Positions 1 through 59,628 of a stretch of 59,628 bases of DNA are shown piece after piece; positions within the stretch are counted from its first letter, which is position 1, and every line of letters begins with the position of its first letter. The translations under genes were made by a program, and so were the position numbers. Location of the stretch: NCBI GenBank assembly GCA_964545365.1, contig CAZJFM010000005.1, forward strand, positions 12,462-72,089, read 5' to 3'. The stretch is from an uncultured Candidatus Competibacteraceae bacterium. Lineage in GTDB: Bacteria; Bacteroidota; Bacteroidia; CAIKAF01. The notes beneath the pieces are model-generated. The model searched no databases and had not been told where the DNA came from. It saw only the letters and a list, made by a program, of their open reading frames with translations.

Positions 1-69
1 CGTGCTCCTTTTCTGGGTTCTGCCCTAAGATCAGCCATGGCCAAAGGTAGAAAATTGACTTAGATAGAC

Positions 70-215
70 GCGGCCCGGCGGCGCCGGAAACCCCGCAGTT
101 TGGGCAGCCGCCTCGGCTTGGGCAGCGGAGGCTGAGGAACGAAGCCCACGCAGGCCCTAGCCGGGCGTGCTGCCCAAAGTAGGAGTTGCAGGCAGAGACG
201 GAAAAGCCGCCCAAA
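70..215 (-). repeat. Palindromic interspersed element, copy 1 (divergent)
   Basis: Stem TTTGGGCAGC 99-108 pairs with GCTGCCCAAA 169-178, with inner arms 109-123/154-167. On the minus strand it begins TTTGGGCGG and ends GGGGTTTCCGGCGCCG, similar to the other copies. Confidence 0.6.
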
Positions 216-231
216 GCCATTAAGGACTTAC

Positions 232-239
232 TATCTTTG
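232..239 (+). promoter_or_regulatory. Bacteroidota -7 promoter box TATCTTTG
   Basis: Matches TAnnTTTG and lies 4 nt before the maf ATG. Confidence 0.65.
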
Positions 240-243
240 CCCC

Positions 244-846
244 ATGCAATACTCAATGGCACTTCCCTACCGTTTGGTCTTGGGTTCTGGGTCGCCGCGA
301 CGCAAGGAGTTGCTGGAGGGCCTGGGCTTGAAGTTTTCTGTGGAGGTTCGACCTGTGGATGAGGAAGTTCCGGAAAATATGGAAGCCGGTGCGGCGGCCG
401 AATCGTTGGCGGCTCAAAAGGCTGTTCCTTTTTACCAAGACTTGCAAGATTCGGCCGAGCTTTTGCTGCTTACCGCGGATACGGTAGTTTCTATCGATGG
501 AAAGTTGCTGGCTAAGCCCGCGGACGAGGAAGAAGCCAAGGAAATGCTGCGGCGTTTAAGTGGTCGCCAACACGAGGTGGTTACCGGCTTTGCTTTGTCT
601 TGGGGAGAGCAACAAAGGTGCCAATCGGTTCGGTCGGTAGTGCATATGTGCGCGCTGTCGGAGAAACTCATTCATTATTACGTAAGTCGGTTTAGGCCAT
701 TGGACAAAGCCGGGGCTTATGGAATTCAGGAATTTATAGGGATGGCCGGCGTAGAAAAAATCGAAGGCTGTTTTTACAATATTATGGGTCTGCCCACGCA
801 GGCTGTGTATGCCACATTAAGTGCATTTTGCCATGAGAACCATTGA
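244..846 (+). CDS. maf: Maf family nucleoside triphosphate pyrophosphatase
   Basis: LGSGSPRRKELL N-terminus, ADTVV, KPAD and DKAGAYGIQ motifs. Confidence 0.95.
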   Translation: MQYSMALPYRLVLGSGSPRRKELLEGLGLKFSVEVRPVDEEVPENMEAGAAAESLAAQKAVPFYQDLQDSAELLLLTADTVVSIDGKLLAKPADEEEAKEMLRRLSGRQHEVVTGFALSWGEQQRCQSVRSVVHMCALSEKLIHYYVSRFRPLDKAGAYGIQEFIGMAGVEKIEGCFYNIMGLPTQAVYATLSAFCHENH

Positions 847-1084
847 TCAAATTGAGCATCCGGTGTTTCGGATAACCATTATGAAAATGAACGACAAGCA
901 TTTGTTGCGTGTGGAGGCCGGCCCTTACGAGCAAGTGTATAAATTCACCCCGGATATGGCAGAAGGGCCCGCAGATATTCGAGGATTGGTAGATGAGGCG
1001 TTTTTAGAAAAGGTAAAAGAGCTGTTCGACGGCATGCACGGCCACTTTTTGCCTGCGGTTCGAAAACTCAAAGGGCGCGACTAA
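821..1084 (+). CDS. Small hypothetical protein; start may be ATG at 833
   Basis: 87-aa ORF overlapping the maf end and ending at the cdaA stop. Globular-looking composition; no motif recognised. Confidence 0.65.
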   Translation: MHFAMRTIDQIEHPVFRITIMKMNDKHLLRVEAGPYEQVYKFTPDMAEGPADIRGLVDEAFLEKVKELFDGMHGHFLPAVRKLKGRD

Positions 1085-1899
1085 GCTCCCGACTCGGCCT
1101 CTTTACCGGGACTTTTAAGTAGTTGCCGTAGCTTATCTATGGCTTCTTCTATGGTTACGTCCTCTTCCAACATCCCACCTTGGCTCCAACTGATTTGTCC
1201 GGTCTGTTCGGAAACCACCAAAGCCAAAGCGTCGGAAACTTCGGTAATGCCTGCCGCGGCACGGTGACGCAAGCCCAAATGATCGGGAAAATCAACCTTT
1301 TCGGTAATGGGCAAAATACATTTGGCTGCACGAAGCGTGTTGCCTTTAATGAGTACCGCCCCGTCGTGCAAAGGGGTGTTGTTGTAAAAAATTTGCTGCA
1401 CCAGCAGGCTCGAAAATCGTGCTTCCAGGGTTTGCCCGGACTTCAAATAAAATCCTAAGCCGTTTTCGCGGATAAAGACCAGCAAGGCTCCGGTGCGCGA
1501 CTGAGACAAGGCCTTTAAGGCAGCTGCCAGCTCCTTAAAATCTAAATTGGACCGATTGGTCCAAGCCCAGCGCCCGCTGAACATAGCGCGCACAAAGCGG
1601 CGGCGGTTGTGTTTGCCTGTGTTGCCGAGCAAGAGCAAAAAGCGGCGAATTTCTTGCTGAAACACAATGATAAGGGCAATGACCCCAACACCAATGAACT
1701 GCCCCAAAATTTGACTAAGCAAACGCATTTGCAGGGCGTCGACGGTAAGGTAAACCACATAAATAATGAGCATTCCGGCAAAAATCCGCAAAGCTTGTGT
1801 GCCTCGAATGAGCACATAGACCTGGTAAAAAAGCACGGCCACCAGCAGGATGTCGACCAAATCGACCCATTGCCACTGAATAAACTGCAAAAAACTCAT
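1081..1899 (-). CDS. cdaA: Diadenylate cyclase CdaA/DacA (membrane-bound DAC)
   Basis: Three N-terminal TM helices, HDGA and GLRHRAA catalytic motifs. ATG at 1899 overlaps the folP stop (ATGA). Confidence 0.93.
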   Translation of the reverse strand: MSFLQFIQWQWVDLVDILLVAVLFYQVYVLIRGTQALRIFAGMLIIYVVYLTVDALQMRLLSQILGQFIGVGVIALIIVFQQEIRRFLLLLGNTGKHNRRRFVRAMFSGRWAWTNRSNLDFKELAAALKALSQSRTGALLVFIRENGLGFYLKSGQTLEARFSSLLVQQIFYNNTPLHDGAVLIKGNTLRAAKCILPITEKVDFPDHLGLRHRAAAGITEVSDALALVVSEQTGQISWSQGGMLEEDVTIEEAIDKLRQLLKSPGKEAESGA

Positions 1900-2753
1900 G
1901 GTTCTGCTTGTTTTTGTTGGTGGCAAGCCCACCAAAAGTCAATGGCTTGGCGGGTTTCGGCCACATCGTGCACGCGCAGCACATCGGCTCCTTGTTCCAG
2001 GGCCAGTACGGCACCGGCCAAGCTGCCTGCCAAAGCCTGTTCGGGCGCATCTACGCCACTGGCTTGTTGCACCATGCGCTTGCGCGAAATCCCCACCAAA
2101 AGAGGCCTTTCACACATTTCTTTGATATGAGCCAATCCGTTAAATAAGGCCAAATTGTGCGCCAAGGTTTTCCCAAAACCAAAACCGGGGTCAACAATGG
2201 TATCGTGCAAGCCCAAGCTATGCAAATGATGCAGTCTACGGCTAAGCCACTCGGTAACTTCCACAAGCACATGGCCATACACCGGATTTTTTTGCATGGT
2301 TTTGGAATCCCCCTGACGATGCATAACCACATAGGGCAAGGCTTGGGTTGCAGCCCATTCCGGCAAGCGAGGGTCGGCCAAACCTCCTGAAATATCATTA
2401 ATGATGTGCGCTCCCATTTCCACGGCACGTTGAGCTACATTCAGCCGCCAAGTATCGACCGATAAGGGCAAACCTATGCCCAAGGTTTGAACCCTTTGCA
2501 GCACCAAACGCAAGCGCTCCCACTCCACTTCTTCGGGCAACACCTCGGCACCGGGCCGGCTGGACATGCCTCCAAGGTCGAGTATATCCGCGCCACCATC
2601 CACGGCCAGGCCAAGGGCTGCATCAAGGGCGGCCTCTTCGGTAGCCCTGCTTTGGCGGTAAAAGGAATCGGGAGTAACATTCAAAATAGCCATTAGTTTA
2701 GGCTTTTGAAGGCTGTAGAGTTCCCGATTTAAACGAATATGGTAGCTTTGCAT
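1896..2753 (-). CDS. folP: Dihydropteroate synthase
   Basis: ILNVTPDSF, SSRPGA, SVDT, DPGFGFGK, SRK and RVHDV motifs. Confidence 0.97.
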   Translation of the reverse strand: MQSYHIRLNRELYSLQKPKLMAILNVTPDSFYRQSRATEEAALDAALGLAVDGGADILDLGGMSSRPGAEVLPEEVEWERLRLVLQRVQTLGIGLPLSVDTWRLNVAQRAVEMGAHIINDISGGLADPRLPEWAATQALPYVVMHRQGDSKTMQKNPVYGHVLVEVTEWLSRRLHHLHSLGLHDTIVDPGFGFGKTLAHNLALFNGLAHIKEMCERPLLVGISRKRMVQQASGVDAPEQALAGSLAGAVLALEQGADVLRVHDVAETRQAIDFWWACHQQKQAEP

Positions 2754-2774
2754 GAACGGAGAACCGATTGTGCC

Positions 2775-3314
2775 ATGGAAGAAACACGGCGTACTTATGA
2801 TGCGGCCTTAAAGGTATGCAAAAGCCTGTTTACGCTAAAACTGCAAGACTACGGAAGCAACTGGCGCATTTTGCGTCCGGAATCGCTTACCGACCAGCTG
2901 CTTATAAAAGCCAGGCGCATTAGAACCTTAGAAACTACGGGAGCACGCCAGGTGGACGAAGGTATTGAACCTGAGTTTATTGGACTAGTCAACTACGCCA
3001 TTATGTCCATCATTCAATTGGAAAAAGGCTGGCTCGACGCCCCTGCCACCGAGCCGGAACCTATTGAAGTTTGGTACGACGAAGTAGCAGAAACCGCACG
3101 TGCACTCATGATTGCCAAAAACACCGATTACGGCGAAGCCTGGCGCGACATGCGCATCAGTTCCCTCACCGACATGGTGCTGAACCGGATTTACCGAATC
3201 AAGCAAATTGAGGACAACCAAGGCAAAACCAAAGTAAGTGAAGGACTGGATGCCAACTATTTAGACCTTATCAACTATGCCCTTTTTGCCCTCATTCGGC
3301 TCGAAGTAGCTTAG
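2775..3314 (+). CDS. DUF1599 domain protein (two repeats)
   Basis: Duplicated K-x-x-DYG-x-x-WR motif (KLQDYGSNWR and KNTDYGEAWR). Start placed at ATG 2775. Confidence 0.85.
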   Translation: MEETRRTYDAALKVCKSLFTLKLQDYGSNWRILRPESLTDQLLIKARRIRTLETTGARQVDEGIEPEFIGLVNYAIMSIIQLEKGWLDAPATEPEPIEVWYDEVAETARALMIAKNTDYGEAWRDMRISSLTDMVLNRIYRIKQIEDNQGKTKVSEGLDANYLDLINYALFALIRLEVA

Positions 3315-3342
3315 TTCGGCTCCCTTTTCTGATTTTTTTTGA

Positions 3343-3489
3343 TTTGGGGCGCCGGGCGGGCTTTCAGGCTTCGGGCCAAACGCTTGGCAAAGGCAGGCTA
3401 AGCCTCCGGTAGTTCCGCAAAGCTCCACTTCCTCGGCCAAGCCTGCTTAAGCCAAGCTTTTGGCCGCTCCCGCCTTCAATCCCTGCGCC
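3343..3489 (+). repeat. Palindromic interspersed element, copy 2 (loop type GTTCCGCAAAGCT)
   Basis: Starts TTTGGGGCGCCGGGCGGG. Stems 3374-3399/3440-3465; loop GTTCCGCAAAGCTCCAC 3412-3428; ends ATCCCTGCGCC. Confidence 0.8.
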
Positions 3490-3674
3490 AATTCTAAACT
3501 TTAGACCGCTTTCTTTGGAATTTATTTAACAGCTTTTTTGCAAACTAGGCTTCGCTTTCCCTGCGGCCTGCGTATTTTTGCTATGAAGCAAGCCTAGTGG
3601 GCAAGCAAAAGCAAAAACAGATGCAACTTAGCCAAACTCGGGTTTGAGCAAAGGAATATAAATACAGATTGCGC

Positions 3675-5114
3675 ATGAAAACTTTGGTATGGATTTCCCG
3701 TTTGCTGGTAGGCACCATTTTTATTCTATCGGGCTTGGTAAAAGCCAACGATCCGCATGGTTTTTCCTACAAGCTTCAGGAATACTTTGATGTATTTTCC
3801 AAGGACCTGAGTACGGAAGTTCACTACGAACTAACGGAAGAAGGTAAGGCCTTAGAAGGTCAAGCCTGTGCCCATCTTATCCTGGAAAACCACAAAGAAA
3901 AAATTGAAACAGAAATTCCGGAAAGCGAGCAAGGCTTTTTTACCAAAACCTTCGTGAGCCTGTTTTCCTGGTTTGGAGAAAAATCGCTGGGGCTTGCCAT
4001 ATTTATTTGTGTGTTGGAAATTCTATTGGGCTTGGCCGTGCTTTATGGATTTAAGGTACCCTTGGTAAGCTGGCTGCTGCTGCTCATGATATTGTTCTTT
4101 ACCTTCCTTACCTTTTATTCGGCATACTTCGAAAAAGTGACCGATTGCGGATGCTTCGGCGATGCCCTAAAGTTGACGCCTTGGCAGTCCTTTGGAAAGG
4201 ACGTATTTCTGTTGGTCTTTATTTTGCCCATATTCTTTTCGAGAAAGCGCATCCAAAGCCAAGGCGCACCCGACCAAAGTCATGCTGCTTTAATGATTGC
4301 TTCGGTGGTGCTGATGGCCTTGCTATGCATCCTTCAGTTTAAGTGGTATTTCCCCATTTTATTTATCGGATTGGCACATTCTGTGCGTTGGCTTAGCGGC
4401 TTGTGGTTTAGCAAGCAAACCGCTACTTACACTGCCCTTATTACTACGGTAGCCTCTGCGGTGTTCAGCATTTGGACCGCCCGAACAGAGCCCTTAAAAG
4501 ACTATCGGCCATGGGCAGTAGGCAAAAACATTCGGACCGAAGCAGCATCTAGCCCGGATCGGATTCAAACCAACTTGCTGTACATTCGGAAAAGCGATTG
4601 TGAGGTTATTGCGAAAGATGCCAATGGTACCGATTGGAGTTGGATGACCGAGGAATTTGACCAAACGCATTTGTTTTGGAAACAAGAAAACAAAGTTTTG
4701 GAAGAAGGCCAACAAGCCAAGATTAAGGATATAAGTATGTTTGATCCTTATACCGGCACATCTATGGGCGACAGCCTTTTTGCAGAACAAGGCTATGCCC
4801 TGCTTTCGGTAGTAAACTATTTGGATGAGATAAAGCCTAGTGTGGCAGAGGAAATTGCACGTATTGCAGCCTTTGCCGCTGAAAAGGGTGTTTTTTGCAT
4901 GGTTGCGGCCCCGGAAAACGATGAAACCTTATTGGAATTCAGGCAGCAATACCAAATTCAAGCGCCTGTAGTGTTCAACGACGAAAAAGCACTTAAAACC
5001 ATATTAAGGAGTAATGGAGGTCTGGTGCTTTTAAAAAATGGCATTGTGATGAACAAGTGGTCTGCACGCACCTTGCCCACCGTAGATGAGTTAAAAGCCC
5101 AGTTGGGCGCATGA
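3675..5114 (+). CDS. DoxX/MauE-like membrane protein (BT_3928 family) with C-terminal thioredoxin-like domain
   Basis: RLLVGTIFILSGLVKANDP-GF-YKL-EYF and DCGCFGD motifs; multiple TM helices. Confidence 0.85.
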   Translation: MKTLVWISRLLVGTIFILSGLVKANDPHGFSYKLQEYFDVFSKDLSTEVHYELTEEGKALEGQACAHLILENHKEKIETEIPESEQGFFTKTFVSLFSWFGEKSLGLAIFICVLEILLGLAVLYGFKVPLVSWLLLLMILFFTFLTFYSAYFEKVTDCGCFGDALKLTPWQSFGKDVFLLVFILPIFFSRKRIQSQGAPDQSHAALMIASVVLMALLCILQFKWYFPILFIGLAHSVRWLSGLWFSKQTATYTALITTVASAVFSIWTARTEPLKDYRPWAVGKNIRTEAASSPDRIQTNLLYIRKSDCEVIAKDANGTDWSWMTEEFDQTHLFWKQENKVLEEGQQAKIKDISMFDPYTGTSMGDSLFAEQGYALLSVVNYLDEIKPSVAEEIARIAAFAAEKGVFCMVAAPENDETLLEFRQQYQIQAPVVFNDEKALKTILRSNGGLVLLKNGIVMNKWSARTLPTVDELKAQLGA

Positions 5115-6163
5115 AAAGCGGCTTAAGTATACTAGCCCGCACCCTGCTGTTTGTGTATGGCAGTGCCACGCTGTTGGCTGTTTTATTTTTTGGCTTGCTA
5201 AATAAAGATCAAGCAGCGGTATACGAAATGGCGGGTCAACAAACCGACAGCAGTACCATAGCAGGCATTCGAGCTATGTATAGGCTGGATGAGCCTATGC
5301 CCATGCAAGTAGCCGGTTACTTAAACGACTTAAGCCCCATATCGCTTTATAAAAATGAAGTACCACAAGTGCCACACCTTGGTTTTTCCGTTGGCACGGT
5401 GCAGTTGGTTTTAAAACAGCCTTGGTTTGGGAGGAGTTATCAAAGCAACCGGGCGGTGCACCATTACATTTGGGAGGCTATTCCTCAGACAGTAATACTC
5501 GCCTTAAGCTCTTTGTTTTTTGCGGCCGTCGGAGGCATTGGATTAGGCGTTTTAAGTCATCGTTTTAAGGTAGGTTGGCTGGAACGACTTTTGCTCACCT
5601 TGGCGTCGACAGGTATGGCCTTGCCGAGTTTTTTTTCGGCAGTGCTCATAAGCTGGCTCTTTGGCTATGTTTGGCACAGCTATACGGGACTTTACCCATG
5701 GGGCAATTTATATGAAATAGACGACTGGACAGGAGCATCCCGTTTGGTTTGGAGCAACGTATTACTCCCCACACTAACCCTCGCGGTGCGACCGTTAGCG
5801 GTATTGATGCAAATGACCAAAAACAGTTTAGAGGAAGCGCAGCATTTACCGCATGTGCGCACAGCAACTGCAAAAGGCTTAAGCAAGCAAGGGGTATTAT
5901 TTAAGCATGTATTGCGCAATGCACTAGGGCCGGTTTGGACAAGCTTGAGCGGATGGTTGGGTAATTTGTTGGCAGGGGCGGTATTTGTAGAATATATTTT
6001 TGGATGGAAAGGGCTTGGACAGCTTTTGATTCAATCGTTAACAGGCATGGATTACCCTATATTGATGGGTTGTATTGTTACCATTGCTGCATTATTTAGT
6101 GCCTTGCAGGGACTTACCGATAGCGTGCATCAAAGCTTGGATCCCAGGCTTAGACGTACATAA
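5111..6163 (+). CDS. ABC transporter permease, DppB/OppB type
   Basis: EAA-like loop TATAKGLS, VFVEYIFGWKGLG and DYP motifs; overlaps the upstream stop (ATGA). Confidence 0.9.
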   Translation: MKSGLSILARTLLFVYGSATLLAVLFFGLLNKDQAAVYEMAGQQTDSSTIAGIRAMYRLDEPMPMQVAGYLNDLSPISLYKNEVPQVPHLGFSVGTVQLVLKQPWFGRSYQSNRAVHHYIWEAIPQTVILALSSLFFAAVGGIGLGVLSHRFKVGWLERLLLTLASTGMALPSFFSAVLISWLFGYVWHSYTGLYPWGNLYEIDDWTGASRLVWSNVLLPTLTLAVRPLAVLMQMTKNSLEEAQHLPHVRTATAKGLSKQGVLFKHVLRNALGPVWTSLSGWLGNLLAGAVFVEYIFGWKGLGQLLIQSLTGMDYPILMGCIVTIAALFSALQGLTDSVHQSLDPRLRRT

Positions 6164-6271
6164 ACCAAAGCGAGCCCGTTTACGGGTTGTGTACACTAGT
6201 GGAGCCCAATGCCTTGTTGCCAAAACGCTCTACTTACACTACACAAACAACTACTTTAAGTAAGAGGCGGA

Positions 6272-6631
6272 TCATCCCTTCTGTTTCTTCACCAGTTTCA
6301 GAAGTATATAATTTTCGGTAGCCTCTGCGGAAAAGCCCACATCGTAAACGAAAAAGTGATGAGGGTTTTTGTTATCTCTATGTGTAAAATAGTCAAAATT
6401 AAAACCTGCCTGTTCGAGCATTTCCTTAGAGGGCGTCTGAACTCCTTCTTGAAGGAACTGCGCTAAAATCTTGCGGTTACTTCTTAAAATAGACTCAATC
6501 TTACGAAAACCGGCCTGGTGAGCCTTATACTTTTGATTGTGAAAATTGGTGCGGCAACTGTCGTCGCAAAACTTCTTATCTACCCTCCCCTGAATAGCAG
6601 CGCCGCAATCCATGCAATTTTTCTGGCACAT
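6272..6631 (-). CDS. Zn-ribbon hypothetical protein (DUF2116-like)
   Basis: N-terminal CxxC-x12-CxxxC (CMDC...GRVDKKFCDDSCR). Confidence 0.8.
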   Translation of the reverse strand: MCQKNCMDCGAAIQGRVDKKFCDDSCRTNFHNQKYKAHQAGFRKIESILRSNRKILAQFLQEGVQTPSKEMLEQAGFNFDYFTHRDNKNPHHFFVYDVGFSAEATENYILLKLVKKQKG

Positions 6632-6742
6632 AATTTAGATGGTTTAAAAGTTAAGCAAAATTGCATCATAAATTTACAAAAATGTTTTTTGGTTGTTATT
6701 AGCGTGACTTAAAAAAGTTTACTTTTTATTAACAGTTTGGTG

Positions 6743-7369
6743 TTAGTTGTGAGGCTGATCCGGGATAGATGTTAAAAAGTGGGCAAACTCCTGATCAAAA
6801 CTCTTTCCCATATCTTGCAAGTACCACCGCTGCATGCCCTCTGCAATGTCCGTGGGCTCCAAACCCTGGCCTACCAATTGGGTTCTATACTCCATAGCTT
6901 TTTGAGTTCGTGGCCCCCAGACCCCCAGGACCTCAAGACTAGCTCTTCGCAGTAGTATAAGTTTAGGAATAGACTTGGCACCATTGGTCAAAAATGCATC
7001 CATAAGCCTAGGGTTTGCATCGCGGAGCAGCAAATGAAGCTCGATTTTATCTGAAGCCTCTTCCAACTTTTGAAGCATAGGAATATAATAGGCAGCATCA
7101 CCACACCATGCTTCGGTAATGCAGAGCCATAGCATGGGTTCATTGATAGACATAAGGGCATCCAACAAATGAGACTGGGGCGTCCATTGCTTATATATAC
7201 GACGAGAGCGGGCGGCATTTAATTTGGTGTAATGGATTAGCGCTTTAGATTGAACCGCGCCCGTAGTTTTGCCGTTGGCGATACAATCTTGCACTAACTT
7301 CCGGTATTCCGAAGAGGTCATGGCTTGTTTCAGGAGTTCCGATTTCAGATATTTCATTTTGATTTTCAA
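6743..7369 (-). CDS. Thioredoxin family protein (Thioredoxin_9-like)
   Basis: TEAWCGDA, LRD-N--LMD-FLTNG-KSIPKLI and WGPR motifs. Start may be 7357. Confidence 0.88.
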   Translation of the reverse strand: MKIKMKYLKSELLKQAMTSSEYRKLVQDCIANGKTTGAVQSKALIHYTKLNAARSRRIYKQWTPQSHLLDALMSINEPMLWLCITEAWCGDAAYYIPMLQKLEEASDKIELHLLLRDANPRLMDAFLTNGAKSIPKLILLRRASLEVLGVWGPRTQKAMEYRTQLVGQGLEPTDIAEGMQRWYLQDMGKSFDQEFAHFLTSIPDQPHN

Positions 7370-7395
7370 ATAGTTAACAATAAAGAGCCAAAGAA

Positions 7396-7422
7396 TAAAC
7401 GTTTGTAAACGTTTAATAAACG
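7396..7422. promoter_or_regulatory. Triple direct repeat TAAACG(TTT), candidate operator
   Basis: TAAACGTTT at 7396 and 7406 and TAAACG at 7417, in the divergent thioredoxin/ssb spacer. Confidence 0.45.
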
Positions 7423-7495
7423 ACTAGAGCCAATAGGGGGTTGCACCTTTGTACTGTTCGTTGTTCGAAGCTAAAACGCAAAAACCAAAAGACGC

Positions 7496-7858
7496 ATGAA
7501 AAATCTAAGTAATTCAGTACGCTTGATGGGAAGGTTAGGAGCCGACCCGGAAATCAAAGAACTAGAAAACGGCAGCCGTGTAGCCCGTTTTTCTGTAGCC
7601 ACCTCAGAAATCTACCGAAACCCGTCGGGAGAACGGGTAAGTGAAACACAGTGGCACCAAGTAACTGCCTGGAACAAAATGGCCGAACTTTCGGAAAAAT
7701 TGTTGGGCAAAGGTAGTGAGGTCGCTGTAGAAGGCAAATTGGTTCACAGCAGTTATACCGGTAAAGACGGTCAAAAGAAATACTATACCGAGGTAGTGGT
7801 CCGGGAAATGATGGCCATAGGCCGCAAGGACAAATCTACCGAGGCAGCAGAAGTTTAA
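7496..7858 (+). CDS. ssb: Single-stranded DNA-binding protein, short paralog
   Basis: N-V-L-GRLG-DPE, VARFSVAT, TQWH-V-AW and KGSEVAVEGKL motifs. No C-terminal DDxPF tail. Confidence 0.93.
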   Translation: MKNLSNSVRLMGRLGADPEIKELENGSRVARFSVATSEIYRNPSGERVSETQWHQVTAWNKMAELSEKLLGKGSEVAVEGKLVHSSYTGKDGQKKYYTEVVVREMMAIGRKDKSTEAAEV

Positions 7859-8072
7859 CTTGGGTGGGGGACGAAGAAGTGCCCTGCAGGGGATCTGTGG
7901 GGCCTTCTTTCCTTACATCTCAAAAGCTTGGTTGGTTGGTTTAGGCTTTTCTGCAGTGCACTTTGCCTGCAGAAAGCCAGTCACGCCCGCACTCTTCGCT
8001 CTCTTATATATGCCGCATACCTTTTCATGCGGGCGTGCCTGGCTTTAACGTGAGGTTTGATTTGTTCGCAAA

Positions 8073-8104
8073 AAAAATGCCCTGCGCTGGCGCAGGGCAT
8101 TTTT
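8073..8104. terminator. Bidirectional intrinsic terminator
   Basis: AAAAATGCCCTGCG-CTGG-CGCAGGGCATTTTT between convergent ssb and yceI. Confidence 0.85.
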
Positions 8105-8124
8105 GTGCAAAACAATCTACTGTA

Positions 8125-8793
8125 TTATTGCTTTGGATTTGCTGTAAGCGACAAATCGTATTCAATAATATCGCTGATTACATTGTCCTTTAAGTCATCA
8201 AAAAACTTATCAGATCCGTAACGGATGTCCCATTCGGTACGGTCAATACTAAAGGAAGCCGTTAAATTGGCCTGGTCTTCGGTAGCTGTAAATTGAGCCG
8301 GAAAAGAAATGTTCTTTTCAATGCCTTTAATGGTAAGATTACCGGAAACGTTGTAGTTGTTTCCATCGGCATCTGCTTGCTCCATGGGTTCAGCACTTGT
8401 AATTTCAAAAGAACTCACTGGGTGCGTAGCCACGTCAAAAAAGTCCGGGCTGGTTAGGTGGCCTACCAACTTTTGGTTGGACTCTTGATCTTCCAAATCC
8501 AAATTGGAAATGCTGTTCATGTCAATACTAAATGAACCCGCCGTTAAGGTATCGTTCTCCACGCTTAAACTTCCTTCGGAAATCTGAATGGTACCGTTAT
8601 GGCTAGAACCGGTAACTTTTGAGCCCATCCATCCTAAGGTGGTAGCTTCAACATTTACCGCATAAGTTTTGCTTAAGGCCGTAGCTTCAGCAGCGGCTTG
8701 AGCATCGGTAGCTTCGGTGTTGGCGCCACCACCGCAGGCGGTAAGCAATAAACCAAGGCTTAAAGCAGAAAGAGTTTGTGTGTACATAATCAT
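8125..8793 (-). CDS. YceI family lipoprotein
   Basis: Lipobox LLLTAC; W-GSKVTGS-H-G, HL-SPDFFDV, GNLTIKGI-K-I-F and IDRTEWDIRYGS motifs. TATCTTTG box (8811-8804) upstream. Start is 8793 or 8787, not 9081. Confidence 0.92.
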   Translation of the reverse strand: MIMYTQTLSALSLGLLLTACGGGANTEATDAQAAAEATALSKTYAVNVEATTLGWMGSKVTGSSHNGTIQISEGSLSVENDTLTAGSFSIDMNSISNLDLEDQESNQKLVGHLTSPDFFDVATHPVSSFEITSAEPMEQADADGNNYNVSGNLTIKGIEKNISFPAQFTATEDQANLTASFSIDRTEWDIRYGSDKFFDDLKDNVISDIIEYDLSLTANPKQ

Positions 8794-8920
8794 TGATTTT
8801 TGACAAAGATAATTAATTGTAGGTACAATTAAAATGCTTGCACCATACAGTAAGAAAAAATGAAATGAAAAATTGTTCATTCTTAGATTTATACCCGCAT
8901 AGCTTCTGTATTTTCGCCGT

Positions 8921-10099
8921 ATGAATACGGCAAGCCCCATTCCTATATTAAGCCTTAAAGAAACTAAAGAAGCAAGTGTTTTGAGGCGCCACCGCTGGGT
9001 GTTTTCGGGGGCCTTAAAAAGCATTGCAGTACAACCGGCCCCGGGACAATGGGTATGGCTGGAAAATTCCAACCATAACATACTGGGTAGCGGTTTTTAC
9101 GGCAGGGGCTCTATAGCCATTCGTTTGGTGGGATTTGATAAAATATTACCGGAAGTTTCAGTTTTTGCAGACTTGTTTAAAAACGCCACGGCATATCGTC
9201 GGCAGCTTTCCAGCCTGCAAACACAAGATTGCACAGCAGTGCGCAGGTTTCATGGCGAAGGCGATGGCATACCGGGCCTAATACTGGACAGTTACCAAAA
9301 CCACTTTGTTTTGCAAGGACACCATGAAGGCATTGACCGCTATTTGGATGTAATTATAGAGGCTATACAACAAGTATATGCCCCTGACACTCTATATTAC
9401 CAGCCTGTTTGGCAGGGTCAGGAAGCCCAAAACCGATTTTTATGGGGGAACACAGAATCTTGTATTGTTCAAGAATACGGAATTCAAATGGAGGTCAATT
9501 GGTGTTCCGGCCAAAAAACCGGCACCTTTATTGACCAAAGAGAGCACCGAAAGCTTGCGGCTAGGCTAGCGCAAGGGAAACAGGTCTTAAACGCTTATGC
9601 CTACAGTGGTGGGTTTAGCTTAGCCTGTTTAAAAGGAGGTGCCGAGCATGTTACCAGCTTGGATATTAGCTCCGGTGCCATGCAGCTGCTGGAAAACAAC
9701 CTAAAGCTTAACGGAATAGAGGAACAAAAGCATACCGGTATTACTACCGACGTACCCCCTTGGCTCAGACAGCAAGAACAAGACTTTGATTTAGTGATAT
9801 TGGATCCACCCGCCTTTGCAAAAAAAAGAAACAGTCGGCACCAAGCGATTCAAGCTTACAGAAGGTTAAATGCCTTAGGGTTTAAACGGGTAAAATCCGG
9901 AGGCTTTTTAATGACCTTTTCTTGTTCAGGAGTGGTAGATGAAGGGATGTTTCGGCAAGCGGTTTTTGCAGGAGCCTTAGATGCAGGGGTGCGGGTTAGG
10001 GTTGTAGAAAAGCTTGGGCAACCCGGCGACCACCCGGTGGATCTATTCCATTCAGAAGCCTCATACTTAAAGGGCTTGTTGCTGTATGTGGAAAAATAA
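8921..10099 (+). CDS. rlmI: RlmI/RlmK-like class I SAM-dependent 23S rRNA methyltransferase
   Basis: PUA-like RRHRWVFSGA, GQKTG-F-DQR, LDPPAF and TFSCSG motifs. Confidence 0.88.
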   Translation: MNTASPIPILSLKETKEASVLRRHRWVFSGALKSIAVQPAPGQWVWLENSNHNILGSGFYGRGSIAIRLVGFDKILPEVSVFADLFKNATAYRRQLSSLQTQDCTAVRRFHGEGDGIPGLILDSYQNHFVLQGHHEGIDRYLDVIIEAIQQVYAPDTLYYQPVWQGQEAQNRFLWGNTESCIVQEYGIQMEVNWCSGQKTGTFIDQREHRKLAARLAQGKQVLNAYAYSGGFSLACLKGGAEHVTSLDISSGAMQLLENNLKLNGIEEQKHTGITTDVPPWLRQQEQDFDLVILDPPAFAKKRNSRHQAIQAYRRLNALGFKRVKSGGFLMTFSCSGVVDEGMFRQAVFAGALDAGVRVRVVEKLGQPGDHPVDLFHSEASYLKGLLLYVEK

Positions 10100-11435
10100 G
10101 CTCCAAGCGTTCGGGACCTTGTTGGCTTTGGCGGGTCCTATTTATGCCGGATTATTGGCGCAAAACATCATTGGCATTGCAGACACCGCAATGCTGGGGA
10201 GCTATGGAGCCTTAGAACAGCAGGCAGGTGGTTACGGAGCGCTCTGCATTCTGGTGGTTTATGTAGTAGGCTTTGGCTTTGCATTAGGACTTCAAATACG
10301 CATGGGCCAGGCATTTGGGGCAGCGAAGCCACAAAAGGCACTTGAGTATTTCCGACAAGGAATGCGCCTGTTGGCTTTATATGCCGCCCTTTGGTTTTGT
10401 TTTTTTGCTTTTGCCTCCTACCCCATACTGTATGCCCTAACAAACAATGCAGCCTTAGCTCGGGCCACTTCGGAGTATTTGCTATGGAGGTCACCCGGAG
10501 TATTGTGTTCGCTTCCCTCTTTGGGTTTTTATGCTTTAGCCGTTTCCTCAAACGACTCTAAGCCGGTGGGGCTTGCCTACGTATTGGGTGCCCTTTTAAA
10601 TGTTTCCTTAGATTATTTTTTAATTTTTGGGGTTGGCGTGTTTTCTGAACTGGGCATCCGTGGTGCAGGTTTAGCTTCGGCTATTGCAGATTTCGGGGTT
10701 TTGGCTTTATACGTATTGTATTTTGTTCAAATCAACAAAAAGCACAAGGGATTATTTAAAGGGCGCTATGGCGGCAACCTGACACCACTATTTACCACGG
10801 CGGCTCCTTTGGTTTTGCAGAACGCCTTGTCCATGGCTTCGTGGTTTGCTTTTTTCACGCTTATTGAGCGTACCGGAGCTTTGAATTTTCAACTGTCCAT
10901 CATTTTACGAAGTATCTATGGCGTATTTATGATCGGGGGTATTGCCTTAGGGGCAGCTTGCAACAGTTTGGTAAGTCAGGCCGTTGGGGCAGGCAATTGG
11001 TCCAAAATACCCGGTATCTTGAAGAAAGGAAGCCTCTTAGCGCTCTTTCTTTCGGTGGGCACAGGTTGGCTCATGCCGGTTTTTTCAACCGCTATTACCG
11101 GGCTGTTTACCCCCTCCAATGCTTTGATTCGGATGTCTACACCGAGTTTATGGGTCATTTATTTAGGACTTATTGGCTTTTCTATTGGTCAAATTTGGTT
11201 CAATGGCCTTTCCGGTACTGGAAAAACCATACGAGCTTTGTGGGCCGAGGGCATCTGCTTGGTACTGTACGTAGGTTACACGGCTCTGCTGGTGGTCTTT
11301 AGTGACTCCCCTAAAAGTGAAGTAATTTGGATAGCTGAATGGATTTATGGATTTGGGCTCTTGCTTTGTTCCTTTGTGTTTTTGCACTATTTGCTCAAAA
11401 GACGAAACCCTGAGCCATTGAATTCGTTATCTTAA
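10086..11435 (+). CDS. MATE family efflux transporter
   Basis: About 12 TM helices; N-IIG-ADT-MLG--G and LNV-LDY-LIFG---ELGI-GAGLAS motifs. Confidence 0.88.
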   Translation: MWKNKLQAFGTLLALAGPIYAGLLAQNIIGIADTAMLGSYGALEQQAGGYGALCILVVYVVGFGFALGLQIRMGQAFGAAKPQKALEYFRQGMRLLALYAALWFCFFAFASYPILYALTNNAALARATSEYLLWRSPGVLCSLPSLGFYALAVSSNDSKPVGLAYVLGALLNVSLDYFLIFGVGVFSELGIRGAGLASAIADFGVLALYVLYFVQINKKHKGLFKGRYGGNLTPLFTTAAPLVLQNALSMASWFAFFTLIERTGALNFQLSIILRSIYGVFMIGGIALGAACNSLVSQAVGAGNWSKIPGILKKGSLLALFLSVGTGWLMPVFSTAITGLFTPSNALIRMSTPSLWVIYLGLIGFSIGQIWFNGLSGTGKTIRALWAEGICLVLYVGYTALLVVFSDSPKSEVIWIAEWIYGFGLLLCSFVFLHYLLKRRNPEPLNSLS

Positions 11436-11439
11436 GTAT

Positions 11440-12636
11440 ATGGGAAAATTCCTTTTTTGGCTGTGTTTGTTGTTGGTGTTTGGTTCCGCCCGGCAATTAT
11501 CCGCCCAAGATGCGCTATACACCATTCGAGGTGAAATTATTCCTTGTTATGTAACAGAAGTTAGCGCCACAGACATCATTTATGAACCGACCGAGGGGAA
11601 TTCGGTGGGTAGCAAGGTAATTATTCCTATTGGAGAGGTCAAGCGCATTGTGTTTGAAAATGGTTTAGAGCAATCTTTTGAAAATACGGCTCCGGTAGAA
11701 GGCCCCTACCCCAACGGCAAACAGAGCAAAGACCAACCGGACAAAGTGGTGCTAACCAATGGAGAAGTACTTATTGGGGAGGTGGTAGAAAAAAAACGAT
11801 TTGGCATTACCTTCATTCCTAAATCTTTGGATGGAGCACCTGCCGAGTATATTCCCAACAGCAAAATTGCCCGAATTGAATGGGGCGAAGGGCAAGTGGA
11901 ATACATAAACCCGGGAAAAGAAGAAAGCAATCCAAAGAACTTTGACTATTTGAACCCGCATTTTGTTTCGGTAGCCACAGGAGTAGCCTTGCCCATAGCT
12001 TCTTTTGGAGAAACTCAGTTTTCAGGACTTCCACCGGGTTTTGCCACGGCCGGCTGGCAAATAATGGGAGAAGCCACCTATTATTTGTATCGTGGCATGG
12101 GTTTTTCGGCCATGGGTGGGTATATTTTAAACCCCAGCAACAATCAACCCTATAGGGATCAAATTAGCAACTCCTTTTTTAGCCCTAGTGACTCTACCGC
12201 TTCGGTGAGCTCTCTTTCCGAAGGCGTTTGGCAGCATAGTTTTGTAGCAGGGGCTTTGGGGTATTATTATGAGTCGGAACGCTTTATGTTGGACTCCAGG
12301 TGGATTGTAGGTGCCCTGTTTTCCAGTTACCCGGTTATAGAAGCCGAAGGTACTGCATCGGGAGAATCATTTAACTTAAAGGTAGAACGAGAGTCCAGTC
12401 CTTCGGTTATGTTTGGGGCTGCAGTAACCGGCCGGTATTTTTTGACCCGCAAATGGCAGTTGCGCTTTGGGTTTCAGTTTTTGACCAGTACGAGGACCTT
12501 TAATCAAACGGTAGCCTACAAGACCTTTTCAGACGGAACAGTGCAAGAGAGTGTTCCAACAGGTTCGGGAGTTTCTAGAGAATCCTTTGGAGTGATAAGC
12601 CTGGAAGTTGGAGCCGCCTATACCTTGGGGAAATAA
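11440..12636 (+). CDS. Secreted protein: two tandem beta-rich N-terminal repeats plus probable C-terminal outer-membrane barrel
   Basis: Signal peptide; repeat pattern D---T-GE-----V-E; amphipathic beta strands; ends AYTLGK. Confidence 0.75.
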   Translation: MGKFLFWLCLLLVFGSARQLSAQDALYTIRGEIIPCYVTEVSATDIIYEPTEGNSVGSKVIIPIGEVKRIVFENGLEQSFENTAPVEGPYPNGKQSKDQPDKVVLTNGEVLIGEVVEKKRFGITFIPKSLDGAPAEYIPNSKIARIEWGEGQVEYINPGKEESNPKNFDYLNPHFVSVATGVALPIASFGETQFSGLPPGFATAGWQIMGEATYYLYRGMGFSAMGGYILNPSNNQPYRDQISNSFFSPSDSTASVSSLSEGVWQHSFVAGALGYYYESERFMLDSRWIVGALFSSYPVIEAEGTASGESFNLKVERESSPSVMFGAAVTGRYFLTRKWQLRFGFQFLTSTRTFNQTVAYKTFSDGTVQESVPTGSGVSRESFGVISLEVGAAYTLGK

Positions 12637-12655
12637 ATCCATAGAGTTAGCACCG

Positions 12656-12779
12656 GGCCTTGGGGCTGAGCCGAAAAGCCCGGAGCAGCAAAGCTTAGGG
12701 ACATAGGCACTGAGGATGCGGCGCGCAGCAAGCACCCGGAAGGCTTATGGCCCTTAGCTTTGGGGCGAGGACTTGGAGG
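12656..12779 (-). repeat. Palindromic interspersed element, copy 3 (loop type GCTTGCTGCGC)
   Basis: Reverse complement matches 20027-20150 at 105/124 positions (hand count) with a 34-nt identical core. Confidence 0.92.
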
Positions 12780-12875
12780 GGAGGCCCTTGTGCTAGACAA
12801 AACAAAGTTTCTTTAGTTTCAATACCGATGGTGTAGCCAAAGAACCTCCATTGGTGTAGGGACCAAAGCGAAATC

Positions 12876-13355
12876 TCAGGCCCCCAAAGCCAAAGTAAAA
12901 AACGGAGAGGGGAGTTTTTCTGAGGGTAGGTGGAGCCGCATTTGCAAGCCGTATTCGTGGCTTTTGCTCAAGCAATTGGGCAAGGGACGGTGCAACTTTT
13001 CGGGGCCCAACCAAAGGTTCAGTCCAGCTGCCTGTACTGTAGCAATAGCAGCGAAAGGAGTACTCCACACCTGGGCGAGCAAGGCTGTTTCGGTTGCTTT
13101 GTGCAGCAAGTGAACGCTTGGCCCATTGGCTTTTTGCAAAACAAACTGTGCCGGGTGGAAGGTTGCCGTTTGAAGGGTTTCGGGCAAGGCTTTCCAAGCG
13201 GCTTCTTTTGCTACAAATACCAAAGCGGCGTTTAGGCGGCCGGTAGTAGCTGCTGGTTTTTCGGGAAGCACGCGGGCAAGCTGTGCTGTATTGGGCAGGA
13301 ACCAAGACAGGTAGGGACCTGCGGCGGGTAAAAAATCAATGGCCGGACGAAGCAC
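12876..13355 (-). CDS. Divergent AcpS-type 4'-phosphopantetheinyl transferase
   Basis: FVAKEAAWKA matches the F/W-x-x-KEA-x-x-KA motif. Follows the ACP gene; probable GTG start at 13355. Confidence 0.55.
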   Translation of the reverse strand: MLRPAIDFLPAAGPYLSWFLPNTAQLARVLPEKPAATTGRLNAALVFVAKEAAWKALPETLQTATFHPAQFVLQKANGPSVHLLHKATETALLAQVWSTPFAAIATVQAAGLNLWLGPEKLHRPLPNCLSKSHEYGLQMRLHLPSEKLPSPFFTLALGA

Positions 13356-13599
13356 CGGCTTGGGACAAAATGAGGTCGATGGCTTGCCCAACGGTTTGCA
13401 GGGCCTCCGCCGCTTCGTCGCTGATTTCTATATCAAACGCTTCTTCCACATCCAAAACCACGTCAATCATGTGGGCGGAGTTGATTTTAAGGTCTTTGAG
13501 AAAATCGGAACCTTCGTCCAATTGAGTAAGCAATTCGGCTTCGGGTACGTAAGGCCTTACAATTTCGACCAGTTTTTCTGCTACGGCACTTCTTTCCAT
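13336..13599 (-). CDS. Acyl carrier protein
   Basis: Acidic; DLKINSAHMIDVVLDVEEAFDIEI with the putative phosphopantetheinyl Ser; TVGQAID. Confidence 0.93.
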   Translation of the reverse strand: MERSAVAEKLVEIVRPYVPEAELLTQLDEGSDFLKDLKINSAHMIDVVLDVEEAFDIEISDEAAEALQTVGQAIDLILSQAGASSGH

Positions 13600-13619
13600 A
13601 GCACAAAAATAGGGAAAGA

Positions 13620-14906
13620 TTAGCGCTTCTCTTCCCATTTGCGCAAAAGCAGTACCGCATTTACGTCGCCGAAGCCAAAGCCGGATTTTGCAATAATCTT
13701 AAGATTTGGAACCTTAACAGCGGTTTTGGGTACGGCCTTTTCGGGAAGGATATCGGCAATATCGGGGTGCAGTGGCATGGCATTAAGGCTTGGATGGATA
13801 TAGCCTCCACGAAGTTGTAAGAGGCAGGCCACGGCCTCGATGGATCCGGCAGCGCCCAAGCAATGGCCAATCATGCTTTTGGTGCTGTTGATATAGGGGA
13901 AGCTTCCCTGAGCTATGTTGAGTGCTTTTTGCCAGTTCTTAACTTCTTTGGGGTCGCCCATGGTTGCGGTAAGGTGTCCGTTGATGGCGTCTACCTTGTC
14001 TCCGGTAATTTGGGCATCTTGGAGTGCCATTTGCATGGCCCTTACGACGGCTTCGGAGTTTGAGGCCGTCATGGTTCCACCTTGGAGTTGGCCACCGGAG
14101 TTGATGGCTCCTCCCAAATATTCTCCCAAGATGGTAGCGCCTCTGGATTGGGCATGTTCGAGGGATTCAAGCACCAGGGCGCCTGCGCCCGCTCCGGGCA
14201 CAAAGCCTGCTGCCCTGGAAGAAAGGGGTGCGGAAGCTTCTTCGGGATGACCATTTGCCTGACGGACCAAAACGCGCATGCTGTCAAAGCCTCCCCAAAC
14301 ATAGGGGCCTTCGGAGTCGCAACTGCCGGCCAGCATGACCTTTGCTTTGCCTTGGCGGATGCGTTCGGCAGCCAAAATGATGGATTCTGTGCCGGTAGCG
14401 CAGGCCGAAGAGTTGGTGGAGCATTGGTTTCCCAGGCCAAACATACCGCAAAGCCAAGCCGAAATACCGGAGGCCATGGTTTGTTCTACGACCCGTGAGC
14501 CAAGTTTGCGGACTTTCCCCTCATCGACTTTATAAATGGCTTCTCGAAGGGGTTCAACTCCGGAAAGACCGGTTCCAAACTGTGTTCCGGCATCGGCCCA
14601 GGGCGCTTGCCCAACTTCGGGGAAAGGCAAGCCGGCCATTCTCCAGGCTTCTCTGGCAGCCAAAAGACCATATACCAGGCCTGAGCTGGTTAAGAATCTA
14701 CGGGTTAGGGGATCAAATTCCGCTTGGAGTAAATCCTCTTGAATAGGCGGAACTGCGCTTATTTGGCAAGCAAAGCCCAAGTCAACCAGTCGCGAATCCG
14801 GACGTACGCCGGACCTACCTGCACGGAGGGCTTGGTCAAAATCAGAGCAACCAATGGCGTTGGGAGCAACTACGCCCATGCCGGTAACGACAATTCTTTG
14901 ACTCAT
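13620..14906 (-). CDS. fabF: Beta-ketoacyl-ACP synthase II (cluster-specific)
   Basis: VVTGMG, ACATG (Cys), NGHLTAT and GHCLGAAG (two His) and SGFGFG motifs. Confidence 0.93.
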   Translation of the reverse strand: MSQRIVVTGMGVVAPNAIGCSDFDQALRAGRSGVRPDSRLVDLGFACQISAVPPIQEDLLQAEFDPLTRRFLTSSGLVYGLLAAREAWRMAGLPFPEVGQAPWADAGTQFGTGLSGVEPLREAIYKVDEGKVRKLGSRVVEQTMASGISAWLCGMFGLGNQCSTNSSACATGTESIILAAERIRQGKAKVMLAGSCDSEGPYVWGGFDSMRVLVRQANGHPEEASAPLSSRAAGFVPGAGAGALVLESLEHAQSRGATILGEYLGGAINSGGQLQGGTMTASNSEAVVRAMQMALQDAQITGDKVDAINGHLTATMGDPKEVKNWQKALNIAQGSFPYINSTKSMIGHCLGAAGSIEAVACLLQLRGGYIHPSLNAMPLHPDIADILPEKAVPKTAVKVPNLKIIAKSGFGFGDVNAVLLLRKWEEKR

Positions 14907-15388
14907 GGGTTAGAGAACATGCCGGAGAGGGTGCCGGCGCATATTTTTTTTCCGTCTTGATTAAACATGGCCACCTTGCATTGCAGTTTACGCAAGCGAA
15001 AATATTCTTTTTGAGACTCGACCCAGACTTGATCACCGGGTCGCACCATTTTATGGAATTGAACGTTGGAGGAGGTAAAGAATATGCGTGCTGATTTTAG
15101 GACCAAGGGGTCGGCGCCACACAAATAAACCCCTAAAGAAACCAGTCCGATTTGGGCCATGGTTTCGGTAAGAATTACCCCCGGTGTAACCGGAAAATCA
15201 GGAAAATGTCCTTGGTAAAAACTTTCGTTGGATTTGTAGGTGTAGGTACCCACCACATGGTTTTCATCGATAGACAAGATGCGATCGATAAAACGAAAAG
15301 GGCTTTGTTGCGGAATGCAAGCTAGAATATTTCCGGCCAGCGTTTCGTCGGGAGATTTATATAGTTCTTCAGATAAGCGTTTCACCAC
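14903..15388 (-). CDS. fabZ: 3-hydroxyacyl-ACP dehydratase (FabZ/FabA hotdog fold)
   Basis: PQQSPFRFID and GHFP--PVTPGVILTETMAQ motifs. Confidence 0.92.
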   Translation of the reverse strand: MVKRLSEELYKSPDETLAGNILACIPQQSPFRFIDRILSIDENHVVGTYTYKSNESFYQGHFPDFPVTPGVILTETMAQIGLVSLGVYLCGADPLVLKSARIFFTSSNVQFHKMVRPGDQVWVESQKEYFRLRKLQCKVAMFNQDGKKICAGTLSGMFSNP

Positions 15389-16151
15389 CGTCCACTGGGA
15401 TTATCGCACCATTGATCCAATTGGCCTCTTGGCGGGAAAGCAAATATACAACATTCGCTACATCCTCCGGTGTGGTGAGTCGTTGTACTGGATGCAATTT
15501 ACGTACTTCTTCTATTTTTTGATCGATGCCCGGCAACACCTTAAGGGCCGGAGTAGGTGTGATACCTGCCTGAATAAGGTTAGTTCTAAGCCCATATTTA
15601 AAAAATTCAGCGGCCATGTACCTGCCTAAGCTTTCTAGGGAAGCTTTGGCCATGCCAATAGCTGCATAGCCGGGCAGACTTCGACTGCTTCCCATGCTTG
15701 TAAAGGCCAAATTAGCCGCTTGAGGGGCGAAGAACCCCAGTTGAAGGGCCTCACGGCTCCATTCCAGCCAGTTTAGAGCCATGGCCTCCCAGGTTAGGCT
15801 TAGGTCCTTGGCCGAAAGCTCTTTCCCTTGACCTTCGGCCCATAGTATACCCGGAGTGCCTCGCGAAATCGAATGCAGCAACAGACCAAGCTTTCCTTTG
15901 GCTTCCTGCATAGCTTCCCAAATCTCCGGACGGGTTTCTGCACTAAGGGCATTGGTATTTATGGGCACCAATTGCGCACCAAAAGTTTCCTTCCATTCGT
16001 CTACAAGTGCTCTATGGGGCGCGCGCCTTTCTCGGTACACCGCCCAAACCTTCCAACCCTTAGAGGCCAGCTTTTCGGCCGAGGCCCTTCCCAAACCGGA
16101 AGAAGCCCCAAGTATCAGGGCGTGCTTTTCTTGTGGGGCATTTATGTCCAT
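15369..16151 (-). CDS. Enoyl-ACP reductase-like SDR (FabL/FabI type)
   Basis: GASSGLG; Y-x6-K catalytic spacing (YAAIGMAK); PVDGG. Start ATG 16151 overlaps the PKS stop. Confidence 0.85.
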   Translation of the reverse strand: MDINAPQEKHALILGASSGLGRASAEKLASKGWKVWAVYRERRAPHRALVDEWKETFGAQLVPINTNALSAETRPEIWEAMQEAKGKLGLLLHSISRGTPGILWAEGQGKELSAKDLSLTWEAMALNWLEWSREALQLGFFAPQAANLAFTSMGSSRSLPGYAAIGMAKASLESLGRYMAAEFFKYGLRTNLIQAGITPTPALKVLPGIDQKIEEVRKLHPVQRLTTPEDVANVVYLLSRQEANWINGAIIPVDGGETLI

Positions 16152-17209
16152 CTCAACAAAATATTTTGAGCAGAGAAACCCGGACCAAAGCTCAGCATGA
16201 GTCCTGTATCTCCGGCAGCAGGTTGGCTTTGCTGACAAGCATGCAAAACAAAAAGAACCGTAGCCGAAGACATGTTGCCGTAGGTTTTTAGAACCTCACG
16301 GGTAAAGCGCATGTCCTTGCCAAAAGGTTCAATGAGCGCCTCTACCATTTGAATGATTTTTTTCCCTCCCGGATGAAACACAAAGTGGTCTATTTCTTCT
16401 ATGCTGAGTCCATGTTTGGCCAAAAAAGGAGGCAAGATATTGGGAAAGTGCTTTTCTATGGTTGTGGGGACCTCCGGGTCTAACACAATATGCAGGCCCG
16501 ACTCTTTTAAGTCGAAACCCATCATACGGGTTTCGTTAAAAAAGTGGTACATGGCGGAATCTACCAAAGTCGGCACCCCCGGTCTTTGGTCGTCGGGGTG
16601 CGTAGAAACTAAGGCACTTGCCAAGCCATCGCCAAAAATAGCTGCCGACACAATATTGGTAAAGCTGTAGTCGTCGTACTGAAAGGTAGACGTTGGGGAC
16701 TCAAAGGCTAAAACCACGGCACGTTTACCGGGTTGGTTGGCCAACAGCTCTCTGGCATACATCAAACCTGAAGTCCCGCCTGCACAGCCCATTTCTGTTA
16801 TGGGCATTCGAATTACATCGCCTTTAAAACCTAAGGCATTGACCAAGTAGGCATCCAAGGATGGGATCATAAGCCCGGTGCAGGAGGTGGTAATGAAGTA
16901 ATCTACCTGATTGGCTTTGAGCTGCGCATTCTTAAAGAGTGTTTCTAAATTGGCTTCGGCTAATGGAATCATCTTTTCCATAAACCGGTCGTTTCTTTTG
17001 GCGAAACTTTCTCTTTGAAACACTTCGTGGGCAGGCATAATAGAATAGCGGGCATCTACCCCTGCATTTCTAAATATACGGCGTGCCTTTTGGAGGTCTC
17101 GCTCACTCCGCCCTTGCATCCACGACTCCACATACTCCATAATCACAGGCAATGGCTCTGAATAAGGAGGCAGAGTTATAGAGGTAGCAAGTATGTGTGG
17201 ATACATCAT
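16142..17209 (-). CDS. Type III polyketide synthase
   Basis: Cys-His-Asn triad: MGCAGG, FHPGG and YGNMSSA; also FGDG and FGPG. ATG at 17209 overlaps the methyltransferase stop. Confidence 0.95.
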   Translation of the reverse strand: MMYPHILATSITLPPYSEPLPVIMEYVESWMQGRSERDLQKARRIFRNAGVDARYSIMPAHEVFQRESFAKRNDRFMEKMIPLAEANLETLFKNAQLKANQVDYFITTSCTGLMIPSLDAYLVNALGFKGDVIRMPITEMGCAGGTSGLMYARELLANQPGKRAVVLAFESPTSTFQYDDYSFTNIVSAAIFGDGLASALVSTHPDDQRPGVPTLVDSAMYHFFNETRMMGFDLKESGLHIVLDPEVPTTIEKHFPNILPPFLAKHGLSIEEIDHFVFHPGGKKIIQMVEALIEPFGKDMRFTREVLKTYGNMSSATVLFVLHACQQSQPAAGDTGLMLSFGPGFSAQNILLRWT

Positions 17210-17949
17210 AGGTGTTGGGTAGTTGCTGAAAAAATCATTCGGCCGGGCAGGGCTTTCTTTTTTAATTCCCAAGAGTTCCAACCGGAATTTTCGGCCATGA
17301 AAATCCAGTCATTTCTTTTAAAAGAACGCAAAATGGACAGTGCCCCATCGTGCCGGGAAACCTCAGATAGGCCCAGCACAAAGCTAAGCAATCGGAAGCC
17401 ATAGAAGCTTAGGGGACGTCGCTCCAAATCGTCCCAAATCATCCCAAGGCGCAAATGACTTCGTGCACATGTCCAAAGCTCAAGGATTTCGGAGTTCCTC
17501 AAATGGTGCAAAAACAGGCTTCCCACCAAAACATCAAAGGGACCTTGGGCGGCGAGTACCCGTTCTGCTTTATCTTGCACCACCCGGGCTTGATTGCTTA
17601 GTCCGGCTTTAGCCAGCTTTTCTTTTGCCAAAGCACAGGCCAAAGGATCTACATCCACGGCCGTCCACTCCCATGACAAATGATGTTTTTGCGCCTTTTT
17701 CAAAATGGCAACCATAGATGCCCCTGAGCCACTTCCGCATTCTAAAATACGCAATGGTTTATGGGCATGCTCCTTGGAAACACGAACTAGGGTTTGAAAA
17801 AGGGTTTCATAAACGCCCATAAAGCGATTGATACGATCTATTTCTTGGTAATTGAGTCGCTTTTGGCTTTCGGAAAGTCCGAGGTCCATCCATTCGGGGC
17901 CCGGGTGCCTGCTTCCAAAATCAGGTGAATGGGGCAAGAGGCTTTCCAT
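17206..17949 (-). CDS. SAM-dependent methyltransferase
   Basis: ILECGSGSG motif I, FLHH, WDDL-R and HDG--SI-RSF motifs. Confidence 0.88.
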   Translation of the reverse strand: MESLLPHSPDFGSRHPGPEWMDLGLSESQKRLNYQEIDRINRFMGVYETLFQTLVRVSKEHAHKPLRILECGSGSGASMVAILKKAQKHHLSWEWTAVDVDPLACALAKEKLAKAGLSNQARVVQDKAERVLAAQGPFDVLVGSLFLHHLRNSEILELWTCARSHLRLGMIWDDLERRPLSFYGFRLLSFVLGLSEVSRHDGALSILRSFKRNDWIFMAENSGWNSWELKKKALPGRMIFSATTQHL

Positions 17950-19057
17950 GGCTCTGTTTGATAAGTTGGTGTGTAATGGGAGGCAAAACCGCAGCTGTAC
18001 CTAAGGCCAGTTCGGTGAGCAGCGTTCCACCAAAAAGCCCTTGCATGGTTTTTCCAAAGCGCAATCGACCCTGAATCTGGGCATTCCAAGCAGATTGATA
18101 ATGGCTAAGAGCTGCTTTCCTAAGCTGCGGCTTTGCCTCAACCGAGCGAAGGGCCTCCAACCATAAACGGGCACTCCGAATGGCCAGGGCCATGCCGTTG
18201 CCACTTAATGGAGCAATAAGCCCGGCAGAATCGCCAAGCATGGGAAGCCCTTGAGTTATGGCTCCTCTGGCACTGAAACGCACTCCTGATATGGCTTGCG
18301 GCTTTTCCCAAACTTTTTTACTCTTTCTTAGCAATTGTTCCAAATGCGGATTTTGACTCAACACATTTTGTTCCAATGCTTCCACCCCACCGGCTTTCTT
18401 TACGGTTGAGGTACGGACTAAATAACATAAGTTCACCAAACCTGTCTCGGTTTGGGAAACCCCGGCATAGCCCCCTTTAAAATTATGCAAGGCCACCAAA
18501 TCGGTTGACCAATCGGCTTCCAAATGCCACTTAATTCCGGAATACAAGGTGCCTTCACGCAAAAAAGAGCGGTTAAGTTGCCGATCAGGCTGTCCAAGTT
18601 TTCCATAGGCCATAATGAGCCAATTGGCGCTGTAGGTCCCATTTTTGCTTCGAACCACATACCCCTCTTTCTCCAATTCAAAGCCCAAATAGGGCTCTTG
18701 AAGAGCCACTCGAACCCCTGCAGCTTCGGCTTTTTGATACAAATAGTAATCCATAGCCCAGCGGCTTAAGCCTAAACTTTCTTGATCTAAATTGGCCTGC
18801 AAGGCACGGCCAGATGGAGCACTTAACCATAGTTTTTTGATGCGCGCCGGATTCAAGGACTCAAAATCTACGTCCAAGCTTTTTAAAAAAGGTAGGACTT
18901 CACCACTAATAAACTCGCCGCACACCTTATGACGCGGCAAATTTCCTTTTTCGAGCACCAATACCTTAAGGCCCATTTGGGCCATACCAATGGCTGAGCT
19001 TAATCCTGCCAAACCTCCGCCTACTACCAAGGCATCGTAATGATGGGTTAGATTCAC
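17921..19057 (-). CDS. FAD-dependent oxidoreductase (aromatic hydroxylase/geranylgeranyl reductase family)
   Basis: VVGGGLAG, HKVCGE and GDSAGLIAPLSGNGM motifs. GTG start at 19057 overlaps the upstream TGA. Confidence 0.9.
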   Translation of the reverse strand: MNLTHHYDALVVGGGLAGLSSAIGMAQMGLKVLVLEKGNLPRHKVCGEFISGEVLPFLKSLDVDFESLNPARIKKLWLSAPSGRALQANLDQESLGLSRWAMDYYLYQKAEAAGVRVALQEPYLGFELEKEGYVVRSKNGTYSANWLIMAYGKLGQPDRQLNRSFLREGTLYSGIKWHLEADWSTDLVALHNFKGGYAGVSQTETGLVNLCYLVRTSTVKKAGGVEALEQNVLSQNPHLEQLLRKSKKVWEKPQAISGVRFSARGAITQGLPMLGDSAGLIAPLSGNGMALAIRSARLWLEALRSVEAKPQLRKAALSHYQSAWNAQIQGRLRFGKTMQGLFGGTLLTELALGTAAVLPPITHQLIKQSHGKPLAPFT

Positions 19058-19635
19058 TCCTGCAAATTTACGCAAGCCCGAGAAAGCGTTAGCGTCCAGT
19101 CTTGATGAAGCCTTAACCCGGTTCCCAAATATACAGGCTCGCCCATGGGCAGCGTCCAATACGTAGATAGCATCATGGGAACCGAACCGGGCGCCTGCCG
19201 AGATCCAGCCATGGCTTCTCCCAAGCGAAGTAAACTTCCCAAGCTAAGTCCCCGGTAATGTATTTGGCAAGGATACTCCTGCTGCATTACCCATGCTCCC
19301 TGAAGCAATTTATCTATAATGGCTCTTGGTACCTGCGCCTCCACATGCAACAAAAGACTGTCTTCAAAAACCGAACCGGTTTGTGGAGCCCAAGCTTCAG
19401 AACGATTGGCATCCGCTCCAAAAGCAAGGGTTCTTACCCAAATGTCCAATCGTTCGCTACCCGAGGACCAACGCACCAAACTTTGGGAACTGCGCCAAGG
19501 CCCTTCCCCGCCGGCAAGCAACTCTGCACCCGACCGGCACTCAAAACCACCCGGGTCCGATGGCCATTGACCTCTTACTGATCCAAACGCCAATAAAACA
19601 AAGCATATGGTTGCAAACCAAGTCGTTGATTTCAT
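19054..19635 (-). CDS. Secreted hypothetical protein, first gene of the PKS operon
   Basis: Signal peptide (MKSTTWFATICFVLLAFGSVRG); its stop overlaps the start of the next gene (GTGA). Confidence 0.7.
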   Translation of the reverse strand: MKSTTWFATICFVLLAFGSVRGQWPSDPGGFECRSGAELLAGGEGPWRSSQSLVRWSSGSERLDIWVRTLAFGADANRSEAWAPQTGSVFEDSLLLHVEAQVPRAIIDKLLQGAWVMQQEYPCQIHYRGLSLGSLLRLGEAMAGSRQAPGSVPMMLSTYWTLPMGEPVYLGTGLRLHQDWTLTLSRACVNLQE

Positions 19636-19974
19636 GTAAATTCAAAGGTCTGTATATTTAAGCTAATCCCCCATTTTGTTAAGAAAGTTTACCACTTGCA
19701 TCGGTAGCTTATCACTTACATACCCTGCAGACTCAGCTTTGTTTCATCAAAAAAATCAAAGATTTAAGCCATGGCCATGCCAAAGAGCATCCAAACCTGA
19801 AATTCCTATTGAAGGGGTCAAAAACGGCAGTATTTACCTAAAAAAGCCGGCTGGGCGGCGCGCGACTAAGCGGCCACAGGCCTGGTGTTAAAAGGCATAA
19901 GTTGCCCCCGCTTCTTTATTGCCTGTTTACTTGCCTTCTTTTGTTTATTGAATTGCTTGCTTGGCTTAAGGGTA

Positions 19975-20150
19975 TTTGGGGCCCCAAGTGCGTTGCTCAA
20001 CAAAAAGGATTTTGCACGGGTATCCGCCTCCAAGTCCTCGCCCAAAGCCTAAGGGAGGCAAGGCTTCCGGGTGCTTGCTGCGCGCCGCATCCTCAGTCCC
20101 TGCCTCCCTAAGGCTTGGTGCTCCGGGCTTTTTGGCTCCTCCCCAGGGCC
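19975..20150 (+). repeat. Palindromic interspersed element, copy 4 (loop type GCTTGCTGCGC)
   Basis: Starts TTTGGGGGCC; 20027-20150 is about 85% identical to the reverse complement of 12656-12779. Confidence 0.92.
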
Positions 20151-20186
20151 TTCGTTACATTTAGCTTCTTGAGCTAAGCCAAATTA

Positions 20187-22079
20187 TTAGCTTTCAAATT
20201 CCAAAGACCCTCCACCGGTATGTTTCACATATCCTTTAGCCACCCAGTCTTCCAATACATGCCTTTGCCCCTCAGCCAAACTTGGATATTTAAACAACAA
20301 CTCTTCCATTCTCCAATGCCGCTTTTCATTTTTCACCTGACTTAACAAATGTTGAGGGGGGGCTGCTTTCTTAAGTCTTAAGCACACATCACAAACCCCA
20401 CAGGGCTTAGGCGCTTCTTGCCCAAAATACCGTATAAGCGCCACAGAGCGGCAACAATTTTCCTGAAAGGCATAGTCCAAAACGGCTTGCACCTTTTTTT
20501 TGAGTATTTGTTTCCTTTCCGAATAAATTTCGGGAGGCAAAACAAGATTTTTGGCCGAGGGGAGTTCATTCCGTGTTTTAAGCCAAAGCGTTCCTTTTCC
20601 GGGGTCTAAAATGTGCAATGCCTTAAATTTCTCCAACTCCTTTAGCAACACTTCTGCTTGCTTCTGCCGATAGCCACTGCACCATTTTTGCAGCCTTTCT
20701 TTTTTAACGGGCATTCGGCTTTCCATAATTCCTACCGATCTCCGCATGAGCTTTTCGGCCAAATCCAAGGCCTCCTCAGAAATGTTCATAGATCGGAGGG
20801 CTTGGGGGCTTCCATTCAGCTTTAAGTAATAGCAATCTGTTTTGAGTTCGGGGAGTTCCCAATAGCCGGCTTGTTCCATAAGCTTAAGAACGGCCATACA
20901 TTCTTGGGAACTGCAGCCGCAATCCTGGGCCAAACCGGAAAGCTTTAGCTCCATCCAACGTCCTGGCGCCGTGCCTTCGACCAAATGATGCCTATGCATG
21001 ATGCGTTGCACCACCTTTCGAATCAAAACCAGTGGAGGAAAGCGTTGGTTCAGATGTTCCAACAGACGATGGCGGTCTTCTGAGTTCACTATAGCCAGTG
21101 CCCTGGCGGGGGCCTCGTCTCTTCCTGCCCTACCTGCTTCTTGAAAATAAGCCTCTAAAGAATCCGGCAAATCCAAGTGCGCCACTGCCCGTACATCCGG
21201 CTTGTCGATGCCCATTCCAAAGGCATTGGTAGCCGCCATTACGCGGGTATTTCCTTTAATCCAAGAAGCTTGCCGTTCGCTTCGTTGCTGAGGGTCTAGT
21301 CCCCCATGATAAAAAGAGGCCGAAATGCCGCGTCGATTAAGCCATTCGGCCACCCACTCGGTCTTTTTTCTGTTTCTTAAATAAACTACGGCGCTACCGG
21401 GAGTTCGAGTTAAAAAAACCTCCAAACGCTCAAGCTTGTTATCGGAGCGTACTACAGCATAGCACAAGTTAGGACGCTCAAAACTCTTACTGAACACCCT
21501 GGCCTCCTTTCCAAAGGCCAGTTTTTCTTGCATGTCTTGCACCACTTCCGGAGTAGCCGTAGCGGTTAAGGCCAGCACCGGAACTTTAGGTAGCCACTCC
21601 CTGAGTTTGGCAATATGCAGGTAACTTGGCCTAAAGTCATAGCCCCATTGAGAAATACAGTGGGCCTCATCTACGGCAATTAGCCCAACCGGCACCTTTT
21701 CTATCCATTCCAAAAAATAAGGATTTTGAAGGCGCTCCGGAGAAACGTACAAAAACTTTAGACTGCCATCAGCCGCCTGACTCATCCACTGTTCAGCGGC
21801 CGCGCGGCTTTGATGACTGCTTAAGGTAGCGGCTGCAATTCCTCTTTCCTTTAAGTTCTGAACCTGGTCTTGCATCAAGGCAATCAAGGGCGAAATCACC
21901 AAGCACAGACCGGGGCGCATAAGGCCCGGAACTTGAAAGCAAATGCTTTTACCACCTCCCGTGGGCAGCAATGCCAAAGTGTCATTTCCTTCTGCGGCAT
22001 GCCGAACAATATCTTCTTGCAAAGGCCTAAAGGACTCGTAGCCCCAGTAATGTTTGAGGAGTGCTTGCGGTTCTTGCAT
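20187..22079 (-). CDS. recQ: RecQ family ATP-dependent DNA helicase (no HRDC domain seen)
   Basis: LPTGGGKSICFQ, DEAHC-SQWG-DFR, QEAGRAGRD and C-terminal Zn-binding Cys residues. Confidence 0.95.
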   Translation of the reverse strand: MQEPQALLKHYWGYESFRPLQEDIVRHAAEGNDTLALLPTGGGKSICFQVPGLMRPGLCLVISPLIALMQDQVQNLKERGIAAATLSSHQSRAAAEQWMSQAADGSLKFLYVSPERLQNPYFLEWIEKVPVGLIAVDEAHCISQWGYDFRPSYLHIAKLREWLPKVPVLALTATATPEVVQDMQEKLAFGKEARVFSKSFERPNLCYAVVRSDNKLERLEVFLTRTPGSAVVYLRNRKKTEWVAEWLNRRGISASFYHGGLDPQQRSERQASWIKGNTRVMAATNAFGMGIDKPDVRAVAHLDLPDSLEAYFQEAGRAGRDEAPARALAIVNSEDRHRLLEHLNQRFPPLVLIRKVVQRIMHRHHLVEGTAPGRWMELKLSGLAQDCGCSSQECMAVLKLMEQAGYWELPELKTDCYYLKLNGSPQALRSMNISEEALDLAEKLMRRSVGIMESRMPVKKERLQKWCSGYRQKQAEVLLKELEKFKALHILDPGKGTLWLKTRNELPSAKNLVLPPEIYSERKQILKKKVQAVLDYAFQENCCRSVALIRYFGQEAPKPCGVCDVCLRLKKAAPPQHLLSQVKNEKRHWRMEELLFKYPSLAEGQRHVLEDWVAKGYVKHTGGGSLEFES

Positions 22080-22099
22080 GCTCTAATTTACGTATTGCC

Positions 22100-22642
22100 T
22101 TAGGTATTATCCGTTTTTAAAACGGATAAAATATGCTCCATACGCTCCTGAACAGAAACTAAGGGCAATAAGTGTATTTCGAAGTCTAAGCGCTCATAAA
22201 TAGCTACCAGTCCCCGGTGTATGGCTTCGGCATGCTCAAAATCTTCCCAGCGCTGAGCATCTTTAGTAAAAATGGCCTCCCAAGGTGGTGTAAAAAAAAC
22301 CTGGTTGTGGTAAGGCAGGCCCTTCAGGTTACTTAGGGTATCCTGGGTCAATACGGAGCCCTCAGCCAATAAGTATCCAAAGCCATCGGGGACTCCCCGA
22401 TCCAGAAAAACAGGACCTTTAAGGGATAACGCTTCCTTTAACTGTTGCTTTCGGCCTCTCACCACTTCCCGGTGGAACCCCTCGTGGTCCTTCCATGGCA
22501 AGAGGTCTCCATCTCTTTCTTTTTCGCGCGCTATGATTTCTCTTGAAATTTCATGAAAAACCGGAAAGCCATCGGCTTCTAAAGCAGAAATAAGGGAGGT
22601 CTTCCCTGAGCCCGGAGGACCTGTTAACACTATTGGCTTCAT
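22100..22642 (-). CDS. P-loop ATPase/kinase (AAA_28, NadR kinase-like)
   Basis: TGPPGSGKT, FLDRGVPD and YH-VF-PPW motifs. ATG at 22642 is coupled to the upstream stop. Confidence 0.85.
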   Translation of the reverse strand: MKPIVLTGPPGSGKTSLISALEADGFPVFHEISREIIAREKERDGDLLPWKDHEGFHREVVRGRKQQLKEALSLKGPVFLDRGVPDGFGYLLAEGSVLTQDTLSNLKGLPYHNQVFFTPPWEAIFTKDAQRWEDFEHAEAIHRGLVAIYERLDFEIHLLPLVSVQERMEHILSVLKTDNT

Positions 22643-23355
22643 GAATAATACGGTTCTTGGTTGGCCTGCACCACCATAGAAAAGGAGGATAATTCCAGGG
22701 CAATTAGGTTTCCCATTCCGGGTTGGTCGCGGTATACGCAACCATTATCAATATCTACAAATCCATACTTTGGATGGTTCAAGCTTTGCTCTATAAGCTC
22801 CAAAGACACCGGCACGTGGCCATGGACTACCCGTTTTCCGCCTGTGATTTCTAAATCTACTTCAAAATCTCGGATCCACATCATGGCATGGGTATCTTCG
22901 AAAGGATTTGGGGAGCGGAAGTCAAATCCGGCATGCACCAAAAAGGCTTCAGGGACTTCGCGGTAAGCCACAGATTGCTTAACAAGTTCAACAAAAAACT
23001 CGGGCAGTTCCTCCGGCAGCGCACAACCAAACTCTTTGAGTAGCGTTTCTCCTCCATAGCTTTTCCACACCTCCAATAGAGGGCGCTTTACTTTTCCGAA
23101 CCAGTTTTTCCTGGGTATTTCGAGCAGTGCTTCCAAATAAGCTTGTTCGTGGTTGCCACGAATAACATCAATGCTGCAGGTTTCCATAAGCTCCTCCAGC
23201 AAAGAAAACAAGCGAAGGTGTGTAGAACCTCGGTCGATTAGATCGCCCAAAAAGGTAATCCGATCCTCTTTACCCGGCTGTATTTGGTTAACAAGGGCTT
23301 CCAAGGTTTTTCCACAACCATGCACATCCCCTATGGCCCAATGCTTTTGGCTCAT
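22639..23355 (-). CDS. Calcineurin-like metallophosphoesterase (PrpA/ApaH-like)
   Basis: GDVHG, GDLIDRG, RGNHE, VHAG and HGH motifs. Confidence 0.92.
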   Translation of the reverse strand: MSQKHWAIGDVHGCGKTLEALVNQIQPGKEDRITFLGDLIDRGSTHLRLFSLLEELMETCSIDVIRGNHEQAYLEALLEIPRKNWFGKVKRPLLEVWKSYGGETLLKEFGCALPEELPEFFVELVKQSVAYREVPEAFLVHAGFDFRSPNPFEDTHAMMWIRDFEVDLEITGGKRVVHGHVPVSLELIEQSLNHPKYGFVDIDNGCVYRDQPGMGNLIALELSSFSMVVQANQEPYYS

Positions 23356-24104
23356 GAACGTGCTTTTCCTTGGTTGGCCACTTCCTGAAGCCTAGCCTCA
23401 AGCTCCTGCTCATCTAAAAGATATCGATCCCTCAAATATTTCCCCTCCTCGTTTAGCTCAAAAACGTAAGGGACTCCGGTAGGGATATTCAGCTTAAGAA
23501 TTTCATCGTTACTTAAGCCTTTTACATGTTGCACAATGGCTCTAAGACTATTTCCATGCGCAGCAACTACAATGGTTTTATGTTCCTTGAGGGAGGGAAC
23601 TATGTGGTGTTCCCAAAAAGGCAACAAGCGATGCAATGTATCTTTTAATGACTCTGTAGCAGGCAACAAAGCGGGGTCTATGCCCCGATACATTTCTTGA
23701 TTCGCAGGATGTTGAGGGTCTTTAGCATCTAAAGCCGGCGATTGGACATCATAACCTCTTCGCCATAGTAGCACTTGTTCTTCGCCATATTTTGCTGCTG
23801 TCTCAGATTTATCTAAACCTTGCAAAGCGCCATAGTGCTTTTCGTTTAGTCTCCAAGACTTTTCAACCGGAATATGCATGCATTCAGCCTCCTCCAGAGC
23901 AAGCCACAAAGTTTTAATAGCTCTCTGCAGGTAAGAAGTGAATGCTGCTTTGGGGATGAGCCCCGCCTCCTTCAACATTTTGCCTGCAGTAGCAGCTTCA
24001 GCAATTCCTTGAGGGCTTAGAGGAACATTTACCCAGCCGGTAAATCGATTCTCAAGATTCCATTGGCTTTGTCCGTGCCTTAATAAAATACAGGTATAGG
24101 CCAT
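23352..24104 (-). CDS. gpmA: 2,3-bisphosphoglycerate-dependent phosphoglycerate mutase
   Basis: LRHGQS-WNLENRFTGW, HYGALQG and AHGNSLR motifs. Confidence 0.97.
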   Translation of the reverse strand: MAYTCILLRHGQSQWNLENRFTGWVNVPLSPQGIAEAATAGKMLKEAGLIPKAAFTSYLQRAIKTLWLALEEAECMHIPVEKSWRLNEKHYGALQGLDKSETAAKYGEEQVLLWRRGYDVQSPALDAKDPQHPANQEMYRGIDPALLPATESLKDTLHRLLPFWEHHIVPSLKEHKTIVVAAHGNSLRAIVQHVKGLSNDEILKLNIPTGVPYVFELNEEGKYLRDRYLLDEQELEARLQEVANQGKARS

Positions 24105-24196
24105 ACTGATAATTATTGGATACTTCTTTGTTCTTTAATTTATGGAATTCCATGCAAATGTCTCATTTTTGCAGAATCATTACCCGATTGGAACCC

Positions 24197-24703
24197 ATGA
24201 AAAGATATATTTTATTCTTGGTCTTTTTTTTTGCTATCGGATTTAGCAACAAATCCAATGCCCAACACGCCGTTGGTTTAAACTTTGCGGTAGGGCCGTC
24301 CCTGCAAAGAGGAGGAACAACTTACCTAGCCACAACGGGCGAATACAACTACCATTTTTGGAACAAACTAGGTGTGGGAGGACGTATTGCGCACGTATAC
24401 AACCAAGAATTGCGCAATTTCGGGAGCGGTAATGTATTGGAACCACTCCAAAGCCTTCTCATAAGTGCATATGTAGAATACCAGCACCCCCTTGGCAATT
24501 TGCTACCTTACGTGGGAACAGACATCGGAGGCTCCATATTTCAACGCGAAGGGTTCTACCTTCAACCTCAAATCGGAACACGCGCCATGCTCACCGACCA
24601 TTGGTTGCTTGATTTAAGCGTTAAGGCGCCAATGTTTTTTGGAGGCCCTCAAAATTATGGAATCCTCTTAAGCTTTGGAGCGAACTACCGGTTTAGCAAA
24701 TAA
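24197..24703 (+). CDS. Small outer-membrane beta-barrel protein
   Basis: Signal peptide from ATG 24197; amphipathic strands; ends GANYRFSK. Confidence 0.75.
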   Translation: MKRYILFLVFFFAIGFSNKSNAQHAVGLNFAVGPSLQRGGTTYLATTGEYNYHFWNKLGVGGRIAHVYNQELRNFGSGNVLEPLQSLLISAYVEYQHPLGNLLPYVGTDIGGSIFQREGFYLQPQIGTRAMLTDHWLLDLSVKAPMFFGGPQNYGILLSFGANYRFSK

Positions 24704-24720
24704 CCCAAACAACAGCAGCT

Positions 24721-25326
24721 ATGCAGTCCTCCTCTATTCAAAGAGCCTCGGCAAGGGTTCTTTCGGCTTTGCTGTTAGTCATGCTTTTGTTGGGCTGCGC
24801 AGGCAATAGAGAATATGCGCACTACCGTTGGAAAGGAAAGTATCCTCACAAACACAGCGCAGAAGCAAAAGCAGCTCCTGTAAGACTTCAAGACCCAAGT
24901 TCAGAAAGCTTTATCGAACCAAAGGGTGCTCGCCAGCCGAATGCTGCCAGTCATGCCCCTAAAACATCCGATATAATTGAAACGCCTCCCGAATCTTTGG
25001 CCACAGTAAAGCGCCCGGCTATTTCTGCCCCAACAAGGAGCTTACATGGCCTTCAGCCGCACCGCATTACAAACCCAATGGATGTGGCACTGCAAAGCCT
25101 AAAGGAACAACAGGTTTCAGCTTTGGAAGCAAAGCAGTTGGCCAAGGACAGTTTGTTGTGGTGGGGCCTGTTGCTGTGTGGTGTTGGTCTTATTTTGCTC
25201 CTTTTGGCCGGGATTCTTGGAGCGGGCAATGGCTTTATCTTAACTTGGCTCTTTTGGGTATTAGGCTCTATTGCGCTAGTAGGAGGCTTAATTTTGCTTT
25301 TGGCTCACCTTCTAAACATGCTCTAA
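24721..25326 (+). CDS. Hypothetical lipoprotein-like protein with two C-terminal TM helices
   Basis: LLLGC lipobox, Pro/Ser/Ala-rich linker and hydrophobic C-terminus. Confidence 0.65.
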   Translation: MQSSSIQRASARVLSALLLVMLLLGCAGNREYAHYRWKGKYPHKHSAEAKAAPVRLQDPSSESFIEPKGARQPNAASHAPKTSDIIETPPESLATVKRPAISAPTRSLHGLQPHRITNPMDVALQSLKEQQVSALEAKQLAKDSLLWWGLLLCGVGLILLLLAGILGAGNGFILTWLFWVLGSIALVGGLILLLAHLLNML

Positions 25327-26346
25327 ATGTGGTACAAAGAGGCAACCAAGATTCTGTTCCTTTTGCCGGCAGAGTTTGCTCACCGTTTGGTGTTTCGATT
25401 GTTGGGCCTAGGAAAAGCTCTAGGTCTTATTAAGCCACGAATTCCCAAAAATTGTTTGGCACCTATTGAAATTGCCGGTTTAGTTTTCCCAAACCGGGTT
25501 GGCCTTGCGGCAGGCTTGGATAAAAACGCAGAATTTGCAGAATACTGGAGTCATTTTGGCTTTGGCTTTGCCGAGATTGGTACGGTAACTCCATTGCCCC
25601 AAAGAGGGAACCCCAAACCACGTCTGTTTAGGCTCAAAAAAGAAAGGGCCATCATCAACCGAATGGGATTCAATAACGCAGGACTTGAAACAGTGTCCCG
25701 TAAACTTCAAAAGCGCAAGCGAAACGGTTGCTTAATTGGCGGGAATATTGGGAAAAATAAACAAACCCCAAATCAGGAGGCACAAAACGATTACCTTAAA
25801 GGGTTGGATTCGCTGCATCCCTACGTAGATTACTTTACAATAAATGTGAGCTCCCCCAATACCCCCGAACTAAGAGACCTGCAAGCCCCGCAAGCGCTTC
25901 GCCGATTGCTGCTTCCCTTAATGGAATTAAATCAAGCACTTGAACCCCGCAGACCCTTGTTCGTAAAATTAGATCCCGACATGTCTTTTGAGCAGCTGGA
26001 TGAGGTTTTGCAGGTTTTAATGGAACTTAAAATAGACGGTGTAATTGCCACCAACACCTCTAGTCACAGGTCAAGCAATATGAGCCAAAGGGCAATCTCA
26101 ACTAAGGGGGGCATAAGCGGCGCTCCTATTTTTAAGCGCGCCTTAGAGCGTGTGCAATTTATTCAACACAAAACCAAGGGTGAGCTCCCCATCATTGCAT
26201 GTGGCGGTATTGACAGCCTTAAAAAAGCACAACTAATGCGGCAGGCAGGGGCAAGTTTGGTTCAGGTCTACACCGGCTTTATATACCAAGGTCCCGACCT
26301 CATTCAAAAATTAGCCAAAGGTTTAGGTACCTTTGTACCCCAATGA
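25327..26346 (+). CDS. pyrD: Quinone-dependent dihydroorotate dehydrogenase
   Basis: GLAAGLDKN, GNPKPRLFR, INRMGFNN and NVSSPNTP motifs. Confidence 0.97.
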   Translation: MWYKEATKILFLLPAEFAHRLVFRLLGLGKALGLIKPRIPKNCLAPIEIAGLVFPNRVGLAAGLDKNAEFAEYWSHFGFGFAEIGTVTPLPQRGNPKPRLFRLKKERAIINRMGFNNAGLETVSRKLQKRKRNGCLIGGNIGKNKQTPNQEAQNDYLKGLDSLHPYVDYFTINVSSPNTPELRDLQAPQALRRLLLPLMELNQALEPRRPLFVKLDPDMSFEQLDEVLQVLMELKIDGVIATNTSSHRSSNMSQRAISTKGGISGAPIFKRALERVQFIQHKTKGELPIIACGGIDSLKKAQLMRQAGASLVQVYTGFIYQGPDLIQKLAKGLGTFVPQ

Positions 26347-27200
26347 ACCAGGTGCGCATAACCGAATGTCCACGCGATGCCATGCAGGGCATCCCTACAT
26401 TCATTCCTACCGAGCAAAAAATCAAATACATAAAGACCCTTTGCCAATGTGGGTTTAACCGTATTGACTTTGGAAGCTTTGTGCAGCCCAAAGCCATTCC
26501 GCAAATGGCCGATACAGAAAAGGTGGCCCAAGCATTGGAAGGCGTAGACCATCCCGAGCTATTGGCTATTGTTGGAAACCTAAAAGGCGTCAAACGTTCA
26601 CTTCCCTTTAAGCACATTACCTGGCTGGGGTTTCCGTTTTCTATTTCCAATACTTTTTTGGAACGAAACATTCAATCCAATCTTAACGATTCTTGGCACC
26701 GACTGCTTAGCATTAGGGATTTGGCGCATAAAAACGAAAAAAAGGTACAGGTTTATATCTCTATGGCTTTTGGGAACCCCTATGGAGACCCATACCACGA
26801 AGACTTAGTGCTTGAATGGGTGGAAAAGCTAAAGGCCGAAGAACTGTTTTGGGTCAGCTTATCGGATACCATTGGAGAAGCCCAGCCTAACCAAATAAAG
26901 TACCTTTGGAACCAGCTAAATGTACATTTCCCGGACGTGCAAGCCGGAGCTCATTTGCATACCCGACCCGATAATCTAAAGTCCAACTTGGAAGCTGCCT
27001 GGGTTTCCGGCTGCAGGCAATTTGATGGCGCCCTGCGGGGCTTTGGTGGTTGCCCTATGGCCAAGGATAAGCTAACAGGTAATTTACCTACTGAAGCTTT
27101 GATCGCCTTTTTAGAAGAAAAAAATGCAGACATAAGCTTAGACAAACAAGCTTTTGAAGAAGCTTGGAGCATGGCCTCTGAAGTTTTTCCTCCACAATGA
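26343..27200 (+). CDS. Hydroxymethylglutaryl-CoA lyase
   Basis: ECPRDAMQG, DTIG, HLHT and GGCP---GN motifs. Confidence 0.92.
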   Translation: MNQVRITECPRDAMQGIPTFIPTEQKIKYIKTLCQCGFNRIDFGSFVQPKAIPQMADTEKVAQALEGVDHPELLAIVGNLKGVKRSLPFKHITWLGFPFSISNTFLERNIQSNLNDSWHRLLSIRDLAHKNEKKVQVYISMAFGNPYGDPYHEDLVLEWVEKLKAEELFWVSLSDTIGEAQPNQIKYLWNQLNVHFPDVQAGAHLHTRPDNLKSNLEAAWVSGCRQFDGALRGFGGCPMAKDKLTGNLPTEALIAFLEEKNADISLDKQAFEEAWSMASEVFPPQ

Positions 27201-27234
27201 GGCACTTTTTCTTGGGAATTTAGCCTGACCCGAT

Positions 27235-27242
27235 TATCTTTG
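27235..27242 (+). promoter_or_regulatory. -7 promoter box TATCTTTG of rpmB
   Basis: Matches TAnnTTTG, 33 nt upstream of the ATG. Confidence 0.65.
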
Positions 27243-27275
27243 CCCCTCCCTTAGAAGAAACAAGCAATTATTACC

Positions 27276-27512
27276 ATGGCGCGCGTTTGTCAAATTACAG
27301 GAAAAAAGACCATCACAGGAAACAATGTTTCCCACTCCAACCGAAAAACCCGCAGGGTATTTCGCCCCAACCTGTTCAAAAAGAAATTCTATTTGCCCGA
27401 AGAGGACCGTTGGATAGTACTCAAGGTATCCGCCAAAGGTCTGCGCATCATCAATAAAGTGGGCATTCAAGAAGCTATGAAAAGAGCCAAAGTGAAAGGT
27501 TACTTGGATTAA
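27276..27512 (+). CDS. rpmB: 50S ribosomal protein L28
   Basis: MARVCQITGK---GNNVSHS--KTRR-F-PNL. Confidence 0.98.
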   Translation: MARVCQITGKKTITGNNVSHSNRKTRRVFRPNLFKKKFYLPEEDRWIVLKVSAKGLRIINKVGIQEAMKRAKVKGYLD

Positions 27513-27534
27513 TTCTTGCTAAATATCTATTTGT

Positions 27535-27564
27535 AAAGCCGTTTGTTTCAAACGGCTTTTTTTA
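27535..27564 (+). terminator. Intrinsic terminator after rpmB
   Basis: AAAGCCGTTTG-TTT-CAAACGGCTTT followed by a T-run. Confidence 0.85.
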
Positions 27565-27574
27565 TTTTCACTAC

Positions 27575-29242
27575 ATGAAACAGGCAGTACTCCTACTCAG
27601 CATGTTCCTTTTCTCCCTCTCTAATGCTCAGGCTCAAGGGAAAAAAGGCCCCCTATTTTCACGCGCCGACACCCTCAAGGGCTGGAACGCAAGCCCCAGA
27701 AGTTGTTACAATGTCCGGCATTACTTCCTGGATTTTGAGGTCCACATGAACCGTAAATTCATTGAGGGTACCAATACCATGGAATTTGTAATGGTAGAAA
27801 ACGCCAAAGTTTTGCAAATTGACCTTGGCCAAGGCATGGGGCTTATCAACGTAGATTGGAACGGGAAAAAAGTACCTGTAAAACGAGAGGAAGGAGCCTA
27901 TTTCCTATATTTCCCAGACACCCTTTACGAAAGCACCAGACACACCATAAAACTTAAATTCGCCGGACACCCTGCCATGGCCAAAGATGCCCCCTGGGAC
28001 GGAGGCTTTGTCTGGGAAAACGACGCCAATGGGAATCCTTGGGTGGGCGTAGCCAATCAAAAAGAAGGCGCCTCCCTCTGGTGGCCTTGCAAAGACCAAT
28101 GGCTCGATGAACCCGACTCCATTACTGTAAGAATTACCGTACCAACAGGCCTTACTGCCGTATCTAACGGGCGTTTAAGAAAGCAAGATGCCATTAACGG
28201 AAAATCCCGCTTCGAATGGTTCGTATCCAAACCTATTAATCATTACAATGTAACCCTATACATAGGCAAGTTTGCACATTTCTCTGACATTTATCCCGGA
28301 GCAGGAAGGCCGCTGGACTTGGACTATTATGTGTTGGAATACAACGAAAGAAAAGCCAAAAAGCACTTTGAGCAAGTAAAGGGCATGTTTTCTTGCTACG
28401 ACCAGTTTCTTGGTCCATACCCCTTTTATGAAGATGGCTACAAACTAGTGGAAGCCCCCTATTTAGGCATGGAGCACCAATCTGCCATTGCTTACGGCAA
28501 CGATTACCTTATTGGTTATGCCGGGTACGATGCCACCGAACTCGGCCTTGAATTCGACTTTATCATTATTCACGAAACGGCCCACGAGTATTGGGGAAAC
28601 AGCGTAAGCGGCGCCGACCCCGCCGATATGTGGATTCACGAAGCCTTTGCTACCTACATGGAAGCCATGTATGTCGAGTGCAAATATGGCAAAGACATTG
28701 CCTACGAATACATCGATACCTGGAGGGGAAGAATCAAAAACGACAAACCCATGATGGGCAAACGCGGCTTAAACGACCACCCTTCTACCGATGTATACTA
28801 CAAAGGAGCCTTTATGCTCCACACCCTAAGAAACCTCATCCAAGACGAACCTAAATGGATTGGCCTACTCCAAGCCATCCAAACCGAATTCAAACACCAA
28901 ACCGTTACTACCGAGGAGTTTGTAGACTTTATTGGCAAGTACCTGCACCAAGATTACAGCTGGTTCTTTTACCAATACCTAAAAATTAGCGGAGTGCCCG
29001 TTTTTGTATACAGTTACGACAACGATGCAGCCGGCGGTCCTGTGGTTCGTTTTCGTTGGGAAAACGTAATGAAGGATTTTAAAATGCCCGTTTTTGTAAA
29101 TGTAAACAGTGAAGGCTGGATAAAACTCGAACCCACCGCCGAATGGAAAGAATACAAACCCGAGGTCCGAAAAGTAGATTATCTGGATTTGGACGAATTC
29201 AGTGGATATTTTGTGATTCGCAACGCTTCGTCTAAATACTGA
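27575..29242 (+). CDS. M1 family aminopeptidase (secreted)
   Basis: Signal peptide; GMEHQ; HETAHEYWGN...WIHEAF (HExxH-x18-E). Confidence 0.93.
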   Translation: MKQAVLLLSMFLFSLSNAQAQGKKGPLFSRADTLKGWNASPRSCYNVRHYFLDFEVHMNRKFIEGTNTMEFVMVENAKVLQIDLGQGMGLINVDWNGKKVPVKREEGAYFLYFPDTLYESTRHTIKLKFAGHPAMAKDAPWDGGFVWENDANGNPWVGVANQKEGASLWWPCKDQWLDEPDSITVRITVPTGLTAVSNGRLRKQDAINGKSRFEWFVSKPINHYNVTLYIGKFAHFSDIYPGAGRPLDLDYYVLEYNERKAKKHFEQVKGMFSCYDQFLGPYPFYEDGYKLVEAPYLGMEHQSAIAYGNDYLIGYAGYDATELGLEFDFIIIHETAHEYWGNSVSGADPADMWIHEAFATYMEAMYVECKYGKDIAYEYIDTWRGRIKNDKPMMGKRGLNDHPSTDVYYKGAFMLHTLRNLIQDEPKWIGLLQAIQTEFKHQTVTTEEFVDFIGKYLHQDYSWFFYQYLKISGVPVFVYSYDNDAAGGPVVRFRWENVMKDFKMPVFVNVNSEGWIKLEPTAEWKEYKPEVRKVDYLDLDEFSGYFVIRNASSKY

Positions 29243-29278
29243 ACCTCCTTCCTAAAGCACTCTTTTTTTGGAAGACCT

Positions 29279-29429
29279 GCGCCAGGGGGCGGCACGGATA
29301 CCCCCAAGCCTGCAGAGGTTGGGGCGACAGGCCAGGCCGAGTGTAGCTTTGCGGAACTCCGGACTTGCCTAGACGCCCCCCTCTGAAGGCTTGGGAGTAG
29401 CAGGGAGCACCCGCCCGGGCGCCCAAAAA
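29279..29429 (-). repeat. Palindromic interspersed element, copy 5 (loop type GTTCCGCAAAGCT)
   Basis: Stems 29303-29326/29374-29395. GTGTAGCTTTGCGGAAC at 29341-29357 is identical to 40627-40643. End GCGCCAGGGGGCGGCACGGATA matches copy 10 at 19/22. Confidence 0.85.
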
Positions 29430-29446
29430 TCAAAAAACGCTATTGC

Positions 29447-30229
29447 TTACAGGCTGTTTTTAAACAGTTGGTAGGCCGATTGAAAGGTTTCTGTACCCGA
29501 ACAGCCAAGGCTTTGGTCTAAGGAACGAATGTCCTCCACTCGGTTGCCCGGATCGGGATGGGTGCTCAAAAAAGAAGGCGTTTGGCCTGCTTGGCCCTGG
29601 GCAATCAACAGCGCAAAAAAGTCGGAGGCGCCGTCGGCTTGGTACACCGTAGGGCAAAGGTAACGGACGCTAAACTCATCGGCTTGACGCTCGTCGGAGC
29701 GGCTAAATTCCAGTCCAACGAGTCCGGCTGCTATGCCGCTTATGGCCCCTTGGTTCTCGCCCAACACCACATCCAACAAAAACTGCAAGCCATAGGCCTT
29801 AGTTAGCTGACTGGTGGAATGCCGCTTATCGGCGTGGGCCATTTCGTGACCAATGACTCCGGCCAGTTGATCCTCGCTGTCCAAAAATTTAATAAGTCCC
29901 GTGTATACAAAAATGTATCCACCCGGAGCACAAAAGGCGTTGAGGGTAGCGTCGTCTTTGAGCAAATAAATTTCCCAATCGAATGCTTGAGCATATTTCA
30001 CCTCACCGGAAGCCAAAATCCGATCGCGAATACGCTCCACATAGCTGTAGGCCGAACCGTACAGATTGGGATCCATTACCGGATATTCTTGTGGATTGGC
30101 CAACACCTCATCGCGCAATTGCCTGCCTAAGCTTATATCGTCTTGCAGGGTAAACAAATTGAACCCATCCGAACATTGCCACTGCACGGCGGTTAACACA
30201 CCTATAAGACCAAGAAAAAAGCGACGCAT
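29447..30229 (-). CDS. M48 family metalloprotease (lipoprotein)
   Basis: NAFC-PGG, GHEMAH, FSR-DE-QAD and FLSTHP motifs. Confidence 0.93.
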   Translation of the reverse strand: MRRFFLGLIGVLTAVQWQCSDGFNLFTLQDDISLGRQLRDEVLANPQEYPVMDPNLYGSAYSYVERIRDRILASGEVKYAQAFDWEIYLLKDDATLNAFCAPGGYIFVYTGLIKFLDSEDQLAGVIGHEMAHADKRHSTSQLTKAYGLQFLLDVVLGENQGAISGIAAGLVGLEFSRSDERQADEFSVRYLCPTVYQADGASDFFALLIAQGQAGQTPSFLSTHPDPGNRVEDIRSLDQSLGCSGTETFQSAYQLFKNSL

Positions 30230-30288
30230 AGGCCAAAGCATTTGGTTATTAAAAACAAAAATCCAAAAATTAGACCGAAAATTGCACT

Positions 30289-31287
30289 ATGGAGCATAAA
30301 GCATACATCACCGGGCTTGGGAAATACTTGCCGGAGGAAAAAGTAAGCAATGCAGACTTGGAAAAGCTTATGGACACTACCGATGCTTGGATTCGGGAAC
30401 GAACCGGTATTCAAGAGCGCAGATTCTTTACTCCAGGCAAGGAAAGTACAGCTACCATGGGCGCCGAAGCTGCCAAACAAGCGCTGGAACGCGCCGGCCG
30501 CCGCCCCGAAGACATAGACTTGTTGCTGTTTTCCACCTTAAGTCCGGACTATTATTTCCCGGGCTGTGGCGTTTTGTTGCAAGAGATGCTGGGACTCAAA
30601 AATATTGGCTGCATAGACCTTAGAGCACAATGCAGTGGTTTTATTTATGGCTTGTCGGTGGCTCAAGCCTACATCAAATCAGGTATGGCTAAGCGGATTC
30701 TGTTGGTATGCAGCGAAGCGCAGTCGACCTTAATGGAGTTGAGCAACCGAGGACGCAATGTGGCCGTTATTTTTGGAGACGGTGCCGGCGCAGCAGTTTT
30801 AGAAGCCTGCACGGACGACCGAGGCATAGCCGACGTACAAATCCACAGCGAAGGGCAACATGCCGAAATGCTCTACCAACCGCACCCGGGAACCCGTTTA
30901 AGGCCTAGACTTAGCAGCGAAATGCTGCAAGATGGCAGCCTTTTGCCGGTCATGAACGGCAATGCCGTATTCAAGCATGCAGTAATTCGCTTTGAAGAAG
31001 TCATCCGAGCCAACCTAAAACAGGCCGGCATTGGGCTCGAAGAGCTAAACCTTCTCATTCCACACCAAGCCAACTTAAGGATTTCAGAGTTTCTAAGGAA
31101 ACAGTTGGGACTGGCCGAAACCCAGGTATACAACAACATTCAACGGTATGGAAATACCACGGCAGCATCTATTCCCATAGCGCTCACCGAAGCTTGGGAA
31201 GAAGGACGCCTAAAGCAAGGCGATTGGATTCAAATGGCGGCCTTTGGCAGCGGATTTACTTGGGGAGGAGCCTTAATGCGGTGGTAA
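30289..31287 (+). CDS. fabH: 3-oxoacyl-ACP synthase III
   Basis: WI-ERTGI-ERR, QCSGF, HQAN-RI, GNTTAASIP and FGSGFTWG motifs. Confidence 0.95.
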   Translation: MEHKAYITGLGKYLPEEKVSNADLEKLMDTTDAWIRERTGIQERRFFTPGKESTATMGAEAAKQALERAGRRPEDIDLLLFSTLSPDYYFPGCGVLLQEMLGLKNIGCIDLRAQCSGFIYGLSVAQAYIKSGMAKRILLVCSEAQSTLMELSNRGRNVAVIFGDGAGAAVLEACTDDRGIADVQIHSEGQHAEMLYQPHPGTRLRPRLSSEMLQDGSLLPVMNGNAVFKHAVIRFEEVIRANLKQAGIGLEELNLLIPHQANLRISEFLRKQLGLAETQVYNNIQRYGNTTAASIPIALTEAWEEGRLKQGDWIQMAAFGSGFTWGGALMRW

Positions 31288-32634
31288 ACCGCCCTTGAGA
31301 AAGGTTTCCTGCATTCCTATGCCGTGTACGGACAACTCGGCCAATACAGGAGCATAGATTTCTTTATGCACAGGGATTCGAACGCCCCGCATGGCTATGG
31401 TGCCATTTAAAATATTTCGAATGGCAATACCCATAGGTAGCCCTACGGTTTTGGCCATAGCTGTAGACTGAGCATCGTCCCCTTCAACCACCAAATGGCT
31501 GCGCAACAGGCTATGTTCTCCTTCGCATTCATAATCGAAAAGATGCACCATTACTATCATATCTCGATCTTGCGGTGCCAAACTCCACTTCTTTTGCAAA
31601 ATATGTTGCAATACCATGGCCGGGGAAGCTTTACCGGAGAGCCCAACCGGCTCATCTTCGAACATGCCCAGCCACTTAAGCCTGCGCATGGGCTCGCTAT
31701 TCAAATCCAACCGCAGCATGTGCGCCAATTTAAGCTCCACGCTATCGGAGGGGCTATAATAAAGAAAGCTGTTGATAAACGCTCTGTGGGTCATCTCATC
31801 TACCCCTTCCATCAAATAGCTATCGTCGGTGGCTCCAAGTTGCACAAAAACATCCCAAGATTGACAAAATCCGGGGCGGCGTAAGGTACCACGGTACAGG
31901 GTATCCACCCCCTCCAGTCCATACATGCTTTGGTAGCGCAAAGAGTCCCTGTTTCCATAGGCTTCAAACTCACCGTAAGCACCAAGGTCAATCAATTCTG
32001 TGCGCCTAAACACCTTGTGGTAGGGAATGTATTTAAACTTGCCGCCATGCAAAAATTTCACGGCCCCACCGGAAGCGGCCAACACAATATTTCTAGGGTT
32101 CCAGGTAAATTTATATTTCCAAGGCCCTTCTTCTGACCCGGGCGCCATCAACCCTCCGGTAAAACTCTCAAAACCAATAATTTTGCCACCCTTTGCCTTG
32201 ATTTTATCCATCACCTCCATAGCCGTCATATGGTCGATTCCCGGATCTACGCCCATTTCGTTGAGCAAAAGCAAGTCCTTCGCCTCCGCTTCTTCGTGCA
32301 AGGCCTCCATCTCAGCCGACACATAGGATGCCGTGACCATATGCTTACCAAAAGCTACGCAATCACGGGCTACCTCTATGTGCATATGAGCAGGCAACAT
32401 ACTCACAATCAAGTCATGTGCTTTAATCAAAGATTGCCTCAGCGGCACGTCTTCGATAGAAAGCGCACAAGCCTCCGCAAACGGGGAACTACCCACCTTT
32501 TGTTGGGCAAGTTCGGGATCCATATCGGCCACCGTAAGCTTCCAGGATTCTATGGATGCGTGGTTTAACAGATATTCTATAAGCGTGGTAGCAGACTTTC
32601 CTGCACCAATCAGCAGTATTTTTTTTGGTTCCAT
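31273..32634 (-). CDS. Saccharopine dehydrogenase
   Basis: IGAGKS, VTASY, E-G-DPGIDH, YKFTWNP, RGTLR and AMAKTVG-P motifs. Confidence 0.93.
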   Translation of the reverse strand: MEPKKILLIGAGKSATTLIEYLLNHASIESWKLTVADMDPELAQQKVGSSPFAEACALSIEDVPLRQSLIKAHDLIVSMLPAHMHIEVARDCVAFGKHMVTASYVSAEMEALHEEAEAKDLLLLNEMGVDPGIDHMTAMEVMDKIKAKGGKIIGFESFTGGLMAPGSEEGPWKYKFTWNPRNIVLAASGGAVKFLHGGKFKYIPYHKVFRRTELIDLGAYGEFEAYGNRDSLRYQSMYGLEGVDTLYRGTLRRPGFCQSWDVFVQLGATDDSYLMEGVDEMTHRAFINSFLYYSPSDSVELKLAHMLRLDLNSEPMRRLKWLGMFEDEPVGLSGKASPAMVLQHILQKKWSLAPQDRDMIVMVHLFDYECEGEHSLLRSHLVVEGDDAQSTAMAKTVGLPMGIAIRNILNGTIAMRGVRIPVHKEIYAPVLAELSVHGIGMQETFLKGGLPPH

Positions 32635-32702
32635 ATCTCGCACTGCAAACTTAGGCAGCATTTACCAAACAAGCGCAATACCCGATAGAGGTAAAAGGAA
32701 TA

Positions 32703-32849
32703 TTTGGGGGCCAAACGGGCTCTCGCCCACCGGGCGGGCGGCCAAAGGCTGTGCGGCTAAGCCTGTGGTGGTTTGCTTAGGCTCCACCTCCTCGGCTAAG
32801 CCGCACATGCCTTTGGCCGCCCGCCGCTCCAGGGCTCCATCCCTGGCCC
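32703..32849 (+). repeat. Palindromic interspersed element, copy 6
   Basis: Ends ATTTGGG...CCCAAAT; perfect 14-bp stem 32736-32749/32809-32822 plus 9-bp stem 32750-32758/32799-32807; loop GGTTTGCTTAGGCTCCACCTCCTC. Confidence 0.85.
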
Positions 32850-32957
32850 AAATCATCTTCCAAAACATGCACGCCGTACCGAAGTTAATTTTTAGGCTTT
32901 CCCTTGCCGCTTATGCCAAATAGCCCTGTAAAAGGCCTAGTTGATGTATATTTGTAC

Positions 32958-33356
32958 ATGTTGCAATGGAAAAGAACCACAGGACTTTTGGGCGCCCTTT
33001 TAGGACTTAGCGGCATTATGCTTGGTGCTTGGGCAGCTCATGGTTTGGAACATTTGGTTTCCCCTGAAAAAGTAGACAGCTTTAAAACTGCCGTTTGGTA
33101 CCAACAATGGCATGCACTGGCACTGGTGGTGTTTGCTTTAGGCATTCCCCAAGCGCACCGACTCATTCGGTGGTCTGTGCGCTTCATGCTTTTGGGTTGG
33201 CTTTTTTTCTCTGTTTCCATTTATGCGCTGGTATTGGCTCCCGTTTGGGGAATGAATCTTAGTTTTTTAGGTCCCATAACTCCCTTGGGTGGGCTTAGTT
33301 TTATGGTGGCTTGGGGACTTTTGGCCTGGTACTTTTTTAAAGCCCGAAACGCATGA
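32958..33356 (+). CDS. DUF423 (YgdD/TMEM256) membrane protein
   Basis: GAWAAHGL, FKTAV-YQ-WHALA, FS-SIY and GPITPLGG motifs. TATATTTG 3 nt before the ATG. Confidence 0.9.
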   Translation: MLQWKRTTGLLGALLGLSGIMLGAWAAHGLEHLVSPEKVDSFKTAVWYQQWHALALVVFALGIPQAHRLIRWSVRFMLLGWLFFSVSIYALVLAPVWGMNLSFLGPITPLGGLSFMVAWGLLAWYFFKARNA

Positions 33357-34798
33357 GCAAGGCTTGGGAAGCACTCTGCGCCTATGCAGAAACCACTGCA
33401 CGCTGGAGAAATACAGCGGCATTATTGCAATGGGATCAAGAAACAGGTATGCCCTACCCCGCTGCCGGCTTGCGTGCAGAACAGTCGGCAGACCTGACGC
33501 GCCTGCTCCATCAACGCCAACACGATGGAACTTGGGAAGACTTGCTGAAAGCCGCCAAAAATGAAAGTGAAAAACTTTCGGACCGAGAGCAAAAAGCCTT
33601 GGCTTTTTGGGAAAAGGAACAAGAAAAAACCAAGCGCATACCCGAAAGTCATGTAATCGCGCTCTCTAGGCTTCAATCCAAGGCATTTTTGGCTTGGAAT
33701 AATGCCCGCGAAGGCAAAAACAAAGAAGCCTACTTAGATTGCCTTAGCGAACTGGTTGAACTAAAAAAAGAAACATGTGCCTTGTTGGGTTTTGCCGATA
33801 ATCCATACGATGGACTACTGGACCAATACGACCCAGGCTTATCGTCTGAATTGGTTGATGGGGTATTTGATCATTTAAGTAAAGAACTTCCAAAGCGTAT
33901 TCTTGCTTTGGAAAAAAATATGCCGGAAACGCCCTTTCCAATAGCGCTTTCTAAGGACGAGCAAATCGAACTTGGCCATGAGCTGTTGGAATGGATAGGC
34001 TTTGACTTATCGAGAGGGCGGCTGGATAAAGCCCCACACCCTTTTTGCTTATCTATGAGTCCCTACGATGTTAGACTCACCTACCAAATCAACGAAAAAA
34101 ATCCGGGCGTTTTTATATGGGCCATTTTGCACGAAGGCGGACACGGTCTTTATGAGCAAGGCCTGCAGGCCGAACCTGCCGGAACTCCTTTAACCACTGC
34201 AGTAAGCCTAACCATTCATGAATCCCAAAGCCGCTTTTGGGAAAACCATATGGGCAGAAATCTGGAGTTTTGGCAAGTGGTTTGCCTCGAAAAGGGCTGG
34301 CCCCCAAACTATGCCGAACACATTTGGAAGCATGCCAATAAGGTTTCCAGAAGTCAAATCCGTATTTACGCCGATGAGCTAAGCTATCATTTGCATATTT
34401 TGCTTAGATACCGCATAGAGAAAGGTCTTATAGAAGGCAGCTTGCAAGCCAAAGATGTGGAAACAGCCTGGAACGATATGGCCTTGGACTTTTTTGGCCA
34501 AGTACCGGCACAGCCGGCAGAAGGCTTTGTGCAGGATATTCATTGGGCACACGGCTCCATGGGCTATTTTCCAACCTATACTATGGGAAGTTTGTTAGCC
34601 GCCCACTTTTCAACCCAAATATTCCAAGAGGCAGACGCTATGCCCAAGCTCATTCAAAAAGCCAAAGCGCATTTTGAACAAAAGGTATTTTGTCATGGGG
34701 CTTTGCTTCGCTCCGAGGAATTGCTGCCCAATAATCCTAAAGAAATTGTGGACTGCTTTTTGCACTATATAGATTCCAAATACCAAGCTTACTTATGA
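33353..34798 (+). CDS. M32 carboxypeptidase
   Basis: LQWDQET-MP, HPF, HEGGHGLYEQG, HESQSRF, IRI-ADE and QDIHW---GYFPTY motifs. Confidence 0.95.
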   Translation: MSKAWEALCAYAETTARWRNTAALLQWDQETGMPYPAAGLRAEQSADLTRLLHQRQHDGTWEDLLKAAKNESEKLSDREQKALAFWEKEQEKTKRIPESHVIALSRLQSKAFLAWNNAREGKNKEAYLDCLSELVELKKETCALLGFADNPYDGLLDQYDPGLSSELVDGVFDHLSKELPKRILALEKNMPETPFPIALSKDEQIELGHELLEWIGFDLSRGRLDKAPHPFCLSMSPYDVRLTYQINEKNPGVFIWAILHEGGHGLYEQGLQAEPAGTPLTTAVSLTIHESQSRFWENHMGRNLEFWQVVCLEKGWPPNYAEHIWKHANKVSRSQIRIYADELSYHLHILLRYRIEKGLIEGSLQAKDVETAWNDMALDFFGQVPAQPAEGFVQDIHWAHGSMGYFPTYTMGSLLAAHFSTQIFQEADAMPKLIQKAKAHFEQKVFCHGALLRSEELLPNNPKEIVDCFLHYIDSKYQAYL

Positions 34799-35199
34799 AA
34801 TATCTAATTCCCCTGATTTACTTACTGGTTGGCTTGGGTGCATGCAAAAGCACCGGCCCAATTGAATCCTCTTCCCAATCCAAGCAAAGTACGCAGGCAG
34901 AAATAGACGCTATGCCTATGCTTGTGGTTAGCTTTTATTCCATTGCCTATGGCATTGACAGCGGAGCGCGGTCGGCCCTTGATGTCTACCTTAGCGAAAA
35001 GGGCCAAGACCTTAGCGTAGAGAAAAGACCTTGGGGCAGAGAAGGTGAAATCGATTACTGCCTTTTTGCACCTACGCTCACTGAGGCCCAAAAGTCCGAA
35101 CATATACAGGCCATTCGAGCCTTGTTAAGTACCGGAAAAAACCTACATATATACACTGACAAGGCGTGCAGGGAGCCCGGGCCTGCTTCCGATAAATAA
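34795..35199 (+). CDS. Hypothetical lipoprotein
   Basis: Lipobox LGAC; overlaps the upstream stop (ATGA). Confidence 0.75.
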   Translation: MKYLIPLIYLLVGLGACKSTGPIESSSQSKQSTQAEIDAMPMLVVSFYSIAYGIDSGARSALDVYLSEKGQDLSVEKRPWGREGEIDYCLFAPTLTEAQKSEHIQAIRALLSTGKNLHIYTDKACREPGPASDK

Positions 35200-35498
35200 C
35201 ATCTTTCTTCTTCTCATCGGGGCTTTGCCGAAGCACAACTTTGGAATATCCCTCCAAGAACATTTCCAATGGCCCTAGAACCAAGCATTCGCTTCCTTAA
35301 CTCATTTAATACAAATGAATTATAGAGAAGACGGCAAAGAATAAGCCCGCCTTAGCCCAAAAATAAGGGATGGAATAAGCCTCCAAACCTACCCAAAGAG
35401 AGGCGCAAATAAATTTTTCATTGCATGGGAAATGCCTACTTTTGATGATTCAAGACCGTATAAATCTTACACGGAATTAAACATCGAATCCCAAACTC

Positions 35499-37115
35499 AT
35501 GAGCGAGCAAGGATTTAAATCCTCCAAAAGCAGCCTTGAACAGCATGGAATTAAAGGCTATACCCAAGCATTCTGGAACCTCAGTCCTGCCGAATTGGTG
35601 GAGCACAGCCTTAACAAGGACATGGGCAAACTCTCCCATACAGGTGCCTTGGCGGTGGAAACCGGTACGTTTACCGGAAGAAGCCCAAAAGACAGGTTCA
35701 TTGTAAAAGACAAACACAGCGCAAACGAAGTTTGGTGGGGCAACCACAACCTTTCTTTTGATGAGGAAAAATTTAGTGCACTGGAAGCCAAGATAAAAGC
35801 TTATTTCGAAGGAAAAGAGGTGTATGTGCGCGACGCATTTATTTGCGCCGACCCAAGCTACAAAATGAGTGTTCGGGTAATAAACGAATACCCTTGGAGC
35901 AACATGTTTGTTTACAACATGTTTCTAAGACCCAGCACAGAAGAAATTTTGGATTTTGCCCCGGAATGGACGGTTATAAATGCCCCAGGCTTTATGGCCA
36001 ATCCAGCAGTGGACGGCACCAGGCAATCCAATTTTGCTATTCTTTCCTTTGAGCGCAAAACCATTTTGATTGGTGGCACCGGCTATACCGGAGAAATCAA
36101 AAAAGGGATTTTTAGCGCACTTAACTTTTTGCTTCCGGTACACCATGGCGTATTGCCCATGCACTGTAGTGCCAATGTGGGAAAGGAAGGCGATACCGCC
36201 TTATTCTTCGGACTTTCCGGTACCGGAAAAACAACCCTATCGGCCGATCCCAATCGAAAACTCATTGGCGATGACGAGCACGGGTGGATTGGCGATAGCG
36301 TGTTCAACTTTGAAGGAGGTTGTTATGCAAAAACCATTGACTTAACGGAAGAAAAGGAACCGGATATTTTCCGTGCCATTAAGTTTGGGGCCTTGCTAGA
36401 AAATATCGGCTTTGAAACCAATAGCCGGGTACCGGATTACAAATTCAAAGAGATTACGGAGAATACCCGAGTATCCTATCCCATAAACCATATCGACAAT
36501 ATCCAGCCCGGCTCTAATGGAGGGGCACCCAAAAACATATTTTACCTTACCTGCGACGCATACGGTATTTTGCCCCCAATTTCAAAACTCACTCCGGGGC
36601 AGGCCATGTACCATTTCATCTCGGGCTACACCGCCAAAGTTGCGGGTACCGAGGCAGGAATTACCGAACCGCAAACCACGTTTTCCGCCTGTTTTGGAGC
36701 TCCTTTTATGCCCTTGCACCCTGCACGGTACGCCGAAATGCTGGGCGCCAAAATAAAAGCACAAAACGTCAGGGTTTGGCTGATTAATACGGGTTGGTCC
36801 GGAGGCCCATACGGTGTGGGGGAGCGTATTAAGCTTAGGTACACCCGTGCCATGATTACCGCTGCCTTAGAAGGCAAGTTGGATGGAGTGGAATACCACG
36901 AGCATCCCATTTTTGGCTTAGCCATGCCCAAAAGCTGTCCCGATGTACCGGATGAAATTTTGAATCCCATAGATACTTGGGCAGACAAACATGCCTACAG
37001 AGACACCGCTCAAAAATTGGCCAATCAATTTAATGCAAACTTTGAGATGTTTGCCGAAGAAGCGGCCGAGGAGATTCGTCAAGCGGCGCCTAAAACTAAA
37101 GCTAAGGTAGAATAA
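35499..37115 (+). CDS. pckA: ATP-dependent phosphoenolpyruvate carboxykinase
   Basis: TGRSPKD, Y-GEIKK, GLSGTGKTTLS, GDDEHGW and FEGGCYAK motifs. TACTTTTG box at 35437-35444. Confidence 0.98.
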   Translation: MSEQGFKSSKSSLEQHGIKGYTQAFWNLSPAELVEHSLNKDMGKLSHTGALAVETGTFTGRSPKDRFIVKDKHSANEVWWGNHNLSFDEEKFSALEAKIKAYFEGKEVYVRDAFICADPSYKMSVRVINEYPWSNMFVYNMFLRPSTEEILDFAPEWTVINAPGFMANPAVDGTRQSNFAILSFERKTILIGGTGYTGEIKKGIFSALNFLLPVHHGVLPMHCSANVGKEGDTALFFGLSGTGKTTLSADPNRKLIGDDEHGWIGDSVFNFEGGCYAKTIDLTEEKEPDIFRAIKFGALLENIGFETNSRVPDYKFKEITENTRVSYPINHIDNIQPGSNGGAPKNIFYLTCDAYGILPPISKLTPGQAMYHFISGYTAKVAGTEAGITEPQTTFSACFGAPFMPLHPARYAEMLGAKIKAQNVRVWLINTGWSGGPYGVGERIKLRYTRAMITAALEGKLDGVEYHEHPIFGLAMPKSCPDVPDEILNPIDTWADKHAYRDTAQKLANQFNANFEMFAEEAAEEIRQAAPKTKAKVE

Positions 37116-37144
37116 GCATAAAAGGCTGCTCGGCTCCATAATTT

Positions 37145-37190
37145 AACACAGCCTTTAAGGGAAAATTCCTTGAAGGCTGTGTTTTTTTTT
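37145..37190 (+). terminator. Intrinsic terminator after pckA
   Basis: AACACAGCCTTTAAGG...CCTTGAAGGCTGTGTT followed by a T-run. Confidence 0.85.
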
Positions 37191-37213
37191 TGTTCAGCCC
37201 TACCTTAGTGGCC

Positions 37214-37975
37214 ATGAGGAAGCTTTTTATTGCAACACTTGGGTACTACTTGTTGTTGGCATGCAGCCAACCTTTGCACCTTCAAAGGCACGAGGGAGGT
37301 TTGGAGTCTTTGCAAAAGGTCAACCCTGACCCGGAAGCAGAAGCAATGATTGCCCCCTACAAAAAGGAGATTGATGCCAAAATGAAAGAACCCTTGGGCA
37401 ATGCTGCCACAGATATGCCTAAGGTGCGCGGCGAACTTGAAACCCTATTGGGAAATTTTGTAGCCGATTTGGTCTTGGAAATCGCCCGAGAAAGGCTTCC
37501 CGAACAGCCGATAGACGCCTGCTTACTTAACTCCGGAGGGCTAAGGGCGTCCATTGCTAAAGGACCCGTGCTTTTAGAAGATGTATTTAGCTTAATGCCC
37601 TTTGATAATCTGGTGGTTTTGGTACAACTTTCAGAAAAAGACATGATGCGTTTGTTCGACTACCTGGCCGAACATCCCGGCACCCCCATTTCCGGGATAC
37701 GCATGGAAATAGAAGACGGGAATCCGGACGATATGGAAATTGCCGGCATCGATTGGGAAGACGATAAAGAAGCTAGGCGGCCCTGTTGGATTGTTACCTC
37801 AGACTTTTTGGCCGGAGGTGGAGACCATATGAACTTCTTAACCGAACCTTTGGAACGCATAGAAACAGGCTGGCTGCTGCGCGACGTTATTGCAGCTTAT
37901 ATCCGCGAAAAAAATAAGCAGGGCCTAGCCGTAGAGTCGACCTTGGACGGTAGAATGCGTTACGACATTGATTAA
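37214..37975 (+). CDS. 5'-nucleotidase C-terminal domain lipoprotein
   Basis: Lipobox LLLAC; LGNFVAD, NSGGLR, MPFDN and DFLAGGGD motifs. Confidence 0.9.
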   Translation: MRKLFIATLGYYLLLACSQPLHLQRHEGGLESLQKVNPDPEAEAMIAPYKKEIDAKMKEPLGNAATDMPKVRGELETLLGNFVADLVLEIARERLPEQPIDACLLNSGGLRASIAKGPVLLEDVFSLMPFDNLVVLVQLSEKDMMRLFDYLAEHPGTPISGIRMEIEDGNPDDMEIAGIDWEDDKEARRPCWIVTSDFLAGGGDHMNFLTEPLERIETGWLLRDVIAAYIREKNKQGLAVESTLDGRMRYDID

Positions 37976-37983
37976 ACTGAGCG

Positions 37984-38919
37984 ATGAATAGAAAAGAGTT
38001 TTTACGTGCATCGGCCCTATTAGGCATAGGAATGAGTGGCGGTGTAGCACATGCCCAAAGCTTGTTTAGCGCTCAAAAGAGCAAGCGCTTGGTGATTTTG
38101 CACACCAACGACATGCATAGCCATATTGAACCCTTTCCGGAAGACGACCCTAAATATCCGGGACAAGGGGGAATGGCCAGAAGAGCAGCCCTTATTAAGC
38201 AAATACGTGCGGAAGGACACCCGGTGCTGCTGGTCGACGCAGGCGATGTATTTCAAGGAACCCCTTATTTCAACCTATTTAAGGGCGCGTTGGAATTTAA
38301 ATTAATGAGCGAGATGGGCTATGATGCCGCCACATTAGGAAATCATGATTTTGACAACGGAGTGGAAGGCTTGGCAAAAATGTTGCCTCTGGCCAAATTT
38401 CCCTTTGTGAACAGCAACTATGCCTTAGAAAACACGCCTATTCATAAGGATATTAAGCCCCACGTCATCCTAAAAAAAGGCGGACTGAAGGTGGGCATCT
38501 ACGGCTTGGGAGTTGACTTAAACGGACTGGTAAGCAGCGCCTTAACCGGCGAAGTCCGCTATTTGGACCCGGTGGTTGCTGCCAACCGAACGGCCAGTTT
38601 TTTGCGCAACGAGGCCGGCTGCGACTTAGTGCTTTGTCTTTCACATTTGGGCTTTGAATATAAAACAAGGAAAATTAGCGACTTAAGCATCGCTGCTTCA
38701 TTAAACCATACAGATATAATCCTAGGAGGACACACCCACACCTTTTTACACAAGCCCGTTTTAACTAAGGATTTCAAAGGCCAACCTTTAGTAATAGGCC
38801 AAACCGGATGGGCGGGTATACACCTTGGCCGTATTGACTTATTTTTTAGCCCTGAAAACCAATTATTGGATACAAAAACGACTTTATATGAAATTTCAAA
38901 AAAAACAATAGCCGGTTGA
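37984..38919 (+). CDS. 5'-nucleotidase N-terminal metallophosphatase domain, Tat-like signal
   Basis: MNRKEFL signal; HTNDMHS, DAGD-FQGT, GNHDFD, SHLG and GGHTH motifs. Confidence 0.92.
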   Translation: MNRKEFLRASALLGIGMSGGVAHAQSLFSAQKSKRLVILHTNDMHSHIEPFPEDDPKYPGQGGMARRAALIKQIRAEGHPVLLVDAGDVFQGTPYFNLFKGALEFKLMSEMGYDAATLGNHDFDNGVEGLAKMLPLAKFPFVNSNYALENTPIHKDIKPHVILKKGGLKVGIYGLGVDLNGLVSSALTGEVRYLDPVVAANRTASFLRNEAGCDLVLCLSHLGFEYKTRKISDLSIAASLNHTDIILGGHTHTFLHKPVLTKDFKGQPLVIGQTGWAGIHLGRIDLFFSPENQLLDTKTTLYEISKKTIAG

Positions 38920-39056
38920 TTTTTTTTTACATTTTTTTCTCCCAATCTTTGTTCAAGAGCTTGCAAGAGCTTGACCCAATGGGGGATTTAGGAATTTGAG
39001 CGCATTCCTACCCCACATATGTTTTAACAAAATATTAATTCTAACTCGAAGAGTTC

Positions 39057-40490
39057 ATGTCTGAAAATCTCAAAGGGGTATGGGAGCGGTGTCTGCAAAT
39101 TATTCGTGACAATGTGAGTCCGCAAAGCTACCAAACCTGGTTTGAGCCCATCCGTCCTGTTAAGTTAGAAAAACAGGTGCTCACCATTCAAGTTCCCTCT
39201 CAGTTTTTTTTCGAATGGCTAGAAGAACATTACATTACGCTCCTTAAGCACACCGTAAAAAAAGAATTAGGCCCTGAAGGAAGACTGGAGTATTCCATAA
39301 TTATGGAAAACAGCTACCATGCCCAAAAGCCCTACACCATAAAGGTGCCTACCAGTGAGCAAAAAGCAGTACGTAACCCTCAGGTTAGCATGCCTTTGGA
39401 CCTCAGTTCCGACCATCCCATCAAAAACCCTTTTGTAATTCCCGGGCTCAAAAAGGTACATATTGAATCCAACCTAAATCCCAATTACGCATTCGACAAC
39501 TTTATTGAAGGCGATTGCAACAGGTTAGCCAGGTCTGCCGGCTATGCCGTAGCACAAAACCCCGGAGGAACTTCCTTTAACCCCCTGCTGATTTATGGAG
39601 GCACCGGATTAGGTAAAACCCACCTATCCCATGCCATTGGAATAGAAATCAAAAAGAATTTCCCAAACAAAACCGTCCTTTACGTTCCTGCTGAAAAGTT
39701 TACTACCCAGTTTGTAGATTCTATTAAAAACAATACCTCTTCTGACTTTGTAAATTTTTATCAGCTTATTGATGTCCTCATTTTGGACGATGTGCATATT
39801 TTAGGAGGAAAAGAAAAAACACAGGATGTATTTTTCCACATATTTAATCATTTGCACCAAAGTGGAAAACAAATCATCCTAACCTCTGACAAACCACCGG
39901 TTGACTTGCAGGGTATGGAACAACGCCTGCTTTCTCGATTTAAATGGGGGCTATCTGCGGATTTACAAGTGCCCGAGCTGGAAACCCGGATCGCTATTCT
40001 GCAAAAGAAACTGTACAACGACGGCATAGAGTTGCCCGAAGAGGTCGTAGAATATTTGGCATACTCCATCACCACCAATGTTCGGGAACTCGAAGGTGCA
40101 CTTATTTCATTAATCGCTCAATCCTCCTTAAACCGCAAGGAAATTACCTTGGATTTGGCGCGTAAAATGATTGACAAGTTTGTAAAAAACAATGCGCGAG
40201 AAATTTCCATTGAGTATATCCAAAAAATGGTATGCGACTACTTTGACATGCCCATGGATTTAATGAAATCTAAAAGCAGAAAACGAGAAGTGGTGCAAGC
40301 CAGACAAATTGCCATGTACTTTTCCAAAGCTTTTACCAAGTCTTCTTTAGCCACCATTGGTGCGCACTGCGGCGGAAAAGACCATGCCACCGTGTTGCAT
40401 GCCTGCAAAACGGTGAACAACCTAATGGAAACCGACAAGCAGTTCAGGGCCTATGTAGACGACCTGGAAAAGAAAATAAGCCTGTACTAA
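39057..40490 (+). CDS. dnaA: Chromosomal replication initiator
   Basis: NPLLIYGGTGLGKTHL, DDVH, RL-SRF-WGL, NVRELEGAL and KDHATVLHA motifs. Confidence 0.98.
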   Translation: MSENLKGVWERCLQIIRDNVSPQSYQTWFEPIRPVKLEKQVLTIQVPSQFFFEWLEEHYITLLKHTVKKELGPEGRLEYSIIMENSYHAQKPYTIKVPTSEQKAVRNPQVSMPLDLSSDHPIKNPFVIPGLKKVHIESNLNPNYAFDNFIEGDCNRLARSAGYAVAQNPGGTSFNPLLIYGGTGLGKTHLSHAIGIEIKKNFPNKTVLYVPAEKFTTQFVDSIKNNTSSDFVNFYQLIDVLILDDVHILGGKEKTQDVFFHIFNHLHQSGKQIILTSDKPPVDLQGMEQRLLSRFKWGLSADLQVPELETRIAILQKKLYNDGIELPEEVVEYLAYSITTNVRELEGALISLIAQSSLNRKEITLDLARKMIDKFVKNNAREISIEYIQKMVCDYFDMPMDLMKSKSRKREVVQARQIAMYFSKAFTKSSLATIGAHCGGKDHATVLHACKTVNNLMETDKQFRAYVDDLEKKISLY

Positions 40491-40521
40491 GCTTGTGCGT
40501 AAACAACCTTTGTATAATACC

Positions 40522-40550
40522 AAAAGCCCGAAGATATCGGGCTTTTTTTT
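40522..40550 (+). terminator. Intrinsic terminator after dnaA
   Basis: AAAAGCCCGA-AGATA-TCGGGCTTTT followed by a T-run. Confidence 0.85.
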
Positions 40551-40562
40551 GAAAGAGATGTT

Positions 40563-40712
40563 GGGCCCCTGATGGAGGCAACTAACCCGCAAGCACCGGG
40601 GCCTTGGCTTTACGGCCTTTGGGCGTGTGTAGCTTTGCGGAACGCCGCCCGGAGGCACGAAAGCCGGCCTCGGGACTGAGGATTAGTGCGGACAGCAGGA
40701 TTAGGCCCCCAA
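40563..40712 (-). repeat. Palindromic interspersed element, copy 7 (loop type GTTCCGCAAAGCT)
   Basis: 17-nt exact match to the copy 5 loop. On the minus strand the ends are TTGGGGGCC...GGGCCCAA, with imperfect long arms. Confidence 0.8.
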
Positions 40713-40715
40713 GGA

Positions 40716-41552
40716 TTAAGCATTCCTATCTTCTGGCACCATAAGCATGGGCAAGCGGGCCTGCATGGCCAAGTTTCGGGTGGTGCTTCCTTCAAACAGG
40801 CGATCGAGCCAATTTTTGCGTTGGGGCACCATTACCAATAGGTCGGTGGGATTGTCAAGCAAATACAACTCCAGCCCTTCGGAGGCCGAATCGGCAGTAA
40901 TTTCGCGCAGCTTCAGATTGGTTTGCGGGAACTCCGTCTGAAGTGCTTCCAAAAGCGGAGTATTGGCCTGTAAATCCAGCTGCAAATTCGCATTCACATG
41001 CAGCAATTCCACCTCAGCCTTAAAGGGAAGCAACAAACCGAGGGCATGCGCCAAAGGTTTGCGGTCGTCGCGCTCCAACTCAGTGGCAAAAAGCACCTGT
41101 TTGGGGTCAAAAGGCCCGGATTTTTCAGGTATAAACAGCATGGGAATCTTGATTCGGTGCAGCAAGTGGGTTGCATTAGATCCAATAAGTCGTTCCAAAA
41201 CCCCGCTGGCTCCGGTGGTTCCCATTACCAATAGCTGAGCTTGGCTCTCCTTCACCTGATCTTCTAAGGTATCTGCTACAAAGCCGTCCAAAATTTTGCC
41301 TTCTACCTCTATGCCATGTTGTTTTACTAAAGCCAACCGCTTGTCCATGGCCTCCCGAGCTCCTTTAAATAAAACCTGATGCGCATCGGCGGCATAACCC
41401 AATGGCCCAACCGCATCCACCATAGGCACATGGACCACATGCACCAAGAGCAAGGACATGTTGTGTGCCTGAGCAATGGAAATGGCAGCATCTAAGGCTT
41501 TGTCGGCGGTTTGAGAGAAATCTAAGGGAACGAGAATGGGTGCTTGAATCAT
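40716..41552 (-). CDS. Universal stress protein (two USP domains)
   Basis: ILVPLDFS, LLVMGTTGASG----IGSNA and DLLVM motifs. Confidence 0.93.
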   Translation of the reverse strand: MIQAPILVPLDFSQTADKALDAAISIAQAHNMSLLLVHVVHVPMVDAVGPLGYAADAHQVLFKGAREAMDKRLALVKQHGIEVEGKILDGFVADTLEDQVKESQAQLLVMGTTGASGVLERLIGSNATHLLHRIKIPMLFIPEKSGPFDPKQVLFATELERDDRKPLAHALGLLLPFKAEVELLHVNANLQLDLQANTPLLEALQTEFPQTNLKLREITADSASEGLELYLLDNPTDLLVMVPQRKNWLDRLFEGSTTRNLAMQARLPMLMVPEDRNA

Positions 41553-41659
41553 GGCTGAGTGTTTTTTACAAAATTAGCTTGCCATAAGATAAGAAATCAT
41601 GACAATTGTCAGCACATAATTCGCGTGAAAGGTGCAGCTAAGGCTTGTATATTTGTCCT

Positions 41660-42118
41660 ATGAAGGTATTGATGGTATGCTTGGGCAATATTTGCCGCTC
41701 CCCCATGGCAGAGGGACTGCTTAGAGATTTGGCCGCCCAAAAAGAGATTAACTTGGAAATTGATTCGGCTGGAACCGGAGATTGGCACCGGGGAGAAGCT
41801 CCCGACGAAAGAGCGGTGCGGCAAATGGAAATGCGGGGACACGATATTTCTCAGTTGAGGGCAAGACAAATTCAAGGGGAGGACCTAGATCGTTTCGACG
41901 TAATTTTTACCATGGATGCCAGCAACTATCAAAACGTTTTGAAGTTGGCGCAAACCGAGGCGCAAAGGCAAAAGGTGCGCATGTTTTTGAATGAGGCATG
42001 GCCGGATCAAAACCGCCAGGTGCCTGACCCTTGGTTTGGAGGAGAGGAAGGCTTTGAGCAAGTCTATTTTCTATTGGAAAGAGCCTGCGAGGCCTTTTTG
42101 CAAGATTTAGAGCCATGA
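41660..42118 (+). CDS. Low molecular weight protein-tyrosine phosphatase
   Basis: VCLGNICRSP, DSAGT and DPW motifs. TATATTTG 4 nt before ATG 41660. Confidence 0.95.
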   Translation: MKVLMVCLGNICRSPMAEGLLRDLAAQKEINLEIDSAGTGDWHRGEAPDERAVRQMEMRGHDISQLRARQIQGEDLDRFDVIFTMDASNYQNVLKLAQTEAQRQKVRMFLNEAWPDQNRQVPDPWFGGEEGFEQVYFLLERACEAFLQDLEP

Positions 42119-42816
42119 ATCCCGGACGTCTCATACTGGTTCCCAGCCCCCTAGGTCCGGAACCGGGGCTCATGCCTCCCGAACACCTGGCTTTGGTTGC
42201 TTCCATTGAGTTTTGGGTAGTCGAAAACCCGGGGCCATGCCTGCCGGTAGTTGCCAAACTCACCGGCATACGAAACCCCGAACACTGGGTGCTGGAACGT
42301 GGAGGGCTAGATATGCATCTGCTGCAAGACTTTAGAAAGGTGCTGATGAGCGGAAAAGATGTTGGCCTAATCTGCGATGCCGGCCTCCCGGGCGTAGCCG
42401 ACCCCGGGCAAAAATTGGTGGCGGCTGCTCAAAACTGGCAAATTGAAGTGCTTCCTTTGGTAGGCCCGTCCAGCATTATGCTTGGATTAATGGCTAGCGG
42501 GCTCTCCGGACAGCACTTTCGCTTTTTGGGGTATCTTGAAAAACACCCGGAAAAGCGCAAAAAACAGCTTGTAAGCCTTAGTAAGCATCTTATGCAAACC
42601 GGCGAAACACAAATTTTTATCGAGACACCCTACCGAAACCAACACCTCATGAAGGATTTGGTGGCCTATGGAGACCCCAACAGCCTGCTTTGCCTAGCGC
42701 AACAACTCCAACATCCAAACCAATCCATAAAAACCCAAAGTTTAGCGCAATGGAAAAAGCAAATGCCCGTTCTTCAAAAGCAGGAAGTGCTGTTTTTATG
42801 GGGAAAGAAAACATAA
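42115..42816 (+). CDS. Tetrapyrrole methylase family SAM-methyltransferase (RsmI-like)
   Basis: DAGLPGVADPG, PLVGPSSI-L-LMASG-SGQ-F-F-GYL and FIETPYRN motifs. Confidence 0.9.
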   Translation: MNPGRLILVPSPLGPEPGLMPPEHLALVASIEFWVVENPGPCLPVVAKLTGIRNPEHWVLERGGLDMHLLQDFRKVLMSGKDVGLICDAGLPGVADPGQKLVAAAQNWQIEVLPLVGPSSIMLGLMASGLSGQHFRFLGYLEKHPEKRKKQLVSLSKHLMQTGETQIFIETPYRNQHLMKDLVAYGDPNSLLCLAQQLQHPNQSIKTQSLAQWKKQMPVLQKQEVLFLWGKKT

Positions 42817-42880
42817 ATGCAAACCTTAAGCCTTCCCTTTAGCTCTTGGCAATAGACCTCAATTCCATTATATTTGAACC

Positions 42881-43378
42881 ATGACCTACAAGTCCATGAA
42901 GTCACTGATTTTTCGCTTTCTTATTGTCTTTTTAGCACTAACTCCTCTTCAATGGCTGAATGCTCAAGAGGATTCGGCCAAAACCAACGCCTATGGTGAA
43001 CCAAGCACCTACCGCGAAAGTTGTTACCGCAAATGGTATAAGGCATTTAAAATTCGTGGGTCCAAAGAAATTGAAAATGGAGTGCACGAAGACGTTATCG
43101 TAAGCCTTTCCAGGGGAATGGATGGCGATTGCTTCTATGGCAAAGTAGAAATTCGTGGCGGAAGCGTTCGGGAAATTTTCATTAAAACCACCGAAGGAGA
43201 TTACGAACAAGTGCATTTTGAGGAAGAAGAGGACATACTCATTGACAACGGCATTTCTGATCCTGTAATAAGCAACCTGCGCAGCCAAAGGCAAGTAGTG
43301 CACGTGATTTTCCCTAGTGCTTTGCGCCCCAAAGCAGCTGCGTACGAACAAGCTCCTGAACCCGATATCGATTTTTAA
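42881..43378 (+). CDS. Secreted hypothetical protein
   Basis: Signal peptide; TATATTTG 4 nt before the ATG; no recognised motif. Confidence 0.75.
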   Translation: MTYKSMKSLIFRFLIVFLALTPLQWLNAQEDSAKTNAYGEPSTYRESCYRKWYKAFKIRGSKEIENGVHEDVIVSLSRGMDGDCFYGKVEIRGGSVREIFIKTTEGDYEQVHFEEEEDILIDNGISDPVISNLRSQRQVVHVIFPSALRPKAAAYEQAPEPDIDF

Positions 43379-43549
43379 ACGGCATAGGAAGCCTGTATTT
43401 GATAATCCTTGGTACTTTTTGGGAGTTTAGCCTCCGTACTCCAAAGCATTCAAAGTTTTAGATTTTTGAAACGTATGACAGAACCTAGAGCTTTTGCCTA
43501 TGTTGTCATTTCCTTTGGATTCCATAATTACGAGGATTGGGATGGACCA

Positions 43550-43584
43550 AAAAGGAAAGGAGGCAGTGCCTAAACACTGCCTCC
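43550..43584 (-). terminator. Intrinsic terminator (minus strand)
   Basis: Perfect 10-bp stem GGAGGCAGTG 43559-43568 / CACTGCCTCC 43575-43584, followed by TTTCCTTTTT on the minus strand. Confidence 0.8.
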
Positions 43585-43740
43585 AAAACCAACCTACTAT
43601 GAAAAACTGCTAGAAATCTATCTGACTAATAAACACGCTTACAGACCAGCGGTTTTGAGCTTAACAATCCTTAACAATACATGGACAGCCACATTCCGGG
43701 CCAAATCAAAAAGACCAGTCTAGCGGTTTAAGGCGAGGCC

Positions 43741-46362
43741 TTAGTTTGGGTTCAATGTCCGTTCAGCCTCCGGGTTTCGAAATACCATATGACCTTCAAA
43801 AACATCCACCAACACTTCTTGGTTTCGGTCGATTTCGCCGGAGAGTATTTTCTTGGCCAGTTCATTCAGCACCTTCCGCTGAATAACCCGCTTCAAGGGT
43901 CTTGCTCCGTATTGAGGGTCATAGCCCAAATTACTCAACCAATCCGAAGCTTCCTCGGTCATGCGCAAGCGAATGCCATTGTCGCGTTCCAAGTTCTGAG
44001 ACAACTGCCCAATTTGAATGTTTACTATGTCCCTTAAATTCTCGCGGCTCAAAGGCAAGAACATTACGGTTTCGTCAATCCGGTTTAAAAACTCCGGTCG
44101 AAGGCTTTTGCGAAGCAATTCGAACAAGGCGGCCTGGGTTGAAGCTATGGTAGCATCCCTGTCCTTAAGTTCTAAATTCTCCAGTTTTTCCTGAATAAGC
44201 TCAGCACCCAGGTTGGAGGTTAGAATTACAATCGTATTTCTAAAGTTAGCCGTCCGTCCCTTATTGTCGGTTAGCCGTCCCTCGTCCAACATCTGCAGAA
44301 GTATATTGAAAACATCCGGGTGGGCCTTCTCCATTTCGTCGAACAAAATCACCGAATAGGGTTTGTGACGCACAGCTTCGGTAAGCTGTCCACCTTCTTC
44401 GTAGCCAATATATCCGGGAGGAGCCCCCACCAAGCGCGACACGGTATGCTTTTCTTGGTATTCGCTCATATCGATTCGGGTAATGGCCGATTCGTTGTCG
44501 AATAAATACTCGGCTAAGGCGCGGGCCAGCTCGGTTTTCCCCACTCCGGTGGTTCCCAGGAAAATGAAGGAGCCGATGGGGCGGCGCGGGTCTTGAACGC
44601 CTGCCCTATTTCGCCGAACGGCATTGGCGACAGCCTCTATGGCCTCTGTTTGCCCTACGACCCTTTTGGAAAGTTCTTCTTCGAGGTGAAGCAGTTTTTC
44701 GCGCTCGCTTTGCAACATACGGTTCACAGGAATCCCGGTCCAACGGCTAATAACCTCAGCAATATCTTCGGCATCAACCTCTTCTTTAATTAAGGCATTA
44801 CCGGATTGAAAACGGGTGAGGTTTTCCTGAGCCTGCTCCAGGGCCTTTTGTGTTTCTGTCATGCGCCCGTAACGTATTTCGGCCACCTTACCAAAATCGC
44901 CGGAGCGTTCGGCCTGTTCGGCTTCCAACTTAAGTTCTTCGAGCCGAGATTTTGCCTTTTGGATGTGTTCCACCACCTCTTTTTCTTCTTTCCACCGGGC
45001 CATAAGACCATCGCGCTGTTCGGAAAGGATGGCCAGCTCTTTGCCCAAGGTTTTTAGCTTTTCTTCGTCTTTTTCGCGCTTAATGGCCTCTCGCTCAATT
45101 TCCAGCTGCATAATGCGGCGTTCAATCATTTCCAATTCTTCGGGCTTGGAATTGATTTCCAACCTAAGCTTGGCTGCCGCCTCGTCTATTAGGTCAATGG
45201 CCTTATCCGGCAGGAATCGATCGTTGATGTAGCGTTGACTCAACTCCACGGCAGAAATAATGGCGTCGTCTTTAATACGCACTTTATGGTGGGTTTCGTA
45301 CTTTTCTTTAATGCCCCGCAAAATGGAAATGGCATCTTCGGTATCCGGTTCGTCTACCAACACCTTTTGGAAACGCCTTTCGAGGGCCTTATCGCTTTCA
45401 AAATACTTTTGGTATTCGTTCAGGGTGGTCGCCCCCACAGCTCTGAGCTCCCCGCGGGCCAAAGCAGGTTTCAAAATATTGGCCGCATCCATAGCCCCTT
45501 GACCGCCACCTGCACCTACCAAGGTGTGGATTTCGTCTATAAAGAGCACAATCTCCCCGGCAGCATTTTGTACCTCCTTAACCACGGCTTTGAGCCGCTC
45601 TTCAAATTCCCCTTTGTATTTGGCACCGGCAATTAAAGCGCCCATATCCAAGGAGAAAATGGTTTTGGATTTTAAATTTTCGGGCACGTCACCGTTCACA
45701 ATTCGGTGCGCTAAGCCTTCGGCAATAGCCGTTTTACCCACCCCGGGTTCTCCAATCAGAATAGGGTTGTTTTTGGTGCGGCGCGACAAAATATGCAGTA
45801 CCCTGCGAATTTCTTCTTCGCGACCAATAACGGGATCTAATTTTCCAACAGAGGCCAACTCGTTTAAATTCCGGGCATATTTTCCGAGGGCGTCGTAGCT
45901 TGCCTCGGCCCCGGCATCGGTGGCCTTTTTTCCTTTGCGTATATCGTTCATGGCTTGTTGAATAAATGCGGCGCTTAAACCGCAAGATGTTAATACTTCG
46001 GCAGCTCCTGTACCACTTTTGGCAATAGCCAAAAGCATATGCTCTAAAGTAACAAAGCTGTCTCCATTGCTTTTTGCCTCTTTTTCGGCTTCTTTAAACA
46101 CCGTTTCAGTATATCGACTCAAATAGGGGTCTCCTCCCTCCACCTTGGGCAATTTGCTTAAAGCTTCGTTTAGCTTTGCCACCAAGTCGGCCGAAGAATG
46201 GCCGGCACGATTTAGCATAGCAGGCAAAATATCTTTGTCCGACAGCTGAATTCCTAAAAGTATATGGTGGGGCTCCACCGCTTGATGCCCCAAAGACTTG
46301 GCCTGTTCAAAACCTTCTTGCAGGGCCTCTCTGGATTTTATGGTAAACTGTTCAAAATTCAT
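43741..46362 (-). CDS. clpB: Chaperone ClpB
   Basis: Two AAA+ modules (GEPGVGKT and GTTGVGKT), coiled-coil M domain, KYRG-like pore loop [10 protein letters not shown] and GARPLKR. Confidence 0.98.
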
Positions 46363-46440
46363 GGATGCGTTTTGCCCTTTTACTGCAAAAAACTTTCCAA
46401 GCTCAAAAATCGGCCATTTTGGCTTGCTTCATGCACCAGA

Positions 46441-46480
46441 ACTGTCATTTTGTCATTCCGGCTCGATTGCAACTGCCATT
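46441..46480 (-). promoter_or_regulatory. ATGACA direct repeats upstream of clpB, candidate heat-shock operator
   Basis: Minus strand reads AATGGCAGTT...AATGACAAAATGACAGT, 80-120 nt upstream of the ATG. Confidence 0.45.
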
Positions 46481-46638
46481 TTTTCAGGGGCCTTTTCCGG
46501 CCTTTGGCTTTACGTCCCTCCGGCAAGGCATGGGTGGCGCGGTTTCCGGGGTTTCCTCCTAAGGTCGGAACCTCCTCAACCTGCGCCTCCCAAAGCCTTG
46601 CCGTTCGGCACGGTACCGCCGCAGTCCGGGGCCCGCGC
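46480..46638 (+). repeat. Palindromic interspersed element, copy 8 (divergent)
   Basis: Stem CGGCAAGGC 46521-46529 / GCCTTGCCG 46595-46603 and inner TGGGTGGCGC/GCGCCTCCCA; loop TCCGGGGTTT...CCTCCTC resembles copies 2 and 6. Confidence 0.7.
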
Positions 46639-46710
46639 AATTCAATCTTCACAAAAAAAACATGCGCCTTACGCGAACTCATTCCACGCGTCTTTCCGTA
46701 TTTTGAGGCC

Positions 46711-48060
46711 ATGAACATTCACTTCATAGCTATTGGAGGAGCAGCCATGCACAATTTGGCCTTAGCGCTCCACCACCAAGGCCACCACATTAGCGGATCC
46801 GACGATCAGATATTTGAGCCTTCACGTTCTCGATTGAAGGCCGCAGGATTACTTCCCATCCGTGAAGGTTGGGATCCTCAAAACATCCATTCCCAATTGG
46901 ATGCCGTTATTCTAGGCATGCATGCCAAGGCCGACAACCCCGAGTTGCTCAGGGCACAAGAACTGCAGCTACCCATTTATTCGTATCCGGCCTTTGTACG
47001 ACAGCAAACCCAACATAAAACACGCCTTGTTGTTGGTGGGAGTCATGGAAAAACCACCACCACCTCCCTTCTCATGCATGGACTCAAAGGCCTAAATCAA
47101 CCCTTCGACTATCTGGTGGGTGCACAAATAGAAGGCTTTGAGCGCATGGTGGACCTAAAGCCGGAACACCCTCTTGCCCTTTTGGAGGGCGACGAGTATT
47201 TAGCCTCTGCCTTGGAACCCGTCCCTAAATTTCATCTCTACGAAGCCCATTTGGCCATGTTGACGGGTTTGGCTTGGGACCACGTTAATGTATTTCCAAC
47301 CGAAGACAACTACAAGCAACAATTCCACCACTTTATAGACACCCTTACACCGGATGCAAGCCTTATTTATGCCGAAGAAGATGTGGCATTAAAAGCTTTG
47401 GTAGAGGCCCACCCTCGGGCTGACGTTAAAAAAATCCCCTACCAAACCCTGCCTTGGAAGCCAACCGAAACAGGGCTTAGCCTACAATTCGAAGGAAAAG
47501 AATATAAGCTGCCGATCCGAGGCGCACATAACGTTCAAAACCTCAGTGGAGCACTAAAGATTATTCAAGCTTTGCAACTGGACCCTCATGCTTTTTTAAG
47601 TCAGCTGCATAATTTTAGCGGAGCCGCCAGAAGAATGGAGTGTCTATTGGACCTTCCTGAAAAAAACTTCACCGTTTTCCGTGATTTTGCCCATAGTCCA
47701 TCTAAGGTTAAAGCTACCGTAGAAGCCATTAAGTCTAGCTACCCCAACAGGAGGTTTGTAGCCGCCTTAGAGTTGCATACCTATTCAAGCCTAAACCCCG
47801 ACTTTATTCCCGGCTATAAAGACAGTTTGGCACCCGCCGATCAAAGTATGGTCTTTTACGATCCCAAAGCTTTAGCTATTAAGGGCCTCCCTCCTTTATC
47901 TCCTGAGGCTATAGCCAAGGCATTTGCCTTAAACAATGGTCAAGTAGCCTCCGAAACCATGGAATTAGAAACTTGGAAAAACAAGCTAAGTACCCAAGAT
48001 TGTGTTTGGCTGCTTATGAGTAGCGGAAATTGGGGAGGGCTAAGCTGGCTGGATTTATAG
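46711..48060 (+). CDS. mpl: Murein peptide ligase (Mpl/MurC-like)
   Basis: MNIHFIAIGGAAMHNLA, GSHGKTTTT, EGDEY, DHVNVF and DFAHSP motifs. The upstream ORF extension from 46264 is spurious. Confidence 0.9.
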   Translation: MNIHFIAIGGAAMHNLALALHHQGHHISGSDDQIFEPSRSRLKAAGLLPIREGWDPQNIHSQLDAVILGMHAKADNPELLRAQELQLPIYSYPAFVRQQTQHKTRLVVGGSHGKTTTTSLLMHGLKGLNQPFDYLVGAQIEGFERMVDLKPEHPLALLEGDEYLASALEPVPKFHLYEAHLAMLTGLAWDHVNVFPTEDNYKQQFHHFIDTLTPDASLIYAEEDVALKALVEAHPRADVKKIPYQTLPWKPTETGLSLQFEGKEYKLPIRGAHNVQNLSGALKIIQALQLDPHAFLSQLHNFSGAARRMECLLDLPEKNFTVFRDFAHSPSKVKATVEAIKSSYPNRRFVAALELHTYSSLNPDFIPGYKDSLAPADQSMVFYDPKALAIKGLPPLSPEAIAKAFALNNGQVASETMELETWKNKLSTQDCVWLLMSSGNWGGLSWLDL

Positions 48061-49005
48061 CGTCCAAAGCACATCCACAAACCAATGCCTGCAATCGTAA
48101 TAGGATGCCCTTTTCTTCAAGCCCAAATGCTCCTGCATATACTTAATATCTGAGGGGCTATATTTACGAGATATTTCTGTTTTTATGGCTTCCCAAGCCC
48201 TAAAGGAAACAGCTAGGCCTAAGGATTCTATGTAGACCTCTTGGTGCTTTGTACTTATCAAAAATGACCTGGCTTCTTGCGCCACAGGTTCATAATAAGC
48301 CGCGTGATCAAAAGCCTCCATGTCGAAATCTGCTCCCAACTCCCGGTTGATTCTATCCAGGAGATTCAAATTAAAGGCACGTGTAACCCCGGCGGCATCG
48401 CTGTATGCGGCCTCAATGGCACGTGGATCTTTAACCAAATCAAGGCCCAAAAGCAAGCCGTCCCCTTTCTGCATGAGCCTCCGAATGGAACTTAAAAAGT
48501 CTAAGGAGGCCTCCCAGGCCATATTGCCCAGGTTCGAACCTAAAAAAAGAAACAAGCGTTTTCTGGGTCTGGGCAAAGCGTTCATGGCCTTTAAAGCCTC
48601 TTGGTATTCTGAAGCCACGGCATGGACCTTCAAATGCGGCAGTTCCTCCCCTAGCCTATCCTTTAGGTCTTGCAGTGCATGCGCCGAAATGTCAATGGGC
48701 AGGTAGGAGCAGTCCTCACTTTGCGCTAAGGCAGCTTCCAACAAATGACGTGTTTTAGTGCCATCTCCGGCACCAAGTTCTACCACATCAAAGGCTTCAC
48801 CAGCGCCAAATTCAGCAACCATTGCCTTGGATTGATGCACAAGAACATCCATCTCCGAACGGCTTAAATAATATTCCGGCAAATGCATAATGCGCACAAA
48901 TAGCGCATCTCCTTTAGCATCATAAAAATACCTGGAAGGCAGGTTCTTTGGGTTGGATTGCAAGCCTTTTCGCACAGCTTCTGCAAAATCTGAGTGGGCA
49001 TCCAT
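48055..49005 (-). CDS. egtD: L-histidine N-alpha-methyltransferase
   Basis: LPSRYFYD--GD-LF--I--LPEYYL, ELGAGDG-KT, FLGSNLGN, AYSD-AGVT-AFNLN and TEISRKY motifs. Confidence 0.95.
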   Translation of the reverse strand: MDAHSDFAEAVRKGLQSNPKNLPSRYFYDAKGDALFVRIMHLPEYYLSRSEMDVLVHQSKAMVAEFGAGEAFDVVELGAGDGTKTRHLLEAALAQSEDCSYLPIDISAHALQDLKDRLGEELPHLKVHAVASEYQEALKAMNALPRPRKRLFLFLGSNLGNMAWEASLDFLSSIRRLMQKGDGLLLGLDLVKDPRAIEAAYSDAAGVTRAFNLNLLDRINRELGADFDMEAFDHAAYYEPVAQEARSFLISTKHQEVYIESLGLAVSFRAWEAIKTEISRKYSPSDIKYMQEHLGLKKRASYYDCRHWFVDVLWTL

Positions 49006-49173
49006 GGCCTTAAAATACAATTCCTATGGAGGCTTACCACAGTTTTTAGAGCATTTAACCCTCTTTTTATTCCAACTAAAATTGAGGGAACAACAGTAAA
49101 CTCAATAACACTCAAATAAAAAAGGCCGGTAGATGCTTCCAATGTAGTCCCGGTAGGCAGCCAAAAAGGAAAA

Positions 49174-50370
49174 TTATTGCGCCAACCTTAAGCCGCTAAA
49201 TTGCCACCTTAAGTGCGGATGGAAAAAGTTACGGTAAGTAATGCGGCTATGCCCTTCAGGAGTGGCAGCCGATCCACCACGCAACACCATTTGCCCACTC
49301 ATGAATTTGCCATTATACTCTCCCAAAGCACCTGCATCTACCTCAAAACCGGGATAAGGCAAATAGGCAGATTGGGTCCATTCCCAAACCCAGCCGTGCA
49401 CAGGAAAATGTTGTGGAAACAGTCGGGCAGCGACCTCCCATTCTGTTTCCTTGGGCAAGCGCTTTCCTGCCCAACGGGCATATGCTTCCGCCTCATAATA
49501 ACTCAAATGAGCTACCGGATACTGAGCATTTAGCGGCTTTAATCCTGCCAAACTGTAATACATCCACCTGCCTTCTTCTGTATTCCTATGCCAATGCAAA
49601 GGAGCCTTTAGGCCTTGGTGCTGAACCAAGTCCCAACCTTCGGCAAGCCATAACCGATGGTTCAAGTAGCCTCCATCATCTATAAACTCTAAATATTCCA
49701 ACTGATGCACCGGCCTAAGGGCAATGGAAAAATCGTCCAACCATACCTTATGGGCAAGCTTCTCATTATCGAATGCGAAGCCTTCCCCGCTATGCCCAAT
49801 ACTGTACAGGCCCTCCTCAATATCTAGCATTTCAGACTCCTTGGGAAGCGTTTGAAACTCTACAAAATCCTTATGGTACTCAGGCAAAAAAGGCTGGTTA
49901 CCCAAAATGAATTTAATGTCGGTAAGCAATAATTCCTGGTGCTGCTGCTCGTGATTTAGGCCTATCCAAACCCTTCGCAAGGCCTCTTGCGGCAAGGTTC
50001 CTGAATTTAAGGCCGCCTTCATCTGCTCATCTACATAAGCTCTGTAGGCTAGAACCTCTTCCACGCCGGGGCGCGACATGGCCCCTCTTTGCTCTCGCCC
50101 AACCCGCTCTCCCATACCTTCGTAATAGCTATTAAAAAGGTAAAAAAACTGTGGGTTAAAGGGCTTGTATTCCTTAATAAAATCTTGAAGAACAAAGGCC
50201 TCGAAAAACCAAGTGGTATGCGCCAAGTGCCATTTGGGAGGACTCACATCTACCACAGGCTGCACCACATGATCTTCTTTGGTAAGTAAAGAGCAAATGG
50301 CTTCGGTACGGTTGCGAATATCTACAAAGGCCTGTTTCATCAATACAGATTTAATTCTTTCCAAAAGCAT
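49174..50370 (-). CDS. egtB: Ergothioneine sulfoxide synthase (DinB_2 + FGE-sulfatase domains)
   Basis: SPPKWHLAHTTWFFE, HEQQHQE (HX3HXE), YNGKFM and RNFF---RWQFSGLRLA motifs. Start is 50370 or 50340. Confidence 0.93.
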   Translation of the reverse strand: MLLERIKSVLMKQAFVDIRNRTEAICSLLTKEDHVVQPVVDVSPPKWHLAHTTWFFEAFVLQDFIKEYKPFNPQFFYLFNSYYEGMGERVGREQRGAMSRPGVEEVLAYRAYVDEQMKAALNSGTLPQEALRRVWIGLNHEQQHQELLLTDIKFILGNQPFLPEYHKDFVEFQTLPKESEMLDIEEGLYSIGHSGEGFAFDNEKLAHKVWLDDFSIALRPVHQLEYLEFIDDGGYLNHRLWLAEGWDLVQHQGLKAPLHWHRNTEEGRWMYYSLAGLKPLNAQYPVAHLSYYEAEAYARWAGKRLPKETEWEVAARLFPQHFPVHGWVWEWTQSAYLPYPGFEVDAGALGEYNGKFMSGQMVLRGGSAATPEGHSRITYRNFFHPHLRWQFSGLRLAQ

Positions 50371-50489
50371 TAAAGCCTGAACACAATCCGGATATGATTG
50401 CCCGGTGAACAAATGTATTGCAACAATATACAGTCAATTGCTCAGGAATGCACCATCCCTAAGGTTATACTTTAACAAAGAAAACCGGA

Positions 50490-50996
50490 TCAAGCCAACC
50501 GAGAGCGAACCAAACTCACCATAGCCAATCCGGAAATCAGGCCGTAGGCCGTTAAGCCGGACATGGTAAATACCGTCCGCAATTTTAGGCTATTCAAGGT
50601 GGTTAGGTTGTCCATAAATTTGGCTCTATCCTCCAAGGAAAGCTCCGCAGGGAGCTCCGAAGCTGCCATATCTACCAAACCCGGCAAATATTCCGGGTCA
50701 ATCCAACCATAATACAACCAAACGGCTCCAGAGCATAACACTGCCGTGAGCAAAGCCACTTTTCCGGCCTCTTTAAAAGCTTCAAATCCGCTTTTGCCCT
50801 GCAAAAAGGCTTGGCGCGCCACCACAAACTGAAAAGGCAATAAAGCCAACAGCAAAGGGGCAGCAGGCATTCTTAAAAAGAAACCGAAATGCCCTTCACC
50901 GGCAATCCAAGCATTCAAAAGTTCAGGCAAATGCACCATTCGGTACAACAAATACCCAAGCCCTAAATAACAGCCGTAAAGTACCGCCCGATTCAT
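50490..50996 (-). CDS. DUF4199-like membrane protein
   Basis: Four hydrophobic segments; Y---IDPEY motif. Confidence 0.7.
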   Translation of the reverse strand: MNRAVLYGCYLGLGYLLYRMVHLPELLNAWIAGEGHFGFFLRMPAAPLLLALLPFQFVVARQAFLQGKSGFEAFKEAGKVALLTAVLCSGAVWLYYGWIDPEYLPGLVDMAASELPAELSLEDRAKFMDNLTTLNSLKLRTVFTMSGLTAYGLISGLAMVSLVRSRLA

Positions 50997-51000
50997 GTGT

Positions 51001-52755
51001 TTAGCCGTTCATCGAAAGCAAAAACTCTTCGTTGCTTCGGGTAAATTTCAGTCGATCGGTCAAAAACTCCATAGCCTCAACCGTATTCATATCCGAAAGG
51101 TGGTTGCGCAACACATAAAGTCGGTTGATGGACTGCGGATCTTGCAACAAATCATCGCGCCGGGTACTGGAGCCATTGATATCAATGGCCGGATAAATGC
51201 GCTTGTTGGCCAATTTACGATCCAACTGCAATTCCATGTTTCCGGTTCCTTTAAACTCTTCAAAAATAACCTCGTCCATTTTGGATCCGGTGTCAATCAA
51301 AGCTGTAGCCAAAATGGTAAGCGAACCTCCATTTTCTATTTTACGGGCAGCACCAAAGAATCGCTTGGGCTTTTGCAAGGCATTGGAATCTACCCCACCG
51401 GTCAATACTTTACCCGATGCGGGAGCACAGGTATTGTGTGCACGGGCCAAACGCGTAATGGAATCCAATAAGATCACCACATCTTGACCGCTTTCTACCA
51501 AACGCTTAGCTTTTTCCAGCACAAGGGTGGCAATTTTGACATGACGCTCGGCAGGTTCATCAAAGGTAGAAGCAATAACCTCTGCATTAACACTGCGCGC
51601 CATATCGGTCACTTCTTCCGGGCGCTCGTCAATAAGCAAAATAATAAGGTAAATCTCCGGATGATTCTTGGCTATGGCGTTGGCAACCTCCTTGAGCAAT
51701 ACGGTTTTTCCCGTTTTGGGTTGAGCTACAATCAAGCCGCGCTGGCCTTTACCAATTGGGCTAAACATGTCCATAATCCGAACCGACAAAGAGTTGTTCT
51801 TTGCTGCAGGATTCACAATGTTTATTTTCTCAAAAGGAAACAAGGGGGTCAAATAATCAAACGGTACCCTATCCCGCACAACGGCCGGATCTTGACCATT
51901 GATTTCCTTTACTTTAATTAAGGGGAAATACTTCTCCCCCTCTTTTGGTGGGCGTATTACCCCTACAATGGTATCCCCGGTTTTTAAAGCAAATAATTTA
52001 ATCTGAGACTGAGACACGTACACATCGTCCGGCGAAGACAGGTAATTGTAATCGGAACTACGCAAAAAGCCGTAGCCGTCCGGCATAATTTCCAACACGC
52101 CCTCGGCATCTACCGTACCTTCAAAAGCATAATGGTCAAAGGCTTTTCTGCCCTGTCCATCGTCTTGACGCTGATCCGGGCGGTTTTGACTCCGTTGGCC
52201 TTGACGGTCGTCTGCATGTTGGTTTCGTTGGCCTTGACGCTCCTCTGCAGATTGCTTCTGATTTCTGTATTCTCTTTGCTCTCGTTCAGGATGCCGAAAA
52301 GGCTTGGGTTCTGCCGAGCGTCTGCCTTCAGCACGAAAGTCCTTGGCTTGCGTACCTTCTGCATCCTTTAGAGGATTGCGGCGAGGCTCTCGAAGAGAAA
52401 CGCGCACTTTTCTTTCCGGCGGTAATGGAGCCTGAATTGCATCTTCCGCAGTAGCATCCTTACTTTGGGCAGTTGCCATTGGCTCACTTTCCTGCTCCCG
52501 CTTAGGAGAGGTATCTTTCTTACCATCGTCTTGACGAATCAAGCGCACACGGCGGCGTATTTTTGGCTGTTCTTCGGTTTCACTCCGCTTTTCCGTCCCC
52601 TTGGACTCAACAGACGAAGATGAAACAGACTTGGCAGAAATCTGCTCAATCAATTGATCTTTGCGCATGTACTGAAACTTCTCAATGTGCAATTCCTTTG
52701 CAATATTCTTGAGTTCAGGCAATAACTTACGCTTCAATTCCTCTTTCTCGTACAT
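51001..52755 (-). CDS. rho: Transcription termination factor Rho with long charged N-terminal insertion
   Basis: [35 protein letters not shown] and FKGTGNMEL motifs. Confidence 0.98.
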
Positions 52756-52953
52756 ATAATGTGTGTAATAGAGTACCCCATTCCGGACAACGAAATTTCA
52801 AAACTTGGAATGGTGGCGTGGGGAGAAGGTTTCTTCGGCTGCAAGTTTACAATTTTTTTTCTGTATGTACACGTTTATATACATTTTTTGTAAAAAATCC
52901 GCCGGGACCCGCTCTCCGGTTCCATTCCTTACCTTTGTGCAAACCTTGGAAGC

Positions 52954-53415
52954 ATGATTCAACGCGTACAAACCCTTTGGCTTTTAGCTGTGCTTATCCT
53001 TCAATCCCTTATTTGGTTTTTACCTTTTGCCTCTTTTTCTATGGCATCCGGCCAAGACCTAAACGTGGCGCTTCAAAGTTTGCCCGATACGGTAGAAGGT
53101 GCATTCACCGGATATTTAAGCCTTTACGTCTGTTGGGCAATTGCCGTGCTTTCTGCCTTAATTGGCATTTTTCTATTCAAAAAACGAAGGCAACAAATGA
53201 AACTTTGTGTCTATGGCATGATTTCCTCTGCTTTGTTTGCCATTTTTGCTTGGATTACTGCGTTCAAACTTGCCGATGCCACGCAGGCAGAGCTCCACAT
53301 GGGCAGCTCGCTCAGCTTATTCATGCCGGTACTAAGCCTGCTTTGCTTTGTTTTGGCCTTACGCTATATCCGCAAAGACGAGGCCTTGATTAAATCGCTG
53401 GATCGGCTTCGGTAA
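52954..53415 (+). CDS. DUF4293 family membrane protein
   Basis: MIQRVQTLWL N-terminus, IFLFKKR--QMKL and I-KDE-L-KS-DRLR C-terminus. Confidence 0.9.
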   Translation: MIQRVQTLWLLAVLILQSLIWFLPFASFSMASGQDLNVALQSLPDTVEGAFTGYLSLYVCWAIAVLSALIGIFLFKKRRQQMKLCVYGMISSALFAIFAWITAFKLADATQAELHMGSSLSLFMPVLSLLCFVLALRYIRKDEALIKSLDRLR

Positions 53416-53424
53416 TTGTTTTTA

Positions 53425-53605
53425 TTTGGGGGCAGCCGGGCTGTCCTGACGGGTAGGTCAAGACCCAAGGCTTGCTGCAAATCCTCAGCCCCAAAGCACG
53501 GGCGGCTAAAGGCTGCGTGGTCTTCCTCAAAGCATTGAGATAAGCCTCTGATCCTTAAGCCAACCGGCTTTGGGACTTGCGGATTTTGCGATGCATCCCT
53601 ACCCC
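53425..53605 (+). repeat. Palindromic interspersed element, copy 9 (divergent)
   Basis: Starts TTTGGGGGC; stem CCCAAAGC 53490-53497 / GCTTTGGG 53567-53574; ends CATCCCTACCCC. Confidence 0.7.
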
Positions 53606-53668
53606 GGAGATCCTCTAATGAACAGAATCTCCTCACATAAAACACCTCTCCAAAAATGGAAAGAACCC

Positions 53669-53820
53669 GCGCCAGGGACCGGCACGGAAAGCCCGGATGA
53701 CCAAAGGCATGCAAAGCCTAAGCCGTGCGGGGTGGAGCGCAGCAAACCCTGCACGGCACTAGCTTTGCTGCCTTTGGGCAACGGACTTGAAGGGAGGGCC
53801 CGGTTCAGGCGCCCTAAAAA
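53669..53820 (-). repeat. Palindromic interspersed element, copy 10 (loop type TTGCTGCGC)
   Basis: Three nested perfect stems (53701-53709/53769-53777, 53711-53717/53762-53768, 53722-53728/53751-53757). Shares AAAGCCCGGA, GCGCAGCAA and GGACTTG flanks with copy 3. Confidence 0.85.
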
Positions 53821-53823
53821 AAA

Positions 53824-54612
53824 TTAATGGTAGCGAACGGCCAAATCTAAAGGCAAAATGTCGTTGGGCGATAAACCGTTCAATTCGGCCAGCTGGTTAA
53901 CGTCCACCTGATATTTGTGCGCAATGGCGTATAGGTCTTCGCCGGGATGTACCACATGGAACTTTTCACCATTGGTGCAATCTAAATATCCGCGCTTCAG
54001 GTACAAATCCACACACTCAAACCGAGGCTTACCGCTATCGAAATCAATAACATGTGCCGGATTGAAGGGGAGTCCAAGGAAGCGCATTTCAAAATGCAGG
54101 TGAGACCCGTAAGATCGCCCGGTATTGCCCCCTAAGCCAAGCACTTCGCCGGCTTGCAAATAGTCGCCGGGCTGCACTTTTAGCTCCGACAGGTGCGCAT
54201 AGTAGGTTTCTAAACCGTTGGGGTGTCTTACGATCACCAAATTACCGTAAGAGCCGTTATAAGCGGCAAACCGAACCATACCTTCGAAGGCTGCAACTAC
54301 CTGATCTCCGGTTTCCAAATCCAAATCAATGCCATAGTGCATGCGTCTCCAACGGCGACCAAAGCCACTGGTGGTAGGTCCGGGAGCGGGATTTACATAA
54401 TCGCAATCCATGCGCACCAAGGATAGGTTCACGGTGTCGTTTTGCGGGAATTGAATGGGGCCGCGGTAATGGATTTCACTGGTATCCCAGGAAGCATACC
54501 ATTCAAAGGCGGGCAATTTGGCTTCGGCGGGCACACCGGATGGCGGAACGGCTGCCCAGCCCATGAACCAGACACCGACAAAAACCATCAAATATGTACA
54601 AGCCTTGCTCAT
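53824..54612 (-). CDS. M23 family peptidase with C-terminal LysM
   Basis: HYGIDL, YYAHLS, GNTGRSYGSHLHFE and LysM-like V-PGEDLYAIAHKY motifs. Confidence 0.93.
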   Translation of the reverse strand: MSKACTYLMVFVGVWFMGWAAVPPSGVPAEAKLPAFEWYASWDTSEIHYRGPIQFPQNDTVNLSLVRMDCDYVNPAPGPTTSGFGRRWRRMHYGIDLDLETGDQVVAAFEGMVRFAAYNGSYGNLVIVRHPNGLETYYAHLSELKVQPGDYLQAGEVLGLGGNTGRSYGSHLHFEMRFLGLPFNPAHVIDFDSGKPRFECVDLYLKRGYLDCTNGEKFHVVHPGEDLYAIAHKYQVDVNQLAELNGLSPNDILPLDLAVRYH

Positions 54613-54762
54613 AAAATTTCGGAAGCCAAAAATAAAAGAATATGAGAAGGACGCCGCAGAAAAAAGGTGAAAAACCTGTTAATACGATGGAAAGCGGTCC
54701 GCAAAAATAAAACAACCCACTGAAATTCAGAATAGTCCAAATTAACAAGACAGGTTTGAAAA

Positions 54763-55050
54763 CTATTTTACGCGCACTTCGGCAATGGTATCCTTTCCCA
54801 ATTGACGGTTCATTTGTTCCTGAATGGTAGAACGGCTCATATGCAACTCCTGCCTAAGCGCCGGAGATTCAACCGCAATGGTGAGTACACCTTCTTTGAA
54901 TTGAACACGGCGGGTTTTGGAGGCAATGAAAGGACCAGCCAGCTCTTCCCAGCATTTTTTGGCCTTATGTTCCGTCATGCCTTCTTGCAAGCGGTAGCGC
55001 TTCATTAAGGCTTCTATCGCTTCTTTTAGGGTATACTCGTTTCCTGCCAT
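54763..55050 (-). CDS. DUF721/DciA family protein
   Basis: W-ELAGP-IA--T, L-I-VESPALRQEL motif; directly downstream of recF. Confidence 0.88.
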   Translation of the reverse strand: MAGNEYTLKEAIEALMKRYRLQEGMTEHKAKKCWEELAGPFIASKTRRVQFKEGVLTIAVESPALRQELHMSRSTIQEQMNRQLGKDTIAEVRVK

Positions 55051-55053
55051 GCA

Positions 55054-56151
55054 TCAAAGTTCGAAAAACCTAGCTTCAATTGCGATTTTTTGAAGCACTT
55101 CTTGCAGCTTTTGCTCTCCGGTGTCGGTAACGATGGTTTGCCCAAACCCGGGACCGGTAGCCAACTCCAACAAGCGTTGCACACGAAAAGGGTCCAGCTT
55201 ATCAAAAACATCGTCGAGTAATAGCAGCGGAGTACGGCCGTTTTTTTCTTTCAAAAACTGATGTTCGGCCAATTTTAGAGCGGCCAAATAAGATTTTTGT
55301 TGTCCTTGAGAGGCAAAGCGTTTTAGGGGGTATTCGTCCAGTAAAAAGAGTAAATCATCGCGATGGGGACCGAGGCTGGTGTATTGCAGCAGCAAATCTT
55401 TTTGCCTTGCCTCTCTAAACTGCATGGAGGCCTGTTCTATGTCTAAACCGGCCTTGTATTCCAGCCCAGGCCGTTCGGCCTCCCCACTGAGCCTTGCGTA
55501 GAAATCCTCAAAAACCGGTAAAAACTGGGCAATAAACTCAAGGCGTGTTTGGAGCAATCCGGGCAGCAAGAGCATCAGTTGGTCGTCGAGCACGTCTAAG
55601 GTTTCCAGGCTTCCCTGCCTGTCGGCCAACTGCTTTAGCAAGGCATTTCGCTGACTTATCAAGCGGTTCCATTGCATTAAAGACTGCAAATACCGTGCAT
55701 CGTATTGGCCAATGAGGGCATCCAAAAACTTTCTACGTTCCTCGGAACCTCCCAGCACCAAAGTGGCGTCTTGCGGTGCAATAACCACCATAGGAAAACG
55801 CCCTATATGGTCGCTTAATCTTTCGTAAGGCTTTTTGTTGTGGCGTATTATTTTCTTTTGGCCTCTGCCGGCGCTAATTTGCACCAAGCTTTCTTGCCCC
55901 TGCACCAGAAAACGACCTTCTATCAAAAATGCTGCGACTTTGGATTCCTCCTCATTTTCGAACCATCGAACCGAGCTGCCGTCGGGGAAGTTTAAAAAAC
56001 TTTTGGTGAAACCCAAGTAATATACGGCATCCAGCACATTCGTTTTTCCGGCGCCGTTGGGTCCGGTGATTACATTTACTCCGTCTTGAAAACGAAAATT
56101 TAGCTCGGCATGATTCCGAAACTGAAACAGGTGCAAGGACTGTAATACCAC
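55054..56151 (-). CDS. recF: DNA replication/repair protein RecF
   Basis: GPNGAGKTN, ERRKFLD, GPHRDD, SQGQQK and LLLDD motifs. TTG/GTG-type start as given by the ORF track. Confidence 0.96.
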   Translation of the reverse strand: MVLQSLHLFQFRNHAELNFRFQDGVNVITGPNGAGKTNVLDAVYYLGFTKSFLNFPDGSSVRWFENEEESKVAAFLIEGRFLVQGQESLVQISAGRGQKKIIRHNKKPYERLSDHIGRFPMVVIAPQDATLVLGGSEERRKFLDALIGQYDARYLQSLMQWNRLISQRNALLKQLADRQGSLETLDVLDDQLMLLLPGLLQTRLEFIAQFLPVFEDFYARLSGEAERPGLEYKAGLDIEQASMQFREARQKDLLLQYTSLGPHRDDLLFLLDEYPLKRFASQGQQKSYLAALKLAEHQFLKEKNGRTPLLLLDDVFDKLDPFRVQRLLELATGPGFGQTIVTDTGEQKLQEVLQKIAIEARFFEL

Positions 56152-56297
56152 CCTGCGAAGGTAATACTACTGCCCCTTAGAAAAAAAGATTTCAGTTATT
56201 GGCCTTGGCTTAGGGAAGGCTTATCTATGCTTTATAGGGAAAAATGCCTTAAGGCCGGAAAAAAAATATATTTTTGCACTCTTATTGAGCTGAATTT

Positions 56298-56975
56298 ATG
56301 GCCGAACAAACCGAACAACCGATCGAGAAAAAGAGCTTTGATACCGAAGCTTGGTTTGCTAAAAACCAAAAAAGCATACTCATTGTAGCCGCCGTAGTGG
56401 TAGCCGTCGCAGGCTATTGGTACATGACGCGAAGCAATCCAAACAGCCCCGAAGAGGTGATTGCCGCAGAATCTCTGTTTATGGCAGAGCACCTGTTTGG
56501 CCAAGATTCTTTGGAAACTGCACTTAATGGCCGCCCGGGACAGTTCGAGGGCTTTGCCGATATTGCAGCAAATTACCAAGGTACTTCCGCCGGAAATGTC
56601 GCTCAATTGTATGCCGGCCTTTGCCACCTCAACTTAGGGCGCTTTCAGGAAGCTATTCCCTATTTGGAAACCTATGCATCGGACGATAAAATCTTAGGCC
56701 CCATGGCTAAAGGTTGCCTAGGCGATGCATACTGGGAGCTTGGAAACCCCGAAGAGGCCTTGGCCTGGTACCGCAAAGCTGCGGACGCTTCCGAAAATTT
56801 ATTAACCACCCCTATGTATTTGCAAAAAGCGGCGGTTGTGCTAGAATTCGATCTCAATAAACCCGGCGAGGCTTTGGAGCTTTACAAGCGCATCCAAAAA
56901 GACTTCTTTTATTCCAATGAGGGCCGCTCGGTTGAAAAAAGTATCGCCCGTCTTGAAGCAGCTGCGCAATCCTAA
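56298..56975 (+). CDS. Membrane-anchored tetratricopeptide repeat protein
   Basis: N-terminal TM helix; TPR-like helices (YAGLCHLNLG-FQEAI-YL, GCLGDAY-ELG). Confidence 0.88.
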   Translation: MAEQTEQPIEKKSFDTEAWFAKNQKSILIVAAVVVAVAGYWYMTRSNPNSPEEVIAAESLFMAEHLFGQDSLETALNGRPGQFEGFADIAANYQGTSAGNVAQLYAGLCHLNLGRFQEAIPYLETYASDDKILGPMAKGCLGDAYWELGNPEEALAWYRKAADASENLLTTPMYLQKAAVVLEFDLNKPGEALELYKRIQKDFFYSNEGRSVEKSIARLEAAAQS

Positions 56976-56984
56976 GCAACAGCT

Positions 56985-57470
56985 ATGTCCACTGCCGATA
57001 AGCACTTAAGCGATATAGGCCACCTTCGTACCGAGGTAAAAAATATTCAAGCCAAACGCATTGTGGTAGTTCGGGCCCTCTGGAACGATGCCGTAACGGG
57101 TGCTTTGCTAACAGGTGCCTTAGATTTTCTCAGAAAAGCAGGTTTGCCTGAATCAGGCCTTGAGGTTATAGAAGTTCCGGGCACCTTTGAATTGACCTAC
57201 GCAGCAGCTAAAGCTTTAAAACAACAGGTCGACGGCATAATCGTTTTAGGCTGTGTGGTTCGCGGAGAAACTCCACACTTTGATTATATATGTCAAGGGG
57301 TAACTCAGGGAATTAGCTTGCTCAACGCGCAAGGCTCGGCACCTGTGATTTTTGGAGTACTTACAACAGAAAACCAAGACCAAGCGCTAGATAGAGCAGG
57401 AGGAAGGTTCGGAAATAAAGGAGAAGAAGCGGCCGCCACACTGCTGCACATGTTGGCAGCCATTGATTAA
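56985..57470 (+). CDS. ribH: 6,7-dimethyl-8-ribityllumazine synthase
   Basis: WND-VT--L, VPG-FEL, GCVVRGETPHFDY and G--GNKG-EAA motifs. Confidence 0.97.
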   Translation: MSTADKHLSDIGHLRTEVKNIQAKRIVVVRALWNDAVTGALLTGALDFLRKAGLPESGLEVIEVPGTFELTYAAAKALKQQVDGIIVLGCVVRGETPHFDYICQGVTQGISLLNAQGSAPVIFGVLTTENQDQALDRAGGRFGNKGEEAAATLLHMLAAID

Positions 57471-57597
57471 TGTATTTGCGCTTTAAGCTCCGGCAAAGCT
57501 TTATCGGCAGCTCAAAATAGCTTGGGGCTATTCCGCCAAAAGCGACCTTGGTCCGGAGATAGGTTTAAAGGTTCGTTTTCTTTTGCAAACAAATCAA

Positions 57598-58092
57598 TTA
57601 TCTGCCTGCCTCAATTTCCTTGTGGATTCCTTTAAGCGTATCAATGGCTTCCTGAATGTGCTTTACGGCATTGAATTGACTGGAAAACATGGATCGGATG
57701 ATTCCCCGGTGGTCAATAACAAAAGTGACTCTTCCCGGAATAAGCATCATGGTATTGGCCACTCCATACATTTTCCGAACCTTAGAAGAACTATCGCTAA
57801 GTAAGGTAAAGGGCAATTTGTGCCTGTCGGCAAAGCGCATATGGGAACTTATGGAATCGGAACTTATGCCAACTACTTCTGCACCTAAATCTCTAAAGAC
57901 CTCGTAATTGTCTCTAAAGCAGCGTGCCTCCATTGTGCAGCCGGGAGTATCGTCTTTGGGATAAAAATATAAGACTACAGCCTTATTTTGGCGGAATTCT
58001 GAAAACTTCACCAATTCTCCGTGTTGATTTTTCAGCACGAAATCGGGGGCAAAATTTCCCGTTTTTAATGTTTTTGATGCGCTTGCTGTCAT
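57598..58092 (-). CDS. bcp: Peroxiredoxin, BCP/PrxQ type
   Basis: YFYPKDDTPGCT-EA--FRD and GRVTFVID motifs. Confidence 0.95.
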   Translation of the reverse strand: MTASASKTLKTGNFAPDFVLKNQHGELVKFSEFRQNKAVVLYFYPKDDTPGCTMEARCFRDNYEVFRDLGAEVVGISSDSISSHMRFADRHKLPFTLLSDSSSKVRKMYGVANTMMLIPGRVTFVIDHRGIIRSMFSSQFNAVKHIQEAIDTLKGIHKEIEAGR

Positions 58093-58217
58093 GTTGGGTA
58101 TCTCCTTCCGCTAACTGAACGCAATAATAGCTGCTGGTGTTCGGCGAGCTGCAGGTATTGGCGTTAAATCTTGTTAAGTAGCTTAATACAGGCCGAGTAA
58201 GAACAAAAGGATAATGG

Positions 58218-58247
58218 ATACATTTTATTCGAAAATATAAAATGTAT
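58218..58247. promoter_or_regulatory. Perfect 11-bp inverted repeat, candidate operator
   Basis: ATACATTTTAT-N8-ATAAAATGTAT between divergent bcp and the ABC permease. Confidence 0.45.
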
Positions 58248-58311
58248 GCCGGGAGCGTTAAATTGACTTAAGCGGTGAAGAGGGCTAGCACAAAAGATTG
58301 TACTTTTCCGC

Positions 58312-59541
58312 ATGCGTTGGTCGCTTTTATTTGAAAATATCAACATTGCCTGGCGGTCGCTGCGTAGTCAATTGCTGCGCACCATACTTACGATATGCAT
58401 CATTGGCTTCGGAATTTTTGCTTTGGTCGGTATTCTAACCAGTCTGGACGCCCTGAGTCAAAGCGTTTCCAGCACTCTTGGAGACTTGGGAGCCAACTCC
58501 TTTACCATACGTAACCGAACCAATTGGGGCTTCAATACCCAGCGCAAAAGATATCCGCCCATCCGCCTTTTTGAAGCCGAAGCATTTAAAGAGCAGTTTT
58601 CTTTTCCTGGGGCGGTGAGTATTTCCTCTCAAGTAACCAATACAGGAGTTGTTAAGTACCAAAACAAAAAAACCCACCCAAGAATTACCATTATTGGGGT
58701 GGACGAACAATACCTAGCGGCGTCAGGCCTTAACTTAATCTCCGGAAGAACTTTTAATCCAAGTGAAGCTCATGACGGAGCTCCTTTAACCATTATTGGC
58801 CAAGACATTTACCGCGAATTCTTCTCGGGTAAAGTGGCCGAAGATGAAACCATTTGGTTGGGGAAAATAAGGTTACGTATTGTAGGCGTTCTTGAACAAA
58901 AAGGCAGCGGCGGAGGCATTAGCAACGATCGCCAATTGCTTATTCCCCTCAATCTGGTTCGCCGCTTTATTGCAGGCGACAATACTTCGTATACCGTCAC
59001 CGTTAGTGTTACCGACCCTGGACTCATGTCTATTGCTTCTGGCGAAGCCGAAGGGCTGTTTCGAAAAGTCCGCAGAGACAAAGGCACCAACGAAAACTCC
59101 TTTGCCTTGGAACAAAGCACCGGCTTGTTAAGACAACTCGATGAAATAGGAGGCATTTTAAGGACCGGAGCATTTGGCATTGCCACCATAATTTTACTGG
59201 GTGCCTTGGTAGGACTGCTTAATATTATGCTGGTCTCGGTCACCGAGCGCACCCGTGAAATCGGTGTCCGTAAGTCTATGGGGGCTACCTCGCATTCTAT
59301 TGCTACCCAATTTCTTATTGAGGCGGTATTGATTTGCCAACTCGGTGGTCTTCTAGGCATTTTCCTAGGCATTACCCTTGGCAACCTCATTGCCATTTTT
59401 CTTGGTGGAACCTTCATTGTGCCTTGGAACTGGATAATGGTGGCTGTATTTGTTTGTGTCTTGGTTGGGGTCTCTTCTGGCCTATACCCGGCACTTAAAG
59501 CCTCGCGATTGAATCCGGTGGATGCGCTGAGGTATGAGTAA
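58312..59541 (+). CDS. MacB/YknZ-like ABC transporter permease
   Basis: LRTILT--IIGFG, GLLNIMLVSVTERTREIGVRKSMGA and PA-KASRLNPVDALRYE motifs. Confidence 0.95.
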   Translation: MRWSLLFENINIAWRSLRSQLLRTILTICIIGFGIFALVGILTSLDALSQSVSSTLGDLGANSFTIRNRTNWGFNTQRKRYPPIRLFEAEAFKEQFSFPGAVSISSQVTNTGVVKYQNKKTHPRITIIGVDEQYLAASGLNLISGRTFNPSEAHDGAPLTIIGQDIYREFFSGKVAEDETIWLGKIRLRIVGVLEQKGSGGGISNDRQLLIPLNLVRRFIAGDNTSYTVTVSVTDPGLMSIASGEAEGLFRKVRRDKGTNENSFALEQSTGLLRQLDEIGGILRTGAFGIATIILLGALVGLLNIMLVSVTERTREIGVRKSMGATSHSIATQFLIEAVLICQLGGLLGIFLGITLGNLIAIFLGGTFIVPWNWIMVAVFVCVLVGVSSGLYPALKASRLNPVDALRYE

Positions 59542-59542
59542 T

Positions 59543-59628
59543 GATGAAGTAAAGACGGAATGCCTTCCGTCTCTCGCGACGAAGTAAAGACGAAATGCCT
59601 TCCGTCTCTCGCGACGAAGTAAAGACGG
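59543..59628 (+). repeat. Tandem 35-bp palindromic repeat (REP-like), running off the window edge
   Basis: Unit GACGAAGTAAAGACGGAATGCCTTCCGTCTCTCGC at 59543-59577, 59578-59612 and partially at 59613-59628. Internal hairpin AGACGGAA-TGCC-TTCCGTCT; no spacers. Confidence 0.93.

Follow-up and report, generated by a model that had tools for sequence, protein, structure and literature searches.

Dispersed palindromic repeats have, to our knowledge, been well studied in Proteobacteria but barely in Bacteroidota. A REP is an imperfect palindrome of 20-40 nt with a 5' GT[AG]G (or CGTC) tag at the foot of its hairpin. REPIN/REP elements and their RAYT enzymes (TnpA-REP, HUH Y1) are among the closest systems to the repeat described here. 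Among them are REPs called 'atypical', which go with RAYT subclass 2.6, and long or 'double-foot' REPs, which go with subclass 2.4 (PMC3116915, PMC2817692, PMC6006769). Both subclasses are present in Bacteroidetes, and 'atypical secondary structures' without GTAG lie on the flanks of subclass 2.6 (PMC6006769). Hairpin MITEs (Neisseria Correia/NEMIS, enterobacterial ERIC and the IS200/IS605-derived PATEs), integron attC sites and the GC-rich hairpin repeats of organelles (yeast mitochondrial GC clusters; sponge repetitive hairpin-forming elements, PMC2800124) also invite comparison.

The element considered here is a GC-rich, intergenic hairpin repeat of approximately 160 bases that occurs roughly once per 6 kb in an uncultured Bacteroidota lineage. 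Positions follow the forward strand of the window, the whole stretch of 59,628 nt that was analysed. Like REPINs, the elements are intergenic, GC-rich, high in copy number and strand-specific, with two inverted conserved end modules around a spacer that together form one long hairpin. Target duplication is likewise not seen, and the copies are enriched past gene ends and at convergent junctions and are inherited vertically at fixed sites. Unlike REPs, they carry no GT[AG]G or CGTC tag at the foot, and they are larger, at ∼160 nt with a stem of ∼55-60 bp compared with 20-40 nt for a REP or ∼100 nt for a doublet. They also differ from REPINs in that copies within a genome are very divergent, with unalignable middle stems and a conserved apical module, and from REPIN-RAYT systems in that no RAYT was found in the sampled DNA of the lineage.

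The hairpin MITEs resemble the elements in their length (100-200 nt), non-coding nature, terminal inverted repeats and insertion close to genes, where mRNA processing or stability can be altered. However, their high copy-to-copy identity is not seen here, nor are the target-site duplications and recognisable parent insertion sequence typical of all of them except PATEs. Integron attC sites are similarly defined by structure, with short conserved termini, asymmetric unpaired bases and a position just past the stop codon of a co-oriented gene, but the present elements are longer, have the reversed terminal polarity, lack a cassette array or integrase, and occupy sites among housekeeping genes that are stable across species. 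The organelle repeats, too, are scattered in the intergenic DNA of an AT-richer genome, although they belong to another domain of life and are much shorter; we know of no conservation of these repeats at orthologous sites under purifying selection.

Detection of the family

A first-pass annotation of the window had listed ten copies and proposed that they form a single dispersed family, conserved in fold but divergent in sequence. All ten sites were present at, or a few bases from, the positions given, and the proposal was borne out by a covariance model trained on just two copies from JAGYKD, a genome other than that of the window, and used with filters off. The model matched nine of the ten copies at E = 8e-15 to 6.5e-4, and no copy in the window beyond those already listed. 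The tenth, 53425-53605, was marginal (E = 0.89), its ortholog in a relative being matched at E = 5e-4; it is a divergent family member. Further copies, which the family claim predicted, were also found, with 51 distinct copies matched in 354 kb of the lineage. No match came from viral contigs (136 kb), from a syntenic outgroup (21.7 kb) or from 505 kb of unrelated genomes, the exception in the last being contig L012, which is from the same lineage as L051. At the same locus, the sense strand scored far above the antisense (e.g., 76.2 vs 20.7 bits). The copies constitute one family with a defined strand.

A search of the whole window against Rfam 15 matched no named family at or above the gathering thresholds, while E-value mode around two copies returned only sub-threshold chance matches to microRNA-precursor hairpins. 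The earlier statement that stems differ almost completely between copies holds for most pairs but not for the copies at 12656 and 19975, which are 86% identical over 112 nt.

Structure and covariation

Each element is ∼158 nt long, with a stem of ∼55-60 bp, and has three parts: two basal modules, an apical module and a middle stem. The basal modules are conserved, imperfect inverted copies of one another, in outline 5' TTTTTGGGSGCC... and 3' ...GGCGCAG..TTCCAA. The type A base reads 5' TTTTTGGGSGCC..CCGGGCCCTCCCTGCTACTCC and 3' GGGGTATCCGTGCCGGTCCCTGGCGCAG..TCTTCCAA, and two other base types exist. In helices 1-2 the 5' module pairs with the 3' module in 84-88% of cells, with all pairs covarying. 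The apical module is conserved as GG.GGTTCCGCAAAGCTMCACC(TCCTC) and variants, and the middle stem (∼2 × 30 nt) is free in sequence but retains its pairing. Internal loops that are asymmetric and conserved are also present, and the order along the sense strand is U-run, hairpin, A-run.

The shared ends reported for most of the window copies recur in the foot consensus of 49 copies (5' TTTTT-GGG-S-G-C-C; 3' GGCGC-AG..), in which a GT[AG]G or CGTC tag is absent, and the shared apical motif recurs as GTTCCGCAAAGCTMCAC or variants ending in CCAC..CCTC. Taken alone, the 10-nt end motif is not enriched in the window (17 matches vs 11.7 expected); the significance lies in its placement at the feet of the hairpins, taken together with the whole-element model.

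The description of the sites as GC-rich, long-stem folds was upheld, with a GC content of 57-70% (window 47.6%) and energies of -65 to -101 kcal/mol (window mean -39.6, sd 8.7) that place them among the most stable 160-nt folds of the window. When the whole window was scanned in 160-nt windows with a 20-nt step, nine of the ten sites gave the nine lowest-energy folds, and the copy at 53425 ranked eleventh, behind a non-member hairpin at 7821-7980. Calculated with DNA parameters against dinucleotide shuffles, z-scores ranged from -1.6 to -8.7.

Across the 51 copies, 89.2% of cells were paired, compared with 57.6% after shuffling and 37-50% when partners were slid. Double-change cells numbered 725 against 221, and covariation was found in 50/50 modelled pairs. 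Compensated changes also appeared in sequence-only MAFFT alignments, in paralogs and orthologs alike. The variable stem is nearly all Watson-Crick, with GC, CG, AU and UA all common and G.U making up ∼1-2% of cells; U.G and G.U pairs recur at fixed positions in the basal and sub-apical modules. At least about ten mismatches or bulges are present in every copy. Among sense-strand mismatches G.T exceeds A.C (85 vs 45), and transversion-type mismatches exceed G.T. The rarity of G.U in the variable stem, together with the transversion-type excess, is unlike typical structurally selected RNA and points to maintenance at the DNA level.

Window copies and their orthologs

Five copies had been assigned to convergent junctions, correctly, and these are spread over four junctions. 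Three others lie between divergent genes (62-216, 32701-32858 and 46481-46640) and the remaining two are flanked by tandem genes. Housekeeping genes (dnaA, rho, clpB, recQ) surround the copies, in every orientation. Orientations alternate and are split 5:5, which indicates that there is no replication-strand bias of the IS200/IS605 and REP kind.

At the convergent junctions, the minus-strand copy at 12639-12888 (core hairpin 12639-12802; covariance model score 33.4 bits), listed earlier from 12656, has an AT-rich 5' extension reaching 12888, beyond its first-listed bounds, and terminating in TTTGGGGGCC (12879-12888); its orthologs are in L125, L130 and L131. The type A copy at 29262-29431 (minus; 76.2 bits, E = 8e-15) has its 5' tip 18 nt past the stop codon of an M48 peptidase gene and orthologs in L045, L127 and L131; it is identical to a JAUHWY copy from TTGGAAGACC through CCCAAAAAT, with divergent flanks. 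The copy at 40553-40716 (minus; 33.5 bits) begins at the stop codon of a Usp gene, and the dnaA terminator hairpin faces its 3' end. Its ortholog set (L083 6581-6742; L127 1885-2046) contains a compensated pair, CCTG:CAGG to CCCG:CGGG. The fourth junction holds a tail-to-tail pair, of which the first is the divergent member at 53422-53605 (plus; DNA-fold z = -2.75), starting 7 nt after the end of a DUF4293 gene and with its ortholog at L129 6292-6457 of JAUHWY (25.9 bits, E = 5e-4). The second is a type A copy at 53660-53819 (minus; 59.7 bits, E = 3e-11), with its 5' tip 5 nt past the stop codon of an M23 peptidase gene and orthologs at L129 6089-6248 and L128 10794-10954.

The copy at 3342-3497 (plus; 43.7 bits, E = 8.8e-8), with a type C base and the apical loop GTTCCGCAAAGCTCCAC, lies between tandem plus-strand genes, 28 nt after the stop codon of a DUF1599 gene, and 97.6% of alignment columns are identical in its ortholog at L125 10604-10759. 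The other tandem copy, at 19975-20157 (plus; 25.8 bits over 20008-20157), has the 5' sequence TTTGGGGCCC at 19975 and lies between minus-strand genes, opposed to recQ, whose stop is 30 nt from its 3' end; its orthologs are at L130 2397-2542 and L131 11923-12072.

Between divergent genes, the copy at 62-216 (minus; 26.2 bits with covariance model R1, E = 5.4e-4; DNA-fold z = -4.2) lies upstream of maf, with 98.8% of alignment columns identical in its JAUHWY ortholog (L125 7324-7478). The type C copy at 32701-32864 (plus; 27.4 bits; DNA-fold z = -8.7) has a near-perfect stem of -104 kcal/mol, and two mirrored dinucleotide swaps distinguish it from the JAGYKD ortholog (L127 9803-9961). The copy at 46481-46640 (plus; 29.1 bits) lies between clpB and a Mur-ligase gene, with orthologs at L083 about 656-815 and L128 18332-18491; a 100-aa gene call that spans it, without a Pfam match, is probably spurious.

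Conservation and past copying

The copies are old and fixed. In 18 ortholog-junction comparisons with three related genomes, all 18 junctions were filled in the same orientation (JAUHWY 8/8, JAGYKD 7/7, JING18 3/3), with no gain or loss of an element. Mobility had been suggested in the first-pass annotation, and this comparison gave no sign of present movement. Because no empty site was found among the examined orthologous junctions, both the target sequence and the lack of duplication are read from paralog boundaries only.

Between orthologs, the elements are 95-97% identical compared with 67-79% at third codon positions, 93-97% at first and second codon positions and 84-88% in other intergenic DNA. 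Their substitution rate is about as low as that at non-synonymous sites. Within the ortholog sets, variation was seen at 35 of 526 pairs, compared with 152 of the 690 columns that are unpaired or belong to the flanks, and mirrored dinucleotide swaps occur on both sides of the stem.

Most within-genome pairs have only their ends and apex in common. Paralog clusters with 70-94% identity at non-orthologous sites do occur, including within one genome (L016/L034, L082 290/1717, L031/L102). No master sequence surrounded by near-identical copies was apparent, the best within-genome paralogs being 70-94% identical. The identity of paralogs breaks off abruptly at (T)ATTTGGGCGCC and beyond GGCGC..TYTYC, and the flanks of the paralog alignments show neither a direct repeat nor a target-site duplication. 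Sharp-ended paralogs in unrelated locations, free of target duplication, fit copying via a single-stranded hairpin.

The reported absence of a transposase from the window was corroborated. Mobilisation in trans had also been envisaged, and a search for RAYT/TnpA(Y1) genes yielded none in about 0.53 Mb sampled from the lineage, where a regex scan of six-frame translations detected no HUH...Y motifs. No parent insertion sequence with the same termini was present in the window or sampled loci, and the genes between inverted copies are unrelated. Given that neither an HUH/Y1 enzyme nor another transposase was found in the window or the ∼0.53 Mb, the spreading enzyme is hypothetical.

Placement relative to genes

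The placement counts draw on gene calls, which were rough in the 8-kb blocks. Usually the 5' tip is found 0-30 nt past the stop codon of a gene in the same direction. Of the 50 copies for which a gene was called on the 5' side, 33 have that side toward the end of a gene and 17 toward a start. Convergent junctions are enriched (21/45), with the 5' tip the nearer in 17/21 (median about 27 nt vs 195 nt). At tandem junctions, 10 copies are co-oriented and 5 opposed, and all four independent double junctions are tail-to-tail. By these rough gene calls, ∼30% of copies (9 divergent, 5 opposed tandem) fall outside a co-directional 3' UTR.

An intrinsic terminator comprises a GC-rich hairpin with a U-tract directly after it on the transcribed strand. 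This identity was rejected for the elements, as on either strand the T-run is 5' of the hairpin and the A-rich stretch 3'. Elsewhere, the window has ordinary short terminators following dnaA (about 40520-40548) and at 8062-8115.

Origin and function

We tentatively favour, with slightly less than even confidence, an ancient, lineage-specific REPIN-like palindromic family that is now immobile and constrained, probably as a transcribed 3'-UTR stem-loop. The family would have spread long ago as a folded single strand via a trans-acting HUH/Y1 enzyme of RAYT or IS200/IS605 type, and its movement would since have ceased. Each copy may now be retained by selection because it would be transcribed as the tail of the mRNA of the upstream gene, where it could act as a very stable stem-loop, serving as a 3'-end barrier or insulator and not as an intrinsic terminator. 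Arm pairing may also be restored in DNA, with one arm copied from the other by template switching in quasi-palindromes. From the original proposal of a non-autonomous mobile family, the REPIN architecture and copying-like paralogs survive but present mobility does not, with 18/18 junctions filled and no enzyme seen in the window or in about 0.53 Mb of the lineage. Its alternative, a structured RNA, is favoured by the strand-specific motifs, post-stop placement and excess of G.T over A.C, though not in the form of free-standing RNA genes. Against our preferred reading stand the ∼30% of copies outside a co-directional 3' UTR, the scarcity of G.U in the variable stem, the excess of transversion-type mismatches over G.T, and the lack of a replication-strand bias in the window. 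In addition, selection on the stability of a hairpin of -90 kcal/mol cannot by itself explain the near-invariance of every pair.

The elements could instead act as DNA, as cruciform-prone sites or single-strand hairpins to which a host protein binds, with an effect on chromosome architecture or supercoiling; placement at gene ends would then reflect only the tolerance of such sites there. A model for this fairly unlikely alternative is offered by the BIMEs of E. coli, to which gyrase and IHF bind. The arms are true inverted repeats with an almost purely Watson-Crick variable stem and chiefly transversion-type mismatches, the mirrored dinucleotide swaps on both arms suggest arm-to-arm copying in DNA, and copies are both enriched at convergent junctions (21/45), as with BIMEs, and found in promoter-side (divergent) regions. 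However, about ten or more mismatches or bulges per copy would strongly hinder cruciform extrusion, the asymmetric internal loops and far higher sense score indicate that a single strand is read, and the 5'-tip and tail-to-tail rules are hard to reconcile with a symmetric duplex site. It is also unlikely that the family is a still-active selfish REPIN/RAYT or IS200/IS605-derived PATE population without host function, its conservation reflecting a low mutation rate or arm correction rather than selection. The REPIN-like architecture, the lack of an observed target duplication and paralogs up to 94% identical within one genome would suit such a population, as would the very long vertical persistence reported for REPIN populations. 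Yet none of the 18 ortholog junctions showed gain or loss while third codon positions differ by 21-33%, neither a near-identical cloud around a master sequence nor a RAYT in about 0.53 Mb was seen, and the roughly 5- to 10-fold slowdown in substitution requires selection, since arm-to-arm correction leaves the neutral substitution rate unlowered.

Strand-specific motifs, conserved loops, covarying pairs, conserved orthologs and the position of some copies between divergent genes would be compatible with free-standing small-RNA genes, i.e., multicopy hairpin RNAs that individually possess a promoter and a terminator. We consider this very unlikely, as there is no conserved upstream promoter and the flanks diverge right outside the element, the U-tract is absent 3' of the hairpin (the sense strand reading U-run, hairpin, A-run), many copies start 0-30 nt past a stop codon, Rfam gave no match, and there were no matches to other window sequence as possible targets. 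Extremely improbable are integron attC-type sites, whose folded single strands are recognised by a tyrosine recombinase in a structure-specific manner. Although a conserved structure with divergent sequence, short conserved termini, asymmetric unpaired bases and a co-oriented position directly past the stop codon are all attC-like, the copies lie ∼6 kb apart among housekeeping genes and not in cassette arrays, an integrase is absent nearby, the termini TTTGGGC...GCCCAAA have the reverse polarity of RYYYAAC...GTTRRRY, and the junctions are stable across species.

A bolder reading, to which we assign a low probability, is that the ∼500 hairpins per genome are a host-level signal system and not decayed mobile DNA. 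The conserved base and apex may be held apart by a spacer helix of fixed length and free sequence, and a dedicated protein may read one strand at gene 3' ends, with the arms kept complementary by arm-to-arm templated correction. If true, Bacteroidota would have a genome-wide cis element of a new class or, alternatively, a new attC-like single-strand substrate for an as yet hypothetical recombinase or nuclease.

The family is unusual in joining a REPIN-like plan with stem divergence that defies alignment while every pair is kept, and with strong cross-species conservation that equals that of amino-acid-changing sites, without gain or loss at the examined sites. Should the pattern be genome-wide, about 2-3% of the genome of an uncultured lineage would be non-coding hairpin DNA under purifying selection. 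It would then offer a clean natural system for the host role of domesticated REP-type elements, and the same system would address how long imperfect palindromes remain paired over evolutionary time.

In practice, short-read assemblies of the lineage are interrupted at the elements, which also attract false ORFs from gene callers.

Genomic setting and relatives

The window is the final 59.6 kb of an 87-kb metagenome scaffold (ENA ERZ23491156, KOPF15-1 scaffold_223) and has a GC content of 47.6%. Ordinary chromosomal genes are found within it, including dnaA, rho, clpB, recQ, fabH, rpmB and ssb, and protein matches assign it to Bacteroidota. Close relatives of its M1 peptidase are confined to that protein's own 90% cluster, with the next matches only 55–56% identical, indicating that the lineage is isolated. 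The collinear relatives are JAUHWY01 ('Bacteroidia bacterium 2_bin.4'), the long-read MAG JAGYKD01 ('Flavobacteriales bacterium M30B58', GCA_018401695.1), which includes a contig of 1.57 Mb, and ENA JING18-1 scaffold_218. JAUHWY01 and JAGYKD01 share 85–91% nucleotide identity with the window in 8-kb blocks. JAUHWY carries two genes that are absent from the window (JAUHWY locus L129 9485-12559, corresponding to window 50412-50490): a histidine-kinase-like gene and a response-regulator/pyridine-nucleotide oxidoreductase gene, located between a DUF4199 gene and a DinB/FGE-sulfatase gene.

A lineage-restricted family of long hairpins

The ten hairpin sites listed in the first-pass annotation hold up in a fold scan, carried out in 160-nt windows across the entire stretch, and nine of them also in a covariance model. 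In the fold scan, nine of the ten are the nine most stable folds of the window, while copy 53425 (copies are named by their start) ranks eleventh, below a non-member hairpin at 7821-7980. The ten sites have folding energies of -65 to -101 kcal/mol against a window mean of -39.6 (sd 8.7), a GC content of 57–70%, and z-scores of -1.6 to -8.7 relative to dinucleotide shuffles with DNA parameters. All ten lie between called genes, as originally described, a probable artefact call at 46481-46640 aside. Here, a public 100-aa gene call without a Pfam match (window 46380-46682, reverse strand) lies almost wholly over the element and is probably spurious, an artefact of the GC-rich repeat. The placement of five copies at convergent junctions also held, with 12656, 29279, 40563, 53425 and 53669 distributed over four such junctions; copies 70, 32703 and 46480 occupy three divergent junctions, and 3343 and 19975 two tandem ones. 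Two ordinary short hairpins, at 7973-8046 and 8062-8115, fall outside the family (model E = 7.5), the latter flanked by an A-run and a T-run and resembling a bidirectional intrinsic terminator.

BLAST revealed little similarity among the window copies, with 12656 and 19975 sharing 86% identity over 112 nt and a 17-mer at the tip, GTTCCGCAAAGCTMCAC, common to three copies. A scan with this 17-mer, using one genome per species, returned many matches in JAUHWY01 and JAGYKD01, a single match in a Flavobacteriales MAG from freshwater (locus L051), and isolated matches scattered over other genomes. A MAFFT alignment of the copies sharing one base type (type A) was dropped because it was not structural in the stems, and an Infernal model was therefore seeded from two close JAGYKD paralogs only (158 positions, 50 pairs). 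Run without filters, this model detected nine of the ten copies in the window, with E-values from 8e-15 to 6.5e-4; beyond these and a marginal score for 53425, it had no other match there. The JAUHWY ortholog of 53425 scored E = 5e-4. Every copy scores far higher on one strand (e.g., 76.2 versus 20.7 bits), and the element therefore has polarity.

Scanning of the relatives bore out the proposal of a family, with 51 distinct copies detected in 354 kb (window and relatives). The family is real, specific and restricted to its lineage; besides the window clade, one or more other Bacteroidota clades carry it. The model had no match in a syntenic contig (21.7 kb) from the nearest outgroup, nor in 505 kb of unrelated genomes sharing the 17-mer by chance, with the exception of contig L012, which is probably mis-binned and carries a copy almost identical to the L051 one. 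Viral contigs totalling 136 kb contained 15 chance matches to the 17-mer and zero elements, and a metagenome scan with the type-A 3' motif found family members in one of six loci, a small contig. The shared end motif, to which the first-pass annotation had drawn attention, was not significant against shuffles when taken alone; only the whole-element model was. Logan short-read contigs of the lineage tend to begin or end at the long-hairpin elements (contig L117 ends near window 3400 and 12700, and L126 within the ortholog of 3342-3497), and these repeats break assemblies.

Anatomy and maintenance of the fold

The anatomy of the element was drawn from the consensus of the model alignment and from flank profiles. 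Its 5' basal end reads TTTTT-GGG-S-G-C-C and its 3' basal end GGCGC-AG(R)TYTY, often followed by TCCAA(A); as the 5' TTTGG pairs with the 3' CCAAA, the hairpin extends to its tips. The basal modules are imperfect inverted copies of one another with conserved asymmetric internal loops. Type A bases comprise CCCTCCCTGCTAC on the 5' side and TATCCGTG on the 3' side, a second type has a small GGGCYCTCGCCC hairpin, and a third has an AT-rich insertion of ∼30–75 nt in the 5' arm. The main form of the apical module is GG.GGTTCCGCAAAGCTMCACC(TCCTC), with sub-families defined by other loop variants (e.g., GCTTGCTGCGCGCCGC and GGCTTCGTTCCTCAGCC). The sequence CACCTCCT frequently forms the 3' side of the tip (e.g., at window 32785-32800). 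We take it to match the anti-Shine-Dalgarno terminus of 16S rRNA, in which case AGGAGGTG would stand on the opposite strand.

The middle stem (∼2 × 30 nt) is unalignable between most copies, yet always paired. The conserved fold with divergent sequence that was noted initially is confirmed by paired cells and compensated changes across the 51 copies. In an alignment of these copies fitted to the model, with which sequence-only MAFFT alignments agree, standard pairs comprise 89.2% of cells, compared to 57.6% after column shuffling and 37–50% when partners are slid. Double-sided changes occupy 725 cells versus 221 in shuffles, and occur at all 50 of the 50 pairs. MAFFT alignment of the paralogs at loci L031, L102 and L034, and of 12656 with 19975, showed multi-base block differences mirrored on the opposite arm. 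Orthologs of 40563 have either CCTG:CAGG or CCCG:CGGG. Two dinucleotide exchanges, each mirrored on the opposite arm, set the JAGYKD ortholog of 32703 apart: GG becomes CT where CC becomes AG, and TG becomes CC where CA becomes GG.

Position relative to genes and level of action

The placement of the elements follows a clear rule relative to gene ends. Based on rough ORF calls in the sampled blocks, 45 copies are flanked by genes on both sides, with 21 in convergent, 10 in tandem and co-oriented, five in tandem and opposed, and nine in divergent contexts. Where a 5'-side gene was called (50 copies), the 5' side faces a gene end in 33 cases and a gene start in 17. The 5' tip is the one near a stop codon at 17 of the 21 convergent junctions (median ∼27 nt versus 195 nt), often with a gap of just 0–20 nt. 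All four independent two-copy junctions have a tail-to-tail arrangement in which each 5' tip abuts its own gene end. The ten window copies alternate in orientation, five each way, and hence show no replication-strand bias.

An identity as intrinsic terminators was rejected, as both strands read T-run, hairpin, A-rich, the reverse of a terminator's flank order; normal short terminators exist elsewhere in the window, e.g., after dnaA. A guide or target role was also considered and set aside, since comparison of the element with the rest of the window (elements masked) gave only chance 11–13-mers. Reading of a single strand is favoured by the polarity and conserved asymmetric loops, the stop-codon rule, the 85 G.T versus 45 A.C mismatches on the sense (best-scoring) strand, and the recurrence of U.G/G.U pairs at set positions of the conserved modules. 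DNA-level maintenance is favoured by the variable stem, where nearly all pairing is Watson-Crick, all four pair types occur and G.U is scarce, by an excess of transversion-type mismatches over G.T, and by the arrival of compensated changes as mirrored multi-base blocks. Strand reading and DNA-level maintenance can be compatible. The palindrome arms would be kept alike in DNA, possibly via template switching within quasi-palindromes, a process established in E. coli. Selection would act on a role of one strand, the simplest such role being that of a transcribed 3' end to the mRNA of the upstream gene.

Duplication, age and constraint

The copies originated by duplication. Clusters of paralogs with 70–94% identity occur at unrelated sites, some inside one genome, for example the pairs L016/L034 (92%) and L031/L102 (85%), and two copies 1.4 kb apart in L082 (94%). 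Paralog identity starts sharply at (T)ATTTGGGCGCC and stops shortly beyond the 3' basal module, and the paralog alignments contain no direct repeat at the flanks of the copies.

Orthologous regions were fetched via members of 90% protein clusters. Junctions were filled, with orientation kept, in 8/8 cases in JAUHWY, 7/7 in JAGYKD and 3/3 in JING18; those of the nearest outgroup (55% amino-acid identity) are not comparable to the window's. The empty sites envisaged in the first-pass annotation were not seen among the junctions examined in these three genomes, which displayed no presence-absence polymorphism and no gain or loss of an element. Between orthologous regions, the elements are 95–97% identical, similar to codon positions 1 and 2 (93–97%) and above other intergenic DNA (84–88%) and third codon positions (67–79%). 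No difference separates the copy at 29262-29431 from its JAUHWY ortholog, with the adjoining DNA diverging at once on both sides. Across ten ortholog sets, variation affects 35 of 526 pairs, compared to 152 of 690 unpaired or flanking columns; of these 35, eight show full compensation, eight a one-sided or wobble change, and 19 contain a broken state. On this evidence the family is ancient and under purifying selection, and has ceased to move at every site examined. The pair-by-pair conservation of a -90 kcal/mol hairpin is beyond what stability alone can explain.

Relationship to known repeats and enzymes

The designation 'REPIN/MITE-like' in the first-pass annotation holds for the kind and origin of the element; current mobility is not supported, with no movement at the examined sites. 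The closest precedent comes from Quentin et al. (2018; PMC6006769): RAYT subclasses 2.4 and 2.6 are common in Bacteroidetes, and 'atypical secondary structures' lacking GTAG flank subclass 2.6. The description given there is of weaker structures, and REPs as a rule are much shorter than this element. The REPIN plan of two conserved inverted end modules, a spacer and one overall hairpin is matched. The element lacks the sequence hallmarks by which REPs, MITEs, attC sites and terminators are defined, and was therefore placed among dispersed palindromic repeats, outside any named family. Rfam returned zero matches in the whole window at gathering thresholds and only chance microRNA-hairpin matches around two copies in E-value mode, and full-text literature searches found no description of the family.

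The window was correctly said to lack a transposase: no transposase domain was seen, and comparison of ten unannotated window proteins to NCBIfam gave nothing relevant. No RAYT/Y1 gene was seen beside the elements in the sampled blocks, and ∼0.53 Mb of the lineage contained no ORF with a HUH/Y1 motif, the single YIEANP match being antisense to another gene. Candidates for an element-adjacent transposase were rejected, as the only recurring ORF family in 35 blocks is a secreted glycine-rich/PKD-like protein, and the ORFs between inverted copies encode a small lipoprotein-like protein and an M16 peptidase. The enzyme that would have spread the family is putative, as is the element's present function.

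The secreted protein belongs to a large paralogous family, members of which were found in seven of the 35 sampled blocks, often adjoining an element (L010 4056-6927, L015 1885-4218, L016 1-961, L053 5650-6894, L069 5889-7187, L079 6101-7348 and L110 4145-5311). Each combines a conserved N-terminal domain with PKD-like repeats and a long tail rich in glycine; the GC-rich glycine codons also gave false hairpin calls. An eighth block (L036) encodes a distantly related PKD-repeat protein.

Other repeats

A second, unrelated repeat consists of a hairpin of 20 nt, AGACGG(R)A.GC.T(Y)CCGTCT, with GTAA ahead of it, and occurs in tandem arrays with units of 21, 35 or 52 nt (window 59541-59628, L052 7006-7195, L015 4269-4550, L079 2090-2165 and L035 2957-3143). 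The window array consists of 2.5 units after a stop codon, with the scaffold ending inside it, and at three loci from relatives the array directly follows the 3' side of a long-hairpin element. This second repeat may represent the genuine short REP of the lineage. In JAGYKD (L052 ∼7330-7470), a ∼145-bp insertion splits a long-hairpin copy; it has terminal inverted repeats, AGACCGTTGAYGCGTTG, and GGATGG is apparently duplicated. Neither the ortholog nor a paralog contains this insertion (L079 2198-2347 and L015 4593-4721 were compared), which looks like a different, more recently mobile MITE.

Follow-up and report, generated by a model that had tools for sequence, protein, structure and literature searches.

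Organization of the locus

The window analyzed here is a single stretch of 59,628 nucleotides from an uncultured Bacteroidota lineage. Two elements, designated copy 3 and copy 4, form an inverted pair at positions 12656-12779 and 20027-20150 (124 nt, 85% complementary); the window contains no other long pair of inverted arms of this kind. Between them lies a type III polyketide synthase (PKS) gene cluster on the - strand (13336-19635), which is included as context only and encodes ACP, KAS, FabA-like, SDR, type III PKS, methyltransferase and FAD oxidoreductase proteins and a 193-aa secreted protein. Copy 3 (12643-12813, + strand; core about 12650-12793) begins 7 nt past the stop codon of a 398-aa gene (11440-12636) and is matched by a family covariance model with a cmsearch score of 142.9 bits (E = 5.5e-37). 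Copy 4 (20002-20163; family orientation on the - strand; 139.3 bits, E = 5.4e-36) begins 24 nt past the stop codon of a RecQ-like gene (20187-22079).

An ungapped comparison of the two copies gives exactly 105 matches in 124 positions, the value reported by the initial annotation of this DNA. The identical 34-nt core that it described, CTTCCGGGTGCTTGCTGCGCGCCGCATCCTCAGT, occurs exactly twice, at 20064-20097 (+) and 12709-12742 (-), and a match to it was obtained in 0/100 shuffled sequences. When the exact core is searched in genomes, the only matches are orthologous pairs in two metagenome-assembled genomes (MAGs). Each arm folds into the same ~90-nt hairpin, both as RNA (z between -3.0 and -3.4 for three strands, -1.8 for the fourth) and as single-stranded DNA (z = -1.6 to -2.0).

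Many of the differences between the copies are paired across this hairpin, as had been claimed. Where copy 4 has the arms GGAGGCA/TGCCTCC and copy 3 has GGCCATA/TATGTCC, there are three double changes (G-C to C-G, G-C to A-U and C-G to U-A), together with an additional change on one arm only, as a result of which copy 3 has a C·U mismatch. The folds also recover a fourth double change, a G-C to C-G swap closer to the loop, and one extra C-G pair inserted on both arms of copy 4, while an A·A mismatch within CTAAGGG/CCCTAAG is retained by both copies. The differences that distinguish the copy 3 type from the copy 4 type are fixed in 3/3 related genomes and are therefore older than the split of those genomes.

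Family members in the window

The covariance model is derived from 24 related copies and was applied to the window at a threshold of E < 1e-6. This search identifies 10 elements (at least 10 copies, about 1 per 6 kb), and a more restrictive three-motif pattern has 3 matches in the window. The third of these, at 53656-53827 (+), is found by both searches and belongs to the same subfamily as copies 3 and 4, with the same boxes and loop and different stems. It stands head-to-head with a more distant member at 53414-53619 (-; E = 6.8e-07), located between convergent genes. The remaining members detected by cmsearch are found upstream of a maf-like gene (56-223, +; E = 1.3e-11), between two + strand genes and antisense to both (3333-3502, -; E = 1.5e-07), filling a convergent intergenic gap (29266-29437, +; E = 1.7e-09), in a divergent intergenic region (32692-32862, -; the strongest hairpin of the window at -84 kcal/mol per 120 nt), directly downstream of dnaA at a convergent junction (40550-40723, +) and in the region that separates the divergent clpB-like and Mur-ligase genes (46473-46647, -). 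Other subfamilies within the window carry different apical modules.

Elements of the family are intergenic, abut gene ends, occur in both orientations and show enrichment at convergent junctions, a setting typical of REP/MITE-type repeats. The window has no tRNA or tmRNA genes. The nearest relative of copy 3 is copy 4 and vice versa, and the two are inverted and 7.2 kb apart; they are two old, diverged members of this dispersed family and have no special two-copy relationship.

Architecture and conserved motifs

A typical element is ~145-170 nt long, GC-rich and palindromic, and either of its strands can form a single long hairpin; a short form of 110 nt also exists (L037:2423-2532). Described in the orientation of the copy 3 + strand, the hairpin consists, from the outside inward, of an outer GC helix, a basal box helix, a long helix that is free in sequence with pairing kept and an apical loop, with a CCAAA tail. 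In copy 3, the 5' basal box AAAGCCCGGA (12675-12684; pattern match, invariant in 24 copies) is followed by the 5' arm of the long variable helix (12685-12719), which holds the compensatory positions described above, the conserved apical loop GGCGCGCAGCAA (12720-12731; from the alignment), the 3' arm (12732-12766; both arms from folds and covariation) and the 3' basal box GAGGACTTG (12767-12775; pattern match and covariation), which pairs with the 5' box and leaves a C·A mismatch. The corresponding parts of copy 4, all read on the - strand, are the 5' box AAAGCCCGGA (20122-20131), the apical loop GGCGCGCAGCAA (20075-20086; TTGCTGCGCGCC on the + strand; sequence and alignment) and the 3' box GAGGACTTG (20031-20039), both boxes being pattern matches.

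The 34-nt apical core of the initial annotation is not itself a loop. Conservation across the family is confined to the 12-nt apical loop GG[A/C]GCGCAGCAA within it; the remainder is upper stem, which covaries in other copies. The basal boxes AAAGCCCGGA and GAGGACTTG, which lie outside the stems noted initially, are as conserved as the loop. Their helix, AAG-C-CC/GG-A-CUU, has 5-6 bp and includes an internal loop rich in purines as well as a fixed mismatch, which is C·A on this strand and T·G on the opposite one; the pairs of the helix covary between subfamilies (A-U/U-A/G-C/C-G) with 99% pairing and the mismatch retained. The elements are bounded by terminal inverted repeats, TTGGGCGCC...GGCGCCCAA, with ends of the form TT...CCAAA (T before the hairpin, A after), and like miniature inverted-repeat elements (MITEs) they are small and have no coding capacity.

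Covariation and constraint

The proposal that pairing is maintained is upheld by the alignment of 24 copies, which represent about 13 independent loci with sequence counts inflated by orthologs: double changes are present in 19/28 predicted pairs. Paired cells amount to 93.6% versus 71.3% in shuffles, and double-change cells number 148 versus 45.6, with 0/500 shuffles reaching either observed value. When partners are slid by 1-3 columns, only 27-53% are paired. A wider alignment of 44 matches agrees with these results. Across the family, therefore, the stems covary and the loop is conserved, the opposite of loops as variable as stems. Either selection or hairpin-templated copying, the two causes proposed initially, may maintain the pairing.

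Orthologous element cores are 0.90-1.00 identical, compared with 0.84-0.94 for their ±2.5-kb, mostly coding flanks, and the core is the more conserved in 13/14 ortholog comparisons. The copies are therefore constrained where they are located. Such strong conservation in place is not expected of a purely selfish, decaying MITE, which counts against the explanation preferred below. In three close-paralog comparisons (L035 vs L024, L035 vs L029 and copy 3 vs copy 4), compensatory doubles account for 13/23 changed stem pairs; between orthologs they account for 7/50. Across the family, the stems are free in sequence with pairing kept, and the box and loop are conserved in sequence. The loop and box may be recognized by a protein or nucleic acid.

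The same results bear on the idea that the copies resemble each other as the neutral remnant of an ancient duplication, with no constraint on their pairing. The restriction of the 34-nt core to only copies 3 and 4 would fit such an origin, but the shuffling and sliding controls and the conservation above that of coding flanks refute it, and it is assigned a negligible probability.

Distribution, persistence and mobility

The three-motif pattern was searched in 185,579 species genomes and yields 22 matches, all in two sister MAGs. A scan of metagenomes adds one true copy (L043); a second candidate, L042, was rejected as an AT-rich chance match. No family match was found in plasmid and phage collections or viral contigs, and the covariance model detects no element in ~480 kb of sequence drawn from 79 other, mostly Bacteroidota, species or in distant PKS loci. 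An Rfam scan returns 0 matches at the gathering threshold, and at E <= 1 only chance-level miRNA-precursor matches on the 32.7-kb hairpin. Homologs of the RecQ-like protein outside the clade are just 48% identical, so no intermediate relatives exist. The family is confined to one rarely sampled, deep-branching clade of Bacteroidota, and this GC-rich hairpin repeat family is previously undescribed.

Within the clade, orthologous copies are present in three genomes, and the combination of vertical persistence, extragenic location and high copy number is that of REP/REPIN elements. Every comparable site is occupied in all three related genomes and in 99%-identical strains, so that presence/absence polymorphism is not seen at these sites; four copies of the JAUHWY MAG lack a match in JAGYKD, and their orthologous sites lie outside the site-by-site comparison. 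The contigs obtained in five of six strain-level comparisons contain only occupied sites or breaks inside elements. Assemblies of the 99%-identical strains break inside elements, and 6/6 Logan contigs end at window position 12738, within the shared core, which supports the repeat nature of the elements.

The boundaries of 24 copies have no direct repeats indicative of a target-site duplication, with the ends placed without reference to an empty site. Neither a transposase nor a RAYT (Y1 HUH transposase) was found in the window or among 10 neighboring proteins tested; the 398-aa and 193-aa proteins that adjoin copies have no family match and are secreted or outer-membrane-like. The GTAG/CGTC tag is absent from the hairpin foot and element ends in the 24 aligned copies, GTAG occurring only inside the apical module of one subfamily. 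The lack of insertion polymorphism, target-site duplication, transposase or RAYT and tag in these comparisons also counts against the preferred explanation.

The arrangement around the PKS cluster raises the question of whether copies 3 and 4 delimit a unit that carries the cluster, serving as terminal inverted repeats either of a composite transposon or of a cassette that can invert or excise. The two copies are mutually closest, inverted and bracket the conserved core of the cluster, and the stretch from 11.45 to 20.7 kb is 96-97% identical to the JAUHWY MAG versus ~83% outside. The polyketide cluster that the repeats bracket is one that species appear to have exchanged. However, the high-identity tract extends from ~1.2 kb outside copy 3 to ~0.5 kb past copy 4, and therefore its edges are not the repeats. 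In addition, the same family occupies eight other unrelated sites in the window, the orientation and position of the cluster are identical in all three genomes, and there is no recombinase within or beside the segment. A transposon or cassette bounded by these copies is accordingly very improbable and was rejected on the basis of the tract boundaries and the uniform orientation.

Strand symmetry and placement

The combination of covarying stems with a conserved loop and box is the signature of a structured RNA. The family may thus be a multi-copy cis-acting RNA element that functions in transcripts only (as a 3'-end or processing barrier, stabilizer, insulator or RNA-binding protein site), is selected by the host and is not currently mobile. 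The conservation of copies above their coding flanks and their stability at orthologous sites without polymorphism are in keeping with this role. Furthermore, several copies take up all of the space between convergent genes, so that a separate terminator would not fit there, and the fixed mismatch amounts to a U·G wobble when one of the strands is read, with A-U in its place in two copies. Against this, orientation relative to flanking genes is mixed, with some copies antisense to both neighbors (3333-3502; L039/L032) and others between divergent genes. Neither strand is consistently favored by folding energy or G·U content: the alignment count of G·U pairs favors one strand and the per-sequence fold count the other, and half of the excess traces to the single fixed box mismatch. 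A transcript-only element also has no Rfam match to support it and leaves the origin of ~100 or more copies unexplained. It is possible, although on balance unlikely.

The elements resemble intrinsic, including bidirectional, terminators in being GC-rich hairpins between convergent genes, but their flanking runs are reversed, with T before and A after, their stems are 3-5 times longer, they have conserved internal motifs and copies are also found between divergent genes. The short GC-rich stem with a direct U/T run that defines an intrinsic terminator is not seen, no terminator-like call overlaps copy 3 or 4 and a canonical terminator at 8062-8115 has the opposite A...T layout.

Orientation independence and strand symmetry would instead suit cruciform or hairpin sites acting at the DNA level for a chromosome-organizing or topology protein, with the box half-sites AAGYCC...GGRCTT as the protein contacts. 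BIME/REP elements, which are sites for gyrase and IHF, provide the analogy. Conserved inverted half-sites at the hairpin foot, the fairly regular spacing in the window and conservation in place all fit a site of this type. The conserved apical loop, however, is asymmetric and would be hidden in duplex DNA, the covariation demands intrastrand pairing and hence extrusion or single-strandedness in vivo, and the binding protein is purely putative. DNA-level sites therefore appear distinctly unlikely.

Comparison with known repeat families

The family is of a kind with REPINs, ERIC/YPAL and Correia elements. REPINs are REP doublets that form hairpins and are mobilized by RAYT tyrosine transposases. 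Compensatory changes are reported to be common in REPIN hairpins (PMC3116915). The family shares with REPINs its high copy number, extragenic and lineage-specific occurrence, vertical persistence and preference for gene ends, as well as long hairpins of ~100 nt or more in which two inverted conserved modules at the ends enclose a variable spacer with compensatory changes. Unlike REPINs, which are found in Proteobacteria, the elements belong to an uncultured Bacteroidota lineage and have no GTAG/CGTC tag, recognizable 20-40-nt REP unit or observed RAYT; their apical loop is conserved, and their basal box contains a fixed mismatch.

The RNA-hairpin MITEs (Correia/NEMIS, ERIC/IRU, YPAL/RU-2, RUP and BOX) are similar in their length of 100-170 bp, whole-element palindromy, terminal inverted repeats, non-coding nature and insertion near stop codons. 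They are AT-rich, whereas the present family is GC-rich and shows no target-site duplication, no cognate IS in the window and no insertion polymorphism at the sites compared. Its stems are also far more diverged in sequence, with pairing retained, than those of typical young MITE families. Integron attC sites likewise conserve structure over sequence, have paired foot boxes with an unpaired or mismatched base and carry a variable terminal stem-loop of very different lengths, as the short form does here. The family boxes AAAGCCC/GGACTT, however, do not fit RYYYAAC/GTTRRRY (R''/R'), the copies are single and in both orientations among housekeeping genes rather than in co-oriented cassette arrays, the apical loop is conserved and no integrase is present.

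Proposed origin and significance

The explanation favored, with modest confidence, is that the family comprises lineage-specific, REPIN/MITE-like structured palindromic intergenic repeats that are recognized by their box and loop and retained under selection. Such repeats probably spread as non-autonomous DNA via a single-stranded hairpin intermediate, whose box and loop a trans-acting, sequence-specific protein would recognize. Propagation would then be restricted to foldable copies, which may be why compensatory pairs dominate the differences between paralogs. Established copies would be kept because their very stable hairpin is of use in place. Most plausibly, it may act as a barrier where the transcripts of tightly spaced, often convergent genes end.

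A more far-reaching and rather unlikely reading is that the family, rather than being a decaying MITE, is the substrate set of an undescribed recognition system, with sites numbering of the order of a hundred in each genome, every one under purifying selection and read by a dedicated protein or RNA via the T·G/C·A box mismatch and the 12-nt loop, the stems being free. If true, this would constitute either a new kind of site for single-strand recombination or transposition, belonging to neither the RAYT nor the integron systems, or a new RNA regulon that operates genome-wide. In practical terms, the repeats break metagenome assemblies of this Bacteroidota lineage.

Most work on palindromic intergenic repeats concerns Proteobacteria and a few pathogens, and for the majority of these repeats it is unclear whether they are genomic parasites or serve the host. 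The present family provides an unusually clean natural experiment, in which stems have diverged almost fully, pairing, the mismatch-bearing box and the loop have remained fixed, and resident copies evolve more slowly than the surrounding genes. Two questions thereby become accessible to direct test: which features the partner reads, and whether copies are selected in place or while being copied.

Copies 3 and 4 as an inverted pair

The sole long inverted pair reported in the window joins 12656-12779 to 20027-20150 (124 nt, 85% complementary, separation 7247 nt), within two GC-rich palindromic intergenic elements, copy 3 (12643-12813, plus strand) and copy 4 (20002-20163, minus strand). An ungapped count returns exactly the 105/124 matching positions given in the initial annotation, and the 34-nt identical core that it described occurs exactly twice in the window, with 0 occurrences expected from shuffles. 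Each arm is a ~90-nt hairpin with an RNA fold of -54 to -65 kcal/mol (z of -3.0 to -3.4 on three strands and -1.8 on the fourth), and ssDNA folding yields an identical structure (z = -1.6 to -2.0). Comparison of the folds recovers the three double changes between GGAGGCA/TGCCTCC in copy 4 and GGCCATA/TATGTCC in copy 3, together with one one-sided change in the same stretch that leaves a C·U in copy 3. The G-C to C-G swap closer to the loop, the extra C-G pair on both arms of copy 4 and the A·A mismatch kept in both copies are likewise seen. The observation on the two copies is confirmed as a whole, and the inference drawn from it is partly supported, in that pairing is maintained.

Family size and range

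Scanned for stable folds and for peaks in GC, the window shows about ten long GC-rich hairpins in its intergenic DNA (56-62% GC versus ~48% overall), several of which have words in common with copies 3 and 4. A three-motif search pattern, AAAGCCCGGA-N25-45-GCGCAGCAA-N30-60-GGACTTG, has 3 matches in the window, 22 in 185,579 species genomes, every one in two sister MAGs (JAUHWY01 and JAGYKD01), a single true match among 241 million metagenome records, and no match to viral contigs. A covariance model derived from 24 distinct copies detects, at E < 1e-6, ten window elements, located at 56-223, 3333-3502, 12643-12813, 20002-20163, 29266-29437, 32692-32862, 40550-40723, 46473-46647, 53414-53619 and 53656-53827. 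The same model finds no element in ~480 kb of sequence drawn from 79 other species, and Rfam, plasmid and phage collections contain no match to the element. Copies 3 and 4 therefore belong to a dispersed, clade-restricted family and are not an isolated pair. Assemblies of 99%-identical strains are broken within elements, and 6/6 Logan contigs carrying the 398-aa gene next to copy 3 stop at window position 12738, within the shared core.

One family member lies directly 3' of dnaA (39057-40490), and the window also carries an EgtD/EgtB-like (ergothioneine) gene pair (48055-50412). A weak Rfam AsdA match (E = 0.01) falls inside dnaA.

Host lineage and the cluster between the arms

The window is a portion of an 87-kb scaffold (KOPF15-1 scaffold_223) from a marine-type metagenome assembly (ENA ERZ23491156). 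The two sister MAGs, labelled Bacteroidia or Flavobacteriales, are both collinear with it, at nucleotide identities per 250-nt step of ~83-97% (JAUHWY01) and ~67-98% (JAGYKD01). The lineage is isolated, since the closest RecQ outside this small clade is only 48% identical.

Copy 3 lies between the convergent 398-aa gene and a PKS cluster, and copy 4 lies 3' of a RecQ-like gene. In JAUHWY01, a 340-aa plus-strand ORF between the cluster and copy 4 (L005:6600-7620) converges on copy 4 and RecQ. Only end remnants of this ORF are left in the window (19702-19964) and in JAGYKD01, which indicates a deletion of ~700 nt, so both copies originally stood at convergent junctions.

The minus-strand cluster between the arms encodes an ACP, a KAS, a FabA-like protein, an SDR, a type III PKS, a methyltransferase, an FAD oxidoreductase and a 193-aa secreted protein. 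Its seven-gene core is kept in distant Bacteroidota that are without the repeat element. This block, running from the FAD oxidoreductase through methyltransferase, type III PKS, SDR, FabA-like protein and KAS to the ACP (window 13336-19159; comparison loci L007-L023), is present in MAGs labelled Owenweeksia, Schleiferiaceae and other Flavobacteriales and partial in Saprospira/Saprospiraceae MAGs, with 49-54% PKS identity across all of these. The set resembles an alkylresorcinol-type pathway equipped with fatty-acyl starter enzymes of its own.

Identity to JAUHWY01 rises from ~83% to 96-97% over window positions ~11450-20700, which cover the 398-aa gene, the PKS cluster and the RecQ 3' end (JAGYKD01, ~92-93%). 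This jump suggests either recent interspecies exchange of the segment or unusually strong constraint. It is unlikely that the two arms bound a PKS cassette that is mobile or invertible, because the repeat family is found everywhere, orientation is uniform, and the edges of the 96-97% identity tract (about 11.45-20.7 kb) fall elsewhere than at the arms.

The ~520 nt from copy 3 to the ACP gene (12814-13335) hold no called gene. A 171-aa ORF at 12876-13391, with only a sub-threshold match to 4'-phosphopantetheinyl transferase, may be a decaying gene. Cumulative GC skew peaks at ~14000-16000 and declines across the remaining window; the signal is confounded in part by gene strand, and a switch related to replication may lie here.

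Covariation and anatomy

The stems covary. RNAalifold pairs show double changes in 19/28 cases across the 24-copy alignment, whose rows represent about 13 independent loci. Paired cells reach 93.6% in this alignment, compared with 71.3% when shuffled (0/500 as high) and 27-53% when slid by 1-3 columns; double-change cells number 148, compared with 45.6 (0/500 as high) and 23-40, respectively. A 44-hit model-fitted alignment, biased toward the model's own structure, agrees (92.6% paired versus 65.5%; double changes in 26/28 pairs).

Read on the plus strand of copy 3 and the minus strand of copy 4, the element opens with an outer GC helix (e.g. CCGGC.../...GCCGG) and a conserved 5' box at the hairpin foot, GRAAAGCCCGGA. 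From this box a long helix, up to ~35 bp, leads to a 12-nt apical loop, GG[A/C]GCGCAGCAA; beyond the loop come the 3' arm and the 3' box (GAGGACTTG), after which the outer helix closes and a CCAAA(A) tail stays unpaired. The two boxes form the helix AAG-C-CC/GG-A-CUU, whose C·A mismatch is fixed (the opposite strand has U·G there), and a purine-rich internal loop adjoins this helix. In other subfamilies the box pairs covary (G-C to A-U to C-G; A-U to U-A), the mismatch is retained or becomes U-A (two copies), and the apical modules differ, such as GTAGCTTTGCGGAAC in three window copies.

Given this family-wide anatomy, the 34-nt core consists of the 12-nt loop plus upper stem that copies 3 and 4 have in common. 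The initial annotation called this core apical and read the loop as a sequence-specific recognition site; the conserved loop is redefined as the 12 nt, which a partner protein or nucleic acid may recognise.

A 110-nt form without the long helix occurs at L037:2423-2532, with an ortholog on a metagenome contig (L043:2826-2934). It keeps the outer helix and both boxes, has a few bases in place of the long helix, and is found inverted ~450 nt away from a full-length copy.

Gene context and element ends

Elements adjoin the ends of genes and often occupy an intergenic gap completely. Convergent junctions are enriched (4-5 of the ~10 window elements), and divergent gene pairs (32692, 46473) and tandem gaps also hold elements. 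In tandem gaps both orientations are found, co-directional with both genes at L024, L026 and L036 and antisense to both at 3333 and L039/L032. Neither folding energy nor G·U content gives a consistent strand preference.

The main rival reading, that the family is purely a host-kept RNA element, is favoured by the conservation of copies where they sit and by the lack of polymorphism; this mixed orientation and strand symmetry count against it. A DNA-level role, in protein binding or as a cruciform, is possible.

The ends of the element, TT...CCAAA, are the reverse of a terminator layout, and a terminator scan made no terminator-like call over copy 3 or copy 4. The genome uses canonical bidirectional terminators, such as that at 8062-8115 (A-run, GC stem, T-run). 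The SSB/YceI convergent gap containing it (7861-8115) holds two further long hairpins, 7861-7915 and 7973-8046, neither of which is matched by the family model. Element boundaries show no evident target-site duplication, no empty site was found among the genomes and strains compared, and no transposase was found near copies or within the window.

A second repeat family, made of 35-nt tandem units that each hold a short hairpin (GAGACGGRAGGCATTCCGTCTC) and are interspersed with heptamer runs of the CATCATT type, occurs at 59543-59612 (the very end of the scaffold), at L024:3740-4000 and in the L029 and L035 flanks. It adjoins four JAUHWY01 copies of the main element.

Change in place and between copies

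Orthologous copies occupy the same sites in every genome compared. Their cores are 0.90-1.00 identical, versus 0.84-0.94 in the mostly coding flanks (+-2.5 kb), and the core is the more conserved in 13/14 ortholog comparisons. Orthologs are nearer to each other than to paralogs, so this conservation does not stem from gene conversion among copies. With this ruled out, the excess conservation of cores over flanks places resident copies under purifying selection.

In stem pairs that differ among orthologs, one-sided changes preserve pairing 18 times and break it 23 times; a further 7 pairs are compensatory doubles and 2 are double breaks. Among close paralogs, doubles make up 13/23 changed pairs in three comparisons that are few and non-independent, two being among four ~90%-identical JAUHWY01 copies and the third being copy 3 versus copy 4. 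The pattern fits a foldability filter during propagation combined with slower single-step evolution in place.

Nature of the family

The family is best read as a structured palindromic repeat, specific to this lineage and REPIN/MITE in kind. It shows neither the tag that defines REPs nor, at the sites compared, the target duplication and polymorphism that define MITEs, and the defining tests of attC sites and of terminators came out negative. Its working is most like that of REPINs, for whose hairpins compensatory changes are on record (PMC3116915). Such a repeat would spread via a single-stranded hairpin that a sequence-specific protein reads, and copies may be retained for the usefulness of the hairpin where gene ends crowd together.

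Follow-up and report, generated by a model that had tools for sequence, protein, structure and literature searches.

Operons that join a type III polyketide synthase (PKS) to a SAM-dependent methyltransferase and an FAD-dependent oxidoreductase are known from several phyla, hidABC of Cyanobium, which makes hierridin, among them (PMC6836626, PMC8086630). The planctomycete mtr-fdo-t3pks operon yields C15 and C17 alkylresorcinols with one methylation (PMC10896814), and in both pathways alkylresorcinols are methylated and then, as proposed, hydroxylated (PMC6836626, PMC8086630, PMC10896814). SrsABC from Streptomyces griseus and PkqABC from Mycobacterium smegmatis and Streptomyces MNU77 combine an alkylresorcinol synthase, a methyltransferase and an oxidoreductase to make alkyl-(methoxy)benzoquinones, which act as alternative electron carriers or protective lipids (PMC9927152). 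The acyl chain may also come from a partner enzyme: in ArsABCD of Azotobacter vinelandii a dedicated fatty acid synthase (FAS) hands it from its own acyl carrier protein (ACP) to the type III PKS (PMC3098273), and in cylindrocyclophane biosynthesis CylH, a ketosynthase (KS)-ACP unit that lacks reductive domains, passes an ACP-bound intermediate on to the resorcinol-forming type III PKS CylI (PMC8086630).

The locus described here lies in a 59,628-nucleotide stretch of an uncultured bacterium's genome (the window). Like hidABC and the planctomycete operon, it holds the three triad functions in one operon, a likeness at the level of function: the gene order is flavoprotein-methyltransferase-PKS here but methyltransferase-flavoprotein-PKS there, and those operons lack a private KS, dehydratase, enoyl reductase, ACP and phosphopantetheinyl transferase (PPTase). 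Srs and Pkq are likewise without FAS-like genes. ArsABCD and Steely1/2 from Dictyostelium have a dedicated FAS feeding a type III PKS, as we propose for this locus, but theirs is a complete multidomain type I enzyme with ketoreductase and AT, whereas we find discrete, incomplete type II enzymes, and a single PKS where those systems have two. CylH is a type I module whose product is dimerized to a paracyclophane, unlike the discrete proteins here, and CylH/CylI lack the methyltransferase/flavoprotein pair.

Gene content and transcription of the operon

Nine open reading frames (g1 to g9), all on the minus strand, occupy positions 12876-19635 of the window. They encode, in order, an orphan secreted protein, a flavoprotein, a SAM-dependent methyltransferase, a type III PKS, an enoyl reductase, a dehydratase, a KS and an ACP, followed by g9; domains were assigned with Pfam and NCBIfam profiles. 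Of the seven gene junctions between g1 and g8, six are overlaps (4 nt, GTGA, at g1/g2; 29 nt at g2/g3; 4 nt, ATGA, at g3/g4; 10 nt at g4/g5; 20 nt at g5/g6; 4 nt at g6/g7), and a 20-nt gap separates g7 from g8. As judged from these overlaps, g1-g8 form a translationally coupled operon. An earlier sequence-only reading had described a multi-gene operon here; the operon is real, and the stated coordinates hold.

The catalytic residues of the PKS, KS, dehydratase, enoyl reductase and ACP are all present and are invariant across the cluster family. Compared with the close-relative reference locus L081 (96.6% DNA identity), substitutions in g2-g8 are strongly biased toward third codon positions, which argues for purifying selection. 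The operon is transcribed, as seen in environmental metatranscriptome contigs, in which DNA carry-over is possible, over g1/g2, g2, the PKS, the enoyl reductase, the dehydratase/KS and the ACP. We find no ketoreductase, malonyl-CoA:ACP transacylase (FabD) or FabH inside the operon, in agreement with the sequence-only reading, which had noted the absence of FabG, FabH and FabD; a FabH gene lies 10.6 kb away (30289-31287). The same reading called the operon self-contained. This description has to be dropped, because ketoreductase and FabD are missing and the PPTase looks decayed in this genome, so that ketoreduction, malonyl loading and phosphopantetheinylation must come from elsewhere.

A cluster conserved in Bacteroidota

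The order flavoprotein-methyltransferase-PKS-(enoyl reductase)-dehydratase-KS-ACP-PPTase is kept in all 70 well-flanked Bacteroidota loci, from Flavobacteriales, Sphingobacteriales, Chitinophagales and Cytophagales, on which our conservation counts are based; such an arrangement is far beyond chance. The cluster is spread over hundreds of Bacteroidota species, and the PKS is encoded in no fewer than 589 species genomes. Neither a ketoreductase nor FabD occurs in any of the clusters, and the module thus cannot act alone. The enoyl reductase is present in 40 of the 70 loci and missing from 30, with a patchy distribution within genera, and ACP and PPTase are absent in this organism's relatives at 64% PKS identity. 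The private module therefore appears partly dispensable or variable. Its pairing with the PKS, which the sequence-only reading had put forward as a dedicated FAS, is conserved across loci, and Flavobacteria do carry the cluster, as that reading had suggested, Flavobacterium johnsoniae among them. Literature searches returned no characterized product of the cluster and no published assay of an enzyme from its family.

A candidate pathway with two modules

We lean toward a phenolic-lipid pathway of two modules, in which a private acyl-ACP would prime the PKS and the product would be methylated and oxidized. We infer the acyl hand-off, ring type, order and chemistry of tailoring and role of the product from the gene content, catalytic residues, coupling, conservation and transcription of the locus. 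Module 1 would be the partial type II elongation set g7, g6, g5 and g8. The KS g7 would take a fatty acyl chain from primary metabolism and condense it with malonate on the dedicated ACP g8; housekeeping FabG would reduce the ketone, g6 would then dehydrate and g5 reduce the chain, and one or more such rounds would leave a defined acyl chain on the private ACP. Malonyl loading by FabD, ketoreduction by FabG and, in this genome, phosphopantetheinylation would be borrowed.

Module 2 would be the widespread triad in which a type III PKS is joined by a class I methyltransferase and a flavoprotein. Primed by the ACP-bound chain, g4 would extend it with malonyl-CoA and cyclize it. The resulting alkyl-phenol would most likely be a 5-alkylresorcinol, whose ring g3 would methylate and g2 would then oxidize, most likely by hydroxylation. 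The cluster product is probably a methylated, oxidized alkyl-phenol lipid, and the end product may be a methylated alkyl-hydroquinone or a benzoquinone-type membrane lipid. Published precedents for ACP-to-type III PKS hand-off and for tailoring by a methyltransferase with a flavoprotein are in line with this pathway.

The private fatty acid elongation enzymes

The 260-residue product of g5 (15369..16151) is an SDR of the FabL enoyl-ACP reductase type. It matches adh_short_C2, its best NCBIfam match is FabL (135.8 bits, under the 328-bit cutoff), and its YAAIGMAK motif (Y-x6-K), kept across the family, has the spacing of enoyl reductases rather than the Y-x3-K of FabG. The 161-residue g6 protein (14903..15388) resembles FabZ and ApeI-like 3-hydroxyacyl-ACP dehydratases, with matches to Pfam FabA, NCBIfam FabZ (84.9 bits, cutoff 113) and FabZ structures in the PDB (1e-16); its GHFP..PGV..E motif retains the catalytic His and Glu. 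We find g6 in 69/70 loci.

Likewise present in 69/70 loci, g7 (13620..14906) encodes a 428-residue β-ketoacyl-ACP synthase with N- and C-terminal ketoacyl-synt domains and conserved Cys/His/His, a FabF-like protein (best match fabF, 261 bits, cutoff 493.75) that shares 60% identity with an orthologous cluster KS versus 33% with the housekeeping FabF of a relative. The dedicated 87-residue ACP g8 (13336..13599; 66/70 loci) matches PP-binding and acyl_carrier (49 bits, cutoff 70), conserves the Ser in DLKINS and is 38% identical to AcpP of a relative. By these comparisons, the cluster KS and ACP are paralogs distinct from housekeeping FabF and AcpP.

Polyketide synthase and methyltransferase

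The type III PKS g4 (16142..17209, 355 residues) contains Pfam Chal_sti_synt_N/C and FAE1_CUT1_RppA domains and an invariant catalytic triad of Cys-142, His-279 and Asn-312. In the homolog search, 7987 of 8000 scored candidates reach E <= 1e-10, and the named matches among the best 120 are all from Bacteroidota. The closest solved relative is Pks11 from M. tuberculosis (E = 2.5e-52), followed by THNS, with CylI in fourth place and Steely1 also among the solved relatives. Pks11 accepts long-chain acyl substrates, which argues for the two-module pathway. On the other side, the residue at what we take to be the position of ArsB Trp-281 is Phe-232, which corresponds neither to the Trp of resorcinol-type enzymes nor to the Gly of pyrone-type ones.

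The best NCBIfam model for g4 is DpgA (157 bits), which together with the second rank of THNS would fit a reversed order of events. The PKS would then first make a small aromatic acyl thioester from malonyl-CoA, as DpgA and THNS do, and KS, dehydratase and ACP would elongate it to an aryl-alkyl or aryl-polyene-like lipid. It is also in favor of this order that orthologs of g6 have an ApeI-like Pfam match on record and that about half of the clusters lack the enoyl reductase. We consider it highly improbable, because the DpgA match falls well short of the 425-bit cutoff, a long-chain enzyme is the best solved relative, the cluster studied here does have a FabL-type enoyl reductase, and the inspected flanks hold no other aryl-polyene genes (ketoreductase, thioesterase, lipid transferases, exporter).

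Present in 70/70 Bacteroidota loci, g3 (17206..17949) encodes a 247-residue class I SAM-dependent methyltransferase that matches Pfam Methyltransf_25 and, nearly over its full length, NCBIfam PRK06202 (110.8 bits). SrsB is a membrane methyltransferase of the ICMT type and SrsC a hydroxylase resembling UbiH, whereas g3 has the class I Rossmann fold and g2 belongs to the geranylgeranyl-reductase superfamily. The parallel to Srs drawn in the sequence-only reading thus stands as an analogy of logic, with PKS, methyltransferase and flavoprotein kept together in Bacteroidota and Alphaproteobacteria, and not as orthology.

The flavoprotein and its likely chemistry

The 378-residue g2 protein (17921..19057) is an FAD flavoprotein of the geranylgeranyl-reductase (GGR)/group A monooxygenase/halogenase fold superfamily with an invariant HKVCGE motif; Cys-46 and Lys-153 are invariant in the family. 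Against L081, 21 of 24 substitutions fall on third codon positions. It matches Pfam FAD_binding_3 and, in NCBIfam, GG-red-SF (99 bits, cutoff 158.8) and QhpG (84 bits). A Foldseek search with its AF2 model (pLDDT 92.6) ranks the GGR-like protein 3oz2 and the halogenases FasV, ChlB4, PltA and Bmp2 at the top, followed by flavin monooxygenases. Given the halogenase matches we examined a halogenase role and rejected it, as the g2 family lacks both the WxWxIP motif and an invariant Lys around residues 72-75. ADG..S and GDAAH-type motifs, the marks of classical aromatic hydroxylases, are also absent from g2. Membership in the GGR superfamily and the invariant CGE cysteine rule out a UbiH-type enzyme, and the earlier label "flavoprotein hydroxylase" is accordingly too firm; hydroxylation is a prediction.

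The same cysteine, shared with GGRs, the best family model, the top structural match and the name "menaquinone-9 β-reductase" given to orthologs in some sources all suggest that g2 may instead reduce a side-chain C=C bond or a quinone, in which case the pathway would end in a methylated alkylresorcinol whose chain is modified, and not in a quinone. We regard this as a tenable but less probable role: the score is under the GG-red-SF cutoff, the YxWxFP lipid-anchor motif is absent from the g2 family, the models of the aromatic-ring hydroxylators QhpG, LodB and GoxB align over the full length of g2, and the triad also occurs in clusters without a source of unsaturation. In the analogous published pathways, the extra ring oxygen comes from HidB and SrsC (PMC6836626, PMC9927152).

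The triad in Alphaproteobacteria

In 5/5 annotated loci inspected, alphaproteobacterial g2 homologs have type III PKS and methyltransferase genes as neighbors, and operons of the type ACP-KS-PKS-(methyltransferase)-FAD occur in Novosphingobium and Sphingobium. Those on Novosphingobium pLA3 and Sphingobium yanoikuyae pKN1 (ACP-KS-PKS-methyltransferase-FAD) have the same five functions as found here; we found no characterization of them in the literature. Their FAD proteins are 28-33% identical to g2 and share the HK(I/A)CGEF motif, and their methyltransferases are 26-28% identical to g3. Unlike the Bacteroidota cluster, they lack dehydratase, enoyl reductase and PPTase, and where g1 stands here, the Novosphingobium locus encodes a DUF2147 secreted protein. 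Neither their KS nor their ACP is an ortholog of g7 or g8; the sphingomonad KS and g7 both resemble FabF more than they do one another, which argues that the triad acquired its KS and ACP independently in the two groups. This independent gain favors a private acyl-ACP starter, in support of the earlier proposal that an ACP-bound chain is fed to the PKS.

It also bears on a reading in which the two gene sets serve unrelated pathways: the triad, like SrsA, HidC and the planctomycete enzymes, would draw on the general pool of acyl-CoA or acyl-AcpP, and KS, dehydratase, enoyl reductase and ACP would make a separate specialized fatty acid. The triad does occur without private FAS genes in other phyla (PMC10896814), and the relatives at 64% PKS identity lack ACP and PPTase. 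We nonetheless judge this very unlikely, given the gain of KS and ACP beside the sphingomonad triad, the translational coupling of the PKS to enoyl reductase, dehydratase and KS, and strict adjacency in 69/70 loci from four orders.

A smaller departure from the two-module pathway would limit KS and ACP to one Claisen condensation, by which an acyl group from FAS reaches the private ACP. The PKS would receive a β-keto-, a 2-enoyl- (loci without enoyl reductase) or a saturated acyl-ACP (loci with it), as CylI does from CylH, a KS-AT-ACP protein (PMC8086630); presence or absence of the enoyl reductase would then set the side-chain double bond next to the ring. Besides this precedent, the sphingomonad clusters with only ACP and KS beside the triad, the patchy enoyl reductase and the consistent lack of a ketoreductase are compatible with a single round. 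Set against this, the dehydratase found in 69/70 Bacteroidota loci acts on 3-hydroxyacyl substrates, so that FabG has to be borrowed in any case; iterative rounds are equally possible, and the sequences set no limit on their number. We consider restriction to one round unlikely.

Edges of the cluster

The upstream gene g1 (19054..19635) has an ATG start and encodes a 193-residue protein with an N-terminal signal peptide. It has no Pfam or NCBIfam match, a low-confidence AF2 model (pLDDT 49.6) and no homologs other than those at 99 and 83% identity in searches of 5.8e9 proteins and 1.84e9 representatives. Comparison with the ortholog at 83% shows conservation of the mature part and variation in the signal peptide; 19 synonymous and 10 non-synonymous codon changes separate g1 from L081, the only locus that has it, with 83 more distant loci (L001-L080, L082-L084) lacking it. 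By homology, g1 is a lineage-specific orphan outside the conserved cluster: the secreted protein counted as a member by the sequence-only reading is present and coupled to g2, but does not belong to the conserved set.

At the other end, g9 (12876..13391) occupies the slot of the cluster's AcpS-type PPTase, for which 63/70 other loci have a clear ACPS gene (36-47 bits). Its Pfam ACPS score is 20.5 bits (cutoff 25), and an HMM built for the PPTases of this cluster matches it at E = 0.09, through the KEAAxK motif only. It has a TTG instead of an ATG start and is not called in the L081 annotation, from which it differs by 15 substitutions without position bias (7/4/4 over the codon positions). Thus g9 is probably a decayed PPTase relic; its earlier label "AcpS-like" fits the position but not the scores, the start codon or the codon pattern. 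A terminator-like hairpin detected by consensus scan and in the sequence (13342..13359, minus strand; GCCGG..CCGGC, then CATTGATTTTTT) lies at the ACP stop codon, and an RNA contig over 13126-13408 indicates that at least some transcription passes it.

Two copies of a 124-nt hairpin-forming, REP-like dispersed repeat flank the operon, one downstream at its boundary (12656..12779) and one upstream between the RecQ 3' end and g1 (20027..20150). They form an inverted-repeat pair (85% complementary), with predicted RNA folds of -58.9 kcal/mol (z -3.0) for the downstream and -64.7 kcal/mol (z -3.3) for the upstream copy. The repeat core has ∼10-fold word depth in metagenome assemblies, where we found a third flanking context.

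Organization of the Operon

Nine consecutive open reading frames (g1-g9) occupy the minus strand of the window between positions 12876 and 19635. We refined their start codons on the annotation of a close relative, L081 (GCA_030427255.1, 96.6% DNA identity across the region), and then verified them junction by junction. The operon encodes a 193-residue protein (g1, 19635-19054, ATG start), a FAD flavoprotein (g2, 19057-17921, 378 residues, GTG start), a class I SAM methyltransferase (g3, 17949-17206, 247 residues, ATG start), a type III PKS (g4, 17209-16142, 355 residues, ATG start), an SDR best matched by the FabL model (g5, 16151-15369, 260 residues, ATG start), a FabZ-like dehydratase (g6, 15388-14903, 161 residues, GTG start), a FabF-like ketosynthase (g7, 14906-13620, 428 residues, ATG start), an ACP (g8, 13599-13336, 87 residues, ATG start), and a 171-residue frame in the position of a phosphopantetheinyl transferase (PPTase; g9, 13391-12876, TTG start). 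The genes had been described as nearly all linked by overlapping stops and starts, and we measure six such overlaps from g1 through g7 (4, 29, 4, 10, 20, and 4 nt, in order), with a single intergenic gap of 20 nt ahead of the ACP gene. Flavoprotein, methyltransferase, and PKS genes overlap one another, and this triad is adjacent within one operon.

Pfam and NCBIfam back the assignments that the sequence-only reading had made for g2-g8. Every one of these proteins stays below its equivalog cutoff, and we therefore regard them as diverged paralogs rather than housekeeping enzymes. Substitutions in g2-g8 relative to L081 fall overwhelmingly on third codon positions (34 of 39 in g4 and 14 of 15 in g6). 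Metatranscriptome contigs from aquatic samples cover parts of g1/g2, g2, g4, g5, g6/g7, and g8 into g9; these contigs are of low depth, with DNA carry-over possible, and are weak evidence that the operon is transcribed. A sigma-70 promoter scan, which leaves Bacteroidota promoters uncovered, gave nothing above shuffled sequences, and inspection by eye found no match to TAnnTTTG upstream of g1. The sequence is present in seawater, lagoon, and aquaculture metagenomes, and its nearest sequence clusters are labelled 'Bacteroidia' or 'Bacteroidota bacterium' in their sources. The host belongs to the uncultured marine Bacteroidota.

The Type III PKS and the Accompanying Elongation Enzymes

The g4 protein matches both chalcone/stilbene synthase domains of the thiolase fold (PF00195, 55.7 bits; PF02797, 79.3 bits; Pfam cutoff 27 for both). 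Its Cys-His-Asn triad, which had been called intact, is present as Cys-142, His-279, and Asn-312 and is invariant among 22 aligned family members. By sequence, g4 is a type III PKS of the chalcone synthase superfamily, and among solved structures it is closest to Pks11, a long-chain enzyme. Alkylresorcinol synthases of the ArsB/SrsA/HidC type accept a long-chain acyl starter, cyclize by aldol (resorcinol) chemistry, and carry a Trp at the position of ArsB residue 281. Mapped by way of the 'MGW' motif of Pks11, this position would correspond to the invariant Phe-232 in g4, which we treat as a lead.

Four type II FAS components accompany the PKS, each with its catalytic motifs. The ketosynthase has the Cys/His/His triad, the dehydratase the catalytic His and Glu (GHFP..PGV..E), and the ACP the Ser in DLKINS, all of them invariant in their families. 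The SDR g5 has a conserved Y-x6-K motif (YAAIGMAK), the spacing of enoyl reductases (ER) as opposed to the Y-x3-K of ketoreductases. By this spacing and by its best NCBIfam model (FabL, 135.8 bits; cutoff 328), g5 may work like a FabL-type enzyme, with a score too low to place it in the FabL equivalog.

FabG, FabH, and FabD had been noted as missing, and a domain and motif check finds no ketoreductase (FabG), FabD, or FabH among the operon ORFs, the only SDR being the Y-x6-K protein. Pfam and NCBIfam detect no acyltransferase domain in any operon ORF. A FabH (KAS III) gene lies outside the cluster, 10.6 kb from the operon (30289-31287, plus strand), and is presumably the housekeeping initiator.

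Genes at the Two Ends of the Operon

The position of g9 is held by a clear AcpS-type PPTase in 63 of 70 related loci; these proteins begin with MIGNDIVDL and score 36-47 bits against Pfam ACPS. The window's own frame reaches 20.5 bits (cutoff 25) and an E-value of 0.09 against an HMM of the cluster PPTases, and clearly keeps only one (KEAAWK) of the family motifs GNDIVD, KEAxxK, and SxSHHG. It has no ATG start, is uncalled in the L081 annotation, and differs from L081 by 15 substitutions spread 7/4/4 over the codon positions, that is, with no position bias. The stop codon of the ACP gene in front of it carries a terminator-like hairpin, through which one RNA contig reads. We reject g9 as a working AcpS on its sub-cutoff scores and the missing codon-position bias, and read it as a probable decaying PPTase relic; the cluster would therefore not be self-contained here, even for ACP activation. 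The operon had been put forward as a self-contained PKS plus dedicated FAS, probably making an alkylresorcinol- or alkylquinone-type lipid. Gene content, motifs, coupling, and conservation confirm the observation and support that interpretation in part, whereas its self-containment falls with the missing ketoreductase and FabD and with g9.

A clear signal peptide marks the product of the first gene, g1, which a GTGA overlap couples translationally to g2. Exhaustive searches of 5.8e9 proteins and 1.84e9 representatives returned relatives of 99% and 83% identity and none more distant, and the protein matches no family. Among the related loci, g1 is found only in L081 and is missing from the 83 more distant ones. 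Comparison with L081 gives 19 synonymous and 10 non-synonymous codon changes, with a conserved mature part and a variable signal peptide, which suggests some constraint. Its AF2 model is unreliable (pLDDT 49.6). As judged from these comparisons, g1 is an orphan.

The Cluster Is Conserved across the Bacteroidota

Scanning one genome per species with a sequence pattern turned up PKS relatives in at least 589 species-level Bacteroidota genomes, including Flavobacterium, Pedobacter, Chitinophaga, Polaribacter, Winogradskyella, and many marine uncultured lineages. We counted gene presence in the 70 loci with enough flanking sequence, which come from Flavobacterium, Pedobacter, Chitinophaga, Winogradskyella, Polaribacter, Saprospiraceae, Cyclobacteriaceae, and others. 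Flavoprotein and methyltransferase are present in all 70, dehydratase and ketosynthase in 69 each, the ACP in 66, the PPTase in 63, and the ER in 40, the latter being patchy even inside single genera. Gene order is constant (flavoprotein-methyltransferase-PKS-(ER)-dehydratase-ketosynthase-ACP-PPTase).

Relatives of the window organism at 64% PKS identity are without ACP and PPTase genes, and in them a distance of 1.6 kb separates the cluster from the housekeeping genes acpP-fabF-rnc. The cluster ketosynthase shares 60% identity with its ortholog in these relatives as against 33% with their housekeeping FabF; the cluster ACP is 38% identical to AcpP. The cluster is also found in Flavobacterium johnsoniae (L093, 8001-13378), where genes for a TetR regulator and a hotdog protein resembling 4HBT/acyl-ACP thioesterases lie just upstream of the flavoprotein gene (L093, 6588-7714); these would be possible regulator and release functions, absent from the window.

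The Flavoprotein and Its Partial Resemblance to Geranylgeranyl Reductases

The best sequence models for g2 are the geranylgeranyl-reductase (GGR) superfamily (TIGR02032, 99.1 bits, below the cutoff of 158.8) and the ring-hydroxylating proteins QhpG, LodB, and GoxB. Its AF2 model (pLDDT 92.6) has the GGR-like structure 3oz2 as top Foldseek neighbor, in a list dominated by phenol and pyrrole halogenases and followed by group A monooxygenases. Flavin-dependent halogenases have a strictly conserved catalytic Lys some 25-30 residues past GxGE, and a WxWxIP motif. Sequence and Foldseek matches of g2 include the halogenases FasV, PltA, Bmp2, Mpy16, PltM, and CtcP. We reject a halogenase function, as positions 72-75 are variable, leaving no catalytic Lys, and WxWxIP occurs in no family member.

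Cys-46 of the CGE motif (HKVCGE) is invariant in the family, and GGY(C/A)GxS stands in place of the GGR lipid-binding motif YxWxFP. With Cys-46 in CGE and GD.AG..PL.GNGM, g2 resembles the GGRs, though YxWxFP is missing. That g2 works as a reductase instead of a hydroxylase is a serious rival explanation. By family type, g3 and g2 may not be orthologs of SrsB and SrsC. We prefer a hydroxylase as the probable function of g2, because of the pathway analogy with HidB and SrsC/PkqC (PMC6836626, PMC9927152).

On a plasmid of Hymenobacter sp. DG01, a g2 homolog (34% identity, 97% query coverage) follows immediately on genes for an isonitrile synthase and a TauD/TfdA dioxygenase (L086, 3125-8134). In this different context, too, the substrate of the flavoprotein family would be an aromatic metabolite.

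The Triad in Alphaproteobacteria and a Second Ketosynthase-ACP Pair in Sphingomonads

Searching plasmid records with tblastn, we located g2 homologs in Alphaproteobacteria. Those of Paracoccus, Methylobacterium, and Sphingobium indicum adjoin a type III PKS and a methyltransferase, and the motif HK(V/I/A)CGE(F/Y) is common to g2 and the alphaproteobacterial flavoproteins. Two sphingomonad megaplasmids, pLA3 of Novosphingobium pentaromativorans (L087, 2076-7059) and pKN1 of Sphingobium yanoikuyae (L092, 1719-6038), carry an ACP-ketosynthase-PKS-(methyltransferase)-flavoprotein operon. The sphingomonad and Bacteroidota ketosynthases each score ∼180-230 bits to a FabF, compared with 94-115 bits to each other, and the cluster ACPs of the two groups have no detectable similarity. 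The triad has thus gained a ketosynthase-ACP pair on at least two occasions. This repeated recruitment is our strongest argument that the PKS takes the chain on the private ACP as its starter: the independent gain beside the sphingomonad triad argues, from sequence comparison, that such a starter matters.

Small exported proteins recur beside these pathways. They include g1 in the window, a small secreted DUF2147 protein that precedes the pLA3 operon, and the lipoprotein and YceI-like proteins reported for one planctomycete-related operon (PMC10896814).

Proposed Pathway and Relation to Known Systems

Gene content, motifs, coupling, conservation, and transcription are observed, and we infer all chemical steps of the following scheme. 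FabD would load malonate on holo-g8, and g7 would condense a FAS-derived acyl chain with malonyl-g8. Reduction by FabG, dehydration by g6, and, where present, reduction by g5 would follow in one or several rounds. The acyl chain would then pass from g8 to g4, be extended with malonyl-CoA units, and be cyclized, most likely to an alkylresorcinol, whose ring g3 would methylate and g2 oxidize.

The triad logic is like that of Srs/Pkq, of hidABC, and of the planctomycete mtr-fdo-t3pks operon, whose expression yields C15/C17 alkylresorcinols with one methylation (PMC10896814). ArsABCD, Steely, and CylH/CylI are precedents for a hand-off from FAS to PKS. The present cluster differs from Hid-, Srs-, Ars-, and Cyl-type systems in that its triad operon also includes an incomplete, dissociated type II elongation set, among it an ACP and a PPTase dedicated to the cluster. 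Such a set feeding a type III PKS would represent a third solution, beside the type I FAS of Azotobacter and Dictyostelium and the type I PKS module of cyanobacteria.

No characterized product for the Bacteroidota cluster had been known to the sequence-only reading, and this still holds: in full-text searches of the openly accessible literature we found no paper reporting one, and genome-mining studies list Bacteroidota 'T3PKS' clusters from antiSMASH without a known-cluster match (PMC7440613, PMC10752948, PMC9323603, PMC12565237). A tentative and, in our estimate, rather improbable full reading is an uncharacterized lipid pathway widespread in aerobic Bacteroidota. The type III PKS would make a ring from a private ACP-bound acyl or alkenyl chain, and the catalytic-cysteine GGR-type flavoprotein and the class I methyltransferase would turn that ring into an alkyl-methoxy-(hydro)quinone that is redox-active and acts beside menaquinone, either carrying electrons in an auxiliary role or protecting the envelope as an antioxidant; the flavoprotein would bring new tailoring chemistry to phenolic lipids, and clusters with and without the ER would yield saturated and alkenyl variants, respectively. 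The cluster occurs far beyond one genome, and a product for it would fill a gap met repeatedly when the lipids and secondary metabolites of this dominant environmental phylum are mapped. Should the product be quinone-like, as those of mycobacteria and Streptomyces are, it would have consequences for how marine and soil Bacteroidota respire and withstand oxidative stress. F. johnsoniae, which has the cluster and is genetically tractable, offers a direct way to test the pathway.

Flanking Repeats and Other Features of the Window

Inverted copies of a 124-nt repeat (12656-12779 and 20027-20150, 85% complementary) bracket the whole operon, and L081 has the same two copies. Each lies at a gene 3' end and would fold into a long hairpin (z about -3). 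In three metagenome assemblies, words from the 31-nt core of the repeat reach ∼10-fold depth, and the core also turns up with a third set of flanks. This makes it a dispersed REP-like element, not a pair of operon-specific terminal repeats, and weakens the case for the repeats as ends of a mobile island. No copies were found in JGI metagenome contigs, and an Rfam search of the whole window gave no match to a known RNA family. L081 has ∼1 kb of extra sequence separating the upstream repeat from g1 (L081 6524-7534), with an opposite-strand ORF of 336 residues that has no Pfam match, in place of 264 unrelated bases in the window (19701-19965).

Two separate transcription units lie less than 5 kb from the operon 3' end, encoding a YceI-like (lipid/polyisoprenoid-binding) protein (8125-9081, minus strand) and a MATE efflux transporter (10086-11435, plus strand). 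Cumulative GC skew has its maximum at ∼14-16 kb, within the operon, and gene orientation flips at a convergent point near 12.7 kb. The window also contains dnaA (39057-40490, plus strand), rho (51001-52755), and recF (55054-56151). An adjacent minus-strand pair at 48055-50412, encoding a histidine-specific SAM methyltransferase (Methyltransf_33, EgtD-like) and a DinB_2/FGE-sulfatase protein (EgtB-like), looks like ergothioneine biosynthesis in a marine Bacteroidota genome.
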